Virus record (IMG/VR): IMGVR_UViG_3300013372_001213
Reading direction: 5' to 3' (one strand)
Length of the DNA stretch: 64,000 nt
Origin: an uncultured virus (IMG/VR IMGVR_UViG_3300013372_001213)
Lineage: Duplodnaviria; Heunggongvirae; Uroviricota; Caudoviricetes
How positions within the stretch are numbered: the stretch's first letter is position 1; every line of letters begins with the position of its first letter. A program made the translations under genes and the position numbers. Shown piece after piece: positions 1 to 64,000 of the stretch. The notes under the pieces were generated by a model. The model did not search any database, had not been told where the DNA came from, and saw only the letters and a program-made list of their open reading frames with translations.

Positions 1-1
1 T

Positions 2-1333
2 AAAGACACATGGTATGGTAGAATCTGGAATACAAATGACTTTAATGAATTTGATCCTAATAATCCAAACTTTACTCCTAAAAGATATGGTGGAAACATG
101 GTATCTCAGTTCCCTACTAAACAGTATGGAGGCTTACCTACTGCACAAACTGGTAAACTAGTTAATCCAGATTCTAGTTTTTTTGTACAAAAACCAAAAA
201 CTGTTGTACCAATAACTCAACAACCAATGGCTGCAGGATTTACTCAAGCTGCTACTACATCAGCTAATTTACCATTACAAGTAAATAATCCTGATTTACA
301 ATATACTCAACCTGGAGTACTTAGTAATTTAGCAGATTTTTCATTAGAGGTTTTATCAGCACCTCAAAAACTTGCTATGTTAGCAGGTACTGGTTTGTTT
401 GGAGATGAAGCAAGATGGGAGATGCCTTCAGAAACCATCAATAGAAACAACATGAATAAATTTGGGAAACCAAAATATCCATTTACAGCTTTTATGGCTG
501 ACTTTGTAAGTCCTAATTTAGTATATGGTGCAGTTAAAGCAGGTGCTAGAGGTGCTGTAGTTGCTTTTGAAAAAGGAGTTTCACATGCAGTTTCTAGAGA
601 TGTTGCTAAAGTTGCTACTGATGCATCTTTTAAAACTTTAAAAAGTTTAAAGTTACCACAAGCAGAAGCAGAAAAAATAATAATATCTTCTGGTAGATCT
701 GTTACTCCTAAAAGAATAGCTGTAGTAACTAAAGCTTATGAAGAAGGTACTGCAAAAGCTATACAGTTAGTTAAAAAGAAACCTGCACTAGCAAATGCAC
801 CAGATGCATTAGCTACTAAAATTTCTAATACTACCTTAAAATCAGCTAGTAGAGAAAACCTTAAGCGTACTGCAAAAGATGTAAAATATGAAATAGGCCA
901 AGGAGTAGAATATGTTTATGATCAATTTGGAAATAAAATAGTTAAACCTATTGTTAAAAAAGTAAAAGAGAAATGGCCAGAAGTAGTAAATGCTGCAGAA
1001 GCTGCATATGATTTTACTAAAGGAGCAGCTCCTGTTGTAAGACCTTTAGGTCCTTCTTTTGTTAAAAATGTGCTAGCTGCTAGAGACAAGTACAATGACT
1101 GGAAACAAGTAGGTGATAATGAATATGTAAATGTAAATTATCCTGGTAAACTTTACCAGATTAATAAGGATCAAACAGCTTATGAAGAAATTGATCCTAA
1201 TGTAAAAATTATAAAAAAACCTGCTAATACAATGACACAAACATCAGATATGACTGATAAAGAAGCTTTACAATCAATAGATAGTACACAAACTGTAGAA
1301 CCAGATTTTGAGGAACTTGAAGAAATAGATTAA
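2..1333 (+). CDS. Putative virion/structural protein, 5'-truncated by the window edge
   Basis: The frame is open from position 2 into the 98..1333 ORF. It carries KRYGG/KQYGG motifs and lies in the + strand virion operon. Confidence 0.6.
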   Translation, partial: KDTWYGRIWNTNDFNEFDPNNPNFTPKRYGGNMVSQFPTKQYGGLPTAQTGKLVNPDSSFFVQKPKTVVPITQQPMAAGFTQAATTSANLPLQVNNPDLQYTQPGVLSNLADFSLEVLSAPQKLAMLAGTGLFGDEARWEMPSETINRNNMNKFGKPKYPFTAFMADFVSPNLVYGAVKAGARGAVVAFEKGVSHAVSRDVAKVATDASFKTLKSLKLPQAEAEKIIISSGRSVTPKRIAVVTKAYEEGTAKAIQLVKKKPALANAPDALATKISNTTLKSASRENLKRTAKDVKYEIGQGVEYVYDQFGNKIVKPIVKKVKEKWPEVVNAAEAAYDFTKGAAPVVRPLGPSFVKNVLAARDKYNDWKQVGDNEYVNVNYPGKLYQINKDQTAYEEIDPNVKIIKKPANTMTQTSDMTDKEALQSIDSTQTVEPDFEELEEID

Positions 1334-1344
1334 TATATTTTATT

Positions 1345-3060
1345 ATGAAAAAAAGATTAAATGTACAAACAGGATGGTGGGAACTAGTGGATGCTAATAA
1401 TAATGTTACAAATCCTCAATTTAAAAAAGCTACATCAGAACAAATTTCTGCAAAACAAACTAGATTAAAAAATAATCAACCTGCTGCAGCTGCACAACCT
1501 GCTGCAGGTAATAATACAGGTGTTATTAACAGAATAAATAAAGTTGCTGCTAGTGTATCAGGAGCACCTTATTCAACTAAACAAGCTTTTGAAAAAGTAG
1601 GAATAGATAACTTAAATAAGTTAAGAAATCAATTTAATCTTAAAGATCAAGTTCTTGAAAAAGATAAATGGTTAGCTAGTGGTGATAAAAGATTTAAAAC
1701 TTTTGAAGATTATGTAAGAAATGCTGCTGGTGAAATGCAAGCTGCAGCTGTACAACAATATCCTGAACTTGTCAAAGATTATACTGTAAATAGAGGTGTT
1801 ACACCTACTAAAAAGCTAGCACAAATATTAGGACCTAAAGGTTATGGTAGAATTATAGGAAAAGATTCATCAGGAAAGCCTATCTATGATCTTTCTAATG
1901 CTGAATTAAAAGCTGCTATGCAAGATCCTAATACAAAAGTAACAGATGAAGATATTAATGAAGGATATAAAGATTATTTATGGCACTTTAGAGGTTTAAC
2001 TTTAGAAAAAGGAAAGTTAACAAAAGATCAATATGAGAAAAAAATGAAAGAGGCTAATATTGCTAAAGGTGATAGAAAGTTTTTTTCTGATGATCCCGCC
2101 AATCCTTTTAAATATACAGAGTATGAAATGGAAGATGCTCCTGTTGCACCTCCTCCTATAGTTGAAGATGATAAAAAGATTGCTAAAACAGATGATAAAG
2201 TTGTTGAAGATGAGAAAAGAAAAGCTTTTGAAACTAATACTCCTACTAACTATAACCTTCCAGAGAATGGTCCTTGGTGGTTACAAGATATTATTAAAAC
2301 TGCAGGTGCTGCTTCAGATTTAGGTAGAATTAAAAAATATTTACCTTATCAAGCTACTCCTCAAGTAAGATTACCAGATGCTACATTTTATGATCCTACA
2401 AGAGAAGCAGCAGCTATTACTGAACAAGCTAATTTAGCTTCCCAAGCTCAGCAAGCTTTTGTTAACCCTCAACAATTAGCTGCAGCTAATAGTGTAAGTC
2501 AAGGTCAAACTGCTAAAGCAATGGCTGATACTTTTGGTAGATATAACAACCTAAATGTAGGATTAGCTAACCAGTTATCTCAAGAAAGAACTAATATCAT
2601 GAATACAGCTTCTCAAAATAAAGCTAATCTTGATACTCAGTTATGGGATAAGTATACTATTGCAAACCAACAGTTTGATAATAGCAAAGCTAAAGCTAGA
2701 GAAAACTTAAGAGGTTCTTATATTGATGCTATTACTAATAGAGCTAACACAGCTAACTTAAATAGCTTATATCCTGAATATAATGTAGATCCATCAAGAG
2801 GAGGTTTTATTAACTTTAATCCAAATGCTGCTAAGATAAAATCTGCTGATAAATATAGTTATATGGATACATTATGGTCAAAAGCAAAAGTAATGGACCC
2901 TAAAGATCCTCAAGGTATGATGAAAATATTATTAAGTAAAGGTGCTAGTGACCCTCAAGAAGATGCATATAATGAGTATTATAATAGACTTAAAAAAATG
3001 AATGAAAGAGGGTGGAATGATTCTAAAAAATCTCAAGAAACTCAAGAAACTGAAGAATAA
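1345..3060 (+). CDS. Putative virion cargo/ejection protein (571 aa)
   Basis: Long ORF with an A/Q/N-rich helical C-terminal half and no Cys, upstream of the giant cargo genes. Confidence 0.55.
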   Translation: MKKRLNVQTGWWELVDANNNVTNPQFKKATSEQISAKQTRLKNNQPAAAAQPAAGNNTGVINRINKVAASVSGAPYSTKQAFEKVGIDNLNKLRNQFNLKDQVLEKDKWLASGDKRFKTFEDYVRNAAGEMQAAAVQQYPELVKDYTVNRGVTPTKKLAQILGPKGYGRIIGKDSSGKPIYDLSNAELKAAMQDPNTKVTDEDINEGYKDYLWHFRGLTLEKGKLTKDQYEKKMKEANIAKGDRKFFSDDPANPFKYTEYEMEDAPVAPPPIVEDDKKIAKTDDKVVEDEKRKAFETNTPTNYNLPENGPWWLQDIIKTAGAASDLGRIKKYLPYQATPQVRLPDATFYDPTREAAAITEQANLASQAQQAFVNPQQLAAANSVSQGQTAKAMADTFGRYNNLNVGLANQLSQERTNIMNTASQNKANLDTQLWDKYTIANQQFDNSKAKARENLRGSYIDAITNRANTANLNSLYPEYNVDPSRGGFINFNPNAAKIKSADKYSYMDTLWSKAKVMDPKDPQGMMKILLSKGASDPQEDAYNEYYNRLKKMNERGWNDSKKSQETQETEE

Positions 3061-3132
3061 ACACCAAATAAACTTTAAAAGTGTATTACTACCTCAAATA
3101 AATTTTGTATATTTAAAACATAATATTTTACT

Positions 3133-5955
3133 ATGGCTACCTACATAAATGGCGTTACAGACTACATTCCTCAAATACAACCTTTTAGACCTGACTATAA
3201 TTTTTTAGGTAACATCTTACAAACAAGACAAACAAGATATGATGCTGCTAAAAAACAGGTTAGTGAATTATATGGTTCTTTATTAAATAGCCCTTTAAGT
3301 AGAGATGGTAATATTAAAAGAAGAGATGAGTTTTTTAAAGTCATTGATAATGATATTAAAAAAATATCTGGGTTGGATTTATCCCTACAGCAAAATGTAG
3401 AACAAGCAGAGAATGTATTCAAAGGATTCTATGAGGATAAGCACATGGTATCTGACATGGTTAAAACTAAAAACCATAGAAATGAACTAGAAAAAGGAGA
3501 GAATTCTAAAAACTGTTATGATCAAGATAAATGTGGAGGTCTTTATAATGATCTTTCTATAAGAAAACTTCAATATAAAATGGAAGAATATAAAGCATTA
3601 TCTGATGATGAAGCTTATAATTTTGACATGGGTTCATATGATCCATTATATATTTGGCAAAAAGATGCTATTAAAGAAGCAAAGGCTTCAGGAATGAGTG
3701 TTACTAAAGATAAAATAAGTGGTGCCTATATTGTTAGAGATAAAAATGGTAAGCTTTTAGAAAATGGTCTTTATAATTTATTTGATCAATTATATAGCAG
3801 TGATCCTAGAGTTGCCTCTAACTATGATACTAAAGCATATGTTACTAGAAAAGAGGGTGTAAAAGCTTTATTACCTAAATATAATAATGATGAGAAAGAA
3901 GCTGAAAGAGCTTACATCACAGAGGCAATGAATCAAGGTATTAAAAGTTTAAATAAAAACTTAGAAATTAGTACTAATAATTTTGATCAATTAAATGGTA
4001 GACAAATAGAACTTGAAAATAAAAAAGGTGCTATAACTGATAAAGAAAAAGCAGAGCTAGAGGAAATTAAACAAACTAAAGATAGAGTAACTACTACTAA
4101 AAATAATATTCAATCAAAGATTGATAATATTAAAAATAACATGGATGAAGGTAATATGGTAGCTTTAATTAATAAAGCTGACCAATCTAAATCTGCTTAT
4201 TTTCAAGATTATGATTTAGATAAAATGGCTGAATCATTATCAATGAAGAATCAAGAAAGTATTATTGTTAAAGCTGATGAGATATACATGGCTAAATTAA
4301 ACAATGCTCTTGCTAAAGATTTAGAAAGATATAAAAATGATTTAGGTAAAGTAAGAGATGTTATTAAAAATCAACTTGATATGAAGCTAAAGGCTTTTGA
4401 AAAGTCTCTTGAAGGAAATGTTTCAGTAGAAAAAGGAGAACCACAAGTAGTTGCTGGCACACCGGGTAATACTGCAGATTTACATCTTAAAGAACATCCT
4501 GAAGGTGCTTATATGTTAAATAAAGAAAGTTCCACAAAAGGTTTTGTAGAAGTAAATAAAGATTCTGTTCCTATATTATTTAGTTTATTTAAAGCAGCTA
4601 AAGAAGCAGCTAAAAATGAAAATACAGGAAAAGGTGCTATTCAATATTTAAATAAAACTTATGGTAAAGGTAAGTGGGAGAATATGGAAAAAATAGAACA
4701 AGTTTCTTCTTTCTTTAAAAATAAATATGGAACTAATATTGGCTATTCAAGACTACTTGAGTCTAAAAAATTTATAAATGATAACCCAAATACTAGTTGG
4801 GGTAAAACTGTATTAACTAATAGTAATGCTCAATTAGCAAAATTAACTATAAAAAATAAAGCAAGTAATGCTGAAATAGAACTTTTTAAAGAAGGTCTTG
4901 CAAAAACTGTTTCAAAAGTAGGAAATACAAGTGATCCTGATTATGGTCTTGCAAAACATTTAGTTAATCAAAATGGTGAATTAGATTATGATGATAAACC
5001 AAGTGCGGCATTTATAAAGGCTTACTTAAAAAACAGACCTAGTGGTGATGAAGGTGATATTCAAGATGCTTTTGAAAAAGTAAAAAAAGAAGTTTTTAGA
5101 GTATATAATAGAACTGCAGGTACAAGTTTTGGACAAATAACTGAGATACCAGGTATAGAAGGTTCTGGAGGAGTTACAGGACATGCTATTCAATATAATG
5201 CAGTAGATTCTGCTGATGGTTTGTATCATGGTACAGATGTTAATAAAGAAGTATCTAGTACTATAAATCAAGCATTTGCTAATCCTGGAAAAGTTAAAAT
5301 GGTACTTGGAGATCTTAGTGCTACAAACTTTAATAAAAAACAAACACCTGAAGAAGAAGAGGGAGTTAGAGCTTTTTTTAGACAGTTTTATATAGACATG
5401 AAAAAATCTGATAAAAAAGATGATAAAAGACCTATCTATAGTTTATTAGCTCAAAATATAGCTGGAGATGATATTGCTCAAAGTGGTTTTACAATTATAC
5501 CTTCTCAAGCCTATATTCAAGAATATTATGCTAAAAATGAAAAGACTCCTGGACTAGTTGATCCTAGTATACTTATGACAGGAGCTTCTATATTTTATGA
5601 TAATAAAGTTATTAAAACTGATTTTACTAAAGCCTTAAATATAACTGATGTAGAAAAAATTCTTTCAAAAAAAGGATCATTAGTTATTGATGAATATAAA
5701 GAAAATGGTGGAACTTTAAACATAAATTATGATGAGTCAACAGGAGTGACATCATTTCAGCCAGTTTATGTTGTAAATACTGATAATGGTATGGTAGATT
5801 ATAAAGGTGAAACTACATATATTTCAGATATTAAAAATGCAAATGCACAAGTTGAAAAATATCTTCAAGGTTTTGAAACAAATAAAAATACAAATCTTAG
5901 AATAGATGAGGCTAATAGATTAAAAAATCAAGCAAATCAACCTAAACAAAAATAA
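3133..5955 (+). CDS. Putative virion cargo/ejection protein (940 aa)
   Basis: Long coiled-coil-rich ORF in the crAss-like cargo gene order; its only Cys form an internal CxxxxxC pair (KNCYDQDKCGG). Confidence 0.55.
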   Translation: MATYINGVTDYIPQIQPFRPDYNFLGNILQTRQTRYDAAKKQVSELYGSLLNSPLSRDGNIKRRDEFFKVIDNDIKKISGLDLSLQQNVEQAENVFKGFYEDKHMVSDMVKTKNHRNELEKGENSKNCYDQDKCGGLYNDLSIRKLQYKMEEYKALSDDEAYNFDMGSYDPLYIWQKDAIKEAKASGMSVTKDKISGAYIVRDKNGKLLENGLYNLFDQLYSSDPRVASNYDTKAYVTRKEGVKALLPKYNNDEKEAERAYITEAMNQGIKSLNKNLEISTNNFDQLNGRQIELENKKGAITDKEKAELEEIKQTKDRVTTTKNNIQSKIDNIKNNMDEGNMVALINKADQSKSAYFQDYDLDKMAESLSMKNQESIIVKADEIYMAKLNNALAKDLERYKNDLGKVRDVIKNQLDMKLKAFEKSLEGNVSVEKGEPQVVAGTPGNTADLHLKEHPEGAYMLNKESSTKGFVEVNKDSVPILFSLFKAAKEAAKNENTGKGAIQYLNKTYGKGKWENMEKIEQVSSFFKNKYGTNIGYSRLLESKKFINDNPNTSWGKTVLTNSNAQLAKLTIKNKASNAEIELFKEGLAKTVSKVGNTSDPDYGLAKHLVNQNGELDYDDKPSAAFIKAYLKNRPSGDEGDIQDAFEKVKKEVFRVYNRTAGTSFGQITEIPGIEGSGGVTGHAIQYNAVDSADGLYHGTDVNKEVSSTINQAFANPGKVKMVLGDLSATNFNKKQTPEEEEGVRAFFRQFYIDMKKSDKKDDKRPIYSLLAQNIAGDDIAQSGFTIIPSQAYIQEYYAKNEKTPGLVDPSILMTGASIFYDNKVIKTDFTKALNITDVEKILSKKGSLVIDEYKENGGTLNINYDESTGVTSFQPVYVVNTDNGMVDYKGETTYISDIKNANAQVEKYLQGFETNKNTNLRIDEANRLKNQANQPKQK

Positions 5956-5956
5956 A

Positions 5957-8900
5957 ATGGCAGAAGAAAGTATTTCTCAAGAAGCTGAATTAGATAAAGG
6001 AACTCCTGATTTTCAACAACTCAATAATCAAGCAATTAATGATATAAATGCTATTGAGACTTCCTTAAATTTGCCAGCCAGACCTTTTGCTATAGATGCA
6101 TATCAAAATGTAGCAGGTAATCCTCTTACAGGAAGTAACCCTGGATCTAGAGATCCAAATAATACATTTGATTTTATTAAAAGTTTAGATTCTAGTGTAG
6201 CTGCTGATACTACTGCAGAAAGTAATATATTGGGTGCAATGAGACCCTTTACTTATAATGGAGATTATGATGGGGCTAAGTTTGATAGATACCATTCTTC
6301 AGGTGCTGTTTATGATAAATTAGGTTTTTCTCCCTACAGAGATAATGAGGCTTTGTATAATGATAAGATGACCTTTGGTGATCAGTTTGTAAGAGCTGCT
6401 AAGCAATGGGATGATATGGTAGGTGTTGGTTTTATGTCAGGAATTAGATCTTGGAAAACAATGTTTACTGATCCATTAGCTCCAGATATTGAAGGAGCTA
6501 GAGATATGGAAAGAATCATGACCAATGCAGGTTCTACTACAGGAGGTATTGGTGGATTTTTTACAAACACTTTTTTAAATTCTGGATATACTGTTGGTAT
6601 AGGTTTAAATTTCTTAGGAGAAGAGTTAGCCTTAATGGGAGCTACTGCTCTTACTGGTGGTGTATTAGGAGCTGCTAATGTTCCTACAATTGTAGGTAGA
6701 GGGTTGAATGCTGTTAATAAATTAGTTGAAGGAGGTAAAGCTGCTTTTACAGGTTCTAAAGAAATGCAAGGTATCAGACAAATGGGTAATACCATTCCTG
6801 AAATGAAAACTTGGTGGAACTCTGTTGGACAAGGTGCTAGAGGTTTTGTAAAAGGTACAGCAAATATATTAAACCCATTAGACCAAACTATTGATGCATT
6901 AAGAGCTACTGATTATGCTACAAATTATGCCAAGGTTGCTAAAACTTTTGGTGCATTTGCAGATGATATGTTAATGATGAAAGGTTCTGTATCTGAAGCA
7001 AAGCTTGAAGGAGGTATGGTTAAAATTAATTTAACTGATGATCTTATTAATGCATATAGAGCAAAAGAAGGAAAAGAACCAGATGCAAAAGCAATGACTG
7101 ATATTGAAACTCAGGTTGATAAAGAAGCTTATAATGTTGCATTATGGAATTTACCTGCTATCAATACTACTAATAAATTAATGTATGCTACAGTATTCTC
7201 TCCATTAAAAAATATTATGGGTAAAGAAGGAGCTATTAAAGCAGTTGATGATTATATTTTTAGTAATAAAACATTTTCTTTATTAGGGGATGATTTGATG
7301 TCTAAAGGTAAAGCAGCATTAAAATCTTTTAAGAATCCTAAATTTTATGGGCAATTTGGTATGAACTATCTTAAAGCCAATCTTGCAGAAGGTGTTCAAG
7401 AAAATTTACAAGATGTTATTTCTAAAGCTGCTTCTGAACATGCAATGGCTTTATATACTAATCCTATTAGAGCTGCTTATGAAGGTTATATGCCTCATGT
7501 ATTAAAAGGATTTAATGATCAGTTTTCTGCACAAGGAGCTGAAACATTTGCTGGTGGAGTTGCTATGGGTTTATTTGCTGGGCCGGCAATGGGAGCAGTA
7601 TCTGTATCTATGAGTAAATTAATTAAAGCCTTTGGTACTAAAGAATATGAAGCTCTTGAAAAATTACAAAAAGAAGTTAAGTTAAAAAATGTAGAACATC
7701 TTAATTACTTGTATCAAAATGATATTCTTTTATTAGCACCAGATTTTGAAAACTCAGTAAGGACAGGTAATCTAGCTAATGATTTATATTCAGCTGCTAA
7801 AAATGGAAATAAAAAAGAAGCTCTTGATGCATTACAAGGTATTACAGATAACTACTTATTAACAGGTCTTCAGACTGGAAAAATTGATATTATAATAGAT
7901 AAGATAAAACAATATAAAAATTTAAGTAGAGAAGAACTTGTTGAAGCTTTTAGTAAATATGGTATCAAAGAAACAGATGTTGATAAAGCTTTAAGTAAAA
8001 TTGATGGTATTGTTGATAGAGCAGAACAACTTAAAAAAGATTATGCTGAAGTAGCTGAAAAATATCCTAGTCCTTTTAATCCTGCTAAGTTTTTACCAGG
8101 AACTTCAGAAAGAAGAGCTGCTGAAGTAGCCCAAAAAGCTTGGAAAACTGCTACTTATAATTTAGTATTTGCAAGAGCTACTTATACTGCTCATAGTAAA
8201 AGAGTTGCTGAAGTGGCTCAGATATTCTCAGGTATTTCTAATGACCTGGCTAAATCTGATGCTCAAAACTTAATGACATTACTTAGCCCTACATCAACTG
8301 CTTTTGAAATAACTACATTAAAAAGAGAGATAGCAGTATTAGATGAGTCTAACCCTGAACAAAAAAAGGTTAAAGTAGAAAAAACTAAACAGTTAGAAAA
8401 AGTAAGTGCTTTTTATGAAGCTGTAAAAGCTATTAAAGATGCTAAGAATAATGATGAAACACTTTCAGCAGAAGCTAATGCTAAAAAAGCTTTTGGAGAA
8501 TATGTTAAATTCCTAGCTAAAAAGAATGATAACATTGTATTCAATGAAGATATAAACAAGGCTTATAGTGTAGTTAAGGATTACATGAGTCTTAAGGATG
8601 ATATGAAGGGTCTTGCTGAAAGCATTAATGTATTAATGACTCCAGAAAACTTCTTTCAATTTCATACTAGATTAAATGAAGCTTATAAAAACATTGTTAA
8701 TAATAAGGGAGAGATTATTGAGGCTAATCAAAATTTAATTGAAAAAATTAAAAATATTCAAGCTTTTACTAATTTAGTTACTGATGAATCAGGCCTTACT
8801 GTACCAAATGAACTTGTAGAGGCTTATCTTAATGCTTTAGAATCAGGTGGAGAAATGCCTGTCCCTACTGCTTTTAAAAATCTTTTAGGAGAAGATGTAA

Positions 8901-11134
8901 CATCAGGCCCTAAATTTGATATTGCTCTAGATCTATGGAATAAGTTTATTGGTGTTACAGTTAAGCCTAAGGTTGAAGCTCCTGTTACTGAAGAAAGTAA
9001 AAAAGAAGAAGTTGCTAAAGCTAAAGATCTAGAAAGAAAAAACATTGAAGAGACATTAGCTGATATATTAAATGAAGAAGGTCTTGCTATTCCTAAAGAA
9101 TTTATAGATTACTATTATGATTCTACATCTAGAGGAATAATTGCTCCTATTCCTAGTGTTTTTACAAATGCTAGTGGTGAGAAAGTAACATCTGGAGTTG
9201 ATTTTGATAAAGCTATTAATAAATGGAAAGATTTTATTTCTCAAGTAGATATTAAAACTTTATTAATGAAACCTAGAGAAAATCTTACTACTGCTGAAGA
9301 AAAAGCATTAAGGTTTGGGTTACCAGGAAGTTCTAATCTAGAAACTAGAAAACAATTTATTGAAAAAAGAATAGAGTTATTAGAAAAACAAGCTGATGCT
9401 TTAGGTTTAGATGCTAATGAGATTGCTGATACTATTGAGTACTTAAATGGTATATTAAATACAAGTGTAGAAAGTACTACTAATACTATAAATTCATTAC
9501 AAAAACAAATTGATACTTTATTAAATACTGTTAAATCTAAAGGTGCTAAAAAAACTGCTAGAGGTGTTAAAGCTTTAGAAAGAATAGCTGAACTTAAGGC
9601 TTCCTACAGATCAGAGTTTCAACTATTAAATGATATAGCAGATAGAGTAAAAGAACTTGAAGAAGAATTAAATGATATAGAAGCTGTTAAAAAAGATTTA
9701 GAAAAACAATCTACTTATTATGGTTCTTTACTTGCTGATTCTAGTTTAAGTACTTATACAAGAGATGAATTAACTGCAAGAAGAGATAAAATAAATGGCA
9801 AGATAAATACTATAAGTAGATTACTAGATACTATTAAACAAGCTATTTATGATTCTATCAAGTATATTAGAGAACATGTTAATGCATTACTTGAAAGTGA
9901 TAAAAAACTTAAAACTTTTATTTCTGAAAATGAATATGAAAACTTCCAATATCCTAATATAAAAAATAAGATAGAGAGTTTACAAAATGAAGCTTTAAAT
10001 AATGTAGAAGCTATAGAGTTCTTAGAAGAATCAAAAGCTTCAGAAGAAACTAGACAGGCTCAATTATTAGATGCTTTATTAAATTACCAGGATCAGGTAA
10101 GGTATTTAGAAGAGCTTATCTATGATTATAAAGAAGGAGGAATTAAGGATAAGTTTGACAACATGACTCTTAATGCTAAAGAGGTTGTGGCTGAAAAACA
10201 ATCTAAGTATCCGGTTACTATCTCTAGAAAAAATGCTAGAATTGATAAAAGAATCAAAGAAGCCAAAGCTCAAAATAAAGAACTAAAACAAGCTGAGTCT
10301 GTGGTAATTACACCTGAGGTTAGTATACCAACTCCTACAGATTTAGAAACATTAAAACAAACTCCTGAAGGTAAAAAGATAGAAGAAGAAAGGAAAAAAG
10401 CATTAGATAGAGAAACACCAGTAAAAAATGAAAATATAACAGTAGATTTTGGTGGGAGCGTATCTGTTAAGTATCAGGTTATTACTTATAAAGATGGTAG
10501 TGTAAAAATTTCCACAGTTAGTGAAAAAGCAAAAAGATATAATAAATTATCTGATGAAGCCTTTAAAGATTATGCAAAAATTGACTTTGAGTCAGATGCA
10601 AAAGGTATTATAAAAACTGAGTTAGTTAAAAATGATTATACTGATAAGCAATCACAAGAAATAAATGCTGCTAAAGAAAAGACAATCAATGCTAGATATG
10701 ATAAAGAACTAGAAGCATTAAAACTTAAAGCTACTAAAAATGTAATAAGTGAATTGTCATTTGAAAACATGTCTCCTCAAAAGTTAAATGAGGATATAAA
10801 TTTAAAAAGTTTAAAGCTAGCACAGTCACTTGGATATGAAGTTATTTATAATAATAATGAGTATAAAATTGCAAATATTGGGACAAATTCAGTAACTTTG
10901 AAAACAGCTCTTGGTACAAAAGTGGTTATAAATGAGGATAAAATAAAGGGTAGTTTACAAATTATAAAACCAGGAGTAAAAGAAGCAACACCAGAGGAAA
11001 ATGAAATTATTAAAACTAATGAAAAAAATGTTGCAGAAAATCCTAAAGACTTTCCTAAAGAAGAAAAAGAATCCAAAAAGTTAACTGTTCAAGAATATAA
11101 AACATTATTTAAAAAATCTGTTTGTAAAGGATAA
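5957..11134 (+). CDS. Large virion ejection protein (1725 aa) with Gly/Ala-rich hydrophobic segments and coiled coils
   Basis: Hydrophobic segments ELALMGATALTGGVLGA and FAGGVAMGLFAGPAMGAV, an internal ~60-aa duplication, and a single Cys near the C-terminus. Directly upstream of the RNAP gene. Confidence 0.65.
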   Translation: MAEESISQEAELDKGTPDFQQLNNQAINDINAIETSLNLPARPFAIDAYQNVAGNPLTGSNPGSRDPNNTFDFIKSLDSSVAADTTAESNILGAMRPFTYNGDYDGAKFDRYHSSGAVYDKLGFSPYRDNEALYNDKMTFGDQFVRAAKQWDDMVGVGFMSGIRSWKTMFTDPLAPDIEGARDMERIMTNAGSTTGGIGGFFTNTFLNSGYTVGIGLNFLGEELALMGATALTGGVLGAANVPTIVGRGLNAVNKLVEGGKAAFTGSKEMQGIRQMGNTIPEMKTWWNSVGQGARGFVKGTANILNPLDQTIDALRATDYATNYAKVAKTFGAFADDMLMMKGSVSEAKLEGGMVKINLTDDLINAYRAKEGKEPDAKAMTDIETQVDKEAYNVALWNLPAINTTNKLMYATVFSPLKNIMGKEGAIKAVDDYIFSNKTFSLLGDDLMSKGKAALKSFKNPKFYGQFGMNYLKANLAEGVQENLQDVISKAASEHAMALYTNPIRAAYEGYMPHVLKGFNDQFSAQGAETFAGGVAMGLFAGPAMGAVSVSMSKLIKAFGTKEYEALEKLQKEVKLKNVEHLNYLYQNDILLLAPDFENSVRTGNLANDLYSAAKNGNKKEALDALQGITDNYLLTGLQTGKIDIIIDKIKQYKNLSREELVEAFSKYGIKETDVDKALSKIDGIVDRAEQLKKDYAEVAEKYPSPFNPAKFLPGTSERRAAEVAQKAWKTATYNLVFARATYTAHSKRVAEVAQIFSGISNDLAKSDAQNLMTLLSPTSTAFEITTLKREIAVLDESNPEQKKVKVEKTKQLEKVSAFYEAVKAIKDAKNNDETLSAEANAKKAFGEYVKFLAKKNDNIVFNEDINKAYSVVKDYMSLKDDMKGLAESINVLMTPENFFQFHTRLNEAYKNIVNNKGEIIEANQNLIEKIKNIQAFTNLVTDESGLTVPNELVEAYLNALESGGEMPVPTAFKNLLGEDVTSGPKFDIALDLWNKFIGVTVKPKVEAPVTEESKKEEVAKAKDLERKNIEETLADILNEEGLAIPKEFIDYYYDSTSRGIIAPIPSVFTNASGEKVTSGVDFDKAINKWKDFISQVDIKTLLMKPRENLTTAEEKALRFGLPGSSNLETRKQFIEKRIELLEKQADALGLDANEIADTIEYLNGILNTSVESTTNTINSLQKQIDTLLNTVKSKGAKKTARGVKALERIAELKASYRSEFQLLNDIADRVKELEEELNDIEAVKKDLEKQSTYYGSLLADSSLSTYTRDELTARRDKINGKINTISRLLDTIKQAIYDSIKYIREHVNALLESDKKLKTFISENEYENFQYPNIKNKIESLQNEALNNVEAIEFLEESKASEETRQAQLLDALLNYQDQVRYLEELIYDYKEGGIKDKFDNMTLNAKEVVAEKQSKYPVTISRKNARIDKRIKEAKAQNKELKQAESVVITPEVSIPTPTDLETLKQTPEGKKIEEERKKALDRETPVKNENITVDFGGSVSVKYQVITYKDGSVKISTVSEKAKRYNKLSDEAFKDYAKIDFESDAKGIIKTELVKNDYTDKQSQEINAAKEKTINARYDKELEALKLKATKNVISELSFENMSPQKLNEDINLKSLKLAQSLGYEVIYNNNEYKIANIGTNSVTLKTALGTKVVINEDKIKGSLQIIKPGVKEATPEENEIIKTNEKNVAENPKDFPKEEKESKKLTVQEYKTLFKKSVCKG

Positions 11135-11139
11135 ATATT

Positions 11140-14100
11140 ATGGTATGTGATTTAAATCAAAACAATCTAAAAGAAAATCTTGAGAATTATGTAAATGCTC
11201 TAATAGAAGAGAATTTTAAAAATCCTACATTTTCATATACTGATATAGTTAATATTATTAAGCAAGATGCGTTTGATGAAAACAATGATCTTAGTCAAGC
11301 ATTAGGTATAGCATATCATGTACCTCAGATGATTTATGATATTATAAAGAATAACCCTGAGTACAATGAAAAAGAGTTTGTAAAAAAAGGATATGACTCA
11401 ACTAAGTTAATTAATGAGATTAATACTTTAGAAGAAGCTGAAGATAAAATCAAAGCAATTGCTACAATGCTTGGTATTACAACTACTAGTGTAGCTGAAA
11501 TGGAAGAGGTAATATCTCAACAACCAAGCTCAAGTAATACTGTGTATATTAAAGCTGAAGGTTCTGATAGTATATCTATAGATAATGCATTATCTAATGG
11601 TACTTATTTTGCAACAACTATTCAAACTGCTGAGACAGAAATGATAGAGGGTAAGCCAGTAATTAACTTAAATGTAAGAAAGAAAAGTGAATTATTTTAC
11701 CAAGATATGTTATCAAGGATCATACTTGCTAGAAAAGATGCTGACCAAGATTTTACAGAAATAGAGTATGATGGTCATAAAGGTTTCAGAGCAGTAATAA
11801 TGCTTGAAAATCAAATGCCAGGTACTATTAGAACAGGTAGAGAGTTTATGTTAACTAGAAATGTACCTGTATTAGTAATAACAGATAATCAAGGTAACAT
11901 TATGTACTTTGATGAAAAGACTGGTAAAATTTCTGATAAAGAAAATGGTAAACCTTTATATCAAACTTTAAAAAAAATAGGGGATGTTAATGCTACTAAT
12001 ATTACAAATAGTTTATCAAAGAATCTTAAAAACTTAAGTAAAGAAGAAGAAGATATTGCTAAAGCTAAAATTAGAAAACAAGTTGATGAAGAAGGTAAAA
12101 AACTTCAAGAGCTAAAAGATAAATCAAAACAAGGTCCTGTTTTAGTAGATATTATAGGAGGTTCAATTGGAGTAGCTCAAACAACAGATAATTTAGATCC
12201 TGATATAAAACATGCAGTAGAAGCTAACTTATCAGAGTTTGATGAAAATTCTTATGATCCTAATAGTATAATATTTGATCCCTTTACTATAAAAGGTGCT
12301 AGAGAATCACTACCTGCTATTAAGTTTAAAACAATTAAAAATCATGTAACATTAAAAAATACTGAAAAAATTGGAGAACAAGATCCTCAATTATTAAATG
12401 ATATAGTAAATATCCTTACTGAAGATGTAGGGTTAACTGATACAGAGAAATTCAATTACATAGGTCAATTTATAAATCTTAATAAAAAAGCTAATCCAAA
12501 TGATCCATCATCTATACCATATTCTATAGGTATTAATGCTAGTAAAGGTAATAAGCTTTATATGAATATTAATGGTAAAAATGTACCATTTGAAAACAAA
12601 GAGTTAGCTAAACAATTAATTTCAGATTTTCTTGGTAAAAATGTTCCTATTCATTTTAAAGATGAGCTTTATAGATTAAGGCAATATGATAAAATTACTC
12701 TTCAAGAAACACCTACTGGGTATTCTATTGCAAAAAGAGAACAGTTACCATATTTACCTTTTATATTTAGTAAGTTTACTCCTAGAGTTGCTTATGATAA
12801 AACATCTGGTTTTCCTGCAGTTAATAATGGTTATTTTATTTTTAGTCCTGTTATCACTCAAGAAGAGATTAATAAACAAATTGCTGAGACTACTGCTAAA
12901 TTAAAAGAAGAGAACATTCCTACTAACAATACAGAACAAGAGGAAGAGTTTGATGAACTTAAATCTTCTAGATTAATAGAAGATAATTCAACAGCTGAGC
13001 AAAATGCTAAAGCTGAAAACTGGTGGAGAAATGAATCAGCTTTGTCTAAAGCTGTTGATGAGAATGGTAGACCTCTTTTATCTCTAAACCTATTAAGAAA
13101 TGTTACAAACTCAGATGCATGGGCTACTTTCAGTGGTTCTGTAATTACTTTATATAAAGGAGCTAAGTTTAGTCAAATCTATCATGAGTCTTGGCATGCC
13201 TTTAGTCAGGTTTACTTAACTAGAGATCAAAGAACAGCTTTATATAAAGATGTAAGTAATCTTAAAGGTAGTTTTGAGGTTGTGAAAAGAATTGTAGGTC
13301 CAGGTTCTGTAACTTTTAAAAAGGTTAAAGTTAATTTTAAAGATCTTGATGTTAATAAAAGACCAGATAGAATATTATTAGAAGAGTTTATAGCAGAAGA
13401 GTTTAGAAAGTATGCTTTAAATGATGGTAAGTTTAATACTAAATCTGAAAAGAATACTGTATTAGGTAGAATTTTTGATAGAATATGGAGAGCTTTAAAA
13501 GCATTAGTAGGTAATACAGATATTTATACTACTCTTGGGTCTGATGTTGTTTTAAAGGATATCTTTAATACATTATACACTGCCAAAGACTCTAAAGATC
13601 TGTTACCCTACTCACCAAATTTAACTAATGCAGAGTTTGGGTTATTAAATAGTGGAGGTATTGTAAGTGAAGATGCTGAAAGTAATATATCTATATCTGA
13701 AGGTTTACTATTAAGTAGAACTATTGATGGTATATTATCTCAGTATGTAACTGAGAAGGTTCAAAAAGGTAGCTTTAGTGCTGCTACTAAAATCTTCTCA
13801 AGTAGAAAAAATCTTACAACCATATACAATGAGGTTAAAGATAAATTTAATAATGAGAGAAATGTATTACTAGCTAGAAAAAGCAAAATTCCAGCTACTG
13901 ATGTACAAGAATTAAGTATTATTGATAATAAAATTAACTTATTTACAAGAGCTTTAACCTTATTTGGTGATATTAATAAAGCTTTAGCAGGTGAGTCTGC
14001 AGAAGCTTCTGTAATAGCTTTCCATAGAAATAACAGTACATTTAAAGATCTATTTTCTCCATTTAGATTAATCAAAAATGAAGAAGGTGATAGTGATAAC

Positions 14101-17100
14101 TATGAAGAAACTAGTGATAGTTCTCAACAAGAACTAGCTACAAGTTATGATCAACCTACTAATGGAGTAGCTTCAGAAAAACTAGCTAATGACACTGTTT
14201 TATATTTAATAAAAAGCTTACTTAAACAAGATAAAGCAGGTAATTTTGAATTAAATGAACTAGGTTTTGCAGAACCTATTGAGTTTTTACCTTTCTGGAG
14301 AGTTTTAATGGATAAAGCATCTGGTGAAACTTCTATATTAGGTTTATATAATAAACTTGCAGAAGCTGGTAAAAATGTATCTCCTTTATTTAATCAGTTA
14401 CTTAGTAAGGTATATGTACAACAAACCAAACTTGAAGGTACTAAAGTTGTAAATCTTAGCCCAGAAGACTCCTTAGCTGTAATGATAAGAGAAGGTAGTG
14501 AGGTAGGTGATTTATGGATGAAGTTTGTTCAATCTACAAACTTGCATAAAGTTGATTTAATAGTAAACTATATACAAGCAAATACTAATGGTACTGTTGA
14601 TATAAGAGTTGGTAAAACAAGTGATAATTATCAAAAAATTATAAACACTGACTGGCCTGTAGCTTTCCAACAAAAAGAAAAAGATAGCTTTACTACTAGA
14701 TCTAACCAGGTTAATTATATAGACTTAGAGGCTGTTGCAAATAGATTCCTTATTAAAGGTACTAATACCCAAAATCAAAATACTTATATTGTAGCTAAAG
14801 AAAATTATATACCTTTTTTAAATAGTATAGGTTTATATGTAGATAATATATCTGAAATTAAAGAAATTTTAAAACCAGATGATATTAATTTTATAGCTGA
14901 TGCTATTGGTAAAACTAATGATAATGCTGTTGGAGAGGAAAGAAAAATAAGTAATGTTATATCTTACTTAAATGTAGCAAGAACTTTAGAAAATGGTACA
15001 AGAATAGCTCATAATGCTTATGCAATAATTAAATTAGCTGAATTACAAGCAGCTTTCTCTACTGAATATTCTACTTCTATGAAGTACACTCCAGAGAATA
15101 CTCTTAAGTCTACTCATGCTACTAATAGTACAGATACTCAAAAAATTAATGCTATTAAAAAATCTAAAGAAATAGGAAATTTATTTACTACAGATCCTGA
15201 GTTTATACACATGAATAGTTTTAATCCAGTAAGTAACCCTTTAACAAAAGGATTAATACTGTTTAAATCATTATACTCAACTGTTACTGGTGAAAAACTT
15301 CCAGATAATGATATTAATTATAGAGATCTTAGTGGAACTACTTTTGTTGATAGTGAATATGTAAGTAATGGAAAATCCTATGCAAAGATGGGCTTTTTAG
15401 ATAAGGTATTATCTACATTTATATCTACACTTGGAGGTGGTTACATAGAAGGAGTTCAAGCAGGTGATAAAAGTTCAAATTTTGCAGTAAAACTTAATTA
15501 TATTAATACATATAAAGGAAAAATAAATGATAATTTATATGTTGATACTGTTGCTTTTATAACAGATAAAGATGGTAAATCTATTATGGGAATTGATCCA
15601 ATGCAGAAAGTGTTGGAAATGTTATATCCTAAACTAGAAGGTGAGATTAGAAGAATTGCAATGGTTAATGCAGATCCTGCTTATTATGATAATATAAAAG
15701 GATTTGAAAATGGAGATGAGTTTGATATCTTTGATGAGATCTTAGATGAAGCAACAGGTTCTCTTAAAGAAACTTTAAAGTCTGAAGAAACTTATGAACA
15801 GTTACTTGAGAAAGGAACTTTATATGATTTACTAGTTGCTAATCCACTACTAAAAGAAAAAATAGATAAAGAAATCTTAACCTATTTTGATAAAATTGAA
15901 GAGTCTTATAATAAAGATTTATTTGATCCTATTTTTGGAAAAGATAAACCTATGCCTGCTGCATTAAAAGGTCTTATATTAAAAGATTTATCAGGTAATA
16001 AATTAGAACAAGATAATATTTATGGAAAAGATGAGGAAGAAAAGGACTTAAATATTAAAAAAGCAGCTATCAGATCTTATATGATAAATAACTTTATCCA
16101 TAAGACTGAAACCACTGTTTTCCTACAAGGAGATAGTTTCCAATTTGATCATACTGCAAAGGAGATGGTTAAAAGAACATCTGGTTCTCAATCTGGTGGT
16201 ACTATATTTCCTGTTGATAAATTAACTCAAATATTTATTGATACTAAAGTAGGAAGACCTTATGAGCAAAAACTTATAGCTGATAAAGTAATTTCTGAAA
16301 AAGATGTAAGAAGTTATGGTCCTACTCTTAACACAGCAATTATAGAAGAAAGTAAAGTAACTTCTGTTTATTTTGAATTATATCTAGAGTTATTTGAAAA
16401 TGACTTTAAGAAAAAAGGTTTAAAAGGTGATGAGTTAGCTGCTGCCTTATATGGTGTTAACCCTGATACTGGTTTACCAGGTAGTGATGAAACAGATTCA
16501 GAAGGTAATTATATTGATGTACACAAAGGTGGTAAAATGGACCCTTTTGTTAATATCAAAGATGGTGATGGTCAAGGTTGGATGAGCTTTGATACATATA
16601 GAATATTAAAAAAAGCTGAAGGAAACTGGAGTGATGCTCAGGAAGAATTATTTTTTAAGATTGTAAATAATGAGGAAATAGATACCTCTATACTTACTGA
16701 CATGTTTCCTGTATATAAACTCCAATATAATGGAGCCCTTGCTACTGAGGTAGGAAGATTTCCAGCACAGGCTTTTCATAAGTTCTCTTTATTTCCATTG
16801 ATACCAAATGTAATTAAAAACTTTCCTGCAGCTGATACATTACATAAAGCAATGATATCTCAAAATATAGATTATGCTTTATTCCCATCAGGTTCTAAAA
16901 GATCTTACATAAAATCTAGTCCTGAAAGTAAAGGTGATGCTATATATAATGGTACTACTAATAATATTAAACCATTATCAGAAATTAACTTTACAAAAAA
17001 TACTATTTATATAAGTTATTTAAAAAATCAAACTGCTGTTAACTCTTACTATAAAAGTGAGTCTACATTCTCTAGTCAGTTAAGAAAATTAATTACCTCA

Positions 17101-20100
17101 TTTTTATATGAAAATGGAGTACCTGTAGATTACTTTCAAGCTAATGGTTTTAAAACTCCAGAAGAAGCTATAGAAGCTTGGGAAGAAGAACCCTATAAAA
17201 GAATGGCTAGTCAGTTTCATGATTATGCAGAAGAGTTAAAGGACAGTATTGAAGATTTTGTAGAGTATAAAAAGAAAGAACTACTTGATGAATTAGGATG
17301 GACAGAAGATGATTTATATGCTGAAACAGTTGATGATGAAAAATTAGAATCATTATTAGGATTCCTTGATAAAGAATTTGCAAGACAAGGTTTTAGTGAG
17401 CATGAAAGATCACCTCTTATTGCTACTTCAAATTTTAACAAAGTAGATATAAGTACTAGCCCTTTAGCTGCAAGGTTTGAAAAAATGATTATGGCTATTG
17501 TTAATAATAGAATCATTAAACCTAAATTAAAAGGAGAACCATTAGTAGAGTTATCATCTGCTTTTATGCAAGATGCTAACTTTAGAAAACCTACCTTAGA
17601 AGAAATAGCTAAATATGATGATTTTGGTGGTACAAATGGTTTAGCTTCTTATGTAGTTGACCCTAGTGGTAAATATAAAACTAGAGGTTTTATGTTTAAG
17701 AGAGCCCTTAATAAAATGGATGAGGGTTTATTCCAGTTAGATTATTTTACAAAAAATGCAGATGGAAAATATGTAAATGCAGGAGAATCTATTGCTATCT
17801 ACAAACCTAGAAAAAAAGGAGAACAAAGAGAAATTGATTTAGAGAGAAGTCTTGACAGATTAAATGAGATGCTCCAAGTTAAAGATTGGAGAATGAATGA
17901 TGATAACTACAAAAAGTTAAGACTAACAGGTGTAAGAATACCGGTACAAGGTCATAACTCTATGGAGTTTGGTGAAGTAGCACAATTTTTAAACCCATCA
18001 GCAGGTCCAGTAATCATTATTCCTGCAGAGATTGTAGCTAAATCAGGTACTGACTTTGACGTGGATAAGATGACTACCTACATGCCATTCCTTACTAGAA
18101 GTGGTAAGCTTATGGAAAAGATGAATGAAGAAGATATTGATGAGAAAGAGGAAGAACTTAAAACAAAGTTTGATAAACTAGTTTTAAATAAAAAAGTTAT
18201 TGAGGTATTAAAACAAGATAAAAGTGAAAAATGGTTAGACATTAATTTTAAACTTAATAACTTCAGAAAAGCTATTAGATTAGCAGGTAAAAAAATTGAT
18301 GAAAAAACTTTAGAAACTCTTAGTAGTAATAAAAGTAAAGTTATCATAAAAGCTATGGATGAACCAGGTATGGAGGAGTATGTAAAAAACTTTATACCTA
18401 AGGCTTATAATATATATATTAAAAATATTAAAGGTGTTACTCTTGAAAATTTAGAGACAGTAGAAAATGCATTAGAAATAATATATAATGAAAAATCAGA
18501 ACTTAGTGAAGTATTTACTGAAAGAGCTGACCTAAATGATCATAAAAATAATATGTTAGGTGGTATTCAAAATAAATTAATCCAGGATATGGTTAATATA
18601 TTAGAATTACCTCATTTAGCTGCTTCATTAATGTCTCCTAATGATACTAATTTAGCTAAACCTGCAGCTGATAAATTAGAAGGTTATATTCAAAAAGCTG
18701 ATAATGAAAGTGATTATACAGTATCTGTTAAAACAGGTAAGAAAATGTATAAAAGAGGTATAAGTCCTACAAAAGTTTATACTCAAAACTATAACATTAA
18801 AAGACACCAAGAAAACTTTAGTAGTAAAGATTCATTAGGTATAGCAGCCATAGATAACTACATTAACAACTTGCTTAATATGGCAGGTGGGATAATGGAA
18901 AAAAGTATGAATGTATCTGCTAAAACTCCTATAAAAACTAAAGAAGGTTTTAAATGGCCTAAAGATAATAATACTACTGTTGAAGTAAACATTGACTTAA
19001 ATCTTCCTCACAATAAACTTAATGGTGCCATATCTTTATCACATGTAATGGATAAGTTAAAAACTAATTCTATTGCTGATATTATTAATCAATTAATGAA
19101 TGGATTTGTGGATGTGGGTAAAGATGCATGGGTTGCTTATCTACAAGGAAATGTAGATGTTGTACCTAAATTCTTATTTTTACTACAAACAGGTGTTCCT
19201 TTTAAACACATTGCCTACCTAGTATCTAATCCTATGACTAGACAATATATCAAGGATAAAGCTAATGGTAAAGCTGTATTATCACCTTTAATGCCTAATA
19301 TAGCTAAATCATATGATGTTGCTGGAAACATGTTAAATAAAATTGAATTTTCAGACAATGTTTTATATAATTTAGATAATATATATGGTATACAAGAAGC
19401 TTTAAAAGAAAAAGCCAAATCTTCAGATTTTACTGAAGAGACTCTTGAAAGAGTTGCACAAAAAAGTTTAGATTATACTGATAGAGAACAAATAGCAGGT
19501 TTTTTAGAATATTTATATGTAGAAAATTTAATTGAGGATTATGATGCTATGAAAAAAGCAATGAATCCTGATACTAAAAACAGTCCTGATTTATACTCAG
19601 CTCAAGCTAAAATTGAAGAGGTGCAAGGTCTTATGAATAGTCCTAGTATAGTACAAAAAGTTATTAATAAACTGGCTACTAATAGTATGATTTCTCCATT
19701 CTTTATACAAGAGTTTGCTAGAAGATTATTTAGTAGATTATTTAAGTTAAGAGATGACTCTCAGGTAAATAACTTTTTAATTAGCATTTTTAAAGATAGA
19801 ATGAATGCTTCTAAAGCTAAAAAAATAACAGGTTATGATACTGAAACATACATTGCTAAATTTAAAAACTTTATTGCTCAATATATTTTTGCTAATGAAT
19901 TAAGAGTATATAAATCTGGAGATACTGTATATAAAGGTATGCCTATCACACCAGAGGTATTAGAACAACTTAATCAAGATTTTGATAAAGGTCTTTACTT
20001 AAGGTCTAATGCTAATAGTGACTCATATGAAAGTAGAAAGTTAGCACCTATTAGTGCCCAAGCTTTTCCTGGTATTGTAAAAAAAGATAGTAATAATAAC

Positions 20101-23100
20101 CCTATTGTTGTTCCAAATGAAAAGTTAAGAACTGATTTTATAGAGTTTGGTTTAGAAAGAGACTATTTAAGACAAACTATGTCATTAGAATCTGTAAAAA
20201 ACACTAAAGAGTTTGAGACAAGAAGAAAAAGATTAATGGCATCTGGCTATAGTGAATATAGACAAAATGATGGAGAATCTGCTGAAAAATATATGACTAG
20301 ATTAAATAACTCTACATATGAAGATATGTTAGCTAATAAGGCTCTTACTAATACCTATAATATCTGGCAATTATTTAGATCAGGAGATAATACTATAGCT
20401 CAAGAATTAACAGATATAATTACAAATTATCCAGAAATGGGTAAGTCTACAAAGTATTCTATGTTGCTGCAGTTTATGCCTTTAGGTATACCTAATGATG
20501 TTCTTTATAAAAATATTTCAAACTTTATGTTAAAAAACTACTCTAATCTTGATGAAGGGTTAATTAGTGAATATAACAATCAATGGAATGATTTAGCTAA
20601 CCCTAATAAAGATAAAGTAATTGCAAATAAAGAAGCTAATATTTATATTAGTAACTTCTTTCAAAATCTTCCACTTTATGCTTTTCTACAGTCAGGTATG
20701 GACTCTGGTAAATTTTCATTAGCCTCAGTAATGCCTTATAATGAATATAAAAAAGTAATGGATAAAGCCTCTGAAAAATTTATTGCTAAATTAGAAACAA
20801 CAGATAGTGATAAGATATTACAAGGTTTAAAACAGCTATTTGAAATTGAAAACAGTGGTAAAAATAAAAAATTAAGAGGTAGAGGTCCATTATTAAAAGT
20901 TGATATCTCTAATCTACCTGATGCTGAATATAGTATTTATGAACAACCATTCATTGAAAGAGTAATGAATGATAACAATATTCCTATTGGAGTATTTAAC
21001 ATAACTAATAATTATACTAAAGATGGTAGAGCATATCCTGTTACTAGAGACCAGGTTGATAAATTAATAAAAAATAATCCTTCAGTAATATTTTTATTAT
21101 CTCCTGCTGACCTAATCAAGTTAACTAATGTATTAACCACTGATGAAATAAATAAAGCTAAAATAAATATAAATGATGTTATTAATAAAATTATTAGCAC
21201 TGGAACTGATGTAGTAGTTTATTCTGAAGGTTTTGGAGACTCTGCTAAAAAGTTTTTTGATAACAATGGTATAGCAGAAGCACCTAAAAAACAAGTTACT
21301 ACTGAATATCCTATTGAACCAGGTAGATTTGTTACAAATAGTGGTGTAACATATATTACTATTAAAAAGAATGATAATGGTACATGGCAAGTTTATAACC
21401 CTAATGCTACAGGAGCTAATTCTAAGAAATCTTTTGCTGAGTCTAATTTAACTACTAGCTTTATTAAAGCTGTTAAAGTAAGATATAGAGATGCAGATTA
21501 CCTAGTGACTCCAAAAGATACTATTATCTCATTAACCACTGGTACAAAAATGGATTGGAAAGATAATGATGGTAACAGAATAGCTATTTTAAAATTAAAG
21601 GATACTAAACCTGTAACTAATGAAACAGTATCTGTACCTGTTACTCAATCATCTACTGGTATTAAAGTTATATCTCCAGACTATGGGGTAGTACAAGCTT
21701 CTACAAATCCTACTAAAGAATTTGATCAAAAATTAGCAGATACTATTTTTAAAGATGTTAGAGATAATGCTTATGTTGAAAATGGTAGCAATACTGCACA
21801 AAGAATGTGGGGTAATGGGTTAATGTGGAAAGGTAATAATACTAAAAAACCAACAGGTATTCCTTTAAAAGTAATTCCAGCTAAAGTAGATAATAATGCA
21901 AATGGTAAATTAACAACAGTTAATACACCATATTTTTATGATCCTTTATATAATGATGGTACACCTGTAGCACCAATAACTGATTTAGATTTTTTAAAGA
22001 AGCACATTGAAAATACTTTGGGTATTGATATGTCAGATTATGATGTAAGCTTAAATAATATATATGAAGAAGGTCATAATTTATATAGGCATACAGATAT
22101 TGATGAATCAAATACTGCAAAAGGCTATCCTGTAATTGTATATGTATTTGGTAATGATCATAAAGTAAGGTTTGATGATAATGGGGGTAAAAGAGCATTT
22201 GGACAAATGGTAAATCCAAAAACTCTTACATTAAAAAATGGTGACATTTATGCTTTTGGTATGGGTGGCAAAGGTAGATTTGAAACTGTTCATGATGTAG
22301 TGGCTTCACCAAAAACAAATAATAATTTTCCTGAGTTAATTGGAGCTGATGGTAAACCAACTAAAAAGTATACTGTTACCCTTACATTTAGAAGAGCAGC
22401 AGACTTAACACCAGGTATGCCCACTACACCATCTAAAACTGGAGTAAAAGCTCCTGTAAGTACTGATAAAAAACTTACTCAAGAAGAAGCTGATTGGTTA
22501 AAGGATAATCTTAAATTAATAACTAAAACATATAATAGTTCAACTCTTTATGGTGCTATAGATATAGAATTAAAAGATCCTATTATTATTGGTGAAACTA
22601 AAGTCACTCATATAGCTCCAGATGTATCTGGTAATCCTAGTATTATATTTGAAAGACCTTCTGGTAAATGGATGGTTACAATAGAAGAAAAAAAGGGAAA
22701 TCTTTTTACTAGATTATATAAATGGGCTGATTATAGTAAAAAAGGAGAATTTAGTTTCTATGCATCAAAAGATTCTGAAATAAATGATAAAGCTAATATA
22801 GAAAAAGCTGGTTTAAATACCTTAGTAGAAAAGTTATATGCTGATACTAATATACCAGATCCTGGAACAAGATTAGGACAGTTTGAAGCAGCCAACTTTT
22901 TACAACAAAAATATGGTTTAAAAAGAACATATAAAGATATAGTTAATCAACTTATGTCTAAAACTCAACCACAAGCTCCTGTAACTAATGAAGTTAAAGG
23001 TAGTATTCAGTTACAGCTTATAGAAGATCTTGTACAACAAGGTAAAGCTAAAACTACAGTTAGAAGATATGATAAAGAATCTGGTATTTATAAATCAGAA

Positions 23101-24702
23101 GCTGGTAACTTATATAATCTTGTTAATAGAGGTAAAGTTAGAATGGTTGGAGATAAGATTATAGGAAAAGGTATATCTTATACTCTTGATGAATTTGGAG
23201 CTGCTGAAGGTTTTAATGACTGGGCTGGATTTGTTAAAGCTGCTAAATATGCCGGTATAGATATACAAACAGGTAAAGAAGTATTCTTATATGATATTAC
23301 TCCTGCTGGTAAAGCTGCTGATAAAGTTAGACCTGTGTTTGATTCTCTACCTAGTAAATCATCTACCCCTACTATGACTTATGCCGGTATAGGATCTAGA
23401 GAAACTCCTCAAGAAGTTCTTGATAAAATGACTGAGGTAGCTAAGTATCTTGATGGTTTAGGTTATACCCTAAATACTGGTAAAACCTTTACTGCTAAAC
23501 CAAGTACTGACCCAAAATATCAAAAACAATATGAAGAAAGATTAGCTTTTTCTAAAAAAAATAATGGAAAAGTTGGGTTAGATGAAGAAGGAGCAGATAG
23601 AGCATTTTCTTTAGGAACTACTAAAAAGAACTTATTTGGTGTAAATGCACCTGTAGGTAAAAAAGAAATGAGTGTGATGGAAGAAATACATCCTTCTCCT
23701 GATAGATTAAAAGAAGGTGGTAAAAAACTTATGGCTAGAAATACTAACCAAATATTTGGTGAGAATTTAAATACTCCAGTAGACTTTGTATTATTTTATG
23801 CTAAAGAAACTAAAGGGATTAGACCAGAAGGTGGTACAGGACAAGCTGTTGAAATGGCTAGAAGAAAAGGTATACCTACTATTAACATGGCAGATACTAA
23901 TTGGAGAGATCAGTTAAAAGCAGCTATTGCTAATAAACCAAATAATAATGTTAATGATGATTATAATTTTGACTCATCAGGTATTTTAAAATATAATAAT
24001 AAAGAACTTAATGATTTATATTTAAAATTAAGAGATGAGTACAAAATACCAAGTATTCCTAAAACAAAAGAAGAAACAAGATTATTTAGATTAAAAAATG
24101 CATTATTACTTACAAAAAATGCTGATACAAATGATTATATAAAAATACCTGATTTATCAGATATATTTACTAATCCAGAAGCTCTTAACTTATATAAACA
24201 ATATTTAAACAACATTAATAATTCTAGAGATTTATTTATTGAAAGATTTAAAAATGATCCTTTATTTAATCAAGAAATAGAATTTAGACCAGGAGAAACT
24301 AAAAAAGGATATGAATTTATACCTAAAACAACAAAATCATTAATTGAACAACCATCTATTTTATTTATGGAATTGTTTAAAAAAGCTGGGTTAAAACCAG
24401 GTACAGATAAGCATAAAGCTAAGTTATTGGAGTTAAAGCAGTTTATAGACTCTAAAACTACATCTTTATTAAATAATGCTATTAAACTTGAGTTAAGGGT
24501 ATCTACTACCCAACCTACTGAAACTCTAGACTTTAAAACTATGCCTGACTTTACAATAGATAGAAAGAGAGAAATATTAAGTAATTTTGCTTTAAAACAT
24601 GGTATTACTAAAGATGAGGCTTACAAATATATTAATGAAGCTTTTAACAACCCTACCAAGAATAAAGAAGATATTATTAAAAAACTAAAAGAATGTTACT
24701 AA
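11140..24702 (+). CDS. Virion-packaged DNA-dependent RNA polymerase polyprotein (crAss-like, phi14:2 gp66-type) with zincin and accessory C-terminal domains
   Basis: R-I-P...GTDFDVDK catalytic loop (DFDVD at 18052-18066), DGDGQG at 16561, HESWH zincin motif at 13183-13197, and AlkB-like, ASCH-like and SLOG-like modules after about 21600. Confidence 0.9.
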   Translation: MVCDLNQNNLKENLENYVNALIEENFKNPTFSYTDIVNIIKQDAFDENNDLSQALGIAYHVPQMIYDIIKNNPEYNEKEFVKKGYDSTKLINEINTLEEAEDKIKAIATMLGITTTSVAEMEEVISQQPSSSNTVYIKAEGSDSISIDNALSNGTYFATTIQTAETEMIEGKPVINLNVRKKSELFYQDMLSRIILARKDADQDFTEIEYDGHKGFRAVIMLENQMPGTIRTGREFMLTRNVPVLVITDNQGNIMYFDEKTGKISDKENGKPLYQTLKKIGDVNATNITNSLSKNLKNLSKEEEDIAKAKIRKQVDEEGKKLQELKDKSKQGPVLVDIIGGSIGVAQTTDNLDPDIKHAVEANLSEFDENSYDPNSIIFDPFTIKGARESLPAIKFKTIKNHVTLKNTEKIGEQDPQLLNDIVNILTEDVGLTDTEKFNYIGQFINLNKKANPNDPSSIPYSIGINASKGNKLYMNINGKNVPFENKELAKQLISDFLGKNVPIHFKDELYRLRQYDKITLQETPTGYSIAKREQLPYLPFIFSKFTPRVAYDKTSGFPAVNNGYFIFSPVITQEEINKQIAETTAKLKEENIPTNNTEQEEEFDELKSSRLIEDNSTAEQNAKAENWWRNESALSKAVDENGRPLLSLNLLRNVTNSDAWATFSGSVITLYKGAKFSQIYHESWHAFSQVYLTRDQRTALYKDVSNLKGSFEVVKRIVGPGSVTFKKVKVNFKDLDVNKRPDRILLEEFIAEEFRKYALNDGKFNTKSEKNTVLGRIFDRIWRALKALVGNTDIYTTLGSDVVLKDIFNTLYTAKDSKDLLPYSPNLTNAEFGLLNSGGIVSEDAESNISISEGLLLSRTIDGILSQYVTEKVQKGSFSAATKIFSSRKNLTTIYNEVKDKFNNERNVLLARKSKIPATDVQELSIIDNKINLFTRALTLFGDINKALAGESAEASVIAFHRNNSTFKDLFSPFRLIKNEEGDSDNYEETSDSSQQELATSYDQPTNGVASEKLANDTVLYLIKSLLKQDKAGNFELNELGFAEPIEFLPFWRVLMDKASGETSILGLYNKLAEAGKNVSPLFNQLLSKVYVQQTKLEGTKVVNLSPEDSLAVMIREGSEVGDLWMKFVQSTNLHKVDLIVNYIQANTNGTVDIRVGKTSDNYQKIINTDWPVAFQQKEKDSFTTRSNQVNYIDLEAVANRFLIKGTNTQNQNTYIVAKENYIPFLNSIGLYVDNISEIKEILKPDDINFIADAIGKTNDNAVGEERKISNVISYLNVARTLENGTRIAHNAYAIIKLAELQAAFSTEYSTSMKYTPENTLKSTHATNSTDTQKINAIKKSKEIGNLFTTDPEFIHMNSFNPVSNPLTKGLILFKSLYSTVTGEKLPDNDINYRDLSGTTFVDSEYVSNGKSYAKMGFLDKVLSTFISTLGGGYIEGVQAGDKSSNFAVKLNYINTYKGKINDNLYVDTVAFITDKDGKSIMGIDPMQKVLEMLYPKLEGEIRRIAMVNADPAYYDNIKGFENGDEFDIFDEILDEATGSLKETLKSEETYEQLLEKGTLYDLLVANPLLKEKIDKEILTYFDKIEESYNKDLFDPIFGKDKPMPAALKGLILKDLSGNKLEQDNIYGKDEEEKDLNIKKAAIRSYMINNFIHKTETTVFLQGDSFQFDHTAKEMVKRTSGSQSGGTIFPVDKLTQIFIDTKVGRPYEQKLIADKVISEKDVRSYGPTLNTAIIEESKVTSVYFELYLELFENDFKKKGLKGDELAAALYGVNPDTGLPGSDETDSEGNYIDVHKGGKMDPFVNIKDGDGQGWMSFDTYRILKKAEGNWSDAQEELFFKIVNNEEIDTSILTDMFPVYKLQYNGALATEVGRFPAQAFHKFSLFPLIPNVIKNFPAADTLHKAMISQNIDYALFPSGSKRSYIKSSPESKGDAIYNGTTNNIKPLSEINFTKNTIYISYLKNQTAVNSYYKSESTFSSQLRKLITSFLYENGVPVDYFQANGFKTPEEAIEAWEEEPYKRMASQFHDYAEELKDSIEDFVEYKKKELLDELGWTEDDLYAETVDDEKLESLLGFLDKEFARQGFSEHERSPLIATSNFNKVDISTSPLAARFEKMIMAIVNNRIIKPKLKGEPLVELSSAFMQDANFRKPTLEEIAKYDDFGGTNGLASYVVDPSGKYKTRGFMFKRALNKMDEGLFQLDYFTKNADGKYVNAGESIAIYKPRKKGEQREIDLERSLDRLNEMLQVKDWRMNDDNYKKLRLTGVRIPVQGHNSMEFGEVAQFLNPSAGPVIIIPAEIVAKSGTDFDVDKMTTYMPFLTRSGKLMEKMNEEDIDEKEEELKTKFDKLVLNKKVIEVLKQDKSEKWLDINFKLNNFRKAIRLAGKKIDEKTLETLSSNKSKVIIKAMDEPGMEEYVKNFIPKAYNIYIKNIKGVTLENLETVENALEIIYNEKSELSEVFTERADLNDHKNNMLGGIQNKLIQDMVNILELPHLAASLMSPNDTNLAKPAADKLEGYIQKADNESDYTVSVKTGKKMYKRGISPTKVYTQNYNIKRHQENFSSKDSLGIAAIDNYINNLLNMAGGIMEKSMNVSAKTPIKTKEGFKWPKDNNTTVEVNIDLNLPHNKLNGAISLSHVMDKLKTNSIADIINQLMNGFVDVGKDAWVAYLQGNVDVVPKFLFLLQTGVPFKHIAYLVSNPMTRQYIKDKANGKAVLSPLMPNIAKSYDVAGNMLNKIEFSDNVLYNLDNIYGIQEALKEKAKSSDFTEETLERVAQKSLDYTDREQIAGFLEYLYVENLIEDYDAMKKAMNPDTKNSPDLYSAQAKIEEVQGLMNSPSIVQKVINKLATNSMISPFFIQEFARRLFSRLFKLRDDSQVNNFLISIFKDRMNASKAKKITGYDTETYIAKFKNFIAQYIFANELRVYKSGDTVYKGMPITPEVLEQLNQDFDKGLYLRSNANSDSYESRKLAPISAQAFPGIVKKDSNNNPIVVPNEKLRTDFIEFGLERDYLRQTMSLESVKNTKEFETRRKRLMASGYSEYRQNDGESAEKYMTRLNNSTYEDMLANKALTNTYNIWQLFRSGDNTIAQELTDIITNYPEMGKSTKYSMLLQFMPLGIPNDVLYKNISNFMLKNYSNLDEGLISEYNNQWNDLANPNKDKVIANKEANIYISNFFQNLPLYAFLQSGMDSGKFSLASVMPYNEYKKVMDKASEKFIAKLETTDSDKILQGLKQLFEIENSGKNKKLRGRGPLLKVDISNLPDAEYSIYEQPFIERVMNDNNIPIGVFNITNNYTKDGRAYPVTRDQVDKLIKNNPSVIFLLSPADLIKLTNVLTTDEINKAKININDVINKIISTGTDVVVYSEGFGDSAKKFFDNNGIAEAPKKQVTTEYPIEPGRFVTNSGVTYITIKKNDNGTWQVYNPNATGANSKKSFAESNLTTSFIKAVKVRYRDADYLVTPKDTIISLTTGTKMDWKDNDGNRIAILKLKDTKPVTNETVSVPVTQSSTGIKVISPDYGVVQASTNPTKEFDQKLADTIFKDVRDNAYVENGSNTAQRMWGNGLMWKGNNTKKPTGIPLKVIPAKVDNNANGKLTTVNTPYFYDPLYNDGTPVAPITDLDFLKKHIENTLGIDMSDYDVSLNNIYEEGHNLYRHTDIDESNTAKGYPVIVYVFGNDHKVRFDDNGGKRAFGQMVNPKTLTLKNGDIYAFGMGGKGRFETVHDVVASPKTNNNFPELIGADGKPTKKYTVTLTFRRAADLTPGMPTTPSKTGVKAPVSTDKKLTQEEADWLKDNLKLITKTYNSSTLYGAIDIELKDPIIIGETKVTHIAPDVSGNPSIIFERPSGKWMVTIEEKKGNLFTRLYKWADYSKKGEFSFYASKDSEINDKANIEKAGLNTLVEKLYADTNIPDPGTRLGQFEAANFLQQKYGLKRTYKDIVNQLMSKTQPQAPVTNEVKGSIQLQLIEDLVQQGKAKTTVRRYDKESGIYKSEAGNLYNLVNRGKVRMVGDKIIGKGISYTLDEFGAAEGFNDWAGFVKAAKYAGIDIQTGKEVFLYDITPAGKAADKVRPVFDSLPSKSSTPTMTYAGIGSRETPQEVLDKMTEVAKYLDGLGYTLNTGKTFTAKPSTDPKYQKQYEERLAFSKKNNGKVGLDEEGADRAFSLGTTKKNLFGVNAPVGKKEMSVMEEIHPSPDRLKEGGKKLMARNTNQIFGENLNTPVDFVLFYAKETKGIRPEGGTGQAVEMARRKGIPTINMADTNWRDQLKAAIANKPNNNVNDDYNFDSSGILKYNNKELNDLYLKLRDEYKIPSIPKTKEETRLFRLKNALLLTKNADTNDYIKIPDLSDIFTNPEALNLYKQYLNNINNSRDLFIERFKNDPLFNQEIEFRPGETKKGYEFIPKTTKSLIEQPSILFMELFKKAGLKPGTDKHKAKLLELKQFIDSKTTSLLNNAIKLELRVSTTQPTETLDFKTMPDFTIDRKREILSNFALKHGITKDEAYKYINEAFNNPTKNKEDIIKKLKECY

Positions 24703-24703
24703 T

Positions 24704-27046
24704 ATGAGCTGTGTAAATCCTAATGATAGCCTTTTTAAAACTTTACTTAAAAGTATTAAAAATCCTCTATTAGCTGAAATAGAATTTGATAAACAATCTA
24801 AGGCTGAATCTGAAGGTAAAGCTGAAGCTTTTTATGATAAAAAACTTATAAAAAATGCAGGTAATGATATATCTAAAATCTTTGAAAACTATCTTGCTCA
24901 ATTTGGGATTAGTGTAAAAGATATCAATGAAGCAAAAGATAAATTAAATATAGATGAAATTGGTTATGCAGACATCTTATCTAAAATTGCTTTTATTAAA
25001 AATAGAGAAGATTTACCAGAAATTGCTGGAGAATTTATTGCTTATATGATGAAATATAATGATCTTATAAAAGACATTATATTAGATTTTGCAAAAAATG
25101 ATGCTAAACTAAAAATAAAAAAGAATGCTATATACTATGTAGCATCAGGATTAGGTAAAAGTGTTTTAACTAAAAATAATCCTAACAAGTTTGCTGACAT
25201 GGATGACTTATTATTTCAAGCTGTTAAAAATGTAACAGGTCAAGAAATGAGTACTAAAAATGCATCAATGGAGCTTAATAAAAATATAGAGGTTGGTAAA
25301 GAATTAGTAAAATTAATTGAAGAAGTAAGTAGTACTAAGATTATATTAAGTCCTTTAAGTGAAGCTAAGATTAAAAATTTAGGTTTAACTTATAAAAAAT
25401 TTTTTATTCCTAATGTATCAAATGTACCTAATATAGTAAAAGGTATAGCAGATAGATCTACTAATCCTTATGATATTACTGAAGACTTATACAAAGAAAT
25501 TTATATAAATAAAGTATCTAAAAATAAAAATGTATTTGAAATTAATGGTTATATAGAAGATGAATTTAACAATCTAAATAGTGAATCAGAAAATATAGAA
25601 GATTTCTTAAAACCTAATGAATATGTTAGTAGAGATAATTATGGGGATCTAGTAAAAGAACAAGATTATTTTAAAAGAATAGGTATATTAATATCTAATG
25701 AATTAAAAGGTAGATATGATATATCAAATGATAAATCTTTAATAAGTAAAATTAAAAAGATCATTAGTAAGTTCTTTGGGTTATTTAAAAAAGCTAATGT
25801 AAGTAAGATAAATAGAAATATTAGTGAGATTGTAGATAATGTAATAAAACAAAATAAAAATCTTATTACATCAAGTTTATATAAACCTGGGGCAGAAGGT
25901 AAAAAAACCAAACCTGTATCTATTGAAATAGCCTTATCTAAAGATGCTTTTGGTAAATCTATTATATATAAACTTTCTGAAAAAGGTTTTATTCTTACTG
26001 GTTCCACAGCATTATCAGAACAAGGTACTGTATTAAGACCTGATGATAATCCTTTACATGATATTGATTGGGTTAGTCCTTTTAGTAGAGAGGAAACCAA
26101 AGCAAGATTTATGGAAGTATACCCTGAATCTATTTATGTTAGAGAAATAAAAAATCCAAACTATGTTACTGATACTTATTTAATAGCCCCAGAAGGCTAT
26201 GAGATAGTAAATTACAATGCAAAAAAATATAGTAATAAAACTATTATAAATTCTTATGATGTTGCAAGTAAAAAAACTGGTAAAATTGTAGGTAATTACA
26301 CGATATATTATGATGAAGCTAAAGATAAAAATGTAGAAAGAGAAACTGGTGTAAGAGGTAAAATTATTGACTTTTTTAGTTATGATAATTATACCCTTTT
26401 AAATAGAAATTTACCTTTTGAATTTACTACTTCTGATAATGTACCTCTTAAATTAGCTAATTGGAAAGATATTTTTGCTGCTAAATTAACTTTTGCTAGA
26501 GATAAAGATATCTGGGATTATAACACATTTATGCCAGATGAAAATATTTATGAACTAGATAAAGAGTTAAGTTCTTATATTGCAGGTCAAGTTGTTAAAA
26601 ACTTTGGTATAACAATCCCTACCAAAAATAAAGATACTTTAATTACACAATCTGATATTGAGAAATTTAATAATAATGTAATGGTTAATAATAAGGTATT
26701 ACCTTCAACTTATTATACTGGTCAAAATAATGCTCATAAATGGATTCTTAATGAAAAAAATCTATATGATTTAGTAGATAAAGATACTGATGAAATTTAT
26801 TTAACAGATGTTAATCTTAGTAAAGGTATTCAGGAGAATATAGAGACTCCTTCTACTCCAATTAATAATAATGAAAGAGATAATGCAATAGACTCTATAA
26901 ATGATAGTGTAAGAAGATATAGATTAGATGAAATCTTAGCAGAAAAAGGTTATGATGTAGATGATATTATTAGTAATTTAGAGGCTGCATCAACTCAAGA
27001 AGAATTAAATAATATTATTAACAAATTATTAAATCAAATATGTTAG
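24704..27046 (+). CDS. Virion cargo protein: degenerate zincin-like region, P-loop kinase and Pol-beta-superfamily nucleotidyltransferase (780 aa)
   Basis: ASGLGKS...DMD (25142-25204), GSTAL...HDID (26000-26068) and AKL...RDKDIWD (about 26480-26515). Confidence 0.65.
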   Translation: MSCVNPNDSLFKTLLKSIKNPLLAEIEFDKQSKAESEGKAEAFYDKKLIKNAGNDISKIFENYLAQFGISVKDINEAKDKLNIDEIGYADILSKIAFIKNREDLPEIAGEFIAYMMKYNDLIKDIILDFAKNDAKLKIKKNAIYYVASGLGKSVLTKNNPNKFADMDDLLFQAVKNVTGQEMSTKNASMELNKNIEVGKELVKLIEEVSSTKIILSPLSEAKIKNLGLTYKKFFIPNVSNVPNIVKGIADRSTNPYDITEDLYKEIYINKVSKNKNVFEINGYIEDEFNNLNSESENIEDFLKPNEYVSRDNYGDLVKEQDYFKRIGILISNELKGRYDISNDKSLISKIKKIISKFFGLFKKANVSKINRNISEIVDNVIKQNKNLITSSLYKPGAEGKKTKPVSIEIALSKDAFGKSIIYKLSEKGFILTGSTALSEQGTVLRPDDNPLHDIDWVSPFSREETKARFMEVYPESIYVREIKNPNYVTDTYLIAPEGYEIVNYNAKKYSNKTIINSYDVASKKTGKIVGNYTIYYDEAKDKNVERETGVRGKIIDFFSYDNYTLLNRNLPFEFTTSDNVPLKLANWKDIFAAKLTFARDKDIWDYNTFMPDENIYELDKELSSYIAGQVVKNFGITIPTKNKDTLITQSDIEKFNNNVMVNNKVLPSTYYTGQNNAHKWILNEKNLYDLVDKDTDEIYLTDVNLSKGIQENIETPSTPINNNERDNAIDSINDSVRRYRLDEILAEKGYDVDDIISNLEAASTQEELNNIINKLLNQIC

Positions 27047-30000
27047 GTTGTCCAATTGAATCAGGAGAAGAGTGGAAAAAAATACTAGCTTCTACTAATG
27101 GTAATAGAAGAAAAGCTCTTGAAAAATGGAGGGCTAATGATAAACTTGCTAATGATGAAGATCTTAATTCAAAAGTAGATGATGAAGACTTTATTAATGA
27201 TAAAGGTTTAGACCCTGTTCCTGCTCCAGAAGAAAAAGATAAGTTCTCTAAATTAGTTGAAGATATAAAACTATATCTTAGTAAACAGTATGCTATTCTC
27301 CAAAAACAAAAAATTGCTAGACAAACAGAAAAATTACAAAGATTAGATGAAGTAATTAAAGCTTTTTCAGCTCTTGAAGGGGTAGAATCTATTATAATGT
27401 TTGTTAAAGATGCTTATGAAAAATCTCAAAAAGTACAAGAAAGGGTTAATAAAATCTTAGCAGAAAAGGATTCCATGTCCAGGAGAGATTTGATTAGAAG
27501 TTTATCTGCTGTTAATGATTTTGCCAATGGTTATTCTATATTAGATGAGATAGAAAAAGAAGAAATTTGGGAATATTTTAGTGAGCCTGTAGATCCTTCT
27601 ATACCTGATGAAGAACTTACTCCTCAGCAAATGTTAGGCAAAGCTATTCAAACTAAAAGACTAGTTCAAAATAAATTTATAAATGAAGGTATACCTCTAA
27701 TGGCAGAATTTTTATTAGAGTATAAATCAGAAAATAGTGAAGAAGCTATTCTTGAACAAATTAATAAAGAAAAAGGTATAATAGAAACTATTAAAAAAGA
27801 TCCTTCCCTAACTGATGAACAAAAAGCTGTTAAAATAGCTAAATCAGAAAAAGAAATTGCTAAATATCAAAGTTACTCTTTAGATAAGGAAGGTTTAATA
27901 GAGATTTTAAAATCAGCTAGTTCTGATACTAGTGTTTTAGATTATTTAATCAGTCCTTTAATTAGCTCTGAAGATGCTGCTATAGCATTATTTGCTAAAG
28001 CTATTAAGAGTAACCTTGAGACTGCAAGATTAAAAGATATAAAATTAAAAAATGAACTAGTATCTAAACTTGAAACATATGCTAACACTGTTAGTGCTAG
28101 TATGGATAATAAAGCTGCTTTTAATGAAGGTTTATATGAAGAGTTAAACTATGATTATATAGATTATAAAACTGGTGAAACAAGAACTGCAAATTACATG
28201 GCTTTTGTACAAAAGTATGATATGTCTAGATATGAAAGAGAAAAGTTTAAGTTTTTTGAAAAACTAGGTTCTGAGCCTATTCCTGCAGACCCTTTAAATA
28301 TTACTAGAGCAGAGCAAAATAAAATAGATACTTACCGTAGAAAAATAGGAAACTGGTATTCACAAAATAAAAAACCTAAATCTGCTGAAGAAATAAATAA
28401 AATCATATCAGCTAAAAAGAAAGATTTATATAACAAAGTTATAACTCAAAAAGAATATGATGATTGGTATGAAGATAGAGTTTATAAAAATGAAGAATAT
28501 GGTACTACAACCTATAGAAAAGAATTAAGTGAACCTGCTGAAAAATACCTTAATCCTAAATGGACAGCAATGTATGATTCTAAAGGTAACCCTAAAAATG
28601 TAAAAGGTGAATACCATAAATACTTATTAGAAACATATTTAGCTTCTCAAGATCTTATTCCTGATTCACAAAAACCAGGATTTAGATTACCTTCTATTCC
28701 TAAAAGTGATTTAGAAAGAGCAATGACTGATGGTGTAATAAGTACTATATCTGAAAATATAAAAGATGCTACACAAGTAAGAGCTTTTGATACTCAATTT
28801 GGTATAGCTGATACAGCTCAATTAGGTGTTAAGTTTATACCTGTTAACTTTATACAACACATGTCTCCAAAAGATGTTAGTTTAGATTTAGGTAAATCTG
28901 TATTATTATTTGCTTCTATGGCTAATAAATATAATGCATTAAATGAATTAAATGCTGAGATATCTTTATTTAAAACTATTATAAGTAATCCTAAAAGAGT
29001 ACTTGAAACTAATAGTAAAGGTGAAAATATATTAGATGTATTTGCTAGTAAATTAGGATATGAAGAGTTTATTAAGCAAAATGGAGAGTCTTATTCTAAA
29101 AAACATTTAGAAGCTTTTCTTGAGATGGTAGTATATGGAGAGATGCAAAAAACTGAAGAGTTATTTGGCTTATCTACCTCTAAGATTACTAATACATTAA
29201 GTGCATTTTCTGCTTTAACTTCTATTGCTATGGACCCTCTTAAAGGTATAGCTAATAACTTACAAGGTAATATACAATTAATTATAGAAGCTAATTCAGA
29301 CCAGTTTTTTTCTAAATCAGATTTAGCTACAGGTAAAGGTTTTTATCTTAAATCAATGCCTTTAATGCTTAGTGATTTTGGTAAAAGAACTCCTGAAAGT
29401 TTAGTAGGCCAAATGATAGAGTTTTATGATGCTTTACAAGGGGAGTTTAGAGATCAGTATGGTAGAAAAGTAACATCAAGTGCTGCTATTAAATTACTTA
29501 GTAGTGATACATTATTCTTTAACATGCATTTTGGAGAACATGAGATTCAAGTTTCTACTATGTTAGCATTAATGAATGCTACTAATGTAATTGATAAAAA
29601 AACTGGAAAAACAATAACTCTTTTACAGGCTCATACTCAATATGGTGCCTATGGGGTTGAGGAAAACACAGATTTTAGTGAAAAAAAGAGACAAGATTTT
29701 CAAAATAGGTTGCATGCTTTAAATAAAAGAATGCATGGTGTTTATAATGAATTTGATAAAGGTACTTCACAAAGATATTCTATGGGAAGATTAGTTGTAA
29801 TGTATAGAAAACATTTGGTACCAGGATATAAGAGAAGATTTAAAAGTATGTCTATGGATCAAGAACTTGGTACATTTACAGAAGGTTTTTATATTTCTTT
29901 TTGGAGATTATTTGCTAAAGATCTAGTAACTTTTAAATGGAATATGATTCAAGATTGGTCTACTTATACTGCTTTTGAAAAAGCTCAAATGAAAAGAGCT

Positions 30001-30408
30001 ATTGCAGAAGCTACAATGATATTAACAACAACAGCTTTAGCAGGTATCTTAATCTCTATGGGAGATGATGATGATGAATTAAAAGATAATTATGCTTATA
30101 ACTTTGCTTTATATGAAATGATAAGGATGAGAAGTGAAACTAGGGCTTATATTAATCCAAAAGATGCATATAAAGTTGTAAAATCTCCTAGTGCCATGAC
30201 AAGTACATTAGAAAGAGCTATTAAATTTACTGATCAGTTTTTCTTTACTTGGGATCCTGAAAAATTAACCTATCAAAGAAAATCAGGTGTATGGGAAAAG
30301 GGTGATAATAAATCATGGGCTGCTTTCTTAAAACTTATAGGGTATAGTGGTTATAATCTTGAACCAGGAGAAGCTGCTGAATCATTCTTAGGAACTATAA
30401 ATAAATAA
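27040..30408 (+). CDS. Large virion ejection protein (1122 aa), last gene of the cargo operon
   Basis: Long helical ORF with a C-terminal hydrophobic segment (MILTTTALAGILISMG); overlaps the upstream gene by 7 nt. Confidence 0.65.
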   Translation: MLGCPIESGEEWKKILASTNGNRRKALEKWRANDKLANDEDLNSKVDDEDFINDKGLDPVPAPEEKDKFSKLVEDIKLYLSKQYAILQKQKIARQTEKLQRLDEVIKAFSALEGVESIIMFVKDAYEKSQKVQERVNKILAEKDSMSRRDLIRSLSAVNDFANGYSILDEIEKEEIWEYFSEPVDPSIPDEELTPQQMLGKAIQTKRLVQNKFINEGIPLMAEFLLEYKSENSEEAILEQINKEKGIIETIKKDPSLTDEQKAVKIAKSEKEIAKYQSYSLDKEGLIEILKSASSDTSVLDYLISPLISSEDAAIALFAKAIKSNLETARLKDIKLKNELVSKLETYANTVSASMDNKAAFNEGLYEELNYDYIDYKTGETRTANYMAFVQKYDMSRYEREKFKFFEKLGSEPIPADPLNITRAEQNKIDTYRRKIGNWYSQNKKPKSAEEINKIISAKKKDLYNKVITQKEYDDWYEDRVYKNEEYGTTTYRKELSEPAEKYLNPKWTAMYDSKGNPKNVKGEYHKYLLETYLASQDLIPDSQKPGFRLPSIPKSDLERAMTDGVISTISENIKDATQVRAFDTQFGIADTAQLGVKFIPVNFIQHMSPKDVSLDLGKSVLLFASMANKYNALNELNAEISLFKTIISNPKRVLETNSKGENILDVFASKLGYEEFIKQNGESYSKKHLEAFLEMVVYGEMQKTEELFGLSTSKITNTLSAFSALTSIAMDPLKGIANNLQGNIQLIIEANSDQFFSKSDLATGKGFYLKSMPLMLSDFGKRTPESLVGQMIEFYDALQGEFRDQYGRKVTSSAAIKLLSSDTLFFNMHFGEHEIQVSTMLALMNATNVIDKKTGKTITLLQAHTQYGAYGVEENTDFSEKKRQDFQNRLHALNKRMHGVYNEFDKGTSQRYSMGRLVVMYRKHLVPGYKRRFKSMSMDQELGTFTEGFYISFWRLFAKDLVTFKWNMIQDWSTYTAFEKAQMKRAIAEATMILTTTALAGILISMGDDDDELKDNYAYNFALYEMIRMRSETRAYINPKDAYKVVKSPSAMTSTLERAIKFTDQFFFTWDPEKLTYQRKSGVWEKGDNKSWAAFLKLIGYSGYNLEPGEAAESFLGTINK

Positions 30409-30440
30409 AAAAAAAATAGGCTACCCCGAAGGATAGCCTA
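30407..30440 (-). terminator. Intrinsic terminator at the convergence of the two genome arms
   Basis: The minus strand reads UAGGCUAUCC-UUCG-GGGUAGCCUA followed by about 10 U (cUUCGg tetraloop). Confidence 0.85.
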
Positions 30441-30444
30441 TATA

Positions 30445-30828
30445 TTATTTGTAAAAGAACCTATGAAGAGCAGGTTTAAAGTAGTTGGGACCTTTTTGGA
30501 TTTTACCATCTTCTCTTAAAAGAGGTTCACCATTTTCACCTAATTTACTCATGTTTGATTCATGAATCTCATTAAAGACTTGTTCCATCTTATATTGCAT
30601 ACCGTGCTTTAACATGGTACCACATAAGATATACAATTGATCACCAAGAGCATCAGCAATATCTACTAAGTCTCCATTCCAACATGCTTCTTTGTACTCA
30701 TCATTTTCTTCAGCCATTAGTTTATGTCTAAGTAAAAAATCATCTTCAGAGATTAATGTAGGTTCATCAGCTTGGGTTTGCTTAAACACTCTGTGAAAAG
30801 CAGCTACTTTTTTTAATTGTTCTTCCAT
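30445..30828 (-). CDS. MazG-like / PRA-PH-type NTP pyrophosphohydrolase
   Basis: EENDEY...DIADALGDQLY...EIHESNMSK...GKIQKGPNY motif set. Confidence 0.85.
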   Translation of the reverse strand: MEEQLKKVAAFHRVFKQTQADEPTLISEDDFLLRHKLMAEENDEYKEACWNGDLVDIADALGDQLYILCGTMLKHGMQYKMEQVFNEIHESNMSKLGENGEPLLREDGKIQKGPNYFKPALHRFFYK

Positions 30829-30835
30829 TTTTAGA

Positions 30836-31054
30836 TTATTTAGTTTTGGGTTGTATTATTCCTTGTTCTATTAGTGAATTAGCTGTTCTGCCAAACCATC
30901 CTTGTAATGACCATGCTAGGCCAGTATCTACTAGATGTTGCCAAGCTTTTACTATATCATCCTCTGAATCACAGTCTATAAAGCCTTCTGCTATCCCTAT
31001 TGCTGTAAAATCATCAAATGTTTCTTCTGCTGTTTGATTGTCTAATGTATTCAT
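30836..31054 (-). CDS. Hypothetical phage protein (72 aa)
   Basis: ORF in the operon with a WQHLVDTGLAWSLQGWFGRTA motif. Confidence 0.7.
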   Translation of the reverse strand: MNTLDNQTAEETFDDFTAIGIAEGFIDCDSEDDIVKAWQHLVDTGLAWSLQGWFGRTANSLIEQGIIQPKTK

Positions 31055-31068
31055 AAAGTTTTAAAGTT

Positions 31069-31233
31069 TTAAAGTTTGTTTTTTTCTTCTTCCATTATCT
31101 TGATTAATTCTTCAAGATCTATTTGTTTACCTATTTTGATTTGTACTATTTCAGGTTCTTCACCTGGAATCTTATTAGGTAAGCCCTCCTGTTCTTTAGG
31201 AGAGCTTTCTTGGGTATTATCTTGATTATCCAT
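31069..31233 (-). CDS. Small acidic hypothetical protein (54 aa; not in the supplied track)
   Basis: MDNQDNTQ...EEEKNKL* fills the gap and overlaps the PolB stop. Confidence 0.55.
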   Translation of the reverse strand: MDNQDNTQESSPKEQEGLPNKIPGEEPEIVQIKIGKQIDLEELIKIMEEEKNKL

Positions 31234-33175
31234 TTTGTTCAAATAAATTTAATTGTGTTTTTTTATGTGTTATACTATCTATTTCTCTATAGATTGTTTC
31301 TAGGTAGTAGGAATCATTTACATCATAGTCTTTCCATGATTTTTCTACATATGTATTAAATATCTCCTGCATCCACTTTCCTGCCTCAACTTGAATCTCT
31401 CTTTTGTCTGCTCTATTTACTTTATATACTTTACATCCCTTGTTAGAAACATAATATCTTAAAGTGTTTTGCAAAATTTTTCTGTGGATACCATCTTTAT
31501 CTACACACACTTGCTGAAATTCCCAATTACCTTTGATTTTTACTCCTCCACAATAGTCATATATATTTCTATTATCTTGAAGGAATTGTTCTGGTAATAT
31601 GTTATCTACAAAGAATGCATAAATAGCCTTAGCAACTATCAAGAAGCTTTTGTTTTTGTGTAAATGAGTATACTTATGCTTAGCTAAGTCTTCCCACTCA
31701 AATCTACCTTTACATTTGGTTTTACCATCTGTATAAACTGCAATATAATTGTTTACATCCCAGATATACATAGCTTGATAATCTGCAAATTCTAGAGTTA
31801 GCTTTGTTTTAGCTTCCCAAGATTTACATATACTGTTATAAGTATCTATGTATTTTTCATCAAACATTAGGGTTGCACCATCAGTATTAGTTTGTAAAAG
31901 CATTGATCCAGGTATTGTTAAAAGTAGTTCTTCTGCTAGCATAGTGATCAGTAATTGACCATTAATAGTAGTTTGCATAGTATATTGAGGGTCAAATAAC
32001 CATGAATATTCACTATTACTATTACCATAACTTGCATTAGCTGCTTCTTTAAACCCTTCAATAATAGCCATGTCTCTGTCTTGCTTTGGTTTAGCTTTCT
32101 CAGCTAACCTTACATCTACAATATCTTCTTTATATACTTGAAAAAATTCTGTTCCTAAATGTGCTGGGAACATATTATTCATACAAGCTATACTTGGATA
32201 TAGAGAAGCTACATCTAGATCCTTGATGATAATAGTACCTTCTGCTTTATAAATACCAGTTTCTATACACTGATGTATACCACCGGCACCATAATCAAAG
32301 ATATAACCATTAAAGTCCATGGTATACTTAAAATCACTTTTTGTATTAGTAATTATCTTACCCTTTAACATCTCATGAAAGCCTTGAAAATCAATAGACT
32401 TAAATTCAATATATGGGAATAAGATATCTTTAACATTTATACCATTTCTTCTAGTTCTTAGTTGTCTTACTTCATAAGGTTGTCTACCAGTAGCAGCACA
32501 ATAAAGCTTTAGTAATAACTCACTTCCTAGTTTAGTATTTGAGAAATTATAACAATTTAACCCATACTTCTTTTTGATTTTGTTTCTTACATCAATTAAA
32601 GGTTTAGATAAATGTAAAATCTGCTTGGTAGAAACAACATCATTAATACAATAATCTACTACTGTTTTAATTTCTTCTTTTGTAGTGACTTTTGTATTAT
32701 GATGTATAGGCATATCCTGAACATTAGGAGAATCCATTGCAAATTGAGCCCACTTTAAACTAGTTCTTTTGTTAGCATTATCCCAATGGTTTATCTTAAA
32801 TACATCTATTTGCTGTATACTAAGCTTCCATTCAGGATAATCCAAGAATTCATTGTTATTGGATTTCCTAATGACAGACTGAGCCTGCTCATAGATATGA
32901 TCAATTATTTCATTAACAGGTAGCTTTTTTAACTTTTTATGATTAACAAGAATAAACTCAGTAATCTGAGAGTCAAAAGCCAAACCATTAAATGATATAT
33001 GCCATTCCTTATGTTCTTTATTATGCTGTAAAAACTCTACAAAAGCTTCATAATCATTCTTTAATTCATGTATTACAAAGACTTTTCTATCCTCACTTTT
33101 ATAATCAATAAACACAGCCACAAAAAGATTGATCATGGTCTCATAATCCATCACATAGTTTGTTTTCTTATCCAT
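31226..33175 (-). CDS. polB: Family B DNA polymerase with 3'-5' exonuclease domain
   Basis: Exonuclease motifs MDYE, FNGLAFD and YCIND; polymerase motifs DLDVASLYPS, KEAANASYG and QTNTDG. Confidence 0.92.
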   Translation of the reverse strand: MDKKTNYVMDYETMINLFVAVFIDYKSEDRKVFVIHELKNDYEAFVEFLQHNKEHKEWHISFNGLAFDSQITEFILVNHKKLKKLPVNEIIDHIYEQAQSVIRKSNNNEFLDYPEWKLSIQQIDVFKINHWDNANKRTSLKWAQFAMDSPNVQDMPIHHNTKVTTKEEIKTVVDYCINDVVSTKQILHLSKPLIDVRNKIKKKYGLNCYNFSNTKLGSELLLKLYCAATGRQPYEVRQLRTRRNGINVKDILFPYIEFKSIDFQGFHEMLKGKIITNTKSDFKYTMDFNGYIFDYGAGGIHQCIETGIYKAEGTIIIKDLDVASLYPSIACMNNMFPAHLGTEFFQVYKEDIVDVRLAEKAKPKQDRDMAIIEGFKEAANASYGNSNSEYSWLFDPQYTMQTTINGQLLITMLAEELLLTIPGSMLLQTNTDGATLMFDEKYIDTYNSICKSWEAKTKLTLEFADYQAMYIWDVNNYIAVYTDGKTKCKGRFEWEDLAKHKYTHLHKNKSFLIVAKAIYAFFVDNILPEQFLQDNRNIYDYCGGVKIKGNWEFQQVCVDKDGIHRKILQNTLRYYVSNKGCKVYKVNRADKREIQVEAGKWMQEIFNTYVEKSWKDYDVNDSYYLETIYREIDSITHKKTQLNLFEQNG

Positions 33176-33192
33176 CTTATTAATATTAAAAT

Positions 33193-33221
33193 AAAAAAAG
33201 GGAGCAGATTTCTCTACTCCC
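33193..33221 (-). terminator. Intrinsic terminator
   Basis: Minus-strand GGGAGUAG/CUGCUCCC hairpin followed by U7. Confidence 0.7.
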
Positions 33222-33241
33222 CATTATTCACAAGGACCTTA

Positions 33242-33667
33242 TTATGGCATAATAATAGAAGGCTTGGGAGCTTCTACTACAGGCCCTTGAAAATGTTGCA
33301 TGTAATCAACCTTATCTGCATTTACTGCAAAGGATTGAACAAATGCCATAATCTCAGTTTGATCTAAAATAAAATATTTCTGAAGTAATTCAGTCATTCT
33401 TCTTTCTTGTTTAACTGTAACTTGTTGACCAGTCTCTTCATCAACCTTAGGAGCTTTTCTCATTTCAGCATCACCATTTTCATTTACTTTAGCAAACATG
33501 GCATACTCATTTCTCTTGAAAGTAGAGGTAATCTCTAGAGCTTTCTTGTCTTTGTTGTACACTACATCTAAGTAAGGGCAATCACTACTTGCTGGAATCA
33601 TTCTAAAGGTGTTAACATCAGGAGACCAAGGTGCTGTTACTAACAGCATTGTTTTTAAATTTGTCAT
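33242..33667 (-). CDS. Hypothetical protein (141 aa)
   Basis: ORF in the replication operon. Confidence 0.7.
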   Translation of the reverse strand: MTNLKTMLLVTAPWSPDVNTFRMIPASSDCPYLDVVYNKDKKALEITSTFKRNEYAMFAKVNENGDAEMRKAPKVDEETGQQVTVKQERRMTELLQKYFILDQTEIMAFVQSFAVNADKVDYMQHFQGPVVEAPKPSIIMP

Positions 33668-33693
33668 TTTTTTATTGGTTTATTTGTTACAAA

Positions 33694-34260
33694 TTAAACT
33701 ATTTTGGACTTGAATTCCAAATTTATTATTTCAGTTCTAAGAGTTTCTTTATCAAAATCAACAAGAGAACATAATTCCCCTACCTCTTTTAATATAGACT
33801 CTTTAACCTCTATCATTTCTGAGTACATTTTATAGTACTTTTCAGGATACATATAACTTTCAATATAAGCATAGTTAGAGTTAGTTCTACCATAAAAGTT
33901 TTCTATTTTCCTTTTATAGTCACCACTAAGCTTTGAGTATTTACCTGTTAATATTTTATCCCAATCTTCTGAATAAAGGTTGAAGTCAAATATATAAACC
34001 CCTTTATTATCTTCAACTTGTTTAAAGTCATAGAAGAGTTTATTACCTAACAATTTTTCTTTTTCAAACTGTGTAAATTCTGCATCATCTCTAAGATGAT
34101 AGTGACAGATTAATTTTCTATCACTTAAACTATACCGGTTTTCCCAGCTCAGATAAGTTTCAATAGGAGTTACACTAGAACCCCTCTTTATTTCCAAAAT
34201 AGGGTACATAAATACCCTGCTTTTTTGGAAATAGTTTTTATACAATGATTGTATGGCCAT
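33694..34260 (-). CDS. Hypothetical protein (188 aa)
   Basis: ORF in the replication operon. Confidence 0.7.
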   Translation of the reverse strand: MAIQSLYKNYFQKSRVFMYPILEIKRGSSVTPIETYLSWENRYSLSDRKLICHYHLRDDAEFTQFEKEKLLGNKLFYDFKQVEDNKGVYIFDFNLYSEDWDKILTGKYSKLSGDYKRKIENFYGRTNSNYAYIESYMYPEKYYKMYSEMIEVKESILKEVGELCSLVDFDKETLRTEIINLEFKSKIV

Positions 34261-34270
34261 AATTATAAAT

Positions 34271-35278
34271 TTACAAAATTACTTGACTTGTAGCAAAGTT
34301 GTAAGGTAAACTATAATTATTATTCTTGTAATGCCAATATAATTCAACTAATCTATCTGAAAGCTCAAAATCCCACATTTCTAAGGTGGTATCTGATACT
34401 TTAAAACAGTATACTTGATTATATTTATCTATAACTATAAAGTTAAATACAACAGTCCATTCAGGAGTAATAATATGTTTATATACTTCTTTGACAAGTC
34501 TTGTGTAAATAGCCGCTTGGATACTATAGTTATAGAAGTTAACAGTTTCTGGAAAGTCTGTGATAGTCTTACCAGTTGTCTTTAAGTCATTGATATAAAT
34601 AATCTTCTTATCATGATTGATTTGAATACTATCTGCAACACCTTTTAAACCTATATTCTCTATTCCTATTGCATCTGAAGACAGTTCTATTTCATTAAAC
34701 ATGTCTATGTTTTCCATCTCTGATCTATATAACCCTAGTAGTTCACAAACTTTGCTGTCTGCTTTTAATAAGGTTACTGCTTCATTACATCTTTGTAATG
34801 TCTCTGAATCTATAAGATCTCTGTTTCCTTTAGATTTTAAGAATTCAAAGTAGCTAACAGTTTCTTCTGTAATGATCTTTGATAGTCTTTGGTCATCTGT
34901 TTTGAGTGATTGGTGTAGGTTGATTTCTTTGAGTATATCTAGAATTTGAGTACCATAATCAGCTAAAGTGCCAGGGTCTTCTGCTTGACTATAAACTTTA
35001 TCTACTACTGTTCTTGAGTTGCCTGTTGGGAGAGTTGATGGTAAAAGTATGAAATTTTCTTCAAATGAACCATCATTTAACAATAATCCATGGATAACTT
35101 TTCCATCTATAAGATGTGAATCAGTTCTATCTTCTCTTTGTTTGAGAATATAATGATTGTAAAACATCTTTGGTGAATACAATAATTTGTTTAAACCTGA
35201 GTAACTTATGTTAAAAGGTTTTGCATAAAACTCCTGCTCTAATTCAGCAGGAGTCTTTGTTTTAGGTGTTTCTATCAT
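34271..35278 (-). CDS. PD-(D/E)xK exonuclease (RecE/exoVIII/Cas4-like)
   Basis: SYSGL, G..IHGLLL, KGVADSI...INDLKTT and YSIQAAIY motifs. Confidence 0.85.
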   Translation of the reverse strand: MIETPKTKTPAELEQEFYAKPFNISYSGLNKLLYSPKMFYNHYILKQREDRTDSHLIDGKVIHGLLLNDGSFEENFILLPSTLPTGNSRTVVDKVYSQAEDPGTLADYGTQILDILKEINLHQSLKTDDQRLSKIITEETVSYFEFLKSKGNRDLIDSETLQRCNEAVTLLKADSKVCELLGLYRSEMENIDMFNEIELSSDAIGIENIGLKGVADSIQINHDKKIIYINDLKTTGKTITDFPETVNFYNYSIQAAIYTRLVKEVYKHIITPEWTVVFNFIVIDKYNQVYCFKVSDTTLEMWDFELSDRLVELYWHYKNNNYSLPYNFATSQVIL

Positions 35279-36474
35279 GAATAAAAATTGTTTAAGTTTA
35301 CTTCTGGTGTAGGTATTTCTGGTATCTCTATTTCTTCTTCTACTACAGGTGCAGTCTGAACAGGTATGTGCTTTAGCATAGCTTCTATAACTTCTAAAGA
35401 AGGAACTACACTTGTAGCTTTAAAGTATTTAGTTTCTCCTGATTCTAATACTTGTTCTGTTGCAAAAGGCATCAATAGATCTAAGCATTCTTTAGTCATA
35501 ATATCCTTTTTGATAAGGATTTCAACTATGTCATCAAAGCTCATGTGATATTTAACATTTATATCAAAAAACTTTAAAAAACTTTTAAAGTTTATATGAT
35601 TTTTCATATCAGAATTATACATTTCAGATTTATAATCTTTAACCAAGAATAATAAGTAGATAGCAGATTTTAAATAATCACAATTAGCCATAGATTCCAT
35701 AGCTACTTTATGATTAGAAGAGTCATCACTTTCAAATAAATTCTTCATCCCTTCATAGATTTCTTTATCCATTACAAGTTCTGAGTTTAACAAGCTTACT
35801 AAAGAAGATTCATCATAAACATCACCATGATTTGATAATGTTAAATAGTCAGCTTCTTGTGCAGCATCTTCAAAATGATAAAAATCACTATCTGAATCAC
35901 ATTCTATTAATGTTTCATCAAATGGTATAAGTTTATCATCATCATCATAATTCTCAAGATCAGATCTTTCTAAAAATTCATATTTAGGCCCTTTAAAAGC
36001 TCCATAATTTTTAATTTGATATAAAAAACTTCTATTTATAAGAACAAAATTAGCTTGTGAATTTTCTATATCTTTTATAAGTTGAAAAAGTTCATTACCA
36101 TTATATCTTATTTTAACTTCAGCAAGATATTTTAACATTGCTCTTTTTGTAATAGATGCAGTATAATCAAATTTTTCAAAATAAGAACCTTTAATATTAT
36201 CCTCATTAGTAAACCAGATATTAGCTGTGTCTTTAAATTTTGCTACTGATAACTTGTTGGCTTCACAGAAACCCTTTACCTTAAATCTAGGTATATTACA
36301 ATCAGGAAATATATACAACCTATCTTTTGCAACAGGAACATATAAACCTTTAAGAATCTTTAATGAAGGACTTTCATTAAATACTTCTACACTTTTGTAT
36401 TCTAAAACAGTAGAATAACTATTATCTTTTATAGGAAGTTTATCTATACAGATACATTGTTCTTTATTGATCAT
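35275..36474 (-). CDS. Hypothetical protein, possibly BRCT-like at the N-terminus, with a shared C-terminal helical motif
   Basis: LYIFPDCNIPRFKVK...ANIWF; its C-terminal motif is shared with two neighbouring genes. Confidence 0.55.
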   Translation of the reverse strand: MINKEQCICIDKLPIKDNSYSTVLEYKSVEVFNESPSLKILKGLYVPVAKDRLYIFPDCNIPRFKVKGFCEANKLSVAKFKDTANIWFTNEDNIKGSYFEKFDYTASITKRAMLKYLAEVKIRYNGNELFQLIKDIENSQANFVLINRSFLYQIKNYGAFKGPKYEFLERSDLENYDDDDKLIPFDETLIECDSDSDFYHFEDAAQEADYLTLSNHGDVYDESSLVSLLNSELVMDKEIYEGMKNLFESDDSSNHKVAMESMANCDYLKSAIYLLFLVKDYKSEMYNSDMKNHINFKSFLKFFDINVKYHMSFDDIVEILIKKDIMTKECLDLLMPFATEQVLESGETKYFKATSVVPSLEVIEAMLKHIPVQTAPVVEEEIEIPEIPTPEVNLNNFYS

Positions 36475-36949
36475 ATTTAGTAATTGTTATAGGTTCAACA
36501 TTTAAAGCTAAGTGCTTATATTTTTCTTTTACAGTTATTACTACATCATAGAAAGTATTAGAACATTGAGTTTCAATTCTTTCTATAATTTCTTCTTCTA
36601 GTTTTTGATAAATTTCAGGTGTTAACCATCCTTGTGTATTAAGAAACTCAGCAAAAGGTCTTTCAGATTTTTGAGATATATGAAATAATCTTGATTGATC
36701 TCTAAAGTTTCTACTAGCTTTAGTTCTAAGATTAACCATTCTACTTGCATACCAAGACTTTCTTGATAATTGCCATATCCAATAAATTGATTTCTCAATG
36801 TCACAGGTATTTAGGATTAACTGGGCCATTTTATGATCAGCTTCATCATTACTTCCTAACATTTTAGCCAATGATTGACCTATTTCTTCATTTAATACAA
36901 CAGCCTCTCCCTTTACAGGAGAAGCTGTTATTACTTTTTTGTCTTCCAT
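36464..36949 (-). CDS. Hypothetical protein with the shared helical motif
   Basis: SLAKMLGSNDEADHKMAQLILNTCDIEKS. Confidence 0.65.
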   Translation of the reverse strand: MEDKKVITASPVKGEAVVLNEEIGQSLAKMLGSNDEADHKMAQLILNTCDIEKSIYWIWQLSRKSWYASRMVNLRTKASRNFRDQSRLFHISQKSERPFAEFLNTQGWLTPEIYQKLEEEIIERIETQCSNTFYDVVITVKEKYKHLALNVEPITITKYDQ

Positions 36950-36952
36950 AAT

Positions 36953-38137
36953 TTATTTCATTGCCATTTTAACTACTTCTGCATTTAACATTAATTTCTG
37001 AAACTTAGCTTTGTTTGCATTGATTACCTTCTTTACAATAATATATTTTAAATCATTAGTAAATACTTCACCTGTACAGAACTTAGTTAATCTTTCTGTA
37101 ACAGCTGGTGTAATTGTGTTATTCTCTGCATAGTTAGTAGTAAAGTTAATTAACCTTGTTGCTAATACACTTGCAATATCAGCTCTATAATCAGGACCTA
37201 AACCAATACAGCTGTTTAACTCACCAATGATATAAGATTCATTTTGGTGTAACAACATGTCTTTAGGAGTTACTAACTTATCTAATTTATTATTAATAAA
37301 TGTAGTAAAGAAAGTACTAAAATTTGGGTTAGTGGTTGCCTCACCTAACTGCTGAATCAATGGTAACTGATCTGCAAAATTATCAATAGACATTAATGAG
37401 TTAAAGAACATAGTTACAGTTCTTGCATTAATATCTTCTGCATCCATTAATTCTGGGTGTAATAACAAGAAGTTAATACATCTTGAATCAATACCTGTCT
37501 TCTCTGCATATCTAGCCCAAACATCTACATCAAACTTAAAGTTTACATTAATAACCCTAGTCTTTTGTGCACCATCCATTGCTGATACAGAATAGTTACC
37601 ATTATCAGGATTAGAAGTTAAGATAATCATAGAACCTTTAGGTAAACACCAGTTATTATAACATTGTGTTTCTAATAAGGTCATAGTAGCTTGAATAAAT
37701 TTCTCACTTGCTCTACTATAATCATCCAATAATAAAATCATTGGTGCTTCTTTACCATGAATCCACTCTGGAGCAGCGTGAGTCATTCTCTTCTCTCCTG
37801 TTGGTTTAAAACCTCCTTGGATATACTGAGGAATTGCTCCTTCTACTACCCAGCGGATAGCATTATCTTTACTTTTCATCTCATGCTCTTTACATGGATA
37901 ACCTACTAAGTCAGATACATCTTCTAACTCTGCTAAGTTCTTTCTAACTAATTCCATTCCTAGTTCATTAGCTAATTGCAAGATAGTAGAAGTCTTACCT
38001 CCACCTGCTTCACCTTCTACATTTACTGCTTGTACAGGTAAGCCTTTTTCAGTTAATAACTGATTATTTTTATATATATAATTTAAGAATGTTTTTAATT
38101 CTTCTGAGTTTAAGCTGATTTTGTTTGTTGTTGACAT
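36953..38137 (-). CDS. MoxR-type AAA+ ATPase
   Basis: Walker A GEAGGGKT, Walker B LLLDDYSRA, TSNP, and adjacency to a VWA gene. Confidence 0.85.
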   Translation of the reverse strand: MSTTNKISLNSEELKTFLNYIYKNNQLLTEKGLPVQAVNVEGEAGGGKTSTILQLANELGMELVRKNLAELEDVSDLVGYPCKEHEMKSKDNAIRWVVEGAIPQYIQGGFKPTGEKRMTHAAPEWIHGKEAPMILLLDDYSRASEKFIQATMTLLETQCYNNWCLPKGSMIILTSNPDNGNYSVSAMDGAQKTRVINVNFKFDVDVWARYAEKTGIDSRCINFLLLHPELMDAEDINARTVTMFFNSLMSIDNFADQLPLIQQLGEATTNPNFSTFFTTFINNKLDKLVTPKDMLLHQNESYIIGELNSCIGLGPDYRADIASVLATRLINFTTNYAENNTITPAVTERLTKFCTGEVFTNDLKYIIVKKVINANKAKFQKLMLNAEVVKMAMK

Positions 38138-38152
38138 AATTTATTTTTAATA

Positions 38153-39397
38153 TTAGTTTAATTGAATTTGTAATCCTTGTAAATCTTCATTTAATCCATT
38201 AGATGCACTAGAGATAACCCATAATACAGGTCCTCTGCATCTATCAGGTGCAGGAGCTTCTCCATCAGTAAGATAAATTAAACAGTTATACTTCTTAGTA
38301 TTTTGATCATAGTAATCTGTTACCGGATGGAAGCTAGTGCCTCCTCTACCATGTATTTCAAAATCCTTCTTAGGATCAAACTTACCTATATGAGATATAG
38401 AACTATCACATTGAACAATGGTTACATCAGTACCTGTTCTGCTAATGTGATAAATCTCATTAAGGAATTCTTTAAGCTCATCAGTGCTCACTGATCCTGA
38501 GGTATCTACAGCAACTAAGATATGTCTTCTGTGTTTGTGTTTTAAACCTGGGTTTTCAATAAATCTGAAATTAGGTTTATGTCTTGACATTTTAGTAAAT
38601 GTCTTGATAGAACCACCAACAAATCTTCTTAAATATCCTCTCCAATTAAACTTTGAAGGCTCTATTTGAGATAATTTACTAATGATTTCTGCCATTTCTC
38701 CAGGGATAGTTCCTCTAGATTTTGTTACTTGATCTACAACTTCTTTCAATATGTGTTCAGTCTGTGTTTTAATCAACTTCTTAGTTGCTTCATCTAATCC
38801 TTCAAACTCTGCCCATGTACTATGATCAGGAACATTTACTTCAACTTCACCTTTTCCATTAATACTTACTGTTACTTTAATCTGACTATTTCCATTTCCT
38901 TCTCCTTCACATTCACCACTACTTGCTCCCAACATCTTATCTAGATTAGGACAAGTACCTGGATTTTGTGCAGCTTCCATTAGTTTATCATAATAATACT
39001 GAGTACCTCTTTTAGGTTCTAAGTTTAGTTCTGGATAAACTTCTGGTAATTGAGGTCCAGGAGGTAAATGATCTTTATCAATATATTGATTGATCTCAAT
39101 ATCCATTGCAATGTTAGATATTTCTCTATTAGTTAAGTGCTCATAATCTGTAATATGAAAAAATGCAATGTGCAATAGCTCATGTTTGAGTAGACCTATA
39201 TGCTGCTTTGCTTCTAATTCATTCCAGAAGCCTTCATTAAGATATAATTGATAATTAACACCTAACCTGCTTACTCCTGCTGTGGGTACTTTTGTACTCC
39301 ATTGTTTGTTTAACATAATGAGAAATAAACCATAAAATGGTTCTTTCAGCATTAAATCTTTACTAGCCTTGGCTAACTCTTCACTTTTGTTTTTCAT
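38153..39397 (-). CDS. Metallopeptidase-like (HExxH) plus VWA domain protein (DUF2201-type)
   Basis: HELLH; MIDAS motifs VDTSGSVS, GRGGT and LTDG. Confidence 0.85.
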   Translation of the reverse strand: MKNKSEELAKASKDLMLKEPFYGLFLIMLNKQWSTKVPTAGVSRLGVNYQLYLNEGFWNELEAKQHIGLLKHELLHIAFFHITDYEHLTNREISNIAMDIEINQYIDKDHLPPGPQLPEVYPELNLEPKRGTQYYYDKLMEAAQNPGTCPNLDKMLGASSGECEGEGNGNSQIKVTVSINGKGEVEVNVPDHSTWAEFEGLDEATKKLIKTQTEHILKEVVDQVTKSRGTIPGEMAEIISKLSQIEPSKFNWRGYLRRFVGGSIKTFTKMSRHKPNFRFIENPGLKHKHRRHILVAVDTSGSVSTDELKEFLNEIYHISRTGTDVTIVQCDSSISHIGKFDPKKDFEIHGRGGTSFHPVTDYYDQNTKKYNCLIYLTDGEAPAPDRCRGPVLWVISSASNGLNEDLQGLQIQLN

Positions 39398-39839
39398 TGT
39401 CTTTAAGTTTTATAAATTTTAATGTAAACTCTAAATCATCTACAAAATTAAATGCTTTTTGTAGACCCTCTTTTAAGAACTTACTAAAGTCTGCCAAAAA
39501 AAAATTTAAGTTTTCTTCTTTGTTATCTTGAGTTTTAATAATCTCAAGTATATTAGCATGCTTAATTATATTATTAGTAGGTTCAAAACCTAAAGATCCA
39601 TGATAATCTAGTACCTTTTTACAGTTAGCTTTCCACATAGAATATAAAGCATTACCATGTTTTCTTAAAAATAATGTATAAATTAAAGATTTCTTTTGAT
39701 CTACATTATTAAGACATTCAAAAGCTACTATTTTATCTTCATCATCTCCATTAAGCATATTTAGCAAAGTATCATAAGATTCAGCATCTAAAATCAGTTT
39801 ATCTTTTAGTCCTCTATTTTTAATGTTCTTGTCATCCAT
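39381..39839 (-). CDS. Hypothetical protein with the shared helical motif
   Basis: YDTLLNMLNGDDEDKIVAFECLNNVDQKKS. Confidence 0.65.
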   Translation of the reverse strand: MDDKNIKNRGLKDKLILDAESYDTLLNMLNGDDEDKIVAFECLNNVDQKKSLIYTLFLRKHGNALYSMWKANCKKVLDYHGSLGFEPTNNIIKHANILEIIKTQDNKEENLNFFLADFSKFLKEGLQKAFNFVDDLEFTLKFIKLKDNEKQK

Positions 39840-40153
39840 AGTGTTTTTGTTTTATTTACTATATTATCCATCCATTCCTTTGCTGAAGGAATATAATTGT
39901 TACAGTCTTCTTTGACATGTTGTTCTCCAATGTATCTTATGTATACCCTTTTACCTACAGAGTTAATCATAAACTTTCCAAAGATCTCTTCTAATTGAAA
40001 GATACCTTCAGAGTGATGCCTAAACATCCTGTGATAGGAGTGACCTATCCAGGATTTAGTTTCATCAAACCATTCATGATATTTTAAATACTCATCAGGT
40101 TCCCCTCCCCACTTTTTAGCAGAAGACCGGGAATGATCATATGGATGAGACAT
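39806..40153 (-). CDS. Conserved phage protein (DUF6915-like)
   Basis: HPYDHSRSSAKKWGG...HEWFDETK...HRMFRHHSEG...EQHVKED. Confidence 0.7.
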   Translation of the reverse strand: MSHPYDHSRSSAKKWGGEPDEYLKYHEWFDETKSWIGHSYHRMFRHHSEGIFQLEEIFGKFMINSVGKRVYIRYIGEQHVKEDCNNYIPSAKEWMDNIVNKTKTLWMTRTLKIED

Positions 40154-40503
40154 TATTCTTTAATTAAATCACCTTCATGATGATAATCTTCAGTTTCTGT
40201 AATGTAGATATGATTTTCTATACTATAAGTATTTTCTGTAATAAAAAGATTAAGTATACCATATCCACCATCATTATTCCACCAATCTTCTATATTACTT
40301 AATATATTATCAGCATAATCTCTTACTTTTTCATGAACATCTTCATACTCTCCTTCTATCTCAACAACTTCACCTGCTTTATTATAATAAGTAATATCAT
40401 CTATCTCACCACTGTCTCCTGACCCTGAATATTCAATTTCTACTTTATCTACACTTAAATCTTTAAGTTCTAATATAACTTCACTGTTTTTTAAATCACT
40501 CAT
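40153..40503 (-). CDS. Conserved acidic phage protein (DUF6878-like)
   Basis: YSGSGDSGEI...WWNNDGGYG. Confidence 0.7.
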   Translation of the reverse strand: MSDLKNSEVILELKDLSVDKVEIEYSGSGDSGEIDDITYYNKAGEVVEIEGEYEDVHEKVRDYADNILSNIEDWWNNDGGYGILNLFITENTYSIENHIYITETEDYHHEGDLIKE

Positions 40504-40504
40504 A

Positions 40505-40924
40505 TTATTTTATTTTATAAAATCTACCTAGGATATTACCATTTAAATAAAGATTATCTTCTAACACACCTGATAAAAACTGATGTCTTACCTCTTGGTA
40601 AGTTAGTTCAGTTTTACTAAAGCATATTTTTAGAATAATTCTTTGAATGACAACACCATCTTTATGTGCTTGCTTAAGTACATCATTACTACTATAGTAG
40701 TTTTGATAGGCAGACTTTGTTACTACTTTGTATTTTTTAAGTCTCTTATCTGTAGAGATAGCCTTTTTGGCCAATTTTTTCTTAGTATTAGAAAAGAAGT
40801 TCTTCTTTCCTATATAAGCAACAGCTTTACCATTTATAATAGCTGACATTTGATATACAAATCCTACAGCACCATCTGGAATATCTTTGTCTTCAAAGAT
40901 TTTTCCTTTATATATCCAACTCAT
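40505..40924 (-). CDS. GIY-YIG-like nuclease
   Basis: GFVY...YIGKK...YYSS...E...YLNGNILGRF. Confidence 0.65.
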   Translation of the reverse strand: MSWIYKGKIFEDKDIPDGAVGFVYQMSAIINGKAVAYIGKKNFFSNTKKKLAKKAISTDKRLKKYKVVTKSAYQNYYSSNDVLKQAHKDGVVIQRIILKICFSKTELTYQEVRHQFLSGVLEDNLYLNGNILGRFYKIK

Positions 40925-41061
40925 GTTTGACTTATGTTTCTTAATACATTTACTATTTCTGCCTGAAGCATTGCATGTGCCTTAGACAGTATTTCTATTT
41001 TTAGTTCTTCTGTTAATGTCTGCAAAGGCAGAGTCATTACCCAGTCTTCAAACTCATTCAT
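40921..41061 (-). CDS. Small hypothetical protein (46 aa, likely start MNEFEDW)
   Basis: The ATG overlaps the upstream gene end and the ORF is tightly packed. Confidence 0.55.
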   Translation of the reverse strand: MNEFEDWVMTLPLQTLTEELKIEILSKAHAMLQAEIVNVLRNISQT

Positions 41062-41311
41062 TATCTTCTGAGTCTTCTTCAAAGCGTTTAGGTAATAGCT
41101 TTGAGATATTAGCTTGAATATACTTAACACTTTTAGGAAAATCTCTAAACCATGTTAATATATCTATATGTATATCAGTATCGCTATCACGACAATTATG
41201 ATTAAGATCATTGTTTATAATATCTTGAATATTTGAGTTTATAGCTTCTTCTTCTGTTTCCCAGATATTATCATCTTGAGATTTATATGCTTTTATTAGT
41301 TCTACTTTCAT
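41054..41311 (-). CDS. Hypothetical protein (85 aa)
   Basis: ORF coupled to the primase stop. Confidence 0.6.
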   Translation of the reverse strand: MKVELIKAYKSQDDNIWETEEEAINSNIQDIINNDLNHNCRDSDTDIHIDILTWFRDFPKSVKYIQANISKLLPKRFEEDSEDNE

Positions 41312-42291
41312 TGTAATGCTTGTTTTAATAATGGGGTTAATAATTCTTTTACTTTTAATAGACTAGTGTCTTTTACTGAGTCACTTAAGTCTTTGGACAT
41401 CTCTAATAACACATAAGGTATATCATATTTGTCTTTATACTTCTTCATAGATTCAATACCTGCAAGATCATTATCAAATAGGGTACATATACCTTTATAT
41501 TTATGCTTATAAGCACTAATAATATGTTCTGGTATTAATGTGTTTTCACTATCTGGAGCTATGGCCTCTGCATTTTTATATCCAAGTTTGGTAAAAGCCA
41601 TGATATCCTTTAATGAACTACAGATAATCAAATATGGTACTGCCATAGTTAATTGATCTGAGCCTTGGATATAATCCTTAACCTTAATAAATTTGTAATC
41701 TTTTACATAGGGATGATAAATCTTATACAATGTCCCATCTTTTCTAAAATAGCCATAGCTATTATTACCTTTAATTGTAATCTCTTTAACTTCTCCATCT
41801 TCTTCTTTCTTGATTGTGTAATTTAATAAAGGAGCTACTTTATAAAATTCTAATAATTTAGATCCTATATAAAATTTAGTCCAGAACTTCTCATCAAGAT
41901 TAGTCCATGCTCTCTGAGTAAAGTCTACTATTTGATATTTAGATTTTTTCTTAAAATCTCTAATACTATAGTCTTCTTTATTAGTAAGAACAAAATGATT
42001 ATAATCTTGTATTATTTTATGAGCAGTTTCACCCCTAGTACTTAGTTTAAACATTTCTTTAACAAGATCTAAAGCATCTCCTGCCTTGCCGGTAGAGAAA
42101 TCCTTATACTTATAGATAGAATTGCTAGAGAAAAATACATACATAGATGGAGTTTTATCAGCAGGATTAAAAACTGATTTAAGCTTTACATCTTGACCAG
42201 TTAACTTTTCTGTTAATTTTAAATAATATTCAAATATCCATTCTCTTGGTATGTCAGTTATTGATGTTATTAATGATTTTGTACTAAGCAT
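41308..42291 (-). CDS. dnaG: DnaG-like (TOPRIM) primase
   Basis: IICSSLKD, LFDNDLAG and SKDLSD; N-terminal DKTPS...YKDFSTG region. Confidence 0.85.
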   Translation of the reverse strand: MLSTKSLITSITDIPREWIFEYYLKLTEKLTGQDVKLKSVFNPADKTPSMYVFFSSNSIYKYKDFSTGKAGDALDLVKEMFKLSTRGETAHKIIQDYNHFVLTNKEDYSIRDFKKKSKYQIVDFTQRAWTNLDEKFWTKFYIGSKLLEFYKVAPLLNYTIKKEEDGEVKEITIKGNNSYGYFRKDGTLYKIYHPYVKDYKFIKVKDYIQGSDQLTMAVPYLIICSSLKDIMAFTKLGYKNAEAIAPDSENTLIPEHIISAYKHKYKGICTLFDNDLAGIESMKKYKDKYDIPYVLLEMSKDLSDSVKDTSLLKVKELLTPLLKQALQ

Positions 42292-42302
42292 AATTGTAAT
42301 AT

Positions 42303-42327
42303 AAAAGGGGAGTTATTAGCTCCCCTT
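42303..42327 (-). terminator. Hairpin, probable intrinsic terminator
   Basis: AAGGGGAG/CTCCCCTT inverted repeat between genes. Confidence 0.55.
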
Positions 42328-42332
42328 GGTTA

Positions 42333-43037
42333 TTAAAGATCAAAATCTGAACCTCCAGAACTGATTATGTCAGAATTAGGTGTGGTAGGTGAATCTCCAA
42401 ATTCACTTACAGTTTCCACTTTCTTCTTCTTAATATGATCCTCAGGTTTAAACTTTAAAAGTTTACTTGGATTAGCTGTTGAAGATTCCAAAGAAATACC
42501 TTCTTTACTATATTTAGGTAAGAATAACTCATATCCTGTATAACCACCTTTATTAGTATATTCTTTACCTGCTATACAGAAGTTATAGAATGTACCTTTA
42601 AATGGTTTGTCTTTAGATAAAGCCTTGAAAAATGATTCAATTGTATCATGTTTTCCTTCTTGCTTTTCTAACCATGCCATACAGCCAGTGTTTATACAAA
42701 ACTGCTTTAAAGATTTTAACATTTCTTGATCTCTATTTACAGGAATACCAGACTTAGTTTCTCCATCTGCAAAAGCCCATTCAGTTAATTTAACTGTACC
42801 TACTTTACCAGCATGTCTTCCTAACTCAGGCTTATCTTTGTTAATATAGAAACCTTCAAAGTCAGCACCTAAGTCCTCACCTTCAATGTTTAAAAGGATA
42901 TGATAAGCTCCTTCTTTAAATTTAAACTCTTCAAGAGTTACATCATTGATTTTACATAGTTGATTACCTGGTTCTAATGTTTTAGTTACACCTTCACCAC
43001 CAACTTTAATGTCTTTTGTACTTAATTTTCCACTCAT
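42333..43037 (-). CDS. Putative single-stranded DNA-binding protein
   Basis: Lies between primase and recombinase and has a flexible acidic tail ending SDFDL; function is inferred. Confidence 0.45.
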   Translation of the reverse strand: MSGKLSTKDIKVGGEGVTKTLEPGNQLCKINDVTLEEFKFKEGAYHILLNIEGEDLGADFEGFYINKDKPELGRHAGKVGTVKLTEWAFADGETKSGIPVNRDQEMLKSLKQFCINTGCMAWLEKQEGKHDTIESFFKALSKDKPFKGTFYNFCIAGKEYTNKGGYTGYELFLPKYSKEGISLESSTANPSKLLKFKPEDHIKKKKVETVSEFGDSPTTPNSDIISSGGSDFDL

Positions 43038-43057
43038 TTTATTTATTTTTTATAGGG

Positions 43058-43687
43058 TTATTTTACTTCTGTTGCTGTTATGTTAATTACTTCTGCTATA
43101 GTACCATCTTCATTTCTTCTCACATCAGATTCCTTTAAGAATGTATCAGCCATTTCTTCTGCTGTATATAATCCTAATAATAAATCTGCACCTATTCTGT
43201 TGGCACCTTTTGCTATACATCTAGCATATAACATTTCTCTTGGCATTCTTTTCCAATTGTCTTTAGTAGTTAAACCTTGACCTTCTGCATCTTTCCAAGT
43301 AAAACTACAAGATTCTTCCATCTCATCTCTTACAAATACAATAGTAGTTCTTCTGTCAATTGGCTTTGTACCATCTGGCTTAGGAGCTATACTATCTACT
43401 GACCCATCAGGATATACAAATACACCATCTTCTTTGGTATAAAACTTTACACCACCTTTTCTTAATAATGCACCTGTTGCTTTAGCAGATAAACTTAACT
43501 TACCTTGAATAGGTATGATATAGTGAAATGCTTGCATTGTAGGGAATCCTAACTCTTTACCCATTTGGGCAATAGTAAAGGCATCTTCCACAGTTTTAAT
43601 GTGGGTTGGTAATTTCTTTGAATCTATCAAAGTACTTAGAAACTGCTTAAGAGCACTTTCTGTTGAGGTTGTTACTTGGTTTTCCAT
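43058..43687 (-). CDS. RecT/Bet-like single-strand annealing protein
   Basis: GKELGF..MQAF, WKRMPREMLYARC and GLYTAEEM. Confidence 0.75.
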   Translation of the reverse strand: MENQVTTSTESALKQFLSTLIDSKKLPTHIKTVEDAFTIAQMGKELGFPTMQAFHYIIPIQGKLSLSAKATGALLRKGGVKFYTKEDGVFVYPDGSVDSIAPKPDGTKPIDRRTTIVFVRDEMEESCSFTWKDAEGQGLTTKDNWKRMPREMLYARCIAKGANRIGADLLLGLYTAEEMADTFLKESDVRRNEDGTIAEVINITATEVK

Positions 43688-44266
43688 TTATTTGCTTTTT
43701 ATAATTTCATTTAACCATTCTTTTCTACTCACAGGTTTCTTTAAGATAATAGCTGCAAAATCTCTGATAGTCATCTCTGTAATAGGAGATTCCTTATCTG
43801 TTAATTTAACTGGGCTATCAAAATCAAAGTCACTGTTTTCAATAATCTCTTTCTCTGCATCTGTCTCCATAATAACTTCTTCCTTTTGTGTAGGATTAAC
43901 TTCTTCTGGTGTGTATCTCTTGATAACAATTAATTCAGATAGTGGTATTAGATATCTTACTTTAGCAGGATCTAGTTCTGTACTTTTCTCATACTCTTCA
44001 GCAAAATGAGGATTAAATTTCCACATATACAAAGCTCTATCTTCTTTTTCTGGAACAATATCCCTAGTAGTTGCTTCTATAAAAATATCATTACCTCTAC
44101 TAATTTCACTATGAAAAAAACTTGTGTAAAGTTCTGATCTACCAGTAGGGTTGTAAACCAATTTTCCATATAATGTAGGATTTACTAATCCCATTTTTTC
44201 AAATGTTGGCTGATGAAACTCCCTGAGTCTCTTACCATTCTCTCTTTTGTCTTGCATTACTAACAT
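43688..44266 (-). CDS. Hypothetical protein (192 aa)
   Basis: ORF in the operon; C-terminal MTIRDFAAI motif. Confidence 0.65.
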   Translation of the reverse strand: MLVMQDKRENGKRLREFHQPTFEKMGLVNPTLYGKLVYNPTGRSELYTSFFHSEISRGNDIFIEATTRDIVPEKEDRALYMWKFNPHFAEEYEKSTELDPAKVRYLIPLSELIVIKRYTPEEVNPTQKEEVIMETDAEKEIIENSDFDFDSPVKLTDKESPITEMTIRDFAAIILKKPVSRKEWLNEIIKSK

Positions 44267-44268
44267 GT

Positions 44269-45276
44269 TTATATTTTTAGTGTTCTGTCTTGTGTTGGGG
44301 GTGCATCAATTGAATGCAATCTCATCTTATTGTACTCTGTTCTAAAGAAGGCTAGACCAGTATCACCATTTCTTGATTTAAGAAAATGCATAGCTAATAT
44401 TTCAGGATCTCTGTTTATAATATATCTTTCTACACCATAGAGTTTAATTTTCTGTTTACCAGGTCTATTAAGTCCTATTAGTGTATCTGCATGCTGAAGT
44501 AATGCATCAGCACCAAATATATCAGATTCAAGAATAAAGTTACCATATTTACCATCTTCATTTCTCTCAGGGCTATCTATATTTCTATTAAGTTGGCTGA
44601 GTATGATGAAAGCTATTGGGTATCTTTTTTTCAAGTAAGTAAGAGCTTCACCTAATGAATTTAACATATCATTCTTATCTTTCTCTCCTTTACCTTTTTT
44701 TAGCAGTAAAGAGTGATCTAGAGTTATGATGGTATTAGTATACATTCTTTTGGTTACTTCTTTATCTGTAACTAAACTAGAATATAATAACATATACTCA
44801 TGAATAATTTCCTTAAACTCTTCTACAGTACATGCTTCTTCTACAATATCAATAGTTCTTTGTTTTATAGTCTTAGCATAAAGTCTACAACTTTCAAACT
44901 CTTGGTCAGTAAGAAGACCTGTTACTTTATCAGCACTACAAAGTTGTTTAAAACTTTTACCAATATGACTAGAGTATTCCCTGATAATTGAATTCCTACC
45001 TAACATCTCAAACTGAAACTCAAGTACTCTAAATTTCATATCTGGGTTGTAATCAAAGGCACCATTAACTAACAGAGTCTTGATAATAGTCTTACCAGTT
45101 GCAGGTCTTGCACCAATAACAGTAGTACTATGCCATTCTATACCATCTAATGTTGCTTTATTAAAACTTTCCCAAGGAGTTTTGATACTTGTAATAGTGC
45201 CTTCTTTCCTACCTTTTAAATAAGTCAAAGATTCTGTGAGAGCATCAATTTGAAGCTTCCATTTTGTTTTACTCAT
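44269..45276 (-). CDS. dnaB: DnaB-like replicative helicase (motor domain only)
   Basis: GARPATGKT, LDH, LSQLNR and DIFGADALLQHAD. Confidence 0.88.
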   Translation of the reverse strand: MSKTKWKLQIDALTESLTYLKGRKEGTITSIKTPWESFNKATLDGIEWHSTTVIGARPATGKTIIKTLLVNGAFDYNPDMKFRVLEFQFEMLGRNSIIREYSSHIGKSFKQLCSADKVTGLLTDQEFESCRLYAKTIKQRTIDIVEEACTVEEFKEIIHEYMLLYSSLVTDKEVTKRMYTNTIITLDHSLLLKKGKGEKDKNDMLNSLGEALTYLKKRYPIAFIILSQLNRNIDSPERNEDGKYGNFILESDIFGADALLQHADTLIGLNRPGKQKIKLYGVERYIINRDPEILAMHFLKSRNGDTGLAFFRTEYNKMRLHSIDAPPTQDRTLKI

Positions 45277-45310
45277 AATTTATTTTGATTATTGTTTGTT
45301 GGTTACTTAG

Positions 45311-45318
45311 CAAATTTA
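45311..45318 (-). promoter_or_regulatory. Possible Bacteroidota -7 promoter element (TAAATTTG)
   Basis: Matches TAnnTTTG in the intergenic gap upstream of dnaB; no -33 element confirmed. Confidence 0.3.
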
Positions 45319-45336
45319 ATAAAAAAATATGATATT

Positions 45337-45954
45337 TTAAAACACTTTTTCTGTAAATTTATCTTCTTCATAATCTTCTCCATTAAGTACTAAATCACAA
45401 TAACTTGCCAAATCTGATGCCCAAGATTTATCTTGCTCTTGTTTTCTGATAAAATATTTAGAAGTCCTGGTATACTTATACTTTTTGGATTCCTCAGCCT
45501 CTAAATACATCTGAGTTGCTGTATAAATAGTCTCCCAATCATAAGAATATTCCTCAAAGAACCATCTAAATGCCGGTATTATTTCTTTAATAGGAGCTCT
45601 TGCTGCCTTATTACTACCTAACTTAATTCTAGGAAATATATTGTTATATTTTTCTGCATTAGCTTCAAAATCTATACCCATAATAGAATTATTAGATTTC
45701 TTGAGGTGTACACCAAAATATGACTCTAGTTTACTAATAAGACTTGCAGCCTTAGGTGTTACAGTAAAACCAGATTCTTGTTTTACTATCCAGTCTTCTA
45801 TTACCAAATGCCTAATTTCTTGATGCATATTGATATTAGGAGAAGTTAATCCATAGTTTATACAATAAAGCACATAAAATTGATTAGGTGTCAATTTCTC
45901 CTCTGTTGTCATGTTGTATAACAGCATCAGGTTCATTTTCTTTTGTGATTTCAT
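45337..45954 (-). CDS. Hypothetical replication-associated protein (possible winged helix)
   Basis: Directly upstream of dnaB; function is inferred from position. Confidence 0.55.
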   Translation of the reverse strand: MKSQKKMNLMLLYNMTTEEKLTPNQFYVLYCINYGLTSPNINMHQEIRHLVIEDWIVKQESGFTVTPKAASLISKLESYFGVHLKKSNNSIMGIDFEANAEKYNNIFPRIKLGSNKAARAPIKEIIPAFRWFFEEYSYDWETIYTATQMYLEAEESKKYKYTRTSKYFIRKQEQDKSWASDLASYCDLVLNGEDYEEDKFTEKVF

Positions 45955-46357
45955 TTTTTATTATATTATAAACTTCTATTGTTTTTTGATCATTAAACTG
46001 TAAATAATTAGTTATAGTATTTGAAGCATATAAAATAGTTGCATGATTATATTTAAAATATTCAGCTAACACAGTATAAGTATATCCCATATCATATAAT
46101 ATTTTAAACATTACATGTCTATAAATAATAATATGTTTTAATCTTGTTTTAGATCTTACATTATAACTATCATGATATGTTCTTTTTAATATATTATTAA
46201 TAAGTTCTTCTATATTATTTAAAGAAATTATTTTAAGTTTATTTTTATTCAATGTATATAATACTGTTGGATATACACCATAAGTTAACTGAAATTCTTT
46301 ACAAAATTTATTAACTGCAGCATAGGCCTCCCTCTTTATTTTTTCATCAACTACCAT
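45884..46357 (-). CDS. DnaA C-terminal-like HTH protein
   Basis: KTR...YRHVMFKILYDMGYTYTVLAEYFKYNHATILYA resembles the DnaA domain IV signature. Confidence 0.7.
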   Translation of the reverse strand: MVVDEKIKREAYAAVNKFCKEFQLTYGVYPTVLYTLNKNKLKIISLNNIEELINNILKRTYHDSYNVRSKTRLKHIIIYRHVMFKILYDMGYTYTVLAEYFKYNHATILYASNTITNYLQFNDQKTIEVYNIIKNEITKENEPDAVIQHDNRGEIDT

Positions 46358-47067
46358 ATTATTTTTTCATTAAATTGTTTTTCTACCAATATTGATACAT
46401 CATTAAAAACATTATTACAATCCCAAGATGGTAAATCTTTATAAGCAGCTGAAGCAGGATGGCTTGTAAATATTTTACTACTATTTTCTGGTACATATTC
46501 TGCCCAATCTTGAGCTTTCTTTCCCATAAACACATAGATTAGTCCTGGATGATTATATGTTAGATAATCAAATAGAAAAGACATAAATGGTTTCCATAAA
46601 TCATAATGAGATCCTACCTTATGTATAGTAGTAGTAAGAGCACAATTGGTTAGTAGAATGCCTTGGTTTGACCATCTTGCTAAATCAGGGTCCCATAAAT
46701 ACTCACCTTTGTAAACAGTCTCTTCAATTGCTTTAAAGATATATCTTAAAGAAGCTTCTGGTTTACCTATGTTACTACAACTAAATGCTATTCCATCTGC
46801 AACATATGGTTGAGGATAACTATCCTGCCCCATAATAACAACCTTAAGCTTATCTATAGGACATTCTTCAAATCCTCTAAATACCTGTTTTAGAACAGGA
46901 GTAAATCTTTTGCCATCTTTGGCTTCTTCTAATAACCTATTAAGTACAATGTTAAAATCATCACTGAGGATAAATGTTTTAAGTTTATCTCCCCAACCTG
47001 ATGGTTTTAACTTCTCATATAATTTAGTTTTTACTTCATCTAAATTAATATTGTCTAATTTATTCAT
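46351..47067 (-). CDS. ung: Uracil-DNA glycosylase, family 1
   Basis: VVIMGQDSYP, ADGIAFS, WSNQGILL and SHPASA. Confidence 0.9.
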   Translation of the reverse strand: MNKLDNINLDEVKTKLYEKLKPSGWGDKLKTFILSDDFNIVLNRLLEEAKDGKRFTPVLKQVFRGFEECPIDKLKVVIMGQDSYPQPYVADGIAFSCSNIGKPEASLRYIFKAIEETVYKGEYLWDPDLARWSNQGILLTNCALTTTIHKVGSHYDLWKPFMSFLFDYLTYNHPGLIYVFMGKKAQDWAEYVPENSSKIFTSHPASAAYKDLPSWDCNNVFNDVSILVEKQFNEKIIW

Positions 47068-47085
47068 TTTATCTATATTTACAAC

Positions 47086-47406
47086 ATGGAAAAAATTAAG
47101 TATGATACTATACCCTCTGATGCACTAATTGATATTCAAATATCAGGTTCATTTTATAAAAAGTTAGTTAATCTATTAACAGCATTAGGAGAATCTGTTC
47201 CTCCAGAAGAGTTTAAAGCTGCTCTTGAGAGACTTAAAACTGATGAGCCTGTTAAAAATCTATTTGAGCTTAATGTTCATCTACTAATTTCTATAATCTA
47301 TGAATTAGAGAAAAAAGCAGTTGAGCAGAAAAAAACTAAAGAAGTAGAAATTGATGCAGAGCCTGCAAAAAATGCAGACCCTACACAACCTACTACCGAA
47401 AGTTAA
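47086..47406 (+). CDS. Hypothetical protein (106 aa), the only + strand gene in the minus-strand arm
   Basis: Natural-looking composition, and it fills an otherwise empty gap. Confidence 0.7.
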   Translation: MEKIKYDTIPSDALIDIQISGSFYKKLVNLLTALGESVPPEEFKAALERLKTDEPVKNLFELNVHLLISIIYELEKKAVEQKKTKEVEIDAEPAKNADPTQPTTES

Positions 47407-47782
47407 TTCCTACAAAGTCTCCTCTTTCTATTATTGTTTGAATAGTTAAACCTAATTCATCTTTAGAGCAATCAGCAAATGATCTGCAATATGCTTCACC
47501 ATCTTTGTCAAAGCATAGACCACTTGCTACTTTAATATCTCTTTCTGTACTCTCAAATGTATTTCCTGTATCTTTAGCCAGTTCTCTAATGCATGCTTTA
47601 ATCTTGGCAATCTGTGTAAGAGTACCATCATCTAAGTTAGCATCAAAGAAAGCATGTATTACATGACCTTCTTCTAATGAGTCTACAAATAATTTATAAA
47701 GGTGAGATTCAGATTCTTTTCTGCATATTAACCTACCATCTACTTTTACTAAGATGGTACTAAATATAGCCTCCTTGCTCAT
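47393..47782 (-). CDS. NinB/Orf-like protein
   Basis: QIAKIKACIRELAKDTG...SFADCSKDELGLTI pattern. Confidence 0.5.
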   Translation of the reverse strand: MSKEAIFSTILVKVDGRLICRKESESHLYKLFVDSLEEGHVIHAFFDANLDDGTLTQIAKIKACIRELAKDTGNTFESTERDIKVASGLCFDKDGEAYCRSFADCSKDELGLTIQTIIERGDFVGINFR

Positions 47783-47916
47783 TTTTTATTAGAATTAGAT
47801 TTTTTCCATAAAGATTTAGCAGCTTTTAAAATTTCTTTTTCTGCAGGAGTTTTACTAAATAATGCTTGTCTAGCATCACTATCTTGTTTTGCTGTTGTTG
47901 TTTTTTCTTTTATCAT
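47779..47916 (-). CDS. Small basic hypothetical protein (likely start MIKEK)
   Basis: Fills the gap and overlaps the next ATG. Confidence 0.45.
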   Translation of the reverse strand: MIKEKTTTAKQDSDARQALFSKTPAEKEILKAAKSLWKKSNSNKK

Positions 47917-47932
47917 GTTGTTGGTTTTTAAG

Positions 47933-48253
47933 TTAATCAGGATAATAAGCATTAAGCTCATAAACTTCTTCTTTTGCTTCTTGAAGAATTCTTTCTAGTT
48001 CTGCATCTAAGTCCCAGTCTTTCATTACAGGTAATCCAAATCTAGTAGCTGCAAAATATTGATAAGGGAAATAAGCATCTATATTGAGTTCTTCTAGTTT
48101 AAATCCTACCATACCTCCTTGTATAAGAAGTTTAGCTACTTTAACTACTGTGTAGAATTCTCCTTCAACAACCCACTTACTAGTAGGTATATCATTAGGT
48201 TTATCTTTTGCATTTAAACATTGAACTCTAAAGGGCAGTTTCACTTCCATCAT
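47933..48253 (-). CDS. Hypothetical protein (likely start MMEVKLP)
   Basis: ORF in the operon. Confidence 0.6.
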   Translation of the reverse strand: MMEVKLPFRVQCLNAKDKPNDIPTSKWVVEGEFYTVVKVAKLLIQGGMVGFKLEELNIDAYFPYQYFAATRFGLPVMKDWDLDAELERILQEAKEEVYELNAYYPD

Positions 48254-48548
48254 TTGTATCTTCTGCTGGGTTATAACCTGGATTCCATTTATAATCTGTA
48301 GATTGACTAGATACAAAATGACCTGACTGATTAGCTACTTCTCTTAATTGTCTATGATAAGTTTCCTCATCATCTTCATGGATAGTTACTGCACCTACAT
48401 TTATAGGCATAAAGTCTTCATCACAATCATAAAGAGTTACTTTTGTAAACATCTTTACATCATTTTCATCATCTGTTTTACTTACAAGTTCAGGTGTAGT
48501 CATTATTTTTAACTTTTTACCATCTATTTCTAATGCTGTTGTTGCCAT
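48228..48548 (-). CDS. Hypothetical protein (106 aa)
   Basis: ORF in the operon. Confidence 0.6.
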   Translation of the reverse strand: MATTALEIDGKKLKIMTTPELVSKTDDENDVKMFTKVTLYDCDEDFMPINVGAVTIHEDDEETYHRQLREVANQSGHFVSSQSTDYKWNPGYNPAEDTNDGSETAL

Positions 48549-48552
48549 TTTA

Positions 48553-48560
48553 CAAATATA
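48553..48560 (-). promoter_or_regulatory. Possible Bacteroidota -7 promoter element (TATATTTG)
   Basis: TATATTTGTAA also occurs in intergenic gaps at 54698-54705 and 56195-56202. Confidence 0.35.
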
Positions 48561-48815
48561 TTAAAATCTTTTAATGGTTACTATGTAAATAACTTTATTT
48601 AGTACAGGTTTTAAATCTAAGGTTACATAACTAATCATAGGGCTTTTTGTAGGAGGAACCATTAAGGTTTTAAAAGATATTTCTCTAAGTCCTGCTTTGT
48701 AGTCCCAAGTATTTGACCACTTTATAGGATTGTTTAAACCTCTTACATTTGTTTCCAAAGGTTTTAGATGTGAATTTTGCATGAGGGTAATTTCCTCTTG
48801 TTTGTTTAGTGCCAT
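48561..48815 (-). CDS. Hypothetical protein (84 aa)
   Basis: ORF in the operon. Confidence 0.55.
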   Translation of the reverse strand: MALNKQEEITLMQNSHLKPLETNVRGLNNPIKWSNTWDYKAGLREISFKTLMVPPTKSPMISYVTLDLKPVLNKVIYIVTIKRF

Positions 48816-48816
48816 A

Positions 48817-49107
48817 TTATTCTATTTTTACTGATAATTGATGTTCTTGTAATGCTTCATAGATAGGTCTTAGTTTATTATAACTACCATGTTTAATATC
48901 ACATTTACCATTATGGTGCACAATAAGAGCAATCTGTTCAGCTTGCTCACTACAGTGATCACAATATAACATTAAACAATTAATAACATGAATAAAATTA
49001 TTCACATCATCATTATAAAGAATGATAGCCCTAGTAGGTTCTATCATTTCCTTGATTTCCTCATCTAACTGTATTTCAGTTATTGGGTCCAATATCTCTA
49101 TTTCCAT
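48817..49107 (-). CDS. clpS: ATP-dependent Clp protease adaptor ClpS
   Basis: ILYNDDVNNFIHVINCL...EQAEQIALIVHHNGKC. Confidence 0.88.
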   Translation of the reverse strand: MEIEILDPITEIQLDEEIKEMIEPTRAIILYNDDVNNFIHVINCLMLYCDHCSEQAEQIALIVHHNGKCDIKHGSYNKLRPIYEALQEHQLSVKIE

Positions 49108-49393
49108 CTTTTGTTTTTTTAATTACTTGATCTCTTACATCATAAGTTAAATCCATTAACAAATCATATATTTCTTGCTGTTCTTTTGAGGAGTCTTCTC
49201 CTTCTTTATAGTTAGTTAGCTTGTTTAAACCTTCTTCATATTCTTTTACAACATCAAATAACTTTTTAAAGTAAACTTTAAATTGAAATTTATGTTGAGG
49301 TAAGGTATGAAGTAGTTCAGACATACATCTAGCATGTGCAAGTAATAATGTAATATTAAGGGCATCCCCTGGTTTTAAGTTCTGATGGCTCAT
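49076..49393 (-). CDS. Hypothetical protein (105 aa)
   Basis: ORF in the operon. Confidence 0.6.
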   Translation of the reverse strand: MSHQNLKPGDALNITLLLAHARCMSELLHTLPQHKFQFKVYFKKLFDVVKEYEEGLNKLTNYKEGEDSSKEQQEIYDLLMDLTYDVRDQVIKKTKDGNRDIGPNN

Positions 49394-49396
49394 AAA

Positions 49397-49924
49397 TTAT
49401 TTAATTCTCCAAATTCTAGCACTAAGATAAGTCTTTTTTGCATCACCTGAAAATGTACTCTTAATAGTGTAAACTAATTCAGCTTGATTTGTTTTAGCAA
49501 TATAATTTTTAGCTTGTTGAAAAATATTACCTGCAGATTTCTTAGAGTCAGCTATACTGTTAGGTATATATATTGAGTCAAGCTTGTTAGCATTTATACT
49601 CAACATCTGTTTAGCTAACATTATTACAATCTCTGGTGTAGATCTTGCACCTGTAAAAGGTACTTGTTCAATCACAAAAGGATTAACTCCTGATTCCTCA
49701 CATGCTTCTTTTACTGCATTCTTTACAGGTTTTGCTTGTTTCTCCGGATACATTCTAACTCTATCCAAGAGTGTAGGTTTTCTATTACCAAACTCTCTAC
49801 CATACTTGATTCTTGCTGCATTAGCTGTACATCCTAAAAGTTGAGGAGCATTATTTAATTTATCAGTAAGTCCTAGACTTTTTAATATTGTTAATTGTTG
49901 TTTATTCCATTCTGTTCTTGCCAT
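49397..49924 (-). CDS. Hypothetical protein, possibly with an N-terminal HTH
   Basis: WNKQQLTILK...LLGCTANAARIKY. Confidence 0.55.
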   Translation of the reverse strand: MARTEWNKQQLTILKSLGLTDKLNNAPQLLGCTANAARIKYGREFGNRKPTLLDRVRMYPEKQAKPVKNAVKEACEESGVNPFVIEQVPFTGARSTPEIVIMLAKQMLSINANKLDSIYIPNSIADSKKSAGNIFQQAKNYIAKTNQAELVYTIKSTFSGDAKKTYLSARIWRIK

Positions 49925-49941
49925 TGTCTTTTATTTTAAGT

Positions 49942-51024
49942 TTATAAATAAGTAATTTTTGTTTGATCATAATCTTCTAAGGCTGATTTAACCCATTCTT
50001 CATCTATACAATCTCTATAACATAGTATATGAATTGTAGATTTATCATTAGGGTTTAACCTTAGAAGTCTTCCTATTCTTTGTGAGCTTTTTCTCTCATT
50101 ACCATAAGCATGCATTATTATACCTACTTTAAGGTTTGGTATATTAATACCTTCTGAGAGTTGTAGGACACAACTTAGTTGGTCTATTGTACCATTCTTG
50201 AAATCTTCAAGATTATATTCAGAGCTAGGGTTATTGCTGTGGTAGCTTTCTATACCAAAACTATCTGCTTGTTCTTGAGTATTAGCAAATAATATAGTCT
50301 TATCTCCCATCCTGTTTAGTAGTTCTTTTGCATAAGCTACTTTACTAGGAAAGGCCATTATAGCTTTCATCCTCATGATTCTCATTATCTGAACTTCTTT
50401 ACCTGGTCTTGCTTTAGCACACCTAGTAGTCCAATAAGAATAATTAGCTTTTTCTGATGTGTAGAAAAACTTTGGTTCCTTACCTGCTTTTACATTTTGC
50501 CTTGTATCTAAATCTAACATATGTACCATGATCTCATAGTCATTTAGAATGTTATCTCCTACTGCATCATCAGTTACATATTTGTAGACTACAGGTATAA
50601 ATTTTTTGAACAGCTTTCCCTTTTCTGAATAGTCTATTTTGGGTGGGGTACCTGTTAATCCTATTAGGTAGCCTTGATATGAACTTAGCCACCATGAATG
50701 TGAATTTAACAGTGAATGAGCCTCATCTAAATATACTGCTTCATAATCTAAGTCTTGCTTTGTTAAAGACAAGTATGTGCTAAAAGTGATATGAGGTATT
50801 AAATACTCCATATCAAACTTTTTAGCATCATCTTTCCAAGATTTATATATAGATACTTTAGGAGCTATTACTAAAAAGAAAGCATTGTCATGATATAAAC
50901 TAGCCATGTGTTTTAATCCTATTAGAGTCTTACCTACTCCCACACTTACTGCTACTGTACCTTTCCTTACTTTACTTAATTCCTCAAGAGCCTCCTCTTG
51001 TATTATATTTTTATCTTTTATCAT
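49942..51024 (-). CDS. Superfamily 2 (DEAH) helicase
   Basis: GVGKT, DEAH, GLTGT, EGINIP and QRIGRLLR. Confidence 0.9.
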   Translation of the reverse strand: MIKDKNIIQEEALEELSKVRKGTVAVSVGVGKTLIGLKHMASLYHDNAFFLVIAPKVSIYKSWKDDAKKFDMEYLIPHITFSTYLSLTKQDLDYEAVYLDEAHSLLNSHSWWLSSYQGYLIGLTGTPPKIDYSEKGKLFKKFIPVVYKYVTDDAVGDNILNDYEIMVHMLDLDTRQNVKAGKEPKFFYTSEKANYSYWTTRCAKARPGKEVQIMRIMRMKAIMAFPSKVAYAKELLNRMGDKTILFANTQEQADSFGIESYHSNNPSSEYNLEDFKNGTIDQLSCVLQLSEGINIPNLKVGIIMHAYGNERKSSQRIGRLLRLNPNDKSTIHILCYRDCIDEEWVKSALEDYDQTKITYL

Positions 51025-51569
51025 AGTTCATCAAAATTAGGTGTTATTTCTGTAAAATCCTCTGGGATTTCTTTCATTAAACTAATTCTATCTCTAGCCC
51101 ATGTTCCTACATGATCTATACCTTCTCCATTATAGTCTCCACCACCTCTTCCATTTCCATCTGCTGTTAATAAGGGTAAAGGATGAATCTTTACATCTGT
51201 TGTATTCCAAACTCCATTTACAGGATTACATTTAGTTTTATCTATAAACTGTTTCTTATCCCAATTAACTAAATAATGATAGTTTTCAGGTACAGCTTCT
51301 ATAAGCATTTTAAGTTTATCTTTTTCTTGAACTAAACTATAAAGATTATTACCTTCCATAGGTTCTGAATCAGCATAGTCTCCTGCCCATACTATTCTAT
51401 TACCTGACCATCTACCTTTGTTTCCTTCTCCATCATCTATTAATAGAAACTCTACAGCTTCTACAAATAAATTTCCTATATAGGAATGCTCCATGAGTTT
51501 GGCTCCATTATCTCCTGAATCAACCCATTCTTTATTGCTTGCATTTACTGCTACATAATATTGTCCCAT
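51021..51569 (-). CDS. Conserved hypothetical phage protein (MGQYY...KLMEHSY)
   Basis: ORF with WAGDY, HPLPLLT and GRGGGDY motifs. Confidence 0.7.
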   Translation of the reverse strand: MGQYYVAVNASNKEWVDSGDNGAKLMEHSYIGNLFVEAVEFLLIDDGEGNKGRWSGNRIVWAGDYADSEPMEGNNLYSLVQEKDKLKMLIEAVPENYHYLVNWDKKQFIDKTKCNPVNGVWNTTDVKIHPLPLLTADGNGRGGGDYNGEGIDHVGTWARDRISLMKEIPEDFTEITPNFDEL

Positions 51570-51623
51570 ATTGTTTTAATTTATTCTTTTTATACTAAAT
51601 TTTTTTCCATAGCTTTAGATCTG

Positions 51624-52418
51624 TTATTGGGTTAACTTTCTTGCTGGAGCTGTATATCCTTCTTTCTCAAAAGAATCTATCCATATAAGTTCTTTAGTCC
51701 ATACTCCATCTTTTTTCTTAGGTTGTAATCTAAAATGACCACTTACTAAGAATCCATCTGATTTTACAAGAGTAGTAAACCATTTACTATCTAGATAAGT
51801 TATATTTTTTGAGGTTTCATTAAGATATTTCCCTGTAGAATCTTTGATTTTTATTTTAGGTAGTAACTCTTTAGTTTCTACTTGGGCATAAGTAGCAAAC
51901 ATTGCCACAAATATAACATTTATCACATGTTGCTGAATTAATTTTTGTGCATATTCTGTACTTTTTCCACTAGCATAAGCCTGACTGAGCCATCCTTCTT
52001 GATAAATTTTTTGACTTGCACTATCATGATAATAAAATAAAGGAATACCCTTCTTATCAAATGCAAAAAGACAAAGTTCCATATCTTGAGTTCCTTGTTT
52101 AGTAGTATAAGACATCATATAAACAAACTGATTAATTAAGAAGGTTCCTTTAACCTCAAAGTCAGAGATATCATTGATCATAATATCTTGTAAGATGCCT
52201 AGTAGTTTATCTTGAGCTTTTTCTTTAGCCTCCATAAAGGCTGGACTAACTGCATAAATTTTTACATTGAAATCTTCCCTGTAAGTTTTCCAAGTTTCTA
52301 CAAACTTTTTAGAAGTTTCACCCATAAAAGTCTCATCTTCTTTAAAAATAGGCAATACACCCAAACTCTTTTCCTGAAGTTTTTTCAAGATAGGATAGTT
52401 CTCATAATTTATTCTCAT
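51624..52418 (-). CDS. Hypothetical protein with a C-terminal VSGHFR..WI motif
   Basis: 264-aa ORF. Confidence 0.7.
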   Translation of the reverse strand: MRINYENYPILKKLQEKSLGVLPIFKEDETFMGETSKKFVETWKTYREDFNVKIYAVSPAFMEAKEKAQDKLLGILQDIMINDISDFEVKGTFLINQFVYMMSYTTKQGTQDMELCLFAFDKKGIPLFYYHDSASQKIYQEGWLSQAYASGKSTEYAQKLIQQHVINVIFVAMFATYAQVETKELLPKIKIKDSTGKYLNETSKNITYLDSKWFTTLVKSDGFLVSGHFRLQPKKKDGVWTKELIWIDSFEKEGYTAPARKLTQ

Positions 52419-52437
52419 AATTAATGTTTTTAATTGT

Positions 52438-52851
52438 TTAAGTAATTCTTTTTATACTAAATCCTTTTTCCATTGCAAATTCTCTGTGGTTCTCTACATA
52501 CTCATGGCAACTATGACATAATGCTAACCAGTTAAGTTCATCTAATAGGTCTTTACCTACTCTTCCTTTTTTATGATGACATTCTGTTGCCTGACCTGTG
52601 CATATACCTTGAATATGTGCTTCACACATTGGGTGGTTCTGTAGGAAAACCTTTTTTCTTAAAGAATAGAGGTTTTCTTCCAATGACCTTTTCTGGGACC
52701 GGGGAGCAATAGGCTTCTTTGTTGGCTTATTTTGTTTATTAGTGGCAACTCCAGTAGTTGAACACTTTTTACACAACCTAGTACCACCCCGGCTACTCCA
52801 GATAAAGGCTTCTAACCCACACTTATCACATATCTTTTTTTTCTGTATCAT
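52438..52851 (-). CDS. HNH endonuclease with an N-terminal Zn ribbon (likely start MIQKKK)
   Basis: CDKC...CKKC; CEAH...C...ECHHKKGR...NWLALCHSCH. Confidence 0.8.
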   Translation of the reverse strand: MIQKKKICDKCGLEAFIWSSRGGTRLCKKCSTTGVATNKQNKPTKKPIAPRSQKRSLEENLYSLRKKVFLQNHPMCEAHIQGICTGQATECHHKKGRVGKDLLDELNWLALCHSCHEYVENHREFAMEKGFSIKRIT

Positions 52852-53068
52852 TTTCAGGTTCCTTAATCTCAAGTGTATCTCTTGTTGCAGATTTCTTACA
52901 GATAAGAACACCATGTCTAAAAGTTTTACTGAGTACTGTTACAGCAGATCTAATTTCTGTAAGATCATTATCCTGTTTCATCATCTGTTTAAGCAATGCT
53001 TCTTCAGCTTCATTCTCAGGACTAAAGAGTAATGATACTCCTCCATTTACTATAAATTCTACTTGCAT
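52826..53068 (-). CDS. Hypothetical protein (80 aa)
   Basis: ORF in the operon. Confidence 0.6.
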   Translation of the reverse strand: MQVEFIVNGGVSLLFSPENEAEEALLKQMMKQDNDLTEIRSAVTVLSKTFRHGVLICKKSATRDTLEIKEPENDTEKKDM

Positions 53069-53478
53069 AATTCTGTTGGTATTAATTGGTTAAAATTCTT
53101 AGGTAATAATTTTGTTTCTATTAATCTAGCAATCACTAATGGTTTAGATATCTTTAATAATTTAAAAGACATGTTATTTACATGATCTTCATGACCAGTA
53201 GTACCAAAGTAATTTACTAAACTTTTTGTTATTTCCATCTCAGGAAACCATCTTACAAAAAAGTCATTTGCTAATTGATTAGTTACTTCTTGTTTAAGTA
53301 AATTAATCACATTTTGACATTTCTTGTGAGATTTATTAATTCTTTTTATTTTTTCTATACCCATCTTTGAGATCTCATCCTGTGAATATATACTCAAGCC
53401 ATGTAAAGCTCTATTGTATAAGAAATTCTGATAAGAGTTGTAGGGATCTTTTTCAAATCTACTTGGTTTTGTTTGCAT
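53059..53478 (-). CDS. Hypothetical protein (139 aa)
   Basis: ORF in the operon. Confidence 0.65.
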   Translation of the reverse strand: MQTKPSRFEKDPYNSYQNFLYNRALHGLSIYSQDEISKMGIEKIKRINKSHKKCQNVINLLKQEVTNQLANDFFVRWFPEMEITKSLVNYFGTTGHEDHVNNMSFKLLKISKPLVIARLIETKLLPKNFNQLIPTELCK

Positions 53479-53499
53479 GTTTTCTGTGGATTAAGAATT

Positions 53500-53538
53500 A
53501 AAAAAAAAAGGAGCAGGATTATTACCCCACTCCTTTTT
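53500..53538 (-). terminator. Intrinsic terminator (possibly bidirectional)
   Basis: Minus-strand GGAGUGGG/CCUGCUCC hairpin followed by U10. Confidence 0.75.
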
Positions 53539-53557
53539 ACTATTTATTTATTTACAA

Positions 53558-54019
53558 TTATAGGTCAGTCATATCTGTTTCAACTTCCTCAGCTACTTGA
53601 GCATAAGCTGCTTTGATATCTTCAGTGTTGTTGTGTGCTACTGAAATATCTTCTGTTGAAGAATTCAATGTATAGAAAGTCTTTCTATATACTGGTTGAC
53701 CATCTTGGCAACATACAATACCAGTTTTACCTGCTACTTTATAGTCCTTCTCAGGAGTATTTACATTAAATGGCTCTAAACTTTCTTTGAAGATGATTTT
53801 ACCTGCAATTTCTTGGTTATTTACCCATTTGAAATCTTTTAAATCTTCAACTGTACCATGGATTAAGGCACTAATGTTTCTTTTTCTTACAAATCCATTG
53901 TCATCAAATGATGCTCTTACTTGGGTTACTCTGATGTGTCCCCACTCTGGGTTGTTTTTAGAGATTACTACTACTGCTCCTGTTGATTCATCTGCTGTTA
54001 CTTTTACTTTTGAGTTCAT
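53558..54019 (-). CDS. Hypothetical protein (153 aa, beta-rich with an acidic tail)
   Basis: ORF flanked by terminators. Confidence 0.7.
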   Translation of the reverse strand: MNSKVKVTADESTGAVVVISKNNPEWGHIRVTQVRASFDDNGFVRKRNISALIHGTVEDLKDFKWVNNQEIAGKIIFKESLEPFNVNTPEKDYKVAGKTGIVCCQDGQPVYRKTFYTLNSSTEDISVAHNNTEDIKAAYAQVAEEVETDMTDL

Positions 54020-54082
54020 GATTTTTGTTTTTTAAATTGTTAATTGTTAATTGATTGTTTTGAGTCTTGATTAATTAAATGC

Positions 54083-54109
54083 AAAAAACCAGGAGACTCA
54101 TCCTGGTTT
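54083..54109 (-). terminator. Intrinsic terminator
   Basis: AAACCAGGA/TCCTGGTTT hairpin with a U-tract on the minus strand. Confidence 0.7.
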
Positions 54110-54144
54110 CAACATATAAACATTAGTGTGATCAGTACTTATGT

Positions 54145-54444
54145 TTAATTTTCTTCTGTAGTATCCTCTATATTATTTATAGTCTCTACTTCATCAACTG
54201 TTAGAGTATTTATAGATATTGTGACTGAAGGTGAAACCTCATCACTATCTTTTTCATAATCTAAACTGATTTCTTTTGTTGTTATTGTTTTCTTTTCTTT
54301 TCTAATTGCTGAATCATGCCAATGTGAAGTAGGATAATCACCTATATTCATTCCATTAAGATCTTGTATATCATTATCTGATAAATTTAAGTATTCTTCT
54401 ATTGAAAGGTTGATTACTCTCCCATTAGCAAGCTGATAAAGCAT
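54145..54444 (-). CDS. Hypothetical acidic protein (99 aa)
   Basis: ORF. Confidence 0.6.
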   Translation of the reverse strand: MLYQLANGRVINLSIEEYLNLSDNDIQDLNGMNIGDYPTSHWHDSAIRKEKKTITTKEISLDYEKDSDEVSPSVTISINTLTVDEVETINNIEDTTEEN

Positions 54445-54445
54445 T

Positions 54446-54682
54446 TTAAATCAAATTAAAGATTTTCATAAATAGTATAATTGTTACTACACCTATTCCA
54501 ACCCATAACTTAGTTTGCTTTTGTTTTAAAGATACTATATCTTCTTTTAATTCTCCAACAGTATCTTCATACTTGTCTAGGTATACAAACTTCCTCTTTT
54601 TCTTAAAAGGGATTCTTTCTTCACTTGAGTCTATTGGGTTATCCCAATGTACAGACTGTGCTTTCTCATCTCTTGGTGCCAT
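54446..54682 (-). CDS. Small membrane protein (C-terminal transmembrane helix)
   Basis: LWVGIGVVTIILFM. Confidence 0.6.
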   Translation of the reverse strand: MAPRDEKAQSVHWDNPIDSSEERIPFKKKRKFVYLDKYEDTVGELKEDIVSLKQKQTKLWVGIGVVTIILFMKIFNLI

Positions 54683-54711
54683 TTTAATTCTTTTTTACAA
54701 ATATACAGAAA

Positions 54712-55200
54712 TTAGAATGGAAGTGTATCATCTTTAGTATCAATATTTTCTAAATCATCTAACACCTGTTCTAAATTTTCTACCTTACTATGAATATATG
54801 ATTCTGTTACATAATAATCTTGTTCAGAAGGTTTATTATCTTTTACAGCTTGGTATTTTATTTTATAAGGTACTTCTCCATATGTATCTATCTCATATAT
54901 TTTACAAGGAATAAGTTCATTATTTTTTACACCTGGTAAAGCTATTGTTGGTTCTTTATCTACTCTCCAAGTAGCTAAATTATCATGATTTACATATACC
55001 CATTCTCCTACTTTATACTTGAACTCTGGATATATACCTAACATAGCTTTATAGATTTGTTCCATGCTGGTTTTATCCTTACAGATATGACCAATCAATA
55101 GGTCAATGAACCTACTAGCCTTTGGCATAACAATATTCTTCTTTAACATCTCCTTGATGTCATTATCTGTTATTTCTACATGTATCTTTTTAAGTCCCAT
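54712..55200 (-). CDS. Hypothetical protein (162 aa)
   Basis: ORF ending DDTLPF. Confidence 0.65.
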   Translation of the reverse strand: MGLKKIHVEITDNDIKEMLKKNIVMPKASRFIDLLIGHICKDKTSMEQIYKAMLGIYPEFKYKVGEWVYVNHDNLATWRVDKEPTIALPGVKNNELIPCKIYEIDTYGEVPYKIKYQAVKDNKPSEQDYYVTESYIHSKVENLEQVLDDLENIDTKDDTLPF

Positions 55201-55390
55201 CTTCTTTTGGTTTAGTGATTTCTAATAATTTATTAGTTTCATCTCTTAATTTCATATACTCATAAGTAGAATCTCCTTCAGAATTTGTAGCACCTATTTT
55301 ATTCTTAATCATATCAAGTTCTATATCCTTAATGTTTTGAATTAGTTTCTTTATATAATCTTTCTTACTATAATTTTCTAAATCTATCAT
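55190..55390 (-). CDS. Hypothetical protein (66 aa)
   Basis: Tightly packed ORF. Confidence 0.55.
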   Translation of the reverse strand: MIDLENYSKKDYIKKLIQNIKDIELDMIKNKIGATNSEGDSTYEYMKLRDETNKLLEITKPKEDGT

Positions 55391-55668
55391 GCTAGTTCTT
55401 TTGCTTCAAATTTGTTAATATACTCTTTCATTTCTTCAAGATATTTATAGGTAGAGGAATCCTCAATTTCTCCAGTCAATAATCCTCCTGCTACAAGCTT
55501 CTTGTGTAGTTCTCTATACTGTTTAAATAATAATTTTACAGTAACTAAAGCATTCTTCTTGGCATTGTTCATATCATACTGAGCATAGGTCTTATAGTTC
55601 TCAATATAATGTAATCTCATGATATCATGAGCTTGTTCTGTAGCTGTTAATACTTTGTTAAGTTCCAT
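55387..55668 (-). CDS. Hypothetical protein (93 aa)
   Basis: Tightly packed ORF. Confidence 0.6.
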   Translation of the reverse strand: MELNKVLTATEQAHDIMRLHYIENYKTYAQYDMNNAKKNALVTVKLLFKQYRELHKKLVAGGLLTGEIEDSSTYKYLEEMKEYINKFEAKELA

Positions 55669-55678
55669 AATTTAAGTT

Positions 55679-55933
55679 TTAAATTTCATCATCTGCTTCT
55701 CTAAGCATTCTTAACATCTTATCTCTTTCTTCAATAGACTCTAGTCTACCTTTATTTAATTCAATGATACATTCACCACCAAGTTCTAAATCTAACTCAA
55801 TCTCATCTAATAGTTTGATTATATTGTTTAATTTACTTGCCAATGGCTTTGTACTTGTTTGCTCACTTAATCTTTTGTGAACATACTTTGCAGCTTCTTT
55901 ATCCTGCACTAGTTTTTTTAGATTTACATTCAT
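55679..55933 (-). CDS. Hypothetical protein (84 aa)
   Basis: ORF. Confidence 0.6.
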   Translation of the reverse strand: MNVNLKKLVQDKEAAKYVHKRLSEQTSTKPLASKLNNIIKLLDEIELDLELGGECIIELNKGRLESIEERDKMLRMLREADDEI

Positions 55934-55947
55934 AATTATTAGGTTAG

Positions 55948-56021
55948 TGATTCTGCTTGGAGTCGAACCAAGGGCCTACAGCTTAGAAGGCTGTTGCTCT
56001 ATCCAGCTGAGCTACAGAATC
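55948..56021 (-). tRNA. tRNA-Arg (anticodon UCU), no encoded CCA
   Basis: Acceptor stem GATTCTG/CAGAATC, D arm TAGCTCAGCTGGATAGAGC, anticodon arm ACAGC-CTTCTAA-GCTGT and T arm CTTGG-TTCGACT-CCAAG. Confidence 0.95.
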
Positions 56022-56274
56022 AATGTATTAAGTGAAAAGCCATTACACAAAAAGGTACATGACTACCTACCAAATAATAGCTTAACACTCAATAAGGTCT
56101 GGGTGTGCAAATAGTGAAAACTATCATATAAACTCTACCTGCCTTTTTACACCCAGAATGCTTTTTAATAATCTTTTACCATAATAAGATTTTACAAATA
56201 TATTATATTTTCTCAAATGTTCTAGTTGTACTCTCTTATAATATGGGGTTGCCACAGTGGTTCTCTCTACTGAT

Positions 56275-56652
56275 TTAACCATGATAAAAATGTCTATACA
56301 TAATAACAGCTATTATAGTAAAACCTGTTATTGAATCCATTATAACAATATTAAGAGTTTGTTGAGGAGTAGCATTTTTCTTAAAAATCCATGATAAACA
56401 TGCTACTATAAATAAAAGTATAAATAATATAAATTGACTAGAAGCTATCATACCAATAAATGCCCAAATAGTGTAGAAAAATCCTACTAATATTAAAGGT
56501 TTAAGGGTAATTAAACTTCCATTTTCCATATCACTTCTTTTACAAGCATCTACTAAATCAGCAGGGTTGATAGCTACATAAGCTTCATATACAAGGAATA
56601 CTATTCCTATTAAAAAATATACTGTTACCATTTTCCTGAGTTTGTTATACAA
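56275..56652 (-). CDS. Multi-pass membrane protein
   Basis: Three to four hydrophobic segments. Confidence 0.65.
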   Translation of the reverse strand: MYNKLRKMVTVYFLIGIVFLVYEAYVAINPADLVDACKRSDMENGSLITLKPLILVGFFYTIWAFIGMIASSQFILFILLFIVACLSWIFKKNATPQQTLNIVIMDSITGFTIIAVIMYRHFYHG

Positions 56653-56858
56653 TACTTACTACCTACATGGGCATTCATCCAATCAGCTGAACTAAGAGTA
56701 AAGGTTTTGTTTGCACCACTACACTCATTCTTGATTACTACTGAGTAATCTTGTACATTATCTGATTGTACTATACCACAATTACATGGTCCTTCTTTTT
56801 CTTTCTTGCAGGAGCTAATTAAAGCTACAACTGCTATTGCTAATACTATTTTTTTCAT
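56625..56858 (-). CDS. Small lipoprotein with a Bacteroidota-type signal
   Basis: MKKIVLAIAVVALISS-C-KKE lipobox and four further Cys. Confidence 0.75.
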   Translation of the reverse strand: MKKIVLAIAVVALISSCKKEKEGPCNCGIVQSDNVQDYSVVIKNECSGANKTFTLSSADWMNAHVGSKYCITNSGKW

Positions 56859-56859
56859 C

Positions 56860-57102
56860 TTATTTGTTTTTAAAGTTCATAGGTATACTCCTTAATACTT
56901 GGTCAGGATGGCTCATAGGATAAATCACTTTCATCTTATCAAATATACTAGCTTTTTCTAGCTCATTACCTAAAGTAATACTAGCTTTTATAAGCAACAT
57001 TCTTTCTTGCTTTGCTGCTTGATTTAGTTGATGATACTGACCATGAAACTTGTCTATATCTTCTATGTAATTTCTTACAAAAATCTTTACTTGCTGGGTC
57101 AT
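56860..57102 (-). CDS. Hypothetical protein (80 aa)
   Basis: ORF. Confidence 0.55.
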   Translation of the reverse strand: MTQQVKIFVRNYIEDIDKFHGQYHQLNQAAKQERMLLIKASITLGNELEKASIFDKMKVIYPMSHPDQVLRSIPMNFKNK

Positions 57103-57135
57103 CTTATTTGTTTTTACAGATTTCTATTAGTTTAT

Positions 57136-57780
57136 CTATTCTTTATATTTCCAAATATATCCTCCTGCTGATTTATTTTTACCTAAACAACATTTAGATA
57201 TGGAACCACAATCTATATTGAGTTGTCTTGATGCTTCTCTTGCAGACTCAAACTCTTGTATTAAATTGTTCTCTAAGTCATATTGACCTACTTTTTTTCT
57301 AAGCTTTATAGCACATTTTTTTCTTTCTTCTAAATCTTCATACCTTTTTTTATGACCTTCTGTATTAGTATATTTACCTCTTTTTACACCTGTCATTGCT
57401 TTAGATATTGCTTTTTTTTCTTCATTACTTCTTTTTCTGCCAAGCAAAGCATTTTTTATTTTACTCTTAGTAGAATCATTATGACCAACTCCTTCACCTC
57501 CTTCTGATAAATTACACAAGTTATTATTAGCATAATAAGAAATCCAATATTTTTCTCTTTCTGCCCAATTATCTGTGCATTCTTCTATGATTTCCATTAC
57601 CGGAAGCATGCTATTAGAAATTAGTTTAAGTATCCAAGAAGCTAGTTTTTTGCTACCTGTTTTTTCTAAACACTTTTTACTTTTATGTTGAGCAAATCTT
57701 CTTTTTATATTATTAGTCTTGCCAACATATTTTATTTTAAAAGTTTCAGGATGTCTAAGTATGTATATGTATGTTTTCAT
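57136..57780 (-). mobile_element. Free-standing GIY-YIG homing endonuclease with NUMOD3-like and NUMOD1/IENR1-like DNA-binding modules
   Basis: YIYIL...YVGKT...RRFAQH...EREKYWI...NLSEGGEG; repeats of KSKIKNALLG/KKAISKAMTG; VGQYDL...FESAREA...ISKCC.GK.KSAGGYIWKY. Confidence 0.85.
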
Positions 57781-57799
57781 ACTATATACACTACAAAAA

Positions 57800-58159
57800 C
57801 TATACCAACAAGTGTTTAGATGACACTTTGTATATCAACTCTTTTAATAAACTATCTTGAGTTTCTTTATCTAAAGGCATTATACCATCTTTGATATCAA
57901 GTTTATAATATAACCATCTAAATGCTTGTTGATAAAGTGGTATAGCAGCATTATAAGGTATAGGATCATCTCCATTTTCAGCAGCATCTTCATTACATTC
58001 ATCAGTAAGTTTATCTAATTCTGTATTTGTTATACCATCATCAGCATATTCAATTAAAATTTTACCATCTGCATAATAGTCTGAAGCCATGCAAGGTTCA
58101 TTAAACCCTAACTCTTTAAGAGCTACTGCTTGGGTATAGTTAATAAACTCATTTTCCAT
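57800..58159 (-). CDS. Hypothetical phage protein (ALKELGFNEPC...PLYQQAFRW family)
   Basis: ORF. Confidence 0.65.
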   Translation of the reverse strand: MENEFINYTQAVALKELGFNEPCMASDYYADGKILIEYADDGITNTELDKLTDECNEDAAENGDDPIPYNAAIPLYQQAFRWLYYKLDIKDGIMPLDKETQDSLLKELIYKVSSKHLLV

Positions 58160-58274
58160 TGTCTATAGGTTTAGGTGTACATACATGACCATCACTCCAC
58201 TTGATTCCTGGAGGAGGTGTTAATTCTGGTGAGCTGTACTTGGTACCACACTCACTACATATAAATTTATTCAT
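58149..58274 (-). CDS. Small Zn-finger-like protein (41 aa; not in the track)
   Basis: MNKFICSECGTKY...GHVC. Confidence 0.55.
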   Translation of the reverse strand: MNKFICSECGTKYSSPELTPPPGIKWSDGHVCTPKPIDNGK

Positions 58275-58395
58275 CTTTTTTATTTTTCTTTTTAGTACCG
58301 CCATCTGTAAGCATGCCCCAAACTATCACTACAAATAATGATATAAATATTATAGGCATTATTACATAGACTCCTATTGCTCCCATTGTATGCAT
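58267..58395 (-). CDS. Small membrane protein (42 aa; not in the track)
   Basis: Hydrophobic helix followed by a basic tail; overlaps the next ATG. Confidence 0.5.
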   Translation of the reverse strand: MHTMGAIGVYVIMPIIFISLFVVIVWGMLTDGGTKKKNKKDE

Positions 58396-58396
58396 A

Positions 58397-58672
58397 TTAG
58401 TCTTGTTTGTTTGATTTAATAAATACTTTTAATGTTTTTCCATCATCTTGGTAAGATAATTCTAAATGACAATTATATAAAGAGTTTTTAACATATACTC
58501 TGCCATTTTCATCAATAACTTCAAACCTTGTTACTTTTGAAATATCAGCCATATCTTCTTGGCATTGTAAATAGCCTTTGGTAAAACCACAATATTCACT
58601 GGCAATTTCTTTAGAGCCAGAATCTTTACAAACTTCTAAATAAATTTTATCTATTTCTTCTTTAGTTTTCAT
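58397..58672 (-). CDS. Small hypothetical protein, MKTKEEI paralog A
   Basis: Shares its start, a QCQE motif and the NKQD end with 59787..60023. Confidence 0.65.
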   Translation of the reverse strand: MKTKEEIDKIYLEVCKDSGSKEIASEYCGFTKGYLQCQEDMADISKVTRFEVIDENGRVYVKNSLYNCHLELSYQDDGKTLKVFIKSNKQD

Positions 58673-58678
58673 GTTATT
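58650..58678. repeat. 29-nt exact direct repeat (second copy at 60001-60029)
   Basis: TCTATTTCTTCTTTAGTTTTCATGTTATT at both positions. Confidence 0.9.
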
Positions 58679-58691
58679 CTTGTTTGTTTAG

Positions 58692-58916
58692 TTAAACTTT
58701 TTCCACATCTTTGCTAATTAATTGGTCAAGAAAATTAGCAGCAGCTTTATTAGCAACTTCATGCACAATTTCATTGTCATGCTTATGACCTGAAAAATAA
58801 AACGCATCTTTAAAAGCCATAGCAATATTAGCTTCCCAACCAATTCTGTAACTTTTGTCATTTATAATTTCTACACAAACTCTATTGATTGCATCATTTA
58901 AATTTACTTTTTCCAT
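58692..58916 (-). CDS. Hypothetical protein (74 aa)
   Basis: ORF. Confidence 0.6.
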   Translation of the reverse strand: MEKVNLNDAINRVCVEIINDKSYRIGWEANIAMAFKDAFYFSGHKHDNEIVHEVANKAAANFLDQLISKDVEKV

Positions 58917-58937
58917 TTTTTTATTTGTTTTTAGTTG

Positions 58938-59192
58938 TTAATCTTGTTCAAGTTCACTATCTACATTTCTATTACATTTTGGGCACCAATAGCCACCAAA
59001 TACTCCAGGCACAAATTCTTTATCAAGGTGTAAACAAATTTCTTGCTTATAAGCATCAATAATCTGTTGCTTTTCCATTTCTTTGGCTTTTTCAAGTAAT
59101 GGTTTCATTTGTGCAAAAGTTAATGAGTTACCACTCTGTTGTTCATATTCATAAAGTTTTTTAATAAGCCATTCTACTGCTGTTTGTTTCAT
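58938..59192 (-). CDS. Hypothetical protein (MKQTAVEWL...AKEMEKQQIIDAY family with a CxxC tail)
   Basis: ORF. Confidence 0.65.
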   Translation of the reverse strand: MKQTAVEWLIKKLYEYEQQSGNSLTFAQMKPLLEKAKEMEKQQIIDAYKQEICLHLDKEFVPGVFGGYWCPKCNRNVDSELEQD

Positions 59193-59199
59193 ATTAGTC

Positions 59200-59562
59200 T
59201 TATTTTTTTATTAGTTTAAATACTTTATAAGATTCAAGCTCTGCCCATGTAATAATCTCTTCCTCTTGATATAAATCATTATCATGTAAATCAATAGATA
59301 GGTGCATCATCTCATGCATAACTAAACCAAATGTTTTTATATCATCAGTACACCTGCTTAGATTTATAAACACAAATTGTTTACCATCAATAGGTGATAC
59401 ATTAGATAAGCCTGCTATATAAGCATCTTCAGTAGTGTTGTTATAATTCTCACAATCCTCAAGGTTGAGGCCATGCATTTCTGTTACCTTGTAAAACTTA
59501 AACACATCACAAGGATCATGACTAAGGATTAAGGTGTATAATGTAAAGCTAAATATTTTCAT
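59200..59562 (-). CDS. Small HExxH zincin-like protein
   Basis: VMHEMMH followed by EE. Confidence 0.6.
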   Translation of the reverse strand: MKIFSFTLYTLILSHDPCDVFKFYKVTEMHGLNLEDCENYNNTTEDAYIAGLSNVSPIDGKQFVFINLSRCTDDIKTFGLVMHEMMHLSIDLHDNDLYQEEEIITWAELESYKVFKLIKK

Positions 59563-59785
59563 TGTCTTGTTTGTTTAGTAAATTAATATATTGTTCAGCA
59601 GTTATGTTATCATCTCTGTCTCCATAAGAACTTCTTATGTCATAACCACTATCAAAAGCTTTCTTCATATCTTCCTCTGTATATTTCTTAACAGGAACAT
59701 AATATTGTGTAGTGCCACCATTTACTTTACATTCACTATTACAAGTTGGGCAATGTGTTATTGATTTTATTGTTATATCTTCCAT
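59549..59785 (-). CDS. Hypothetical protein (CxxC; KKYTEEDMKKAF motif)
   Basis: ORF. Confidence 0.6.
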   Translation of the reverse strand: MEDITIKSITHCPTCNSECKVNGGTTQYYVPVKKYTEEDMKKAFDSGYDIRSSYGDRDDNITAEQYINLLNKQDNENI

Positions 59786-59786
59786 A

Positions 59787-60023
59787 TTAGTCTTGTTTGT
59801 TTAGTGAGTTATTATTTATAGCATATAAGTTTACTTGAGCATAACCATCTATGTCATACCAAGTATTTTTTCTAATGTCTTCCCTTAATTGTTCAAGTTC
59901 TTTAGCCATTTCTTCTTGGCATTGGGTGTAGCCCTCAATATATCCACAATAAACATAGTGATCACCAGTATTGTCTTCTATATATTGCTCAGCTAACTGT
60001 TCTATTTCTTCTTTAGTTTTCAT
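59787..60023 (-). CDS. Small hypothetical protein, MKTKEEI paralog B
   Basis: See paralog A. Confidence 0.65.
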   Translation of the reverse strand: MKTKEEIEQLAEQYIEDNTGDHYVYCGYIEGYTQCQEEMAKELEQLREDIRKNTWYDIDGYAQVNLYAINNNSLNKQD

Positions 60024-60147
60024 GTTATTAGTTATAAATAAATGAATATAACCAACCTGTGTTGGCCAATTGTAACTGGATTAAATCCATATAAATCTTT
60101 TCTTCTCTTGTATACATAATTAAAGTTTTAAAGTTTATAAATTATTT

Positions 60148-60411
60148 TTATACTTTTAAGTAATAGTTATAAGTTTTACCAGTCTTCTGACTAGTCTTAA
60201 TTATAAATAACTTACCTGTTTTAGATTTGTATACAGGATGTTGTTTTCCTTTAGCATCTGTAAAAGTCTTGCCGGTAGAGATAGCCTCTGATTTCCTAGA
60301 ACCTTGTGGTTTCTCTACTAACACATAATTACCTGAAGCATCTTGTTTAACAGTCTGTGAATAACTGATAGTAGATAGACCTACTAGAATTACTAAAATT
60401 ACTTTTTTCAT
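60148..60411 (-). CDS. Small secreted basic protein (likely start MKKVIL, 87 aa)
   Basis: Signal peptide MKKVILVILVGLSTISYS-Q. Confidence 0.65.
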   Translation of the reverse strand: MKKVILVILVGLSTISYSQTVKQDASGNYVLVEKPQGSRKSEAISTGKTFTDAKGKQHPVYKSKTGKLFIIKTSQKTGKTYNYYLKV

Positions 60412-60439
60412 GTTTTTTGGGTTTAGATTGTTAATTATT

Positions 60440-60619
60440 TTAAGATTCTTGTACTTCTCCCCCATCATATTTATCCTGGGGGAGTTGGACATTGCTTTCA
60501 TAGTACTCTTGTTCTTCTAAATACCTTTCTATAAAATAAGAATCAGGTAAATGTTGATAGAGACTATTTCTAAGTATCAGCTCTTGTTTAAGCTGAAACA
60601 CTTCTTTCATTTTTCCCAT
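60440..60619 (-). CDS. Small hypothetical protein (59 aa, MGKMKEVF; not in the track)
   Basis: ORF preceded by an A-rich leader. Confidence 0.55.
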   Translation of the reverse strand: MGKMKEVFQLKQELILRNSLYQHLPDSYFIERYLEEQEYYESNVQLPQDKYDGGEVQES

Positions 60620-60651
60620 GTTATTTATAAAGTTGATTAAAAGTTAAAAGT

Positions 60652-60963
60652 CACCTAGTAAAAAGGTTGAATAGTCTAAAATAAAATTAATGATAAAGCC
60701 AAAGACCTCTCTCTGTGTTCAAAGGCAAAGATAAAAACTAAGTCTTGTTATGTATCCTCACAGAGCTGTGCTCTGGTTTGTATGAGGTGCTGCCAGTTTT
60801 CTCCATAGAGTAACCTGTCAAGCCATTGGTATCTTTTGTGAAAAGACCCTACAAAACTAGTGTTTAAATTTTACAGAGAAAGCGGTTTGTGTACCCTAAG
60901 GTACTTTTATATAATTTATAAATTTTATATTTTTAGATTTTTTGAGAACCTTCTTACCAGGTA
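60652..60963 (-). ncRNA. Putative ~310-nt structured non-coding RNA
   Basis: 17-bp closing helix (3 G.U), 10-bp CUUUCUCUGU/ACAGAGAGAG helix and several nested hairpins; no ORF. Confidence 0.65.
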
Positions 60964-60967
60964 TAAA

Positions 60968-61002
60968 GAGTAAGAGAATCAGCTTATGCCTATCTCTTAC
61001 TC
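60968..61002 (-). other. 10-bp hairpin between the coiled-coil gene and the ncRNA
   Basis: GAGTAAGAGA/TCTCTTACTC; could be a terminator or a processing stem. Confidence 0.6.
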
Positions 61003-61015
61003 ACCTTTGAATATG

Positions 61016-61936
61016 TTAGGATTCAGAATCCAAGCTCTTTAAGAAGAGATTTATGGTATCCTGAAAACGAGAATCTATAGAGATTCTTAGAGTACTAGCC
61101 TGTTGAATTCTTGTCTGTCTCTCAGACTCAAAATTCTCATATGCCACCTTCACAGCCTCTTGATGAGTGCTCATTAAGTTAGAGTAATCTAATCTCAACT
61201 TTTGGTTGATTTGATTAATCTCTGCTCCCTTAATAGCATTCTCCTTAGAGATGCGAGCATTTTCCTCAGTAACCAAGTTCTTAACCTTGGCTTTGAAGTA
61301 ATTTACTCTCTGCTCATAAGACCTATGCAAAGAAGCTAACTTCTCATGGTAGCCTAATAGCTGCTCTGAGGTATGATGAGCTTCTACCTTCACAGGGGTC
61401 TTTATACCAGAAGATAACTCAATGAAGTCTAAGACTTTCACATTAGGTAAATCTCTTCTAAGAACATCCAATGGACAATTCTTGTGAATAAACTGCCCTA
61501 TGTGAGAAGCAAAAGACTCTTGCTCAAGGTACTCAGAGTACTCTGCTTGGCTAAGCTGTTCCCAACCCCAATCTTCTCCTACTAACTCTTGATTCTCAAA
61601 AGTTGAATAAGTAGGTTGTTCTGGGGCTACTAAGGAAGTAACAAACCTTTCCTTTTTGATAAAGGTAATCAAGGCATCTTTAGCCTTAATGTTACTCATC
61701 AAGAAAGCTTGGGCTGCATGCAACTTACCTTTCTCTACCAATAGCTCTACCACATTAGTAGGAATGGCTTTTCCTACCTGCAACATATACTCATCTCCAT
61801 TAGACTTAAAAGTCTTAGATGCATTATTAATACCAGTAATGATATTATTAATCTCAGATGCTCTCTGATTACATAAGTTAGAGATACTAGCTGCTTGACT
61901 TAAAGATAATCCTGTGTTTTGTAAATTATTTTTCAT
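61016..61936 (-). CDS. Coiled-coil protein of unknown function (likely start MKNNLQ, 306 aa)
   Basis: GLSLSQAASISNLCNQRA N-terminus and a long helical C-terminal half. Confidence 0.8.
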   Translation of the reverse strand: MKNNLQNTGLSLSQAASISNLCNQRASEINNIITGINNASKTFKSNGDEYMLQVGKAIPTNVVELLVEKGKLHAAQAFLMSNIKAKDALITFIKKERFVTSLVAPEQPTYSTFENQELVGEDWGWEQLSQAEYSEYLEQESFASHIGQFIHKNCPLDVLRRDLPNVKVLDFIELSSGIKTPVKVEAHHTSEQLLGYHEKLASLHRSYEQRVNYFKAKVKNLVTEENARISKENAIKGAEINQINQKLRLDYSNLMSTHQEAVKVAYENFESERQTRIQQASTLRISIDSRFQDTINLFLKSLDSES

Positions 61937-62102
61937 AATCTTTCTAATAGGTTGCCTATACACCTTGAGGTTTTAGTTTATGTGTTTGATTTGATTTTTG
62001 ATTTGATTCCATTCTTTAGGTAGACTAGCTCTAAGCTAATCTACCACAGTGAATGTTACTGGTGGGTTCTTACGAATGAAGTATACCCACAAAACCTTAT
62101 GC

Positions 62103-62157
62103 ATTGCCTATATTTATTTCTAGGTATTTCGTCTCCTATAAGACTCATCAGGGCAAT
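62103..62157 (-). ncRNA. Hammerhead ribozyme (type I topology)
   Basis: AUUGCC-CUGAUGA-GUCU(UAUAGG)AGAC-GAAA-UA...UAUA-GGCAAU: complete catalytic core with stem I (6 bp), stem II (4-5 bp) and a short stem III. Confidence 0.8.
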
Positions 62158-62432
62158 TAGATTAGACCATAATCTTCAGGATTCTCCAACATATTCATGC
62201 CCATATAGTAGGCTACTTGTTGGTTGATATCATTAATTGCCTTATCTTGTAAAGCAACTAACTCTTCTCTGATTCTTGTGGTTAGTATGAGGTCACCTGT
62301 ATTCATAAATCCTTTTCTTAGGACAGTACCAACAGGTGGTATCTCAATTTGGTAAAGGTCAGCATCATGCTGTATACCTAAACATTTAAGAGCAGTGATA
62401 GCTCTAACTGTTGCATCTTTAAAATCTTCCAT
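62157..62432 (-). CDS. Hypothetical early protein (likely start MEDFKD, 91 aa)
   Basis: The upstream extension in the track overlaps a structured element. Confidence 0.6.
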   Translation of the reverse strand: MEDFKDATVRAITALKCLGIQHDADLYQIEIPPVGTVLRKGFMNTGDLILTTRIREELVALQDKAINDINQQVAYYMGMNMLENPEDYGLI

Positions 62433-62473
62433 TTCTTTTGAGTTGGTTTTTAGATTGGTTAAACTTATATAAA

Positions 62474-62733
62474 TTATCCTAAGCACTTGGTTGTAACCTG
62501 TGTTTGTTATACAGGAAGTCATTGCTTTTATATAGCATTTACAACCTTGTGCATTAGGAATTTAAATCTATACTCTTTCTTTGTTCTTTGGTATGTATTG
62601 ATTAGTATTTCACCAGTTTTATCCTAAGCACTTGGCTATAATTGCCTATACAGATTAATTTCTGTAGGATAGGTTTCATATACCACGCTTGGTATACTAC
62701 TTTTTTACAATCATAGCCTTGTGCATTAGGAAT
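62474..62733 (-). repeat. Two tandem structured elements (62474-62561 and 62619-62733) with identical 17-nt arms
   Basis: TTATCCTAAGCACTTGG and CCTTGTGCATTAGGAAT each occur twice and pair with one another. Confidence 0.8.
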
Positions 62734-62734
62734 G

Positions 62735-63046
62735 TTATTCATACCCTTGATTATCAGGGATATTTTCTCCATGAAAGTCATCATATTCTTTTAACTTTTC
62801 AGGAGATATAGTAGCTCTATGCTCTTTAATCTGTTTTTCTAATGAACAGATAAGAGCTCTTTGTTCATCAACCCACCATCTATATTCAAGATTTTCTTGA
62901 TAACTATCAGATACATCTTCTATATCTTCCGAAGATAACTGAGGCGGTCCTGTCATTATTAACTCTGATATAGCTGTGCTTAATTCAGAGTTTAATCCAT
63001 CTAACCAAGTTAGTGGGTGTGATTCAGCTGTGATTTCTATTTCCAT
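62735..63046 (-). CDS. Hypothetical acidic early protein (103 aa)
   Basis: ORF. Confidence 0.6.
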   Translation of the reverse strand: MEIEITAESHPLTWLDGLNSELSTAISELIMTGPPQLSSEDIEDVSDSYQENLEYRWWVDEQRALICSLEKQIKEHRATISPEKLKEYDDFHGENIPDNQGYE

Positions 63047-63082
63047 TTTTTTTAATTGGTTTTTGGGTTGGTTAGTATTATA

Positions 63083-63160
63083 TTACTTATCTCCTATATT
63101 AGGCATAAAGATAGATTCATCATCTTGCCATATATAGTCTTCTAAATATTCTTCATCCAT
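63083..63160 (-). CDS. Very small acidic ORF (25 aa)
   Basis: MDEEYLEDYIWQDDESIFMPNIGDK fills the gap, with an A-rich leader. Confidence 0.35.
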   Translation of the reverse strand: MDEEYLEDYIWQDDESIFMPNIGDK

Positions 63161-63171
63161 TGTTTTAAGAT

Positions 63172-63363
63172 TTAAAGGGTTTTTAACTGTTTTTTTAAAA
63201 ATTCATAGTACAATGTCTTTGGTATGAAGTAGGCTGAGTTACCAAACTTAGCAAAGTCTGCTAAGCTTGTATGTTTATCAAACCAAGGTTCATCCATAAT
63301 TTCCTGAGTTTCAGGCCATTGAACTAATACATATTCAAAATGTGTTGGGTCATCTACTTGCAT
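63172..63363 (-). CDS. Hypothetical early protein (63 aa)
   Basis: YVLVQWPETQEIMDEPWF...GNSAYFIP. Confidence 0.65.
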   Translation of the reverse strand: MQVDDPTHFEYVLVQWPETQEIMDEPWFDKHTSLADFAKFGNSAYFIPKTLYYEFLKKQLKTL

Positions 63364-64000
63364 AGTTTATAATTTAAAAGATTAGTATTCAGTAAATTGT
63401 TATAACAAGACAGGAGTTAGTTCAGAGGTTTGGTAGAGATAGTATAATGACTATTCATTGTTAACCCAATTAGATGAGTTTAACCCTATGGAACATAACT
63501 AACTCAAGGTGTCTTATTATAAATTTCAAAGCTGCGGTTTCTCTCCTATTGACACATCTATATATAGTATCCTATATAGTAATAGATATAATAGTAAAGA
63601 TAGTAATAGTATAGGAGAGAGATATGGGGTATAAGTCTTTAGCTATATTAACCCCTGTTGAAGACTGAATGTATTAATTTGAGGGTTATATGTTGGTAAT
63701 GAAGGAGTTAGAGGTAGGACAGTCCCACTCAATGACCCTTTCTTTTATATATTTTGGGTATAATTACCTTTAATGTTGGTTATCCTACCCACCCTTATAG
63801 TCTCTTTATACCTATATATATAGTATAATACCCTATATAGTATATAAGATAACATTTATAGGTAGAGACATATACCATCAAAGACTTAACTAACTGATAA
63901 TCAGCACTAGACCTGATACCCCTTCGGGGCTTAGTATCAATTATCTACATATATAGTATATAGTAAAGTGCTACTTGTCCACCGGTGGGAGACAAACCTA

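Follow-up and report, generated by a model that had tools for sequence, protein, structure and literature searches.

Why a phage genome should dispense almost completely with a single dinucleotide, and why one tetranucleotide containing it should be treated more leniently, are questions raised by a stretch of 64,000 bases of an uncultured virus (hereafter the window). At a GC content of 29.8%, only 49 CG dinucleotides are present, while about 1425 are expected (rho 0.034); a by-eye count in the original prediction had given about 50, against more than 1000 predicted at roughly 30% GC, and both figures agree with the exact ones. The window belongs to a crAss-like lake phage of the ~120-kb type. 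Genes beyond its borders were judged from relatives, and the crAss-like families Crass_capsid, crAss_MUZ and CrAss_Ring_1/2 (Pfam) were found in genes outside the window in the syntenic relative G016. As to placement in a named ICTV family, identity to named phages amounts to 27% for the capsid and 20-27% for the terminase. In the literature searched, consisting largely of papers accessible without subscription, neither an account of CG depletion among crAss-like phages nor one of a selective agent of the kind discussed below was found. The features considered are compiled in Table 1.

About 97% of the CG has been removed from the window by silent change, in genes and spacers alike, and the depletion is present in every codon frame. 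At codon junctions (NNC|GNN), 12 CG remain, compared to a mean of 375 (minimum 332) over 200 synonymous shuffles; under this codon-aware null, the loss is not explained by codon choice. Likewise, the non-coding DNA holds 11 CG where 140 are expected, and only 12 of the 590 arginine codons are CGN. The purge is somewhat milder at the small-gene end, which contains 12 of the window's 31 non-CCGG CG.

Table 1 Features of the window and their coordinates
Feature	Coordinates	Strand	Remarks
CG-purged crAss-like phage DNA	1..64000	.	49 CG, rho 0.034
CCGG sites (18), tolerated context	4462, 7583, 10211, 17941, 23252, 23384, 32283, 34135, 38323, 40127, 42089, 45573, 49744, 52699, 52789, 57600, 60272, 63982	.	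span 4462..63985
Giant protein, 4520 aa	11140..24702	+	AlkB-like and DprA-like domains; probably a crAss-like virion protein
Family B DNA polymerase	31226..33175	-	marker used for finding relatives
Stand-alone GIY-YIG nuclease, 139 aa (candidate 1)	40505..40924	-	Pfam SegE_GIY-YIG; PHROG 447, labelled 'NAD synthetase'
Family-1 uracil-DNA glycosylase (UNG)	46351..47067	-	best co-occurrence with the purge, imperfect
Core Zn-ribbon plus HNH nuclease, 137 aa (candidate 2)	52438..52851	-	nearest fold GVE2 HNH endonuclease, weak (E 0.18)
tRNA-Arg(TCT)	55947..56021	-	decodes AGA (514/590 Arg codons); sole CG in T loop
Small-gene end, milder purge	56001..64000	.	rho 0.077 vs 0.028; binomial p = 2e-4

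The CCGG sites, whose coordinates had all been given exactly in the original prediction, account for 18 of the 49 CG, compared to 1.4 expected from flanking dinucleotides (P for at least 18 = 7e-16), and are spread over codon positions 2-3 (8), codon junctions (5), positions 1-2 (4) and non-coding DNA (1). All nine other duplex contexts exhibit observed/expected ratios of 0.00-0.09 and are thus, as had been noticed, nearly erased. The specific sparing of CCGG is real, although what had been described as an exemption is only partial, with ratios of 0.57 (base composition) and 0.44 (flanking dinucleotides) and with 0.42 and 0.70 of the codon-aware expectation. G comes next after eight of the nine Pro CCG codons, and C precedes four of the five Arg CGG codons. 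A Pro-Gly choice between CCGG and CCWGG was rejected as cause, as the window shows no avoidance of CCWGG and Pro-Gly accounts for only one of the eight CCG-G cases.

The sparing extends beyond the palindrome. Whether a silent C is used at NXC|GY is influenced by X as well as by Y, in a roughly strand-symmetric manner, as seen in the relative G008 (ACGG 0.40 and CCGT 0.46; ACGA 0.05 and TCGT 0.05), where a per-strand product gives a deviance of 14.6 on 6 df versus 364 for 'CCGG plus uniform rest'; the window is fitted by a product plus floor (deviance 12.9 on 5 df). Half-sites carrying CCG on one strand are partly spared in a graded fashion (nested test, p = 0.01 for the window and 2e-7 pooled with close relatives). 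This bears directly on the explanation offered originally, in which a host system acts on CG in general and CCGG escapes it, for instance through modification by a methylase of the HpaII/MspI type. Its descriptive part, general targeting of CG with CCGG being spared beyond codon choice, holds, whereas the methylase part is weak: half-sites beyond the reach of such an enzyme are spared as well, and hence it is insufficient on its own. A CCGG bonus nevertheless remains on top, since a per-strand product model fitted on non-palindromes predicts 2.2, 26 and 60 sites for the window, G005 and G019, respectively, where 18, 107 and 149 are found. This excess (8-fold in the window, 2.5-4-fold in the two relatives) leaves room for a palindrome-specific effect. 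Moreover, one of 61 Chitinophagaceae genomes contains an HpaII-family endonuclease, as does the B. thetaiotaomicron control, and C5 methylases were counted in 101/201. On the other hand, none of 21 related phage records, four of them at least 90% complete, contains a C5 methylase (PF00145), the general CG system is left without explanation, and CCGG is entirely lacking in G006 (110 kb) and in a sub-clade with inverted context preference (175 kb), for which a host CCGG system may rather remove the site than protect it. Overall, shielding by such a methylase is unlikely. N6/N4 methylases were discarded as cause as well, the only example among the 21 relatives (G001) being closest to adenine methylases.

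Alternatively, CG loss might be the sum of avoiding many conventional restriction sites, such as TCGA, GCGC, ACGT and CCGC, in hosts whose population varies. Site avoidance is common among virulent phages (PMC12707154), and the silent removal of a short word under selection (Rusinov et al. 2018, PMC6286503; PMC12707154) resembles the present case, the zero-CCGG relatives in particular fitting classical avoidance. The window differs in that the dinucleotide is lost in nearly all contexts, mostly non-palindromic ones, instead of in defined sites of 4-8 bp, and in that the palindrome CCGG survives. Common CG-free sites are barely depleted (GATC 0.68, GGCC 0.98, CCWGG 0.97), which makes a pile of restriction sites very unlikely; the terms 'CpG' and 'CG dinucleotide' are absent from the main text of Rusinov et al. 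2018 (PMC6286503).

A further possibility is mutational, with CG being methylated or deaminated and decaying to TG/CA, while Vsr-type repair restores CCGG. Relative to quasi-independence, TG amounts to 0.89 and AG to 1.12 in the window, so that no TG/CA gain matching the CG loss is seen and decay of methyl-C is unlikely; the idea that a host system mutates CG, as voiced originally, is thus not supported. TG/CA is also below expectation in crAss001, DAC15 and Bc03, and in two of three codon classes, four-fold sites have their lowest T/A when G follows. Vsr repair was dismissed, since no footprint is found: over 30 groups, the CCAG/CTGG deficit does not track the CCGG excess (p = 0.93). In favor of mutation, the inverted clade displays a TG excess of 1.35 (1.18 versus quasi-independence), albeit accompanied by TA loss (0.72), and at CG differences between window and G001 the alternative allele is in most cases TG or CA, although transitions dominate anyway. 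The phage-borne UNG, with family-1 motifs GQDxY, Phe, Asn and His and Ala at the intercalating Leu position, co-occurs with most purged genomes (17/33), but purged G240/G242/G245 lack it, and phi14:2 (0.44) and G224 (0.5) carry it. A UNG of changed specificity was excluded, as key residues are canonical and degenerate copies (phi14:2, G012, L156) span rho 0.12-0.44. In Mollicutes, whose AT-rich genomes resemble the window in being strongly depleted of CG, CpG loss is linked to CpG methylases (M.SssI, M.MpeI); the window differs in the lack of such a methylase in its 21 relatives and of any TG/CA gain. Finally, among the 40 strain variants listed out of 1358 (four runs, all contigs), none of 20 changes to C or G created a CG and two changes removed one (p about 0.04). 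Taken together, a mutational origin is quite unlikely, and the CG loss probably reflects selection. TLR9-type pressure was dropped, the window's strains coming from lake and sediment runs.

All relatives are CG-poor, while their contexts differ, some being enriched in CCGG, some lacking it and one sub-clade being inverted, and reversals of the flank preference follow phage phylogeny. The word avoided by the inverted clade is exactly YCGR, a known type IV site (PMC6286503). Methyl-directed CG restriction (McrA, Mrr, and PsuGI with BB5mCGD; PMC12707154) likewise combines a CG core with one-base flank rules, but it depends on phage DNA being methylated, a modification for which no gene was detected, and the window's rule is the reverse. 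Among Bacteroides phages, CG rho is 0.029 for crAss001, 0.022 for DAC15 and 0.037 for Bc03 compared to 0.69 for crAss002 and 1.17 for B124-14, while phages of Cellulophaga baltica reach 0.32, 0.44, 0.70 and 0.83. Such a 50-fold spread within one host genus (DAC15 to B124-14) indicates that the pressure follows phage lineage. The Steigviridae crAss001, DAC15 and Bc03 resemble the window in depth of CG loss, AG above TG and presence of UNG. In contrast, their CCGG ratios are 0.14, 0.06 and 0.00, respectively, crAss001 avoids CCWGG (0.05), their polymerase is another one, and neither candidate nuclease was found in them. Since the trait is heritable along phage lineages, the error spectrum of the phage polymerase might be considered. 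However, the same extreme occurs under PolB (window) and DNA polymerase I (crAss001), the pattern is unchanged in G019 despite its divergent PolB (43% in the best segment versus 63-77% for other genes), and polymerase distance shows no correlation with the pattern (rho -0.02, n = 8), rendering this explanation highly improbable.

The loss pattern thus points to selection by a protein that cuts DNA and may be encoded by the phage itself. Purifying selection acting on duplex DNA would purge CG via silent changes, the agent sensing CG plus one adjoining base on each strand. With A/G/T-C-G, a strand would then be a target, and with C-C-G a poor one; under this per-strand rule, the palindrome CCGG would be the only context without a good target on either strand. 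Tentatively, we suggest a short-motif nickase made by the phage for degrading host DNA, the own genome being safe by lacking the motif and not by base modification. Such a CG-reading nickase would be met in every cycle. No amino acid requires CG, and its loss may therefore be cheap in an AT-rich genome.

Two core nucleases encoded in the window, both stand-alone proteins, are candidates for this nickase. The GIY-YIG protein carries the GF-Y and Y-G motifs, with E111, N128 and N130 invariant in 27 sequences. No sequence match to it was found in the PDB, while its fold compares to I-TevI (Z 7.1, rmsd 3.1, 82 aligned) and T4 EndoII (Z 4.9, rmsd 3.9, 84 aligned). EndoII (denA; PDB 2WSH) is a small stand-alone GIY-YIG nickase initiating host DNA breakdown, for which a single C:G pair is conserved rather than a CG step (PMC2764454). 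Size and fold class are similar, but the two share no sequence match, I-TevI scores above EndoII, and T4 protects itself by hydroxymethyl-C, whereas a missing motif is proposed here. Homologs are located near nrdB in syn9 and B3. Across families, the GIY-YIG protein does not track CG loss: PF19835 was not found in crAss001 (0.029) or G240/G242/G245 (0.14-0.27), while present in phiM12 (1.34), Moby (0.96) and ACP17 (1.0), and was hence rejected as universal cause. The HNH nuclease, confined to the window's family (11/33 genomes), does not follow the trait across families either. Fold searches with both candidates gave no match with E below 0.001, and atlas look-ups returned nothing beyond the same Pfam names. 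A PD-(D/E)XK exonuclease (34271-35278) was set aside, as it also occurs in unpurged Suoliviridae (20/33); its Mantel value of 0.56 (n = 8) stems from few genomes and was not counted. No gene stands out in the Mantel-type test, and no nuclease common to all purged phages was found. As nuclease alleles follow the genome tree, their match with the inverted clade represents a single event.

A host-encoded Bacteroidota nuclease or damage enzyme reading CG, triggered only by certain lytic phage lineages and escaped by CG-free phages, is a possible, though uncertain, alternative. The order of contexts, with CCGG high and TCGA/GCGA low, is similar in unrelated Bacteroidota phages, which points to the host: it recurs in several families that differ in gene content, namely the window family, the G242 group and crAss001, and in a mild form in csAssE-Sib, immuto and B124-14, the last of which is unpurged. 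That no phage gene tracks the trait fits this as well. Candidate host DNA retains CG (0.64 in Chitinophagaceae MAG contigs), and a host enzyme of the abortive-infection type need not protect its own CG. Yet the differences within one host genus require lineage-specific triggering, no such enzyme was found, and the link to a host consists of one contig binned in one MAG, whose GC content of 46% mismatches the phage.

A 30-fold dinucleotide loss without deamination footprint implies a strong and constant selective agent. Whether it stems from the phage or from the host, this agent would be a nuclease or a damage enzyme recognizing a target of two to three bases. Since the cultured gut phages crAss001, DAC15 and Bc03 are equally depleted and crAss002 and B124-14 provide natural controls, the matter can be tested at the bench, and sub-clades with differing flank rules offer a comparative handle on the gene responsible. 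It is possible, though rather uncertain, that several lytic Bacteroidota phage lineages, including gut crAss001, distinguish their own DNA from that of the host solely by a dinucleotide: their own CG-directed nickase would shred the host chromosome, with the phage genome recoded to lack the target and flank specificity drifting from one sub-clade to another (CCG being spared here, RCG in the sister clade). The agent would mean either a new mode of discriminating self from non-self or a new Bacteroidota defence.

The strong CG depletion of the original prediction was confirmed: the window (29.8% GC) holds 49 CG dinucleotides in 64,000 bases against ~1425 expected (observed/expected ratio, rho, 0.034), with gapped C-N(k)-G pairs and the GC dinucleotide about as expected. 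All 18 predicted CCGG positions proved exact, and they make up 18 of the 49 CG versus 1.4 predicted by flanking dinucleotides (P = 7e-16). Against a codon-aware null, codon choice does not account for the loss, as codon junctions carry 12 CG versus 375 in synonymous shuffles, non-coding DNA 11 versus 140, and only 12 of 590 arginine codons are CGN. The loss is independent of codon frame. The proposed exemption of CCGG holds in all three frames, but only partially, at 0.42-0.70 of codon-aware expectation. Thus, the CG/CCGG feature is real, well past chance and codon choice. At the small-gene end the purge is weaker (rho 0.077 versus 0.028); crAss001 is likewise richer in CG at 83-103 kb.

Among PolB loci of relatives, rho is 0.03-0.37 in 22 of 24 and 0.49 and 0.59 in the two distant ones (31% identity). 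CCGG is the top context in all four nearest records (G001, G017, G002, G016; rho 0.026-0.045), reaches 1.4-2.5 with intermediate half-sites (CCG on one strand) in G008, G005 and G019 (rho 0.16-0.30), and is absent across 110 kb of G006. A sister clade (L173-L177, L181-L194, L207), its own branch in primase, DnaB and nuclease trees, reverses the rule (CCGG 0, CCGA and TCGA 0.01, ACGC 0.97, ACGT 0.73); together with locus L156 it avoids YCGR, the McrA-type site (PMC6286503), and keeps RCGY. Protection of CCGG by an HpaII-type methylase is unlikely; no C5 methylase was found among 21 related records, and only one of them, the closest relative G001, carries an N6/N4 methylase. In G019 (L018-L020, L049), PolB is longer and 43% identical versus 63-77% for neighbouring genes, and appears replaced or interrupted.

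For G008, a product of per-strand flank weights gives a deviance of 14.6 versus 364 for "CCGG plus uniform rest", and half-site terms improve a "CCGG only" model (p = 0.01, window; 2e-7, pooled). The window is fitted only once a floor is added to the product, with weights of 0.66 for C, 0.10 for G and about 0.01 for A and T (deviance 12.9, 5 df), and the fit of the product is poorer for G005, G019 and G012 (deviance 38-50). Weights fitted to non-palindromes under-predict CCGG (window 18 vs 2.2, G005 107 vs 26, G019 149 vs 60, G008 100 vs 73), which counts against a plain per-strand product. The pattern thus implies either a genuine bonus for the palindrome or a threshold at which "either strand suffices". 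CCGG is also near 2 in unpurged B124-14 and csAssE-Sib.

The CG loss has most probably been selected. Decay of methyl-C is expected to increase TG/CA. Relative to quasi-independence, TG is 0.89 and AG 1.12 in the window, crAss001, DAC15 and Bc03 behave similarly, NCN codons of the window are not A-rich (0.60 vs 0.78), and a search for a Vsr footprint revealed none; deamination is quite improbable. For two of the three classes of four-fold sites, T/A is minimal when G follows. The sister clade does have raised TG (1.35), but its TA is lowered as well (0.72). At NXC|GY, use of C in the third position varies with both X and Y, near-symmetrically across strands; mutation of the opposite strand by a mutator would alter the amino acid, sparing this C. 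Hence, selection on the duplex site would be the simpler reading. Polymerase bias has the slightest chance of all. Among the best-supported 40 of 1358 strain variants, drawn from four runs, 20 introduce a C or G and none of these creates a CG (p about 0.04); two variants remove a CG of the window. This evidence is weak because variants were picked by support.

Near-total absence of GATC, GGCC, CTAG and CCWGG besides CG is observed in crAss001 (L214, L233), a classical restriction-site avoidance, whereas the window does not show it; stacked restriction sites are a very improbable cause. Comparison phages were sampled over 18-50 kb per genome (crAss001 nearly whole), giving rho of 0.029, 0.022, 0.037, 0.69 and 1.17 for Bacteroides phages crAss001, DAC15, Bc03, crAss002 and B124-14, 0.32, 0.44, 0.70 and 0.83 for Cellulophaga baltica phages, 0.068 for Flavobacterium phage FPSV-S30 and 0.66-0.96 for Suoliviridae and Intestiviridae samples. 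As same-host phages differ this widely, depth of CG loss follows phage lineage. It is possible, if doubtful, that the agent is an enzyme of the host which these lineages trigger.

The window places giant plus-strand proteins before a minus-strand block (PolB, exonuclease, primase, DnaB, UNG, helicase). In G016, a syntenic relative, the crAss families for capsid, muzzle and ring proteins are present; complete relatives measure 119-122 kb. Close strains come from lake-water, freshwater and sediment runs, and 20 of 24 among the matches listed cover part of the window. One relative (G022, L064; 64% PolB identity) is a single, entire 117,852-base (118-kb) contig inside a Chitinophagaceae MAG (sampled contigs: GC 46%, rho 0.64), probably a binning passenger and a weak hint to the host.

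Features of the window and related loci
Feature	Coordinates	Strand	Remarks
Giant protein	11140-24702		4520 aa; AlkB-like 2OG-Fe(II) domain (about 3580-3720), DprA-like domain (4078-4268)
GIY-YIG protein	40505-40924	-	139 aa; conserved in window family and sister clade; fold resembles I-TevI, T4 EndoII
Strain difference	40924 (site 40924-40930)		195 different letters in strain contigs; directly adjoins GIY-YIG gene
Strain difference	41056-41307 (site 41054-41311)		lacking in strain contigs; entire 85-aa ORF; adjoins GIY-YIG gene
UNG	46351-47067	-	Ala where intercalating Leu expected
Zn-HNH protein	52438-52851	-	
tRNA-Arg(TCT)	55947-56021		also in G001 and L161, all three deeply purged; not found in complete, less purged G008, G012, G019
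Small-gene end	56001-64000		
N6/N4 methylase	L037:9482-10315		G001 only; DIPY motif
UNG copies of G012, L156, phi14:2	L056:7860-8543, L156:2552-3259, L289:7699-8367		degenerate active-site motifs

The idea put to test was that the CG-reading agent is the phage's own nuclease, and a phage-made CG nickase is the leading, though tentative, candidate. According to PMC2764454, nicking by T4 EndoII initiates host DNA breakdown, with only one C:G pair conserved in its site. The GIY-YIG family matches 23 of 51 genomes, among which it was not found in crAss001 and several purged genomes but is present in phiM12, Moby and ACP17, whose CG is normal. It matches 445 phage records and is located close to nrdB in both syn9 and B3. 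The family, labelled "NAD synthetase" in PHROG 447 and in many cyanophage records, corresponds to a stand-alone GIY-YIG nuclease. In 33 genomes, Zn-HNH matches 11, every one in the window's family, and UNG 17, with all four Steigviridae and FPSV-S30, while UNG was not found in purged G240, G242 and G245. Comparing gene distance with pattern distance made no gene prominent.

A search of paper listings found no account of this CG purge. What this analysis adds is a sister clade with the reverse rule, contrasts between phages that share a host, an excess of CCGG beyond the strand-product model and tests on three candidate genes.

Follow-up and report, generated by a model that had tools for sequence, protein, structure and literature searches.

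Paired cysteines at the junctions of four giant cargo proteins of a crAss-like phage and their possible end-to-end linkage

Crassviruses are the most abundant human gut phages, and the locus described here bears on how nearly a megadalton of crassvirus protein passes through a narrow tail before the DNA. The locus is located in the window, the whole stretch of 64,000 nucleotides analysed here, from an uncultured virus (IMG/VR IMGVR_UViG_3300013372_001213). Four consecutive genes encode giant proteins whose only cysteines face each other across the gene junctions. The reading that we prefer is that end-to-end disulfides tie the four cargo proteins into one thread for injection. We give it a probability of about 0.6.

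The four-gene block and its cysteines

The chain proteins and their upstream neighbors are arranged as follows.

98..5955, + strand: three Cys-poor upstream proteins, of 411 and 571 residues (no Cys) and 940 residues (only Cys128 and Cys134).
5957..11134, + strand: chain protein 1, 1725 residues; no N-terminal Cys, and a sole Cys at the other end, Cys1723 (codon 11123-11125), which is followed by two more residues.
11140..24702, + strand: chain protein 2, 4520 residues; Cys only at Cys3 (codon 11146-11148) and Cys4519 (codon 24694-24696).
24704..27046, + strand: chain protein 3, the plug-in link, 780 residues; Cys only at Cys3 (codon 24710-24712) and Cys780 (codon 27041-27043).
27040..30408, + strand: chain protein 4, the last link, 1122 residues; the sole Cys is Cys4 (codon 27049-27051), and a C-terminal Cys is absent.

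The genes of the block are separated by 5 nt and 1 nt, followed by a 7-nt overlap. The four proteins contain 6 Cys among 8147 residues (0.07%), none of them internal and all within 4 residues of the three gene junctions. An earlier note made from the DNA letters had described these six residues as paired across the junctions, and its ORFs, coordinates, codons and spacing were all reproduced. The 35 minus-strand ORFs that were scored for background, the neighboring replication genes, contain 102 Cys among 7834 residues (1.30%), a rate that predicts about 106 Cys for the four chain proteins. Under random placement, six Cys would all fall within 4 residues of the six termini that face a junction with a probability of approximately 6.5e-16. 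Terminal Cys residues are no general habit of this genome, as only 1/35 of the minus-strand ORFs has a Cys within its first 8 residues and 1/35 within its last 8.

The three upstream proteins probably also serve as cargo or in ejection, without being part of the chain. They occupy the place of crAss001 gp45 and gp46, and they have no Pfam match, no PHROG match and no BLAST similarity to gp45 or gp46, so this assignment is one of position and composition only.

Among the chain proteins, the 1725-residue protein is weakly similar to the protein that opens the chain of Leptolyngbya phage Lbo-JY46 (1552 residues; E 5e-10). The 4520-residue protein contains the catalytic motif of virion RNA polymerases, DFDVD, at residue 2305 (nt 18052-18066). 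The region around this motif matches residues 1314-1404 of phi14:2 g066 (BLAST E 3.5e-8) and residues 1413-1494 of crAss001 gp50 (E 4.5e-7); the matches are short, about 90-100 residues, and span the DFDxD motifs of these two proteins. Elsewhere in this protein there is a 2OG-Fe(II) oxygenase-like stretch (residues 3591-3722; Pfam PF13532, E 1e-4, below cutoff) and a DprA-like module (residues 4078-4268). The protein also has a match to PHROG 768 (E 6e-43).

The conserved core of the 780-residue protein (residues ~400-610) resembles nucleotidyltransferases of the Pol-beta type, with a motif of Gly433-Ser434 and His452-Asp453-x-Asp455. A P-loop kinase-like insert (residues ~141-300) is confined to the lineage of the window. 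By fold, the protein has weak hits to MenT1 (8an5_B, E 8.6e-4), JHP933 (4ok0) and adenylate kinases (E ~1e-3). The 1122-residue protein is matched in blastp searches by crAss001 gp49 (E 2.5e-49), phi14:2 g065 (E 6e-36) and a 2007-residue protein of cr1_1 (E 6e-59). Its tblastn search finds 94 phage records, mostly RNA-polymerase subunit genes of Crassvirales. It is thus a homolog of gp49 and g065, an RNA polymerase-associated virion protein encoded after the polymerase.

Together, the DFDxD giant and the gp49/g065-like protein mark the block as an apparent virion RNA polymerase cargo block of the Crassvirales type. Homology, gene position and Cys depletion suggest that the window proteins travel in the virion and enter the host by injection. 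The phage is called crAss-like only; its capsid, portal and terminase genes sit outside the window. The segment 5957-30408 has no nucleotide match among 50,697 phage records. The 780-residue protein has no tblastn match in the same records, and a single-protein scan of IMG/VR was also empty; an alignment-based scan gave 25 loci. For the gp49 family, the broad alignment is too divergent to serve as a seed, and a scan seeded with a Steigviridae subset returned crAss001-like phages only.

Conservation of the junction cysteines and their gain and loss

Both Cys residues are present at 38/38 junctions in the 28 phage chains that were compared. These chains include crAss001 gp47-gp50-gp49, phi14:2 g067-g066-g065, and 13 chains of two proteins each, among them those of Lbo-JY46 and A-4L. 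In crAss001 the residues are Cys2339 of 2341 in gp47, Cys5 and Cys2404 of 2412 in gp50, and Cys5 in gp49. In phi14:2 they are Cys1797 of 1797 in g067, Cys3 and Cys2179 of 2180 in g066, and Cys3 in g065.

The ends of the chains lack these residues. A C-terminal Cys is found on none of the complete last proteins (0/25), and 11 chain-first proteins (9 and 2 more) have no N-terminal Cys. An N-terminal Cys is present in 3/12 complete proteins that are listed first in their chains; for one of them (L018) the true upstream partner was found and carries a C-terminal Cys, and for the other two (L013 and L016) the records give no upstream DNA. The absence of an N-terminal Cys from the first protein and of a C-terminal Cys from the last, which the earlier note had pointed out in the window, is the same in every family surveyed.

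In the family of the last (1122-residue) protein, an N-terminal Cys at position 3-6 is present in 119/120 members and a C-terminal Cys in 0/120; 109 are otherwise free of Cys. In the family of the first protein (90 representatives of at least 1200 residues), 89/90 have a C-terminal Cys and 0/90 an N-terminal one, with no further Cys in 88. The middle (780-residue) family has Cys at both ends in 25/37 members, and an alignment of 18 of its sequences shows no variation at Cys3 and Cys780. The remaining 12/37 homologs lack one or both terminal Cys, and most of them look like fragments or other architectures. Among 80 crAss001-like loci, gp49-like proteins have the N-terminal Cys only (71/71), gp50-like proteins have both (69/69) and gp47-like proteins have the C-terminal one (69/69), counts that, as elsewhere in this survey, are inflated by kinship, many rows being related phages and not independent events. 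The survey leaves out the Intestiviridae.

Internal Cys residues occur in a few cases. The proteins of one locus (L020) have 23 and 8 Cys, gp50 homologs have 1-3, and a weak relative with 35% identity (L025) has three internal and zero terminal Cys. The tail KLKECY goes with the head M[SA]C[VI]NPN in 5/5 phages, across architectures. The terminal-Cys rule is strongly conserved, being kept by hundreds of relatives, and we judge it to be a real, selected feature.

The terminal Cys residues are gained and lost with gene fission and fusion. The earlier note had predicted that they should appear where genes are split and vanish where genes are fused, and the orthologs came out as predicted. In the window and in two other loci (L001 and L017) the core of the 780-residue protein is free-standing, and both of its ends carry a Cys. 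It is fused to the upstream giant in five loci (L002, L009, L014, L015 and L019) and to the downstream giant in others (including L004, L005, L010 and L022), and the fusion points are free of Cys in both cases. The protein does behave as the plug-in link described in the same note. More generally, in 16/16 longer homologs the 60 residues on either side of the projected former junction are free of Cys. Five giants that comprise the whole chain (P0158, P0160, P0166, P0167 and P0168) have zero Cys.

Such fully fused polyproteins of the crAss type are noted in the preprint on phi14:2 (bioRxiv 10.1101/2020.03.07.982082), in the available part of its text. Their domain order is that of the window, with the 1122-like part last, but each is a single polypeptide of 4272-4911 residues without Cys. 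The fused giants provide a natural control, by which the Cys pairs would stand in for peptide bonds. The Cys residues track the ends of proteins, not domains.

Apparent counter-examples, in crAss001-like loci, are gp50 homologs that are encoded in two ORFs without junction Cys (including L035, L043, L072, L073, L094, L096, L103 and L107). Each of them has an insertion of approximately 0.9-1.3 kb, with a small Cys-containing ORF. One of these insertions matches a group I intron in Rfam at 42.9 bits (E 2.7e-9), which falls short of the gathering score. A second type has no Rfam match and is presumed to be an inserted element as well.

Comparison with known ejection systems

The closest precedent is found in cyanopodophage A4. 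In the cryo-EM structure the C-terminal helix of gp27 is inserted into gp26 and is fixed by a disulfide between Cys1715 and Cys5, and the paper proposes that a chain reaction may take place on ejection (PMC12002296, PNAS 2025, available part of the text). A4 is the Anabaena phage A-4L, of the Saffermanviridae, and gp27 and gp26 belong to its pre-ejectosome. In the A-4L record, each protein has a sole Cys, 2 residues from the end in the upstream protein (1717 residues) and at position 5 in the downstream one (1114 residues).

Like A4, the three junctions of the window all show a Cys at the extreme C-terminus and a Cys at position 3-5, in proteins otherwise free of Cys. There are differences, however. 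A4 has one junction instead of a chain of three, and it has no RNA polymerase. Nor is the bond treated, in the available text of the A4 paper, as a conserved rule or tied to gene fission and fusion (PMC12002296). BLAST comparisons of A4 gp26 and gp27 with the window proteins all give E values above 0.2, and the gp49-family profile aligns to gp26 in hhalign with a probability of 0.7%; the precedent is therefore an analogy.

The proteins of the crAss-like blocks are known from virions. The available text of the crAss001 atlas reports structural disulfides in the virion, as well as gp47, gp49 and gp50 by mass spectrometry (PMC10172136), and that of the phi14:2 preprint reports the proteins of the g067-g066-g065 block by the same method (bioRxiv 10.1101/2020.03.07.982082). 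The 4520-residue protein (in its DFDxD region) and the 1122-residue protein of the window have homologs in these blocks, which show the same pattern of terminal Cys. In comparison, both blocks have three proteins and the window four, with the 780-residue nucleotidyltransferase-like link added and with a much larger polymerase protein, and the identity is only ~23-34% over parts of the proteins.

The earlier note had supposed the arrangement to be undescribed. This does not stand for a terminal disulfide between consecutive ejection proteins, one of which is published for A4 (PMC12002296), nor for the suppression of Cys in ejected proteins, which is known for N4-like phages (PMC11445570). For the crAss-like block, the available portions of the crAss001 atlas (PMC10172136) and of the phi14:2 preprint make no mention of cysteines or disulfides in these cargo proteins.

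Ejected phage proteins are often purged of cysteine. The ejection proteins of Schitoviridae (N4 gp50; DEV gp71, gp72 and gp73) are giant and nearly free of Cys, for which passage through the oxidising periplasm is the proposed reason (PMC11445570, available text). In T7, gp15 and gp16 have zero Cys and gp14 has only Cys2. The window shares its Cys depletion with the N4-like giants, which include a virion RNA polymerase. In contrast, the ejection proteins of Schitoviridae and T7 have no terminal Cys pairs, and the N4-type polymerase is one continuous chain. The window does not show the total absence of Cys of the N4/DEV type either, as its internal Cys are gone but six terminal ones are kept and conserved. 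The crAss design combines this purge with a positive rule.

Linkage of the chain

In the preferred reading, the four genes would encode the cargo, purged of Cys, that a distant crAss-like phage injects, with the polymerase in the 4520-residue protein and the gp49/g065-like protein last. Each clasp would be formed by a Cys 0-3 residues from the C-terminus of one protein (n) and a Cys at position 3-4 of the next (n+1). The C-terminal tail of the former would dock on the N-terminal head of the latter, and the two thiols would form an inter-protein disulfide once the virion leaves the reducing cytoplasm. The four proteins would thereby become an unbranched pseudo-polyprotein (1725-4520-780-1122) held together covalently, the counterpart of the single giant polypeptides of some relatives. 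Since the links always run from a C-terminus to an N-terminus, the entire string could thread N-to-C. It would pass the portal and the tail channel in this direction, each protein drawing in the next, and thiol reductants in the host cytoplasm would free the separate proteins.

The disulfide chemistry is suggested by A4 and by the disulfides of crAss001 virions, and a function as an ejection train and a release by reduction are proposed as well. The proposal of the earlier note, that the proteins are joined head to tail into one ordered string, is partly supported as a whole. Assembly takes place in the reducing cytoplasm, and a disulfide by itself therefore cannot explain co-packaging. Gut crassviruses live without oxygen, so that the thiols might not oxidise spontaneously in vivo. 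Neither a thioredoxin-like nor a sulfhydryl oxidase family was found among the 30 minus-strand ORFs that were scanned (of ~60 with at least 60 residues). The pairing topology is read from counts, and self-cyclised middle proteins together with a first-to-last pair would give identical counts.

The same head-to-tail pairing might be held by another chemistry, either a shared metal ion, with extra ligands from neighboring copies or side chains, or another thiol adduct. The pairing rule is silent on the chemistry, and gut phages assemble and persist without oxygen. Moreover, the available text of the crAss001 atlas suggests several cargo copies per virion (PMC10172136), which could gather four thiols. 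However, each terminus has one Cys, with no conserved His, Cys, Asp or Glu next to it and with flanks that vary freely, and a disulfide is what is seen in the only solved example of the design (A4) and what crAss001 virions form. A non-disulfide link is considered unlikely.

A pairing of other partners is more doubtful still. The middle proteins could close on themselves, with the first protein pairing with the last, or each Cys could be anchored to the portal, the capsid interior or a similar site. The Cys counts alone are compatible with cyclised middle proteins, but the two-protein chains (13/28, including Lbo-JY46 and A-4L) leave direct pairing as the sole option. With each fission, exactly one tail Cys and one head Cys are added at the break, for which a link between neighbors is simplest, and specific types of tail and head co-occur. 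Independent anchors predict Cys at the chain ends as well, where none is found (0/120 last C-termini and 0/90 first N-termini).

The probability is very low that there is no link at all, with Cys purged from ejected proteins and tolerated at floppy termini, or kept as a by-product of a nucleotide signal at the junctions such as translational coupling. Suppression of Cys without linkage is known in N4-like phages (PMC11445570, available text) and in T7 gp15 and gp16, and three of the window genes abut or overlap. Tolerance, however, predicts sporadic Cys at all termini, against the near-invariance at junctions and the absence at chain ends, and other window genes seldom begin or end with Cys (1/35 each). 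In crAss001, cr128_1 and cr85_1 the first partner is encoded on the opposite strand from the second and the Cys residues are kept; for crAss001 this arrangement excludes a translational signal. Both codons are in use (TGT 63 and TGC 13 in the chain set), and the Cys is found at variable distances from the stop or start codon. ORF breaks made by an inserted element in gp50 homologs are also free of Cys. Selection acts on the protein, not on the DNA, and the comparative data already contradict the absence of a link. Split inteins and protein trans-splicing were rejected, as the Cys are so close to the protein ends (0-3 residues from the last residue, or position 3-4) that intein fragments would not fit and no Pfam intein families were found; an intein N-fragment would begin with a Cys tens of residues ahead of the C-terminus. 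A lipoprotein reading of the terminal Cys was rejected as well.

If the disulfide-linked thread is correct, disulfide joints would replace peptide bonds and give order and continuity cheaply. This would explain why the polymerase block remains functional whether it is encoded by one gene or by two, three or four. From the Cys signature alone, injected cargo could be predicted among unknown proteins. A natural route for loading additional proteins into a phage, to be delivered by it, is suggested as well. In two cultured phages, crAss001 and phi14:2, the residues to be probed are now named exactly.

A broader and more tentative proposal, which we regard as possible but somewhat doubtful, is a modular, redox-cleavable coupling. 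Cognate tail and head modules with one Cys each would splice the cargo in a fixed order, and any protein with both connectors, here the 780-residue protein, could be inserted and delivered. The string would be pulled N-to-C, and reduction would free the cargo and time transcription by the virion RNA polymerase. The design would have arisen independently in A4.

Co-folding of the last 150 residues of the 4520-residue protein with the first 300 of the 780-residue protein, from small alignments, gave a median of 0.32 vs. 0.15 for the control, a difference smaller than the margin required, which is neither for nor against the docking. The N-terminal motif that the earlier note saw in two heads is present, as C-x7-F-K-T-L-L in the 780-residue protein and C-x7-W-K-K-I-L in the 1122-residue protein. 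It is not common to all junctions, and it is kept within the families of the latter and the former in 108/120 and 13/37 members, respectively, vs. ~8 and ~2.5 after shuffling. For the short C-terminal helices proposed in that note, the AlphaFold model of the 780-residue protein, the one to which this result applies, places a predicted helix at residues 765-779.

Cysteines of the four chain proteins

The four consecutive giant proteins of the window (the chain) are encoded by ORFs separated by 5 nt and then by 1 nt, followed by a 7-nt overlap. The boundary between two neighbors is referred to here as a junction.

5957-11134, + strand, chain protein 1, 1725 aa, with Cys1723
11140-24702, + strand, chain protein 2, 4520 aa, with Cys3 and Cys4519
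24704-27046, + strand, chain protein 3, 780 aa, with Cys3 and Cys780
27040-30408, + strand, chain protein 4, 1122 aa, with Cys4

These proteins have a total of 8147 residues and six Cys. The 35 scored minus-strand ORFs of the window contain 102 Cys per 7834 aa (1.30%), a background from which about 106 Cys would be expected in the chain. For random placement of six Cys, the probability that all are no more than four residues away from the six junction-facing ends is about 6.5e-16. A Cys is found within the first eight residues of one of the 35 other window ORFs, and within the last eight residues of one. The arrangement had been proposed in an earlier note from the sequence alone. Its coordinates and gaps were all reproduced on the window ORFs, and the confinement of the Cys residues to the junction-facing ends (six of six) is confirmed, far beyond chance.

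Three + strand proteins upstream of the chain are also Cys-poor. Those of 411 and 571 aa have none, and the third has two.

3133-5955, + strand, 940-aa protein just upstream of the chain, with only C128 and C134, six residues apart

Similar close pairs are present in Cys-poor proteins just upstream of other chains, at locus L117 (925 aa, C128/C134) and in the fetched region G001 (1143 aa, C595/C605). They are also found in the cultured phages crAss001 (gp45, C390/C398) and phi14:2 (g069, C369/C378), and in gp28 of cyanopodophage A4 (Anabaena phage A-4L; C1036/C1039), and are absent in cr128_1 and cr85_1. The two Cys may form a hairpin in the channel-forming cargo or staple its subunits together.

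Conservation of the terminal cysteines

Among 37 matches to the 780-aa protein (45-73% identity), 25 have a Cys at each end (first eight residues and last nine), six at the C-terminal end only, three at the N-terminal end only, and three at neither; internal Cys residues are absent in 34. At 25 IMG/VR loci found with an alignment-based search for this family, a Cys at the C-terminus of one giant protein precedes a Cys at the N-terminus of the next in nearly all successive ORF pairs. We compiled 28 chains, from the window, 20 IMG/VR loci, crAss001 (gp47-gp50-gp49), phi14:2 (g067-g066-g065), cr128_1, cr85_1, cr1_1, Leptolyngbya phage Lbo-JY46 and A-4L. Both Cys residues are present at 38 of 38 junctions, a tally that, like the others here, counts related phages rather than independent events and is inflated by kinship. 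The compiled chains contain 124 Cys in 146,798 aa, 79 of them terminal. The count leaves out L003 and L023, which nearly duplicate L002 and L022, and L004 and L008, whose loci span no junction. Also left out are L025, which is weakly related (35%) and has three Cys, all internal, and cr4_1, which uses another genetic code and still has C4488 of 4491, then C3. The paired ORFs in L013 and L018 are separated by 562 and 444 nt.

The outer ends of the chain lack Cys, as the earlier note had expected of a linear arrangement. In the 28 chains, a C-terminal Cys is found in 0 of 25 complete last proteins and an N-terminal Cys in 0 of 9 complete chain-first proteins; an N-terminal Cys is also absent from two more chain-first proteins obtained from upstream sequence, one of 2629 aa (G001) and one of 1823 aa (G004). 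The first-listed proteins of L013, L016 and L018 do have one and were counted as not chain-first; for L018, an upstream partner ending in Cys was located. In the last-protein family (120 listed homologues, 43-95% identity), 119 carry a Cys at positions 3-6, a C-terminal Cys is absent from all, and 109 contain no further Cys. For the first-protein family, the query was the C-terminal 999 aa of the 1725-aa protein, the targets were representatives at 50% identity, and proteins of at least 1200 aa were kept. In this family, 89 of 90 end in Cys, none starts with Cys, and 88 have no other; the one homologue without the terminal Cys is a longer form (4000 aa). At 80 crAss001-like loci, the gp47-like proteins end in Cys (69/69), the gp49-like proteins have an N-terminal Cys only (71/71), and the uninterrupted gp50-like proteins have Cys at both ends (69/69) plus 1-3 internal ones.

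A Cys-free background is not general, as these internal Cys residues of gp50 illustrate. At L020 (40-18148), the giant proteins have 23 and 8 Cys, yet the tail ...ENCL and the head MSSKC are kept, so the internal-Cys purge is not universal, though the junction pair persists.

The Cys residues track the ends of the proteins, and neither domains nor DNA. The conserved core of the 780-aa protein occurs as a protein of its own in the window, L001 and L017. In L002, L009, L014, L015 and L019, it is joined to the upstream giant at the end of that protein; in L004, L005, L010, L022 and others, it is joined to the downstream protein at its start. No Cys is present where the core is fused to either neighbor. 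Likewise, in 16 of 16 longer homologues of the 1122-aa protein, the projected junction has no Cys at a distance of up to 60 residues. Five of these proteins, which are 4272-4911 aa long and start with ordinary N-termini, have zero Cys. As had been predicted, terminal Cys residues occur at splits and are gone at fusions, and these sequences indicate that they disappear when the chain is one polypeptide. The first protein of crAss001, cr128_1 and cr85_1 still ends in its only Cys although its gene and that of its partner lie on opposite strands, which rules out translational coupling or a junction motif. The Cys codons in the 28 chains are TGT (63) and TGC (13).

The ORFs of gp50 homologues also show breaks without Cys, each of which holds an inserted element with a small ORF. 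One insertion has a group I intron match of 42.9 bits (E 2.7e-9), below the Rfam gathering score, and a second type has no match in an Rfam search.

6195-7115, insertion in the gp50 gene of locus L035, with a group I intron match at 6842-7058

In crAss001-like phages, the insertions are about 0.9-1.3 kb, with an ORF of 181 or 254 aa; besides L035, they occur in L043, L072, L073, L094, L100 and L107, with the second type in L096, L100 and L103. If they are spliced out, the breaks would affect the gene and leave the protein whole, in agreement with the terminal-Cys rule.

A possible head-to-tail link

The comparative tests that the earlier note proposed all support head-to-tail pairing as a rule. 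In the simplest reading, the tail Cys of each protein would be bonded to the head Cys of the next, giving an unbranched covalent thread that imitates a fused polyprotein. A disulfide is the likeliest type of bond, with a probability of about 0.6-0.7, as there is a single thiol per end and there are no conserved metal ligands alongside. This choice is also favored by the several structural disulfides of crAss001 virions, which contain gp47, gp49 and gp50 (available text of PMC10172136), and by the structure of A4. In the cryo-EM description of A4 (available text of PMC12002296), the C-terminal helix of gp27 is inserted in gp26 and held by a Cys1715-Cys5 disulfide. In the A-4L record, gp27 (1717 aa) and gp26 (1114 aa) have exactly one Cys each, at these positions. 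The single Cys near the junction ends is alike in A4 and the window, but the A4 proteins have no detectable homology to the chain proteins. The disulfide proposed for crAss-like chains is an analogy to A4, the only phage in which the bond has been seen. Moreover, the thiols are not certain to become oxidized under the anaerobic conditions of the gut, and with no disulfide formation during cytoplasmic assembly, a disulfide alone could not explain co-packaging. The middle proteins may instead be closed on themselves, with which the Cys counts are equally compatible.

For the head-to-tail thread, every joint would run from C-terminus to N-terminus, and the thread could therefore pass through a channel in the N-to-C direction. 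Such passage has already been proposed for crAss001 gp45, with cargo that must partly unfold (available text of PMC10172136). The proteins would be released in the reducing cytoplasm. The protein order would be set by tail and head types that differ from junction to junction. A KLKECY tail is paired with an M[SA]C[VI]NPN...NPLLAEIEF head in five phages of different architectures, although this recurrence could be due to kinship. Function as an ejection train is plausible.

In N4-like phages, Cys suppression in ejected proteins has been attributed to passage through the periplasm (available text of PMC11445570), and T7 gp15 and gp16 are likewise Cys-free. T7 gp14 (gene 14, L119 3729-4319) has a single Cys, at position 2. 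The earlier note took the pattern to be undescribed, and this holds in part: a single bond is published for A4 (available text of PMC12002296), whereas a multi-joint chain in crAss-like phages was not found in the openly accessible full-text literature searched. Neither a virion RNA polymerase in a Cys chain nor a description of terminal Cys that come and go as genes split and fuse was found in that literature. The phi14:2 preprint does not mention 'cysteine', 'Cys' or 'disulfide'. The word 'cysteine' does not occur in the available text of the crAss001 atlas (PMC10172136), where 'disulfide' is used of the tail and portal vertex. Crassvirus ejection proteins are still to be resolved according to a 2026 N4 paper, and the link is directly testable in crAss001 and phi14:2. 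Another test system could be Lbo-JY46 (PP438436; L032 6897-19803), a cultured cyanophage outside the named Crassvirales. The only Cys of its 1552-aa protein is the last residue, that of its 2748-aa protein is at position 4, and a region resembling gp49 matches the 1122-aa protein at E 3e-43.

Predicted functions of the chain proteins and other window genes

The 1122-aa protein has tblastn matches in 94 phage records, most of them Crassvirales, and blastp matches to crAss001 gp49 (E 2.5e-49) and phi14:2 g065 (E 6e-36), which identify it as a homologue of the Crassvirales RNA-polymerase-associated virion protein. The 4520-aa protein has a DFDVD motif at residue 2305, with short local similarity around it to phi14:2 g066 and crAss001 gp50, the catalytic virion RNA polymerases. 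It also contains a DprA-like module (aa 4078-4268; PHROG 768, E 6e-43) and, with a Pfam score under the cutoff, a stretch (aa 3591-3722) that resembles 2OG-Fe(II) oxygenases. From these parts, it is predicted to be a multi-enzyme injected protein.

Pfam and PHROG searches with the 780-aa protein gave no match. Its AlphaFold models have a confident domain at about residues 400-600, and the best PDB matches of the core are weak ones to Pol-beta-type nucleotidyltransferases, the MenT1 toxin (8an5_B, E 8.6e-4), JHP933 and TglT/MenT3, a match which the invariant G433-S434 ... H452-D453-x-D455 fits. An insert at about 141-300, found only in the window and the L001 lineage, weakly resembles P-loop nucleotide kinases (E ~1e-3). 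The 780-aa link, with its nucleotidyltransferase-like core and this insert, has the look of an enzyme that is injected. Some homologues have the further Pfam domains PF18760 and PF07737.

The sole resemblance of the 1725-aa protein is to the first chain protein of Lbo-JY46 (E 5e-10). No close named relative of the window phage was found among the phage records searched, and we term it crAss-like, short of assignment to Crassvirales. From homology, we infer that its chain proteins are packaged in the virion.

Other genes of the window include the following.

48817-49107, - strand, ClpS match, 96 aa (PF02617, E 1.8e-14)
38153-39397, 40505-40924, 52438-52914 and 57136-57780, - strand, homing-endonuclease-type genes (HNH, GIY-YIG SegE-like)

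ClpS is an adaptor of the N-end-rule Clp protease pathway, and the homing-endonuclease-type genes are scattered through the replication module.

Follow-up and report, generated by a model that had tools for sequence, protein, structure and literature searches.

A structured phage RNA with two rows of six-nucleotide units is encoded together with a helical partner protein

Analysis of a 64,000-nucleotide stretch of DNA (hereafter, the window) from an uncultured virus revealed a structured RNA of approximately 362 nt, encoded on the minus strand (61008-60647), that stays together with one protein gene across very distant phages, gut phages included. The element is almost certainly a real, conserved RNA, and the linkage between the RNA and protein components of this two-part locus is strict. 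Both components fall outside described families. Periodic RNAs beside a single phage protein recently proved to be new mechanisms, as in the available account of VIPR (10.64898/2026.04.26.720920), from which both period and logic differ here. As a two-part module, the pair can be rebuilt and is directly testable.

The window makes up the initial 64 kb of a virus record of 118,307 nt (G000), which has direct terminal repeats and is rated 100% complete, and the RNA is present in a single copy in this complete genome. By the size and order of its ORFs alone, with consecutive ORFs of 4520, 1725 and 1122 aa and a separate block harboring ORFs of 733, 922 and 544 aa, the phage looks crAss-like, which points to a putative Bacteroidota host. 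The RNA lies between the stop codon of a 306-aa ORF (61936-61016) and a 59-aa ORF ending the region at 60619. The initial annotation had described an unannotated, highly structured RNA of about 310 nt here, spanning 60652-60963. All the sequences it named occupy the minus-strand places it gave, and the RNA itself is real, but its limits were drawn too narrowly: pairing of both ends, where 61008-61006 covary with 60647-60649, places the start about 45 nt earlier (~61008), and the annotation missed two conserved elements, a hairpin near the 5' end and the 4-bp stem by which the ends pair. As it had proposed, folding exceeds chance expectation, with z-scores of -3.9 on the minus strand versus -2.2 on the plus strand for 60640-60975, and of -5.7 for 61008-60647 (60 shuffles), and no ORF of at least 50 aa overlaps 60652-60963. 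The absence of a known family also held: Rfam 15 returned no match over the element in the window, whether the gathering score or an E of up to 10 was applied, and none over the element in 13 relatives, where only tRNAs and a separate GOLLD were reported.

Conservation and covariation were both found downstream of homologs of the 306-aa gene. At E <= 0.001, relatives of the partner protein number 2303 in the 90% library; the 50% library contains 700. Protein-based scans yielded 168 loci with 132 distinct downstream stretches, and the RNA was detected at 157 of these 168 loci with a nucleotide profile whose seed was the window plus 68 distinct sequences from the same loci, which makes this count partly circular; the 11 misses all end at most 52 nt past the stop codon. 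Searching with an RNA-only pattern identified 57 viral loci, many of them on the same contigs as protein-found loci, and in 57/57 the protein is encoded within 1.5 kb. A more distant set, in which a gut phage collection contributes many of the 80 loci, encodes proteins with 25-37% identity to the distant query. The close RNA profile matches just 10 of these 80. Scored for the two tracts instead, 29 of 32 distant representatives exceed the 95th percentile of 158 control windows, and 14 also exceed the control maximum; two of the misses (L278 and L304) display GUCUAA-type tracts by eye. At the third (L275:3885-4800), the 5' part resembles that of its relatives and no hexamer tract is present within 900 nt of the partner gene, possibly reflecting an interrupted RNA.

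The RNA is located downstream of the gene, usually within ~10 nt of its stop codon; at some loci up to ~1 kb, often containing an ORF, separates the two and the RNA is still intact. The pair is distributed in phage genomes of about 100 to 640 kb, and a survey of bacterial genomes (GTDB, 185,579 species) returned 4 loci, each on a MAG contig of 2.7-30 kb. Among the 102 of 113 flanking ORFs that were scanned, no Pfam family reappears as a constant third neighbor. A partnership with Ro60/TROVE was rejected, since TROVE occurs in only one of these 102 ORFs: a TROVE/Ro60-like gene (526 aa) directly follows the RNA in a 434-kb jumbo phage that carries a YqeY gene upstream (L003:4333-5913), an arrangement that is not general.

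To define the fold, covariation was assessed on 77 sequences (L147 dropped) and 291 columns with a home-made G-test, other than R-scape, against a tree-based null (20 null sets). Seven pairs scored above every null value and one reached E 0.05; all are Watson-Crick pairs and they fall in helices P0, P1, P2 and P6. RNAalifold, applied to 51 sequences, predicted 33 pairs, 28 of them with two-sided change. In the overall architecture, a three-way junction (P0, P1 and P2) leads into a long arm with two asymmetric loops, the 3' sides of which are the hexamer tracts. All coordinates below refer to the minus strand. The outer stem P0 comprises 4 bp between 61005-61008, which a near-invariant GGU follows, and 60647-60650; 88% of 304 cells pair, with two-sided change in three of the four pairs and E=0.00 for pair 61006/60649. 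The covarying 5' hairpin P1 (60968-61002) pairs in 90-100% of cells and shows two-sided change in 11/11 tested pairs, four of them with E=0.00; its cap (60991-60979) combines an A-rich internal loop, which is conserved, with a GC/GC stem of 2 bp that carries an ANAA loop. The 17-bp closing helix recognized in the initial annotation, with its three G.U pairs, is P2 (60963-60947 with 60668-60652), and compensatory changes support it: pairing holds in 97% of 539 cells for the outer 7 bp, all of which show two-sided change, whereas the inner 8 bp pair in 66% of 575 cells and vary in register. The 3' strands of P2 and P0 (60668-60652 and 60650-60647) are documented by RNAalifold, the G-test and helix counts.

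Within the long arm, P3 is formed by CUUUCUCUGU (60882-60873), preceded by a conserved CG, and ACAGAGAGAG (60716-60707), the AGAGAG helix of the initial annotation. Compensatory changes bear it out, with 88% of 748 cells pairing and two-sided change in 10/10 pairs. Its 3' strand lies between the two tracts, which are separated by a linker of 11-14 nt across the 77 sequences. The P4 5' strand (60856-60865) has its probable partner in hexamers 1 and 2 of tract 1 (60742-60733), as suggested by an A-U/U-A swap (47 versus 12) and by pairing that beats a shuffled segment in 69/77 sequences, a count biased by picking the register with the best pairing; the match is imperfect in the window. P6 (60788-60823), a hairpin with a conserved CAGGUUA strand, is supported by helix counts, the G-test and RNAalifold (82% of 834 cells pair; pair 60819/60792, E=0.00). 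It replaces a helix proposed earlier between CUAGUUUU (60860-60853) and AAAACUGG (60800-60793), sequences that are in place but pair in just 58% of 316 cells. Other elements are more local. Hairpin P5 (60828-60848), seen in the predicted fold and the alignment, differs between clades. The CCUCA..UGAGG hairpin P7 (60756-60787) is in place, as annotated, and the alignment confines it to the window's own clade. Likewise, the GUACC/GGUAC hairpin (60891-60904) sits where it was reported, in a variable A-rich 5' linker, but its sequence and presence differ among relatives, and the UCUAAAA/UUUUAGA helix lacks conservation, with pairing in 53% of 273 aligned cells. A pseudoknot joining the beginning of tract 1 to the end of tract 2 found no support, one of its four pairs being broken in 23/77 sequences and uncompensated.

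Both tracts with 6-nt periodicity reported in the initial annotation are present and longer than it had stated. Tract 1 (60720-60744) consists of four hexamers plus a G (GACUUA GUUUUU AUCUUU GCCUUU G), and tract 2 (60671-60706) of six hexamers over 36 nt with a near-invariant CUAU end. The unit is a fixed-register G-N-Y-U-U-U hexamer, present in 4 + 6 copies in the window. Pooled over 77 sequences, its successive positions are G in 89%; A42/U36/C14/G6; C59/U35; U78; U96; and U72. Position 3 is a pyrimidine in 94% of cases and position 2 alone is nearly free. Given G1 at 89%, the pyrimidine at position 3 and U5 at 96%, the constraint on the tracts is on bases rather than codons. The 36-nt pattern of tract 2 fits 77/78 sequences; the register is constant although the strands opposite differ in length, over 79-164 and 94-290 nt, and the number of hexamers changes by whole units. 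Distant clades retain about five units in tract 2 and down to two clear units in tract 1, with a shifted consensus: GUCUUU, GUUCUU or GUCUAA depending on the clade. One gut clade presents GUCUAA hexamers without UUG, and the number of tract 1 units there varies among close strains. No tract helix appears among the top 60 G-test pairs in the 77 sequences; tract 2 has no conserved pairing partner, and neither do the last two hexamers of tract 1. Since covarying partners are missing, we take the tracts to be single-stranded in the conserved fold, even though folding of single sequences pairs them ~58% of the time, versus 93-95% for the strands of P2 and P3.

Two other readings of the tracts were rejected. 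Coding on either strand is ruled out by codon use, frame and stops. The forward frame would encode alternating D/V/A and F/L/I residues, and stops are rare in it (1/77 sequences for tract 2, 3/77 for tract 1), but the codons used (GTC for 119/225 Val, GCC for 73/88 Ala) reverse the usage of the genome (2% and 5%). Moreover, the length of the linker between tracts does not keep frame, and in the L272/L278 clade TAA interrupts the forward frame and TAG the alternative reverse frame, with no clear sign of recoding. Mimicry of Bacteroidota promoters by the UUUG units was assessed with the Bacteroidota promoter consensus: motif TANNTTTG occurs 94 times in the window versus 104 expected, and, contrary to such mimicry, UUUG units are missing from one clade.

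The partner gene (61016-61936, minus strand) encodes 306 aa, or 315 aa if translation starts at an upstream GTG at 61963. Its AlphaFold2 model (pLDDT 82.7, pTM 0.75) is mostly helical and is laid out as two helix/beta-hairpin/long-helix units followed by a C-terminal helix-strand-helix; residues 118-232 modeled alone reach a pLDDT of 94.3. This secondary structure suggested an internal duplication, for which comparison of the two halves gave no support (hhalign probability 0.3%). Residues conserved across 114 sequences include N20, K84, K86, G147, H151, R160, H204, R205, N212 and K215; K84, K86, H151, R160, H204, R205, N212 and K215 would fit an RNA-binding surface. The protein as a whole is not net basic, with 35 K+R and 38 D+E.

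Sequence and fold searches place the protein in no described family. It has no Pfam match under E 0.05 and no PHROG assignment, and PADLOC yielded only scattered weak matches in at most 2 of 34 or 39 family members; one of them, to RTasWYL-YodC (E 0.0008), was dismissed as it involves 1/34 members. Fold searches with the whole model or residues 118-232 found no PDB match under E 0.001. The best VIA-align matches (Z 7.2, rmsd 7.8, 135 aligned residues; Z 8.8, rmsd 3.7, 86 aligned) are helical bundles or hairpins of a generic kind, including prefoldin (Z 7.7). BFVD contained a single match, an uncharacterized homolog; sequence searches of the PDB gave only weak apolipoprotein matches, and the ESM Atlas gave no usable one. 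Among GenBank phages the window's protein is unmatched, and two metagenome-derived records match a distant homolog.

We identified 24 RNA runs from 18 studies that match part of 60400-62200, none of which covers half of it; besides the four described below, the runs contain small shares of this region and carry no weight as evidence. Contigs from these RNA libraries correspond to 60650-60993 (X3), 60674-60943 (X2) and 60647-60974 (X7), at depths of 9-32; in three of the four runs examined, out of 24, contigs are deeper on the RNA than on other closely matching pieces of the locus, and in run X1 a single contig spans 60714-61521, joining gene and RNA. These contigs are sequences of close relatives from which the strand, ends and level of the RNA are not readable, and they provide a weak hint of transcription. 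With regard to the surroundings, a tRNA gene is present in the retrieved flank of 31/59 close and 19/29 distant representatives, versus 4-21% of random windows in 10 genomes, in related samples and in a kind of region that is a general insertion site for accessory genes. A flanking tRNA gene is absent in 6/10 genomes examined singly, one of which (G006) has no detected tRNA at all, and the only tRNA gene of the window lies 4.6 kb from the RNA.

Taken together, these features lead us to propose, with moderate confidence, that the RNA is a scaffold that would form an RNA-protein particle with copies of the partner protein on its hexamers, likely acting on the host tRNA or translation machinery during infection. 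The RNA would be co-transcribed with the partner gene, and the transcript would be trimmed or processed at the P0 stem to yield a P0-closed form. Several copies of the protein could then dock, one per free single-stranded G-N-Y-U-U-U hexamer, each reading the alternate bases G1, Y3 and U5, and the conserved P0/P1 junction may constitute the working face of the particle. Binding of the RNA by its partner is the part that comparative evidence makes quite likely, and the identification of the hexamers as the binding sites is also probable, if less so. Action on tRNA or translation, the weakest step, is a tentative and rather doubtful suggestion based on the enrichment of tRNA genes nearby. Somewhat less probable still, as a joint proposition, is a new class of phage ribonucleoproteins, ranging from crAss-like phages up to jumbo phages of 640 kb in lakes and guts. 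In this class, a six-base code on a scaffold RNA would be read by a helical protein of a new family, and tRNA or ribosomes would be captured or shielded by the particle against translation-attacking host defenses.

The main rival explanation, which we consider unlikely, is that the protein acts as a toxin or nuclease-like effector, which the hexamers keep inactive until decay of the RNA frees it, in the manner of type III toxin-antitoxin systems. Like ToxIN, TenpIN and AvcID, the locus is a strict two-part RNA and protein module; each repeated unit could hold one protein, the invariant His, Arg and Asn residues could be catalytic, and the contig bridging gene and RNA hints at co-transcription. 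The antitoxin described for AvcID is, moreover, a single structured RNA (PMC10511110). In type III systems, however, the RNA antitoxin is encoded upstream of the toxin gene, and the ToxIN RNA is made of pseudoknotted repeats of tens of nt. Here the RNA is downstream, its units are of 6 nt, the Pfam, PADLOC and fold searches link the protein to no toxin, and the pair is phage-restricted and nearly absent from bacterial genomes.

Less probable than an RNA-held toxin is that the hexamer rows serve as a decoy for a host RNA-binding protein or defense nuclease, with the phage protein only stabilizing or presenting the RNA. A repeated single-stranded motif also occurs in CsrB-type sponges, and the restriction to phage genomes suits a decoy. 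Yet a decoy has no need to remain beside one protein gene over 20-30% protein identity, and a consensus that shifts by clade is better explained by a co-inherited reader than by a fixed host one.

Among known systems, VIPR is the closest in logic to the new pair, insofar as it is described (10.64898/2026.04.26.720920). Its RNAs of ~100 nt, often in arrays, carry 9-16 five-nt GGY/NN (or XYZ/NN) repeats with hypervariable NN and work with a RAMP/RRM protein on a gapped DNA target, resulting in transcriptional silencing. Both are minimal phage loci combining one protein gene with an RNA in which fixed and variable bases alternate periodically beside a structured region or cap, and by analogy with vrRNAs the fixed bases could be held by a protein filament while the variable ones specify a gapped nucleic-acid target. 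We regard such a guide function as very improbable. The resemblance fails on the unit, which is of 6 nt and organized in two short tracts within a single-copy, 360-nt nested fold; on variability; and probably on the protein fold. Differences clustered in one RNA contig had hinted at guide-like hypervariability, which found no support over 413 pairs: only hexamer position 2 is nearly free, and in each of the four identity bins the variable tract positions changed more slowly than the partner gene's four-fold synonymous sites (0.051 vs 0.069, 0.092 vs 0.196, 0.166 vs 0.287 and 0.325 vs 0.428, for 13, 28, 169 and 203 non-independent pairs). The protein model, mostly helical with two beta-hairpins, lacks an RRM core, and no RAMP is among the matches listed by the fold searches, an absence that by itself does not exclude such a fold.

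A cis-acting 3' element or antisense RNA controlling the upstream gene would fit the usual proximity of the RNA to the stop codon and the resemblance of the tract reverse complement to the codons of the KAKD and KAKVKN motifs of the protein. This explanation is nonetheless highly improbable, since the duplexes of the two tracts with their own CDS are no stronger than with other homologs or shuffled CDS (-17.2 vs -17.0/-17.1 and -21.6 vs -21.3/-21.7 kcal/mol; 75 loci), 33 and 47 of 256 genome chunks bind the tracts better than the own CDS, and the RNA stays intact at up to ~1 kb from the gene. Equally improbable is a role of the tracts as a template for repeat synthesis or as a tmRNA-like reading frame: they form a fixed-length single strand bounded by helices beside a protein gene, reminiscent of DRT10 and telomerase-like templates as described in PMC12632851, tract 2 has similar GUCU units at both ends and forward-frame stops are rare, but, unlike in DRT10 or retron loci, reverse transcriptase is absent from the locus and RVT_1 has no match in the complete genome or in 4/5 relatives (the remaining one has RT matches at least 8 kb from the partner gene), no Asp is among the conserved residues of the protein in 114 sequences, ARAGORN and Rfam found no tmRNA with its tRNA-like domain, T-arm, CCA end and tag frame, and codon use, linker and stops speak against any kept frame.

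Two further comparisons concern the RNA itself. TRAP is a small beta-sheet ring that acts in cis on the (G/U)AG repeats of the Bacillus trp leader. In the proposed particle, evenly spaced, short single-stranded motifs would similarly be read by repeated protein sites, but the new RNA differs in its stand-alone fold and 6-nt spacing, and its helical protein is unrelated. In habitat, GOLLD and ROOL are the closest, being large structured phage RNAs often found near tRNA islands (PMC12286853); nearness to tRNA genes is a shared, not a diagnostic, trait. As in the GOLLD linker, which according to the same source can hold tRNAs, the 5' linker of the RNA contains a whole tRNA-Thr(UGU) at one locus (L234:3977-4053). 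Unlike GOLLD and ROOL, the RNA is smaller, does not match their Rfam models and is tied to one fixed protein gene, while ROOL has no known partner in that account (PMC12286853). An RNA-only nanocage is a further trait of GOLLD and ROOL.

A literature search covering sources other than bioRxiv supplements found no published description of the RNA-protein pair. Five short motifs of the RNA are absent from the six supplementary files of PMC10690425 that were searched, out of nine, and pieces of it may be among the 10,006 unnamed candidates of that study. In the accessible part of another report (10.64898/2026.10.21.760802), which does not mention hexamers, a genome-wide screen for periodic RNAs dropped clusters with a period multiple of 3 that also peaked at lag 3, and this filter could have removed the new RNA.

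Several additional observations were made at these loci. In one relative, a tRNA-like piece lies within the RNA, with a T-arm-like hairpin placed before it (L230:3980-4041). In another, a GOLLD RNA (L012:5028-5442; 306 bits) is found 1.3 kb downstream of the new RNA, amid tRNA genes, and a Band 7/SPFH gene precedes the partner gene. Contigs in three runs match only the 48-nt 5' hairpin of the window (60959-61006), with two differences and unlike sequence on both sides, and pairs of close relatives with swapped 5' domains appear among the comparisons of the rate test; the sharing of this hairpin by otherwise unlike RNAs could reflect domain exchange. Approximately 170 nt upstream of the partner gene, the minus strand harbors a type III hammerhead-like ribozyme (62104-62157), with a CUGAUGA and GAAA core and three stems, scoring 16.8 bits, under Rfam's score. 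It is kept with compensatory changes in L001, L008, L091 and L133; the core pattern has 13 matches in 68 loci, four of them clear by eye and confined to the window's own clade. This element may define where the joint transcript of gene and RNA has its 5' end. Elsewhere in the window, a 33-nt repeat occurs in two copies (62536-62568 and 62708-62740), in a region where an RNA-library contig skips 62496-62717. A GIY-YIG/NUMOD homing endonuclease gene (214 aa) is encoded on the minus strand at 57136-57780, and an exact 29-nt direct repeat (58650-58678 and 60001-60029) marks the starts of two small MKTKEEI genes.
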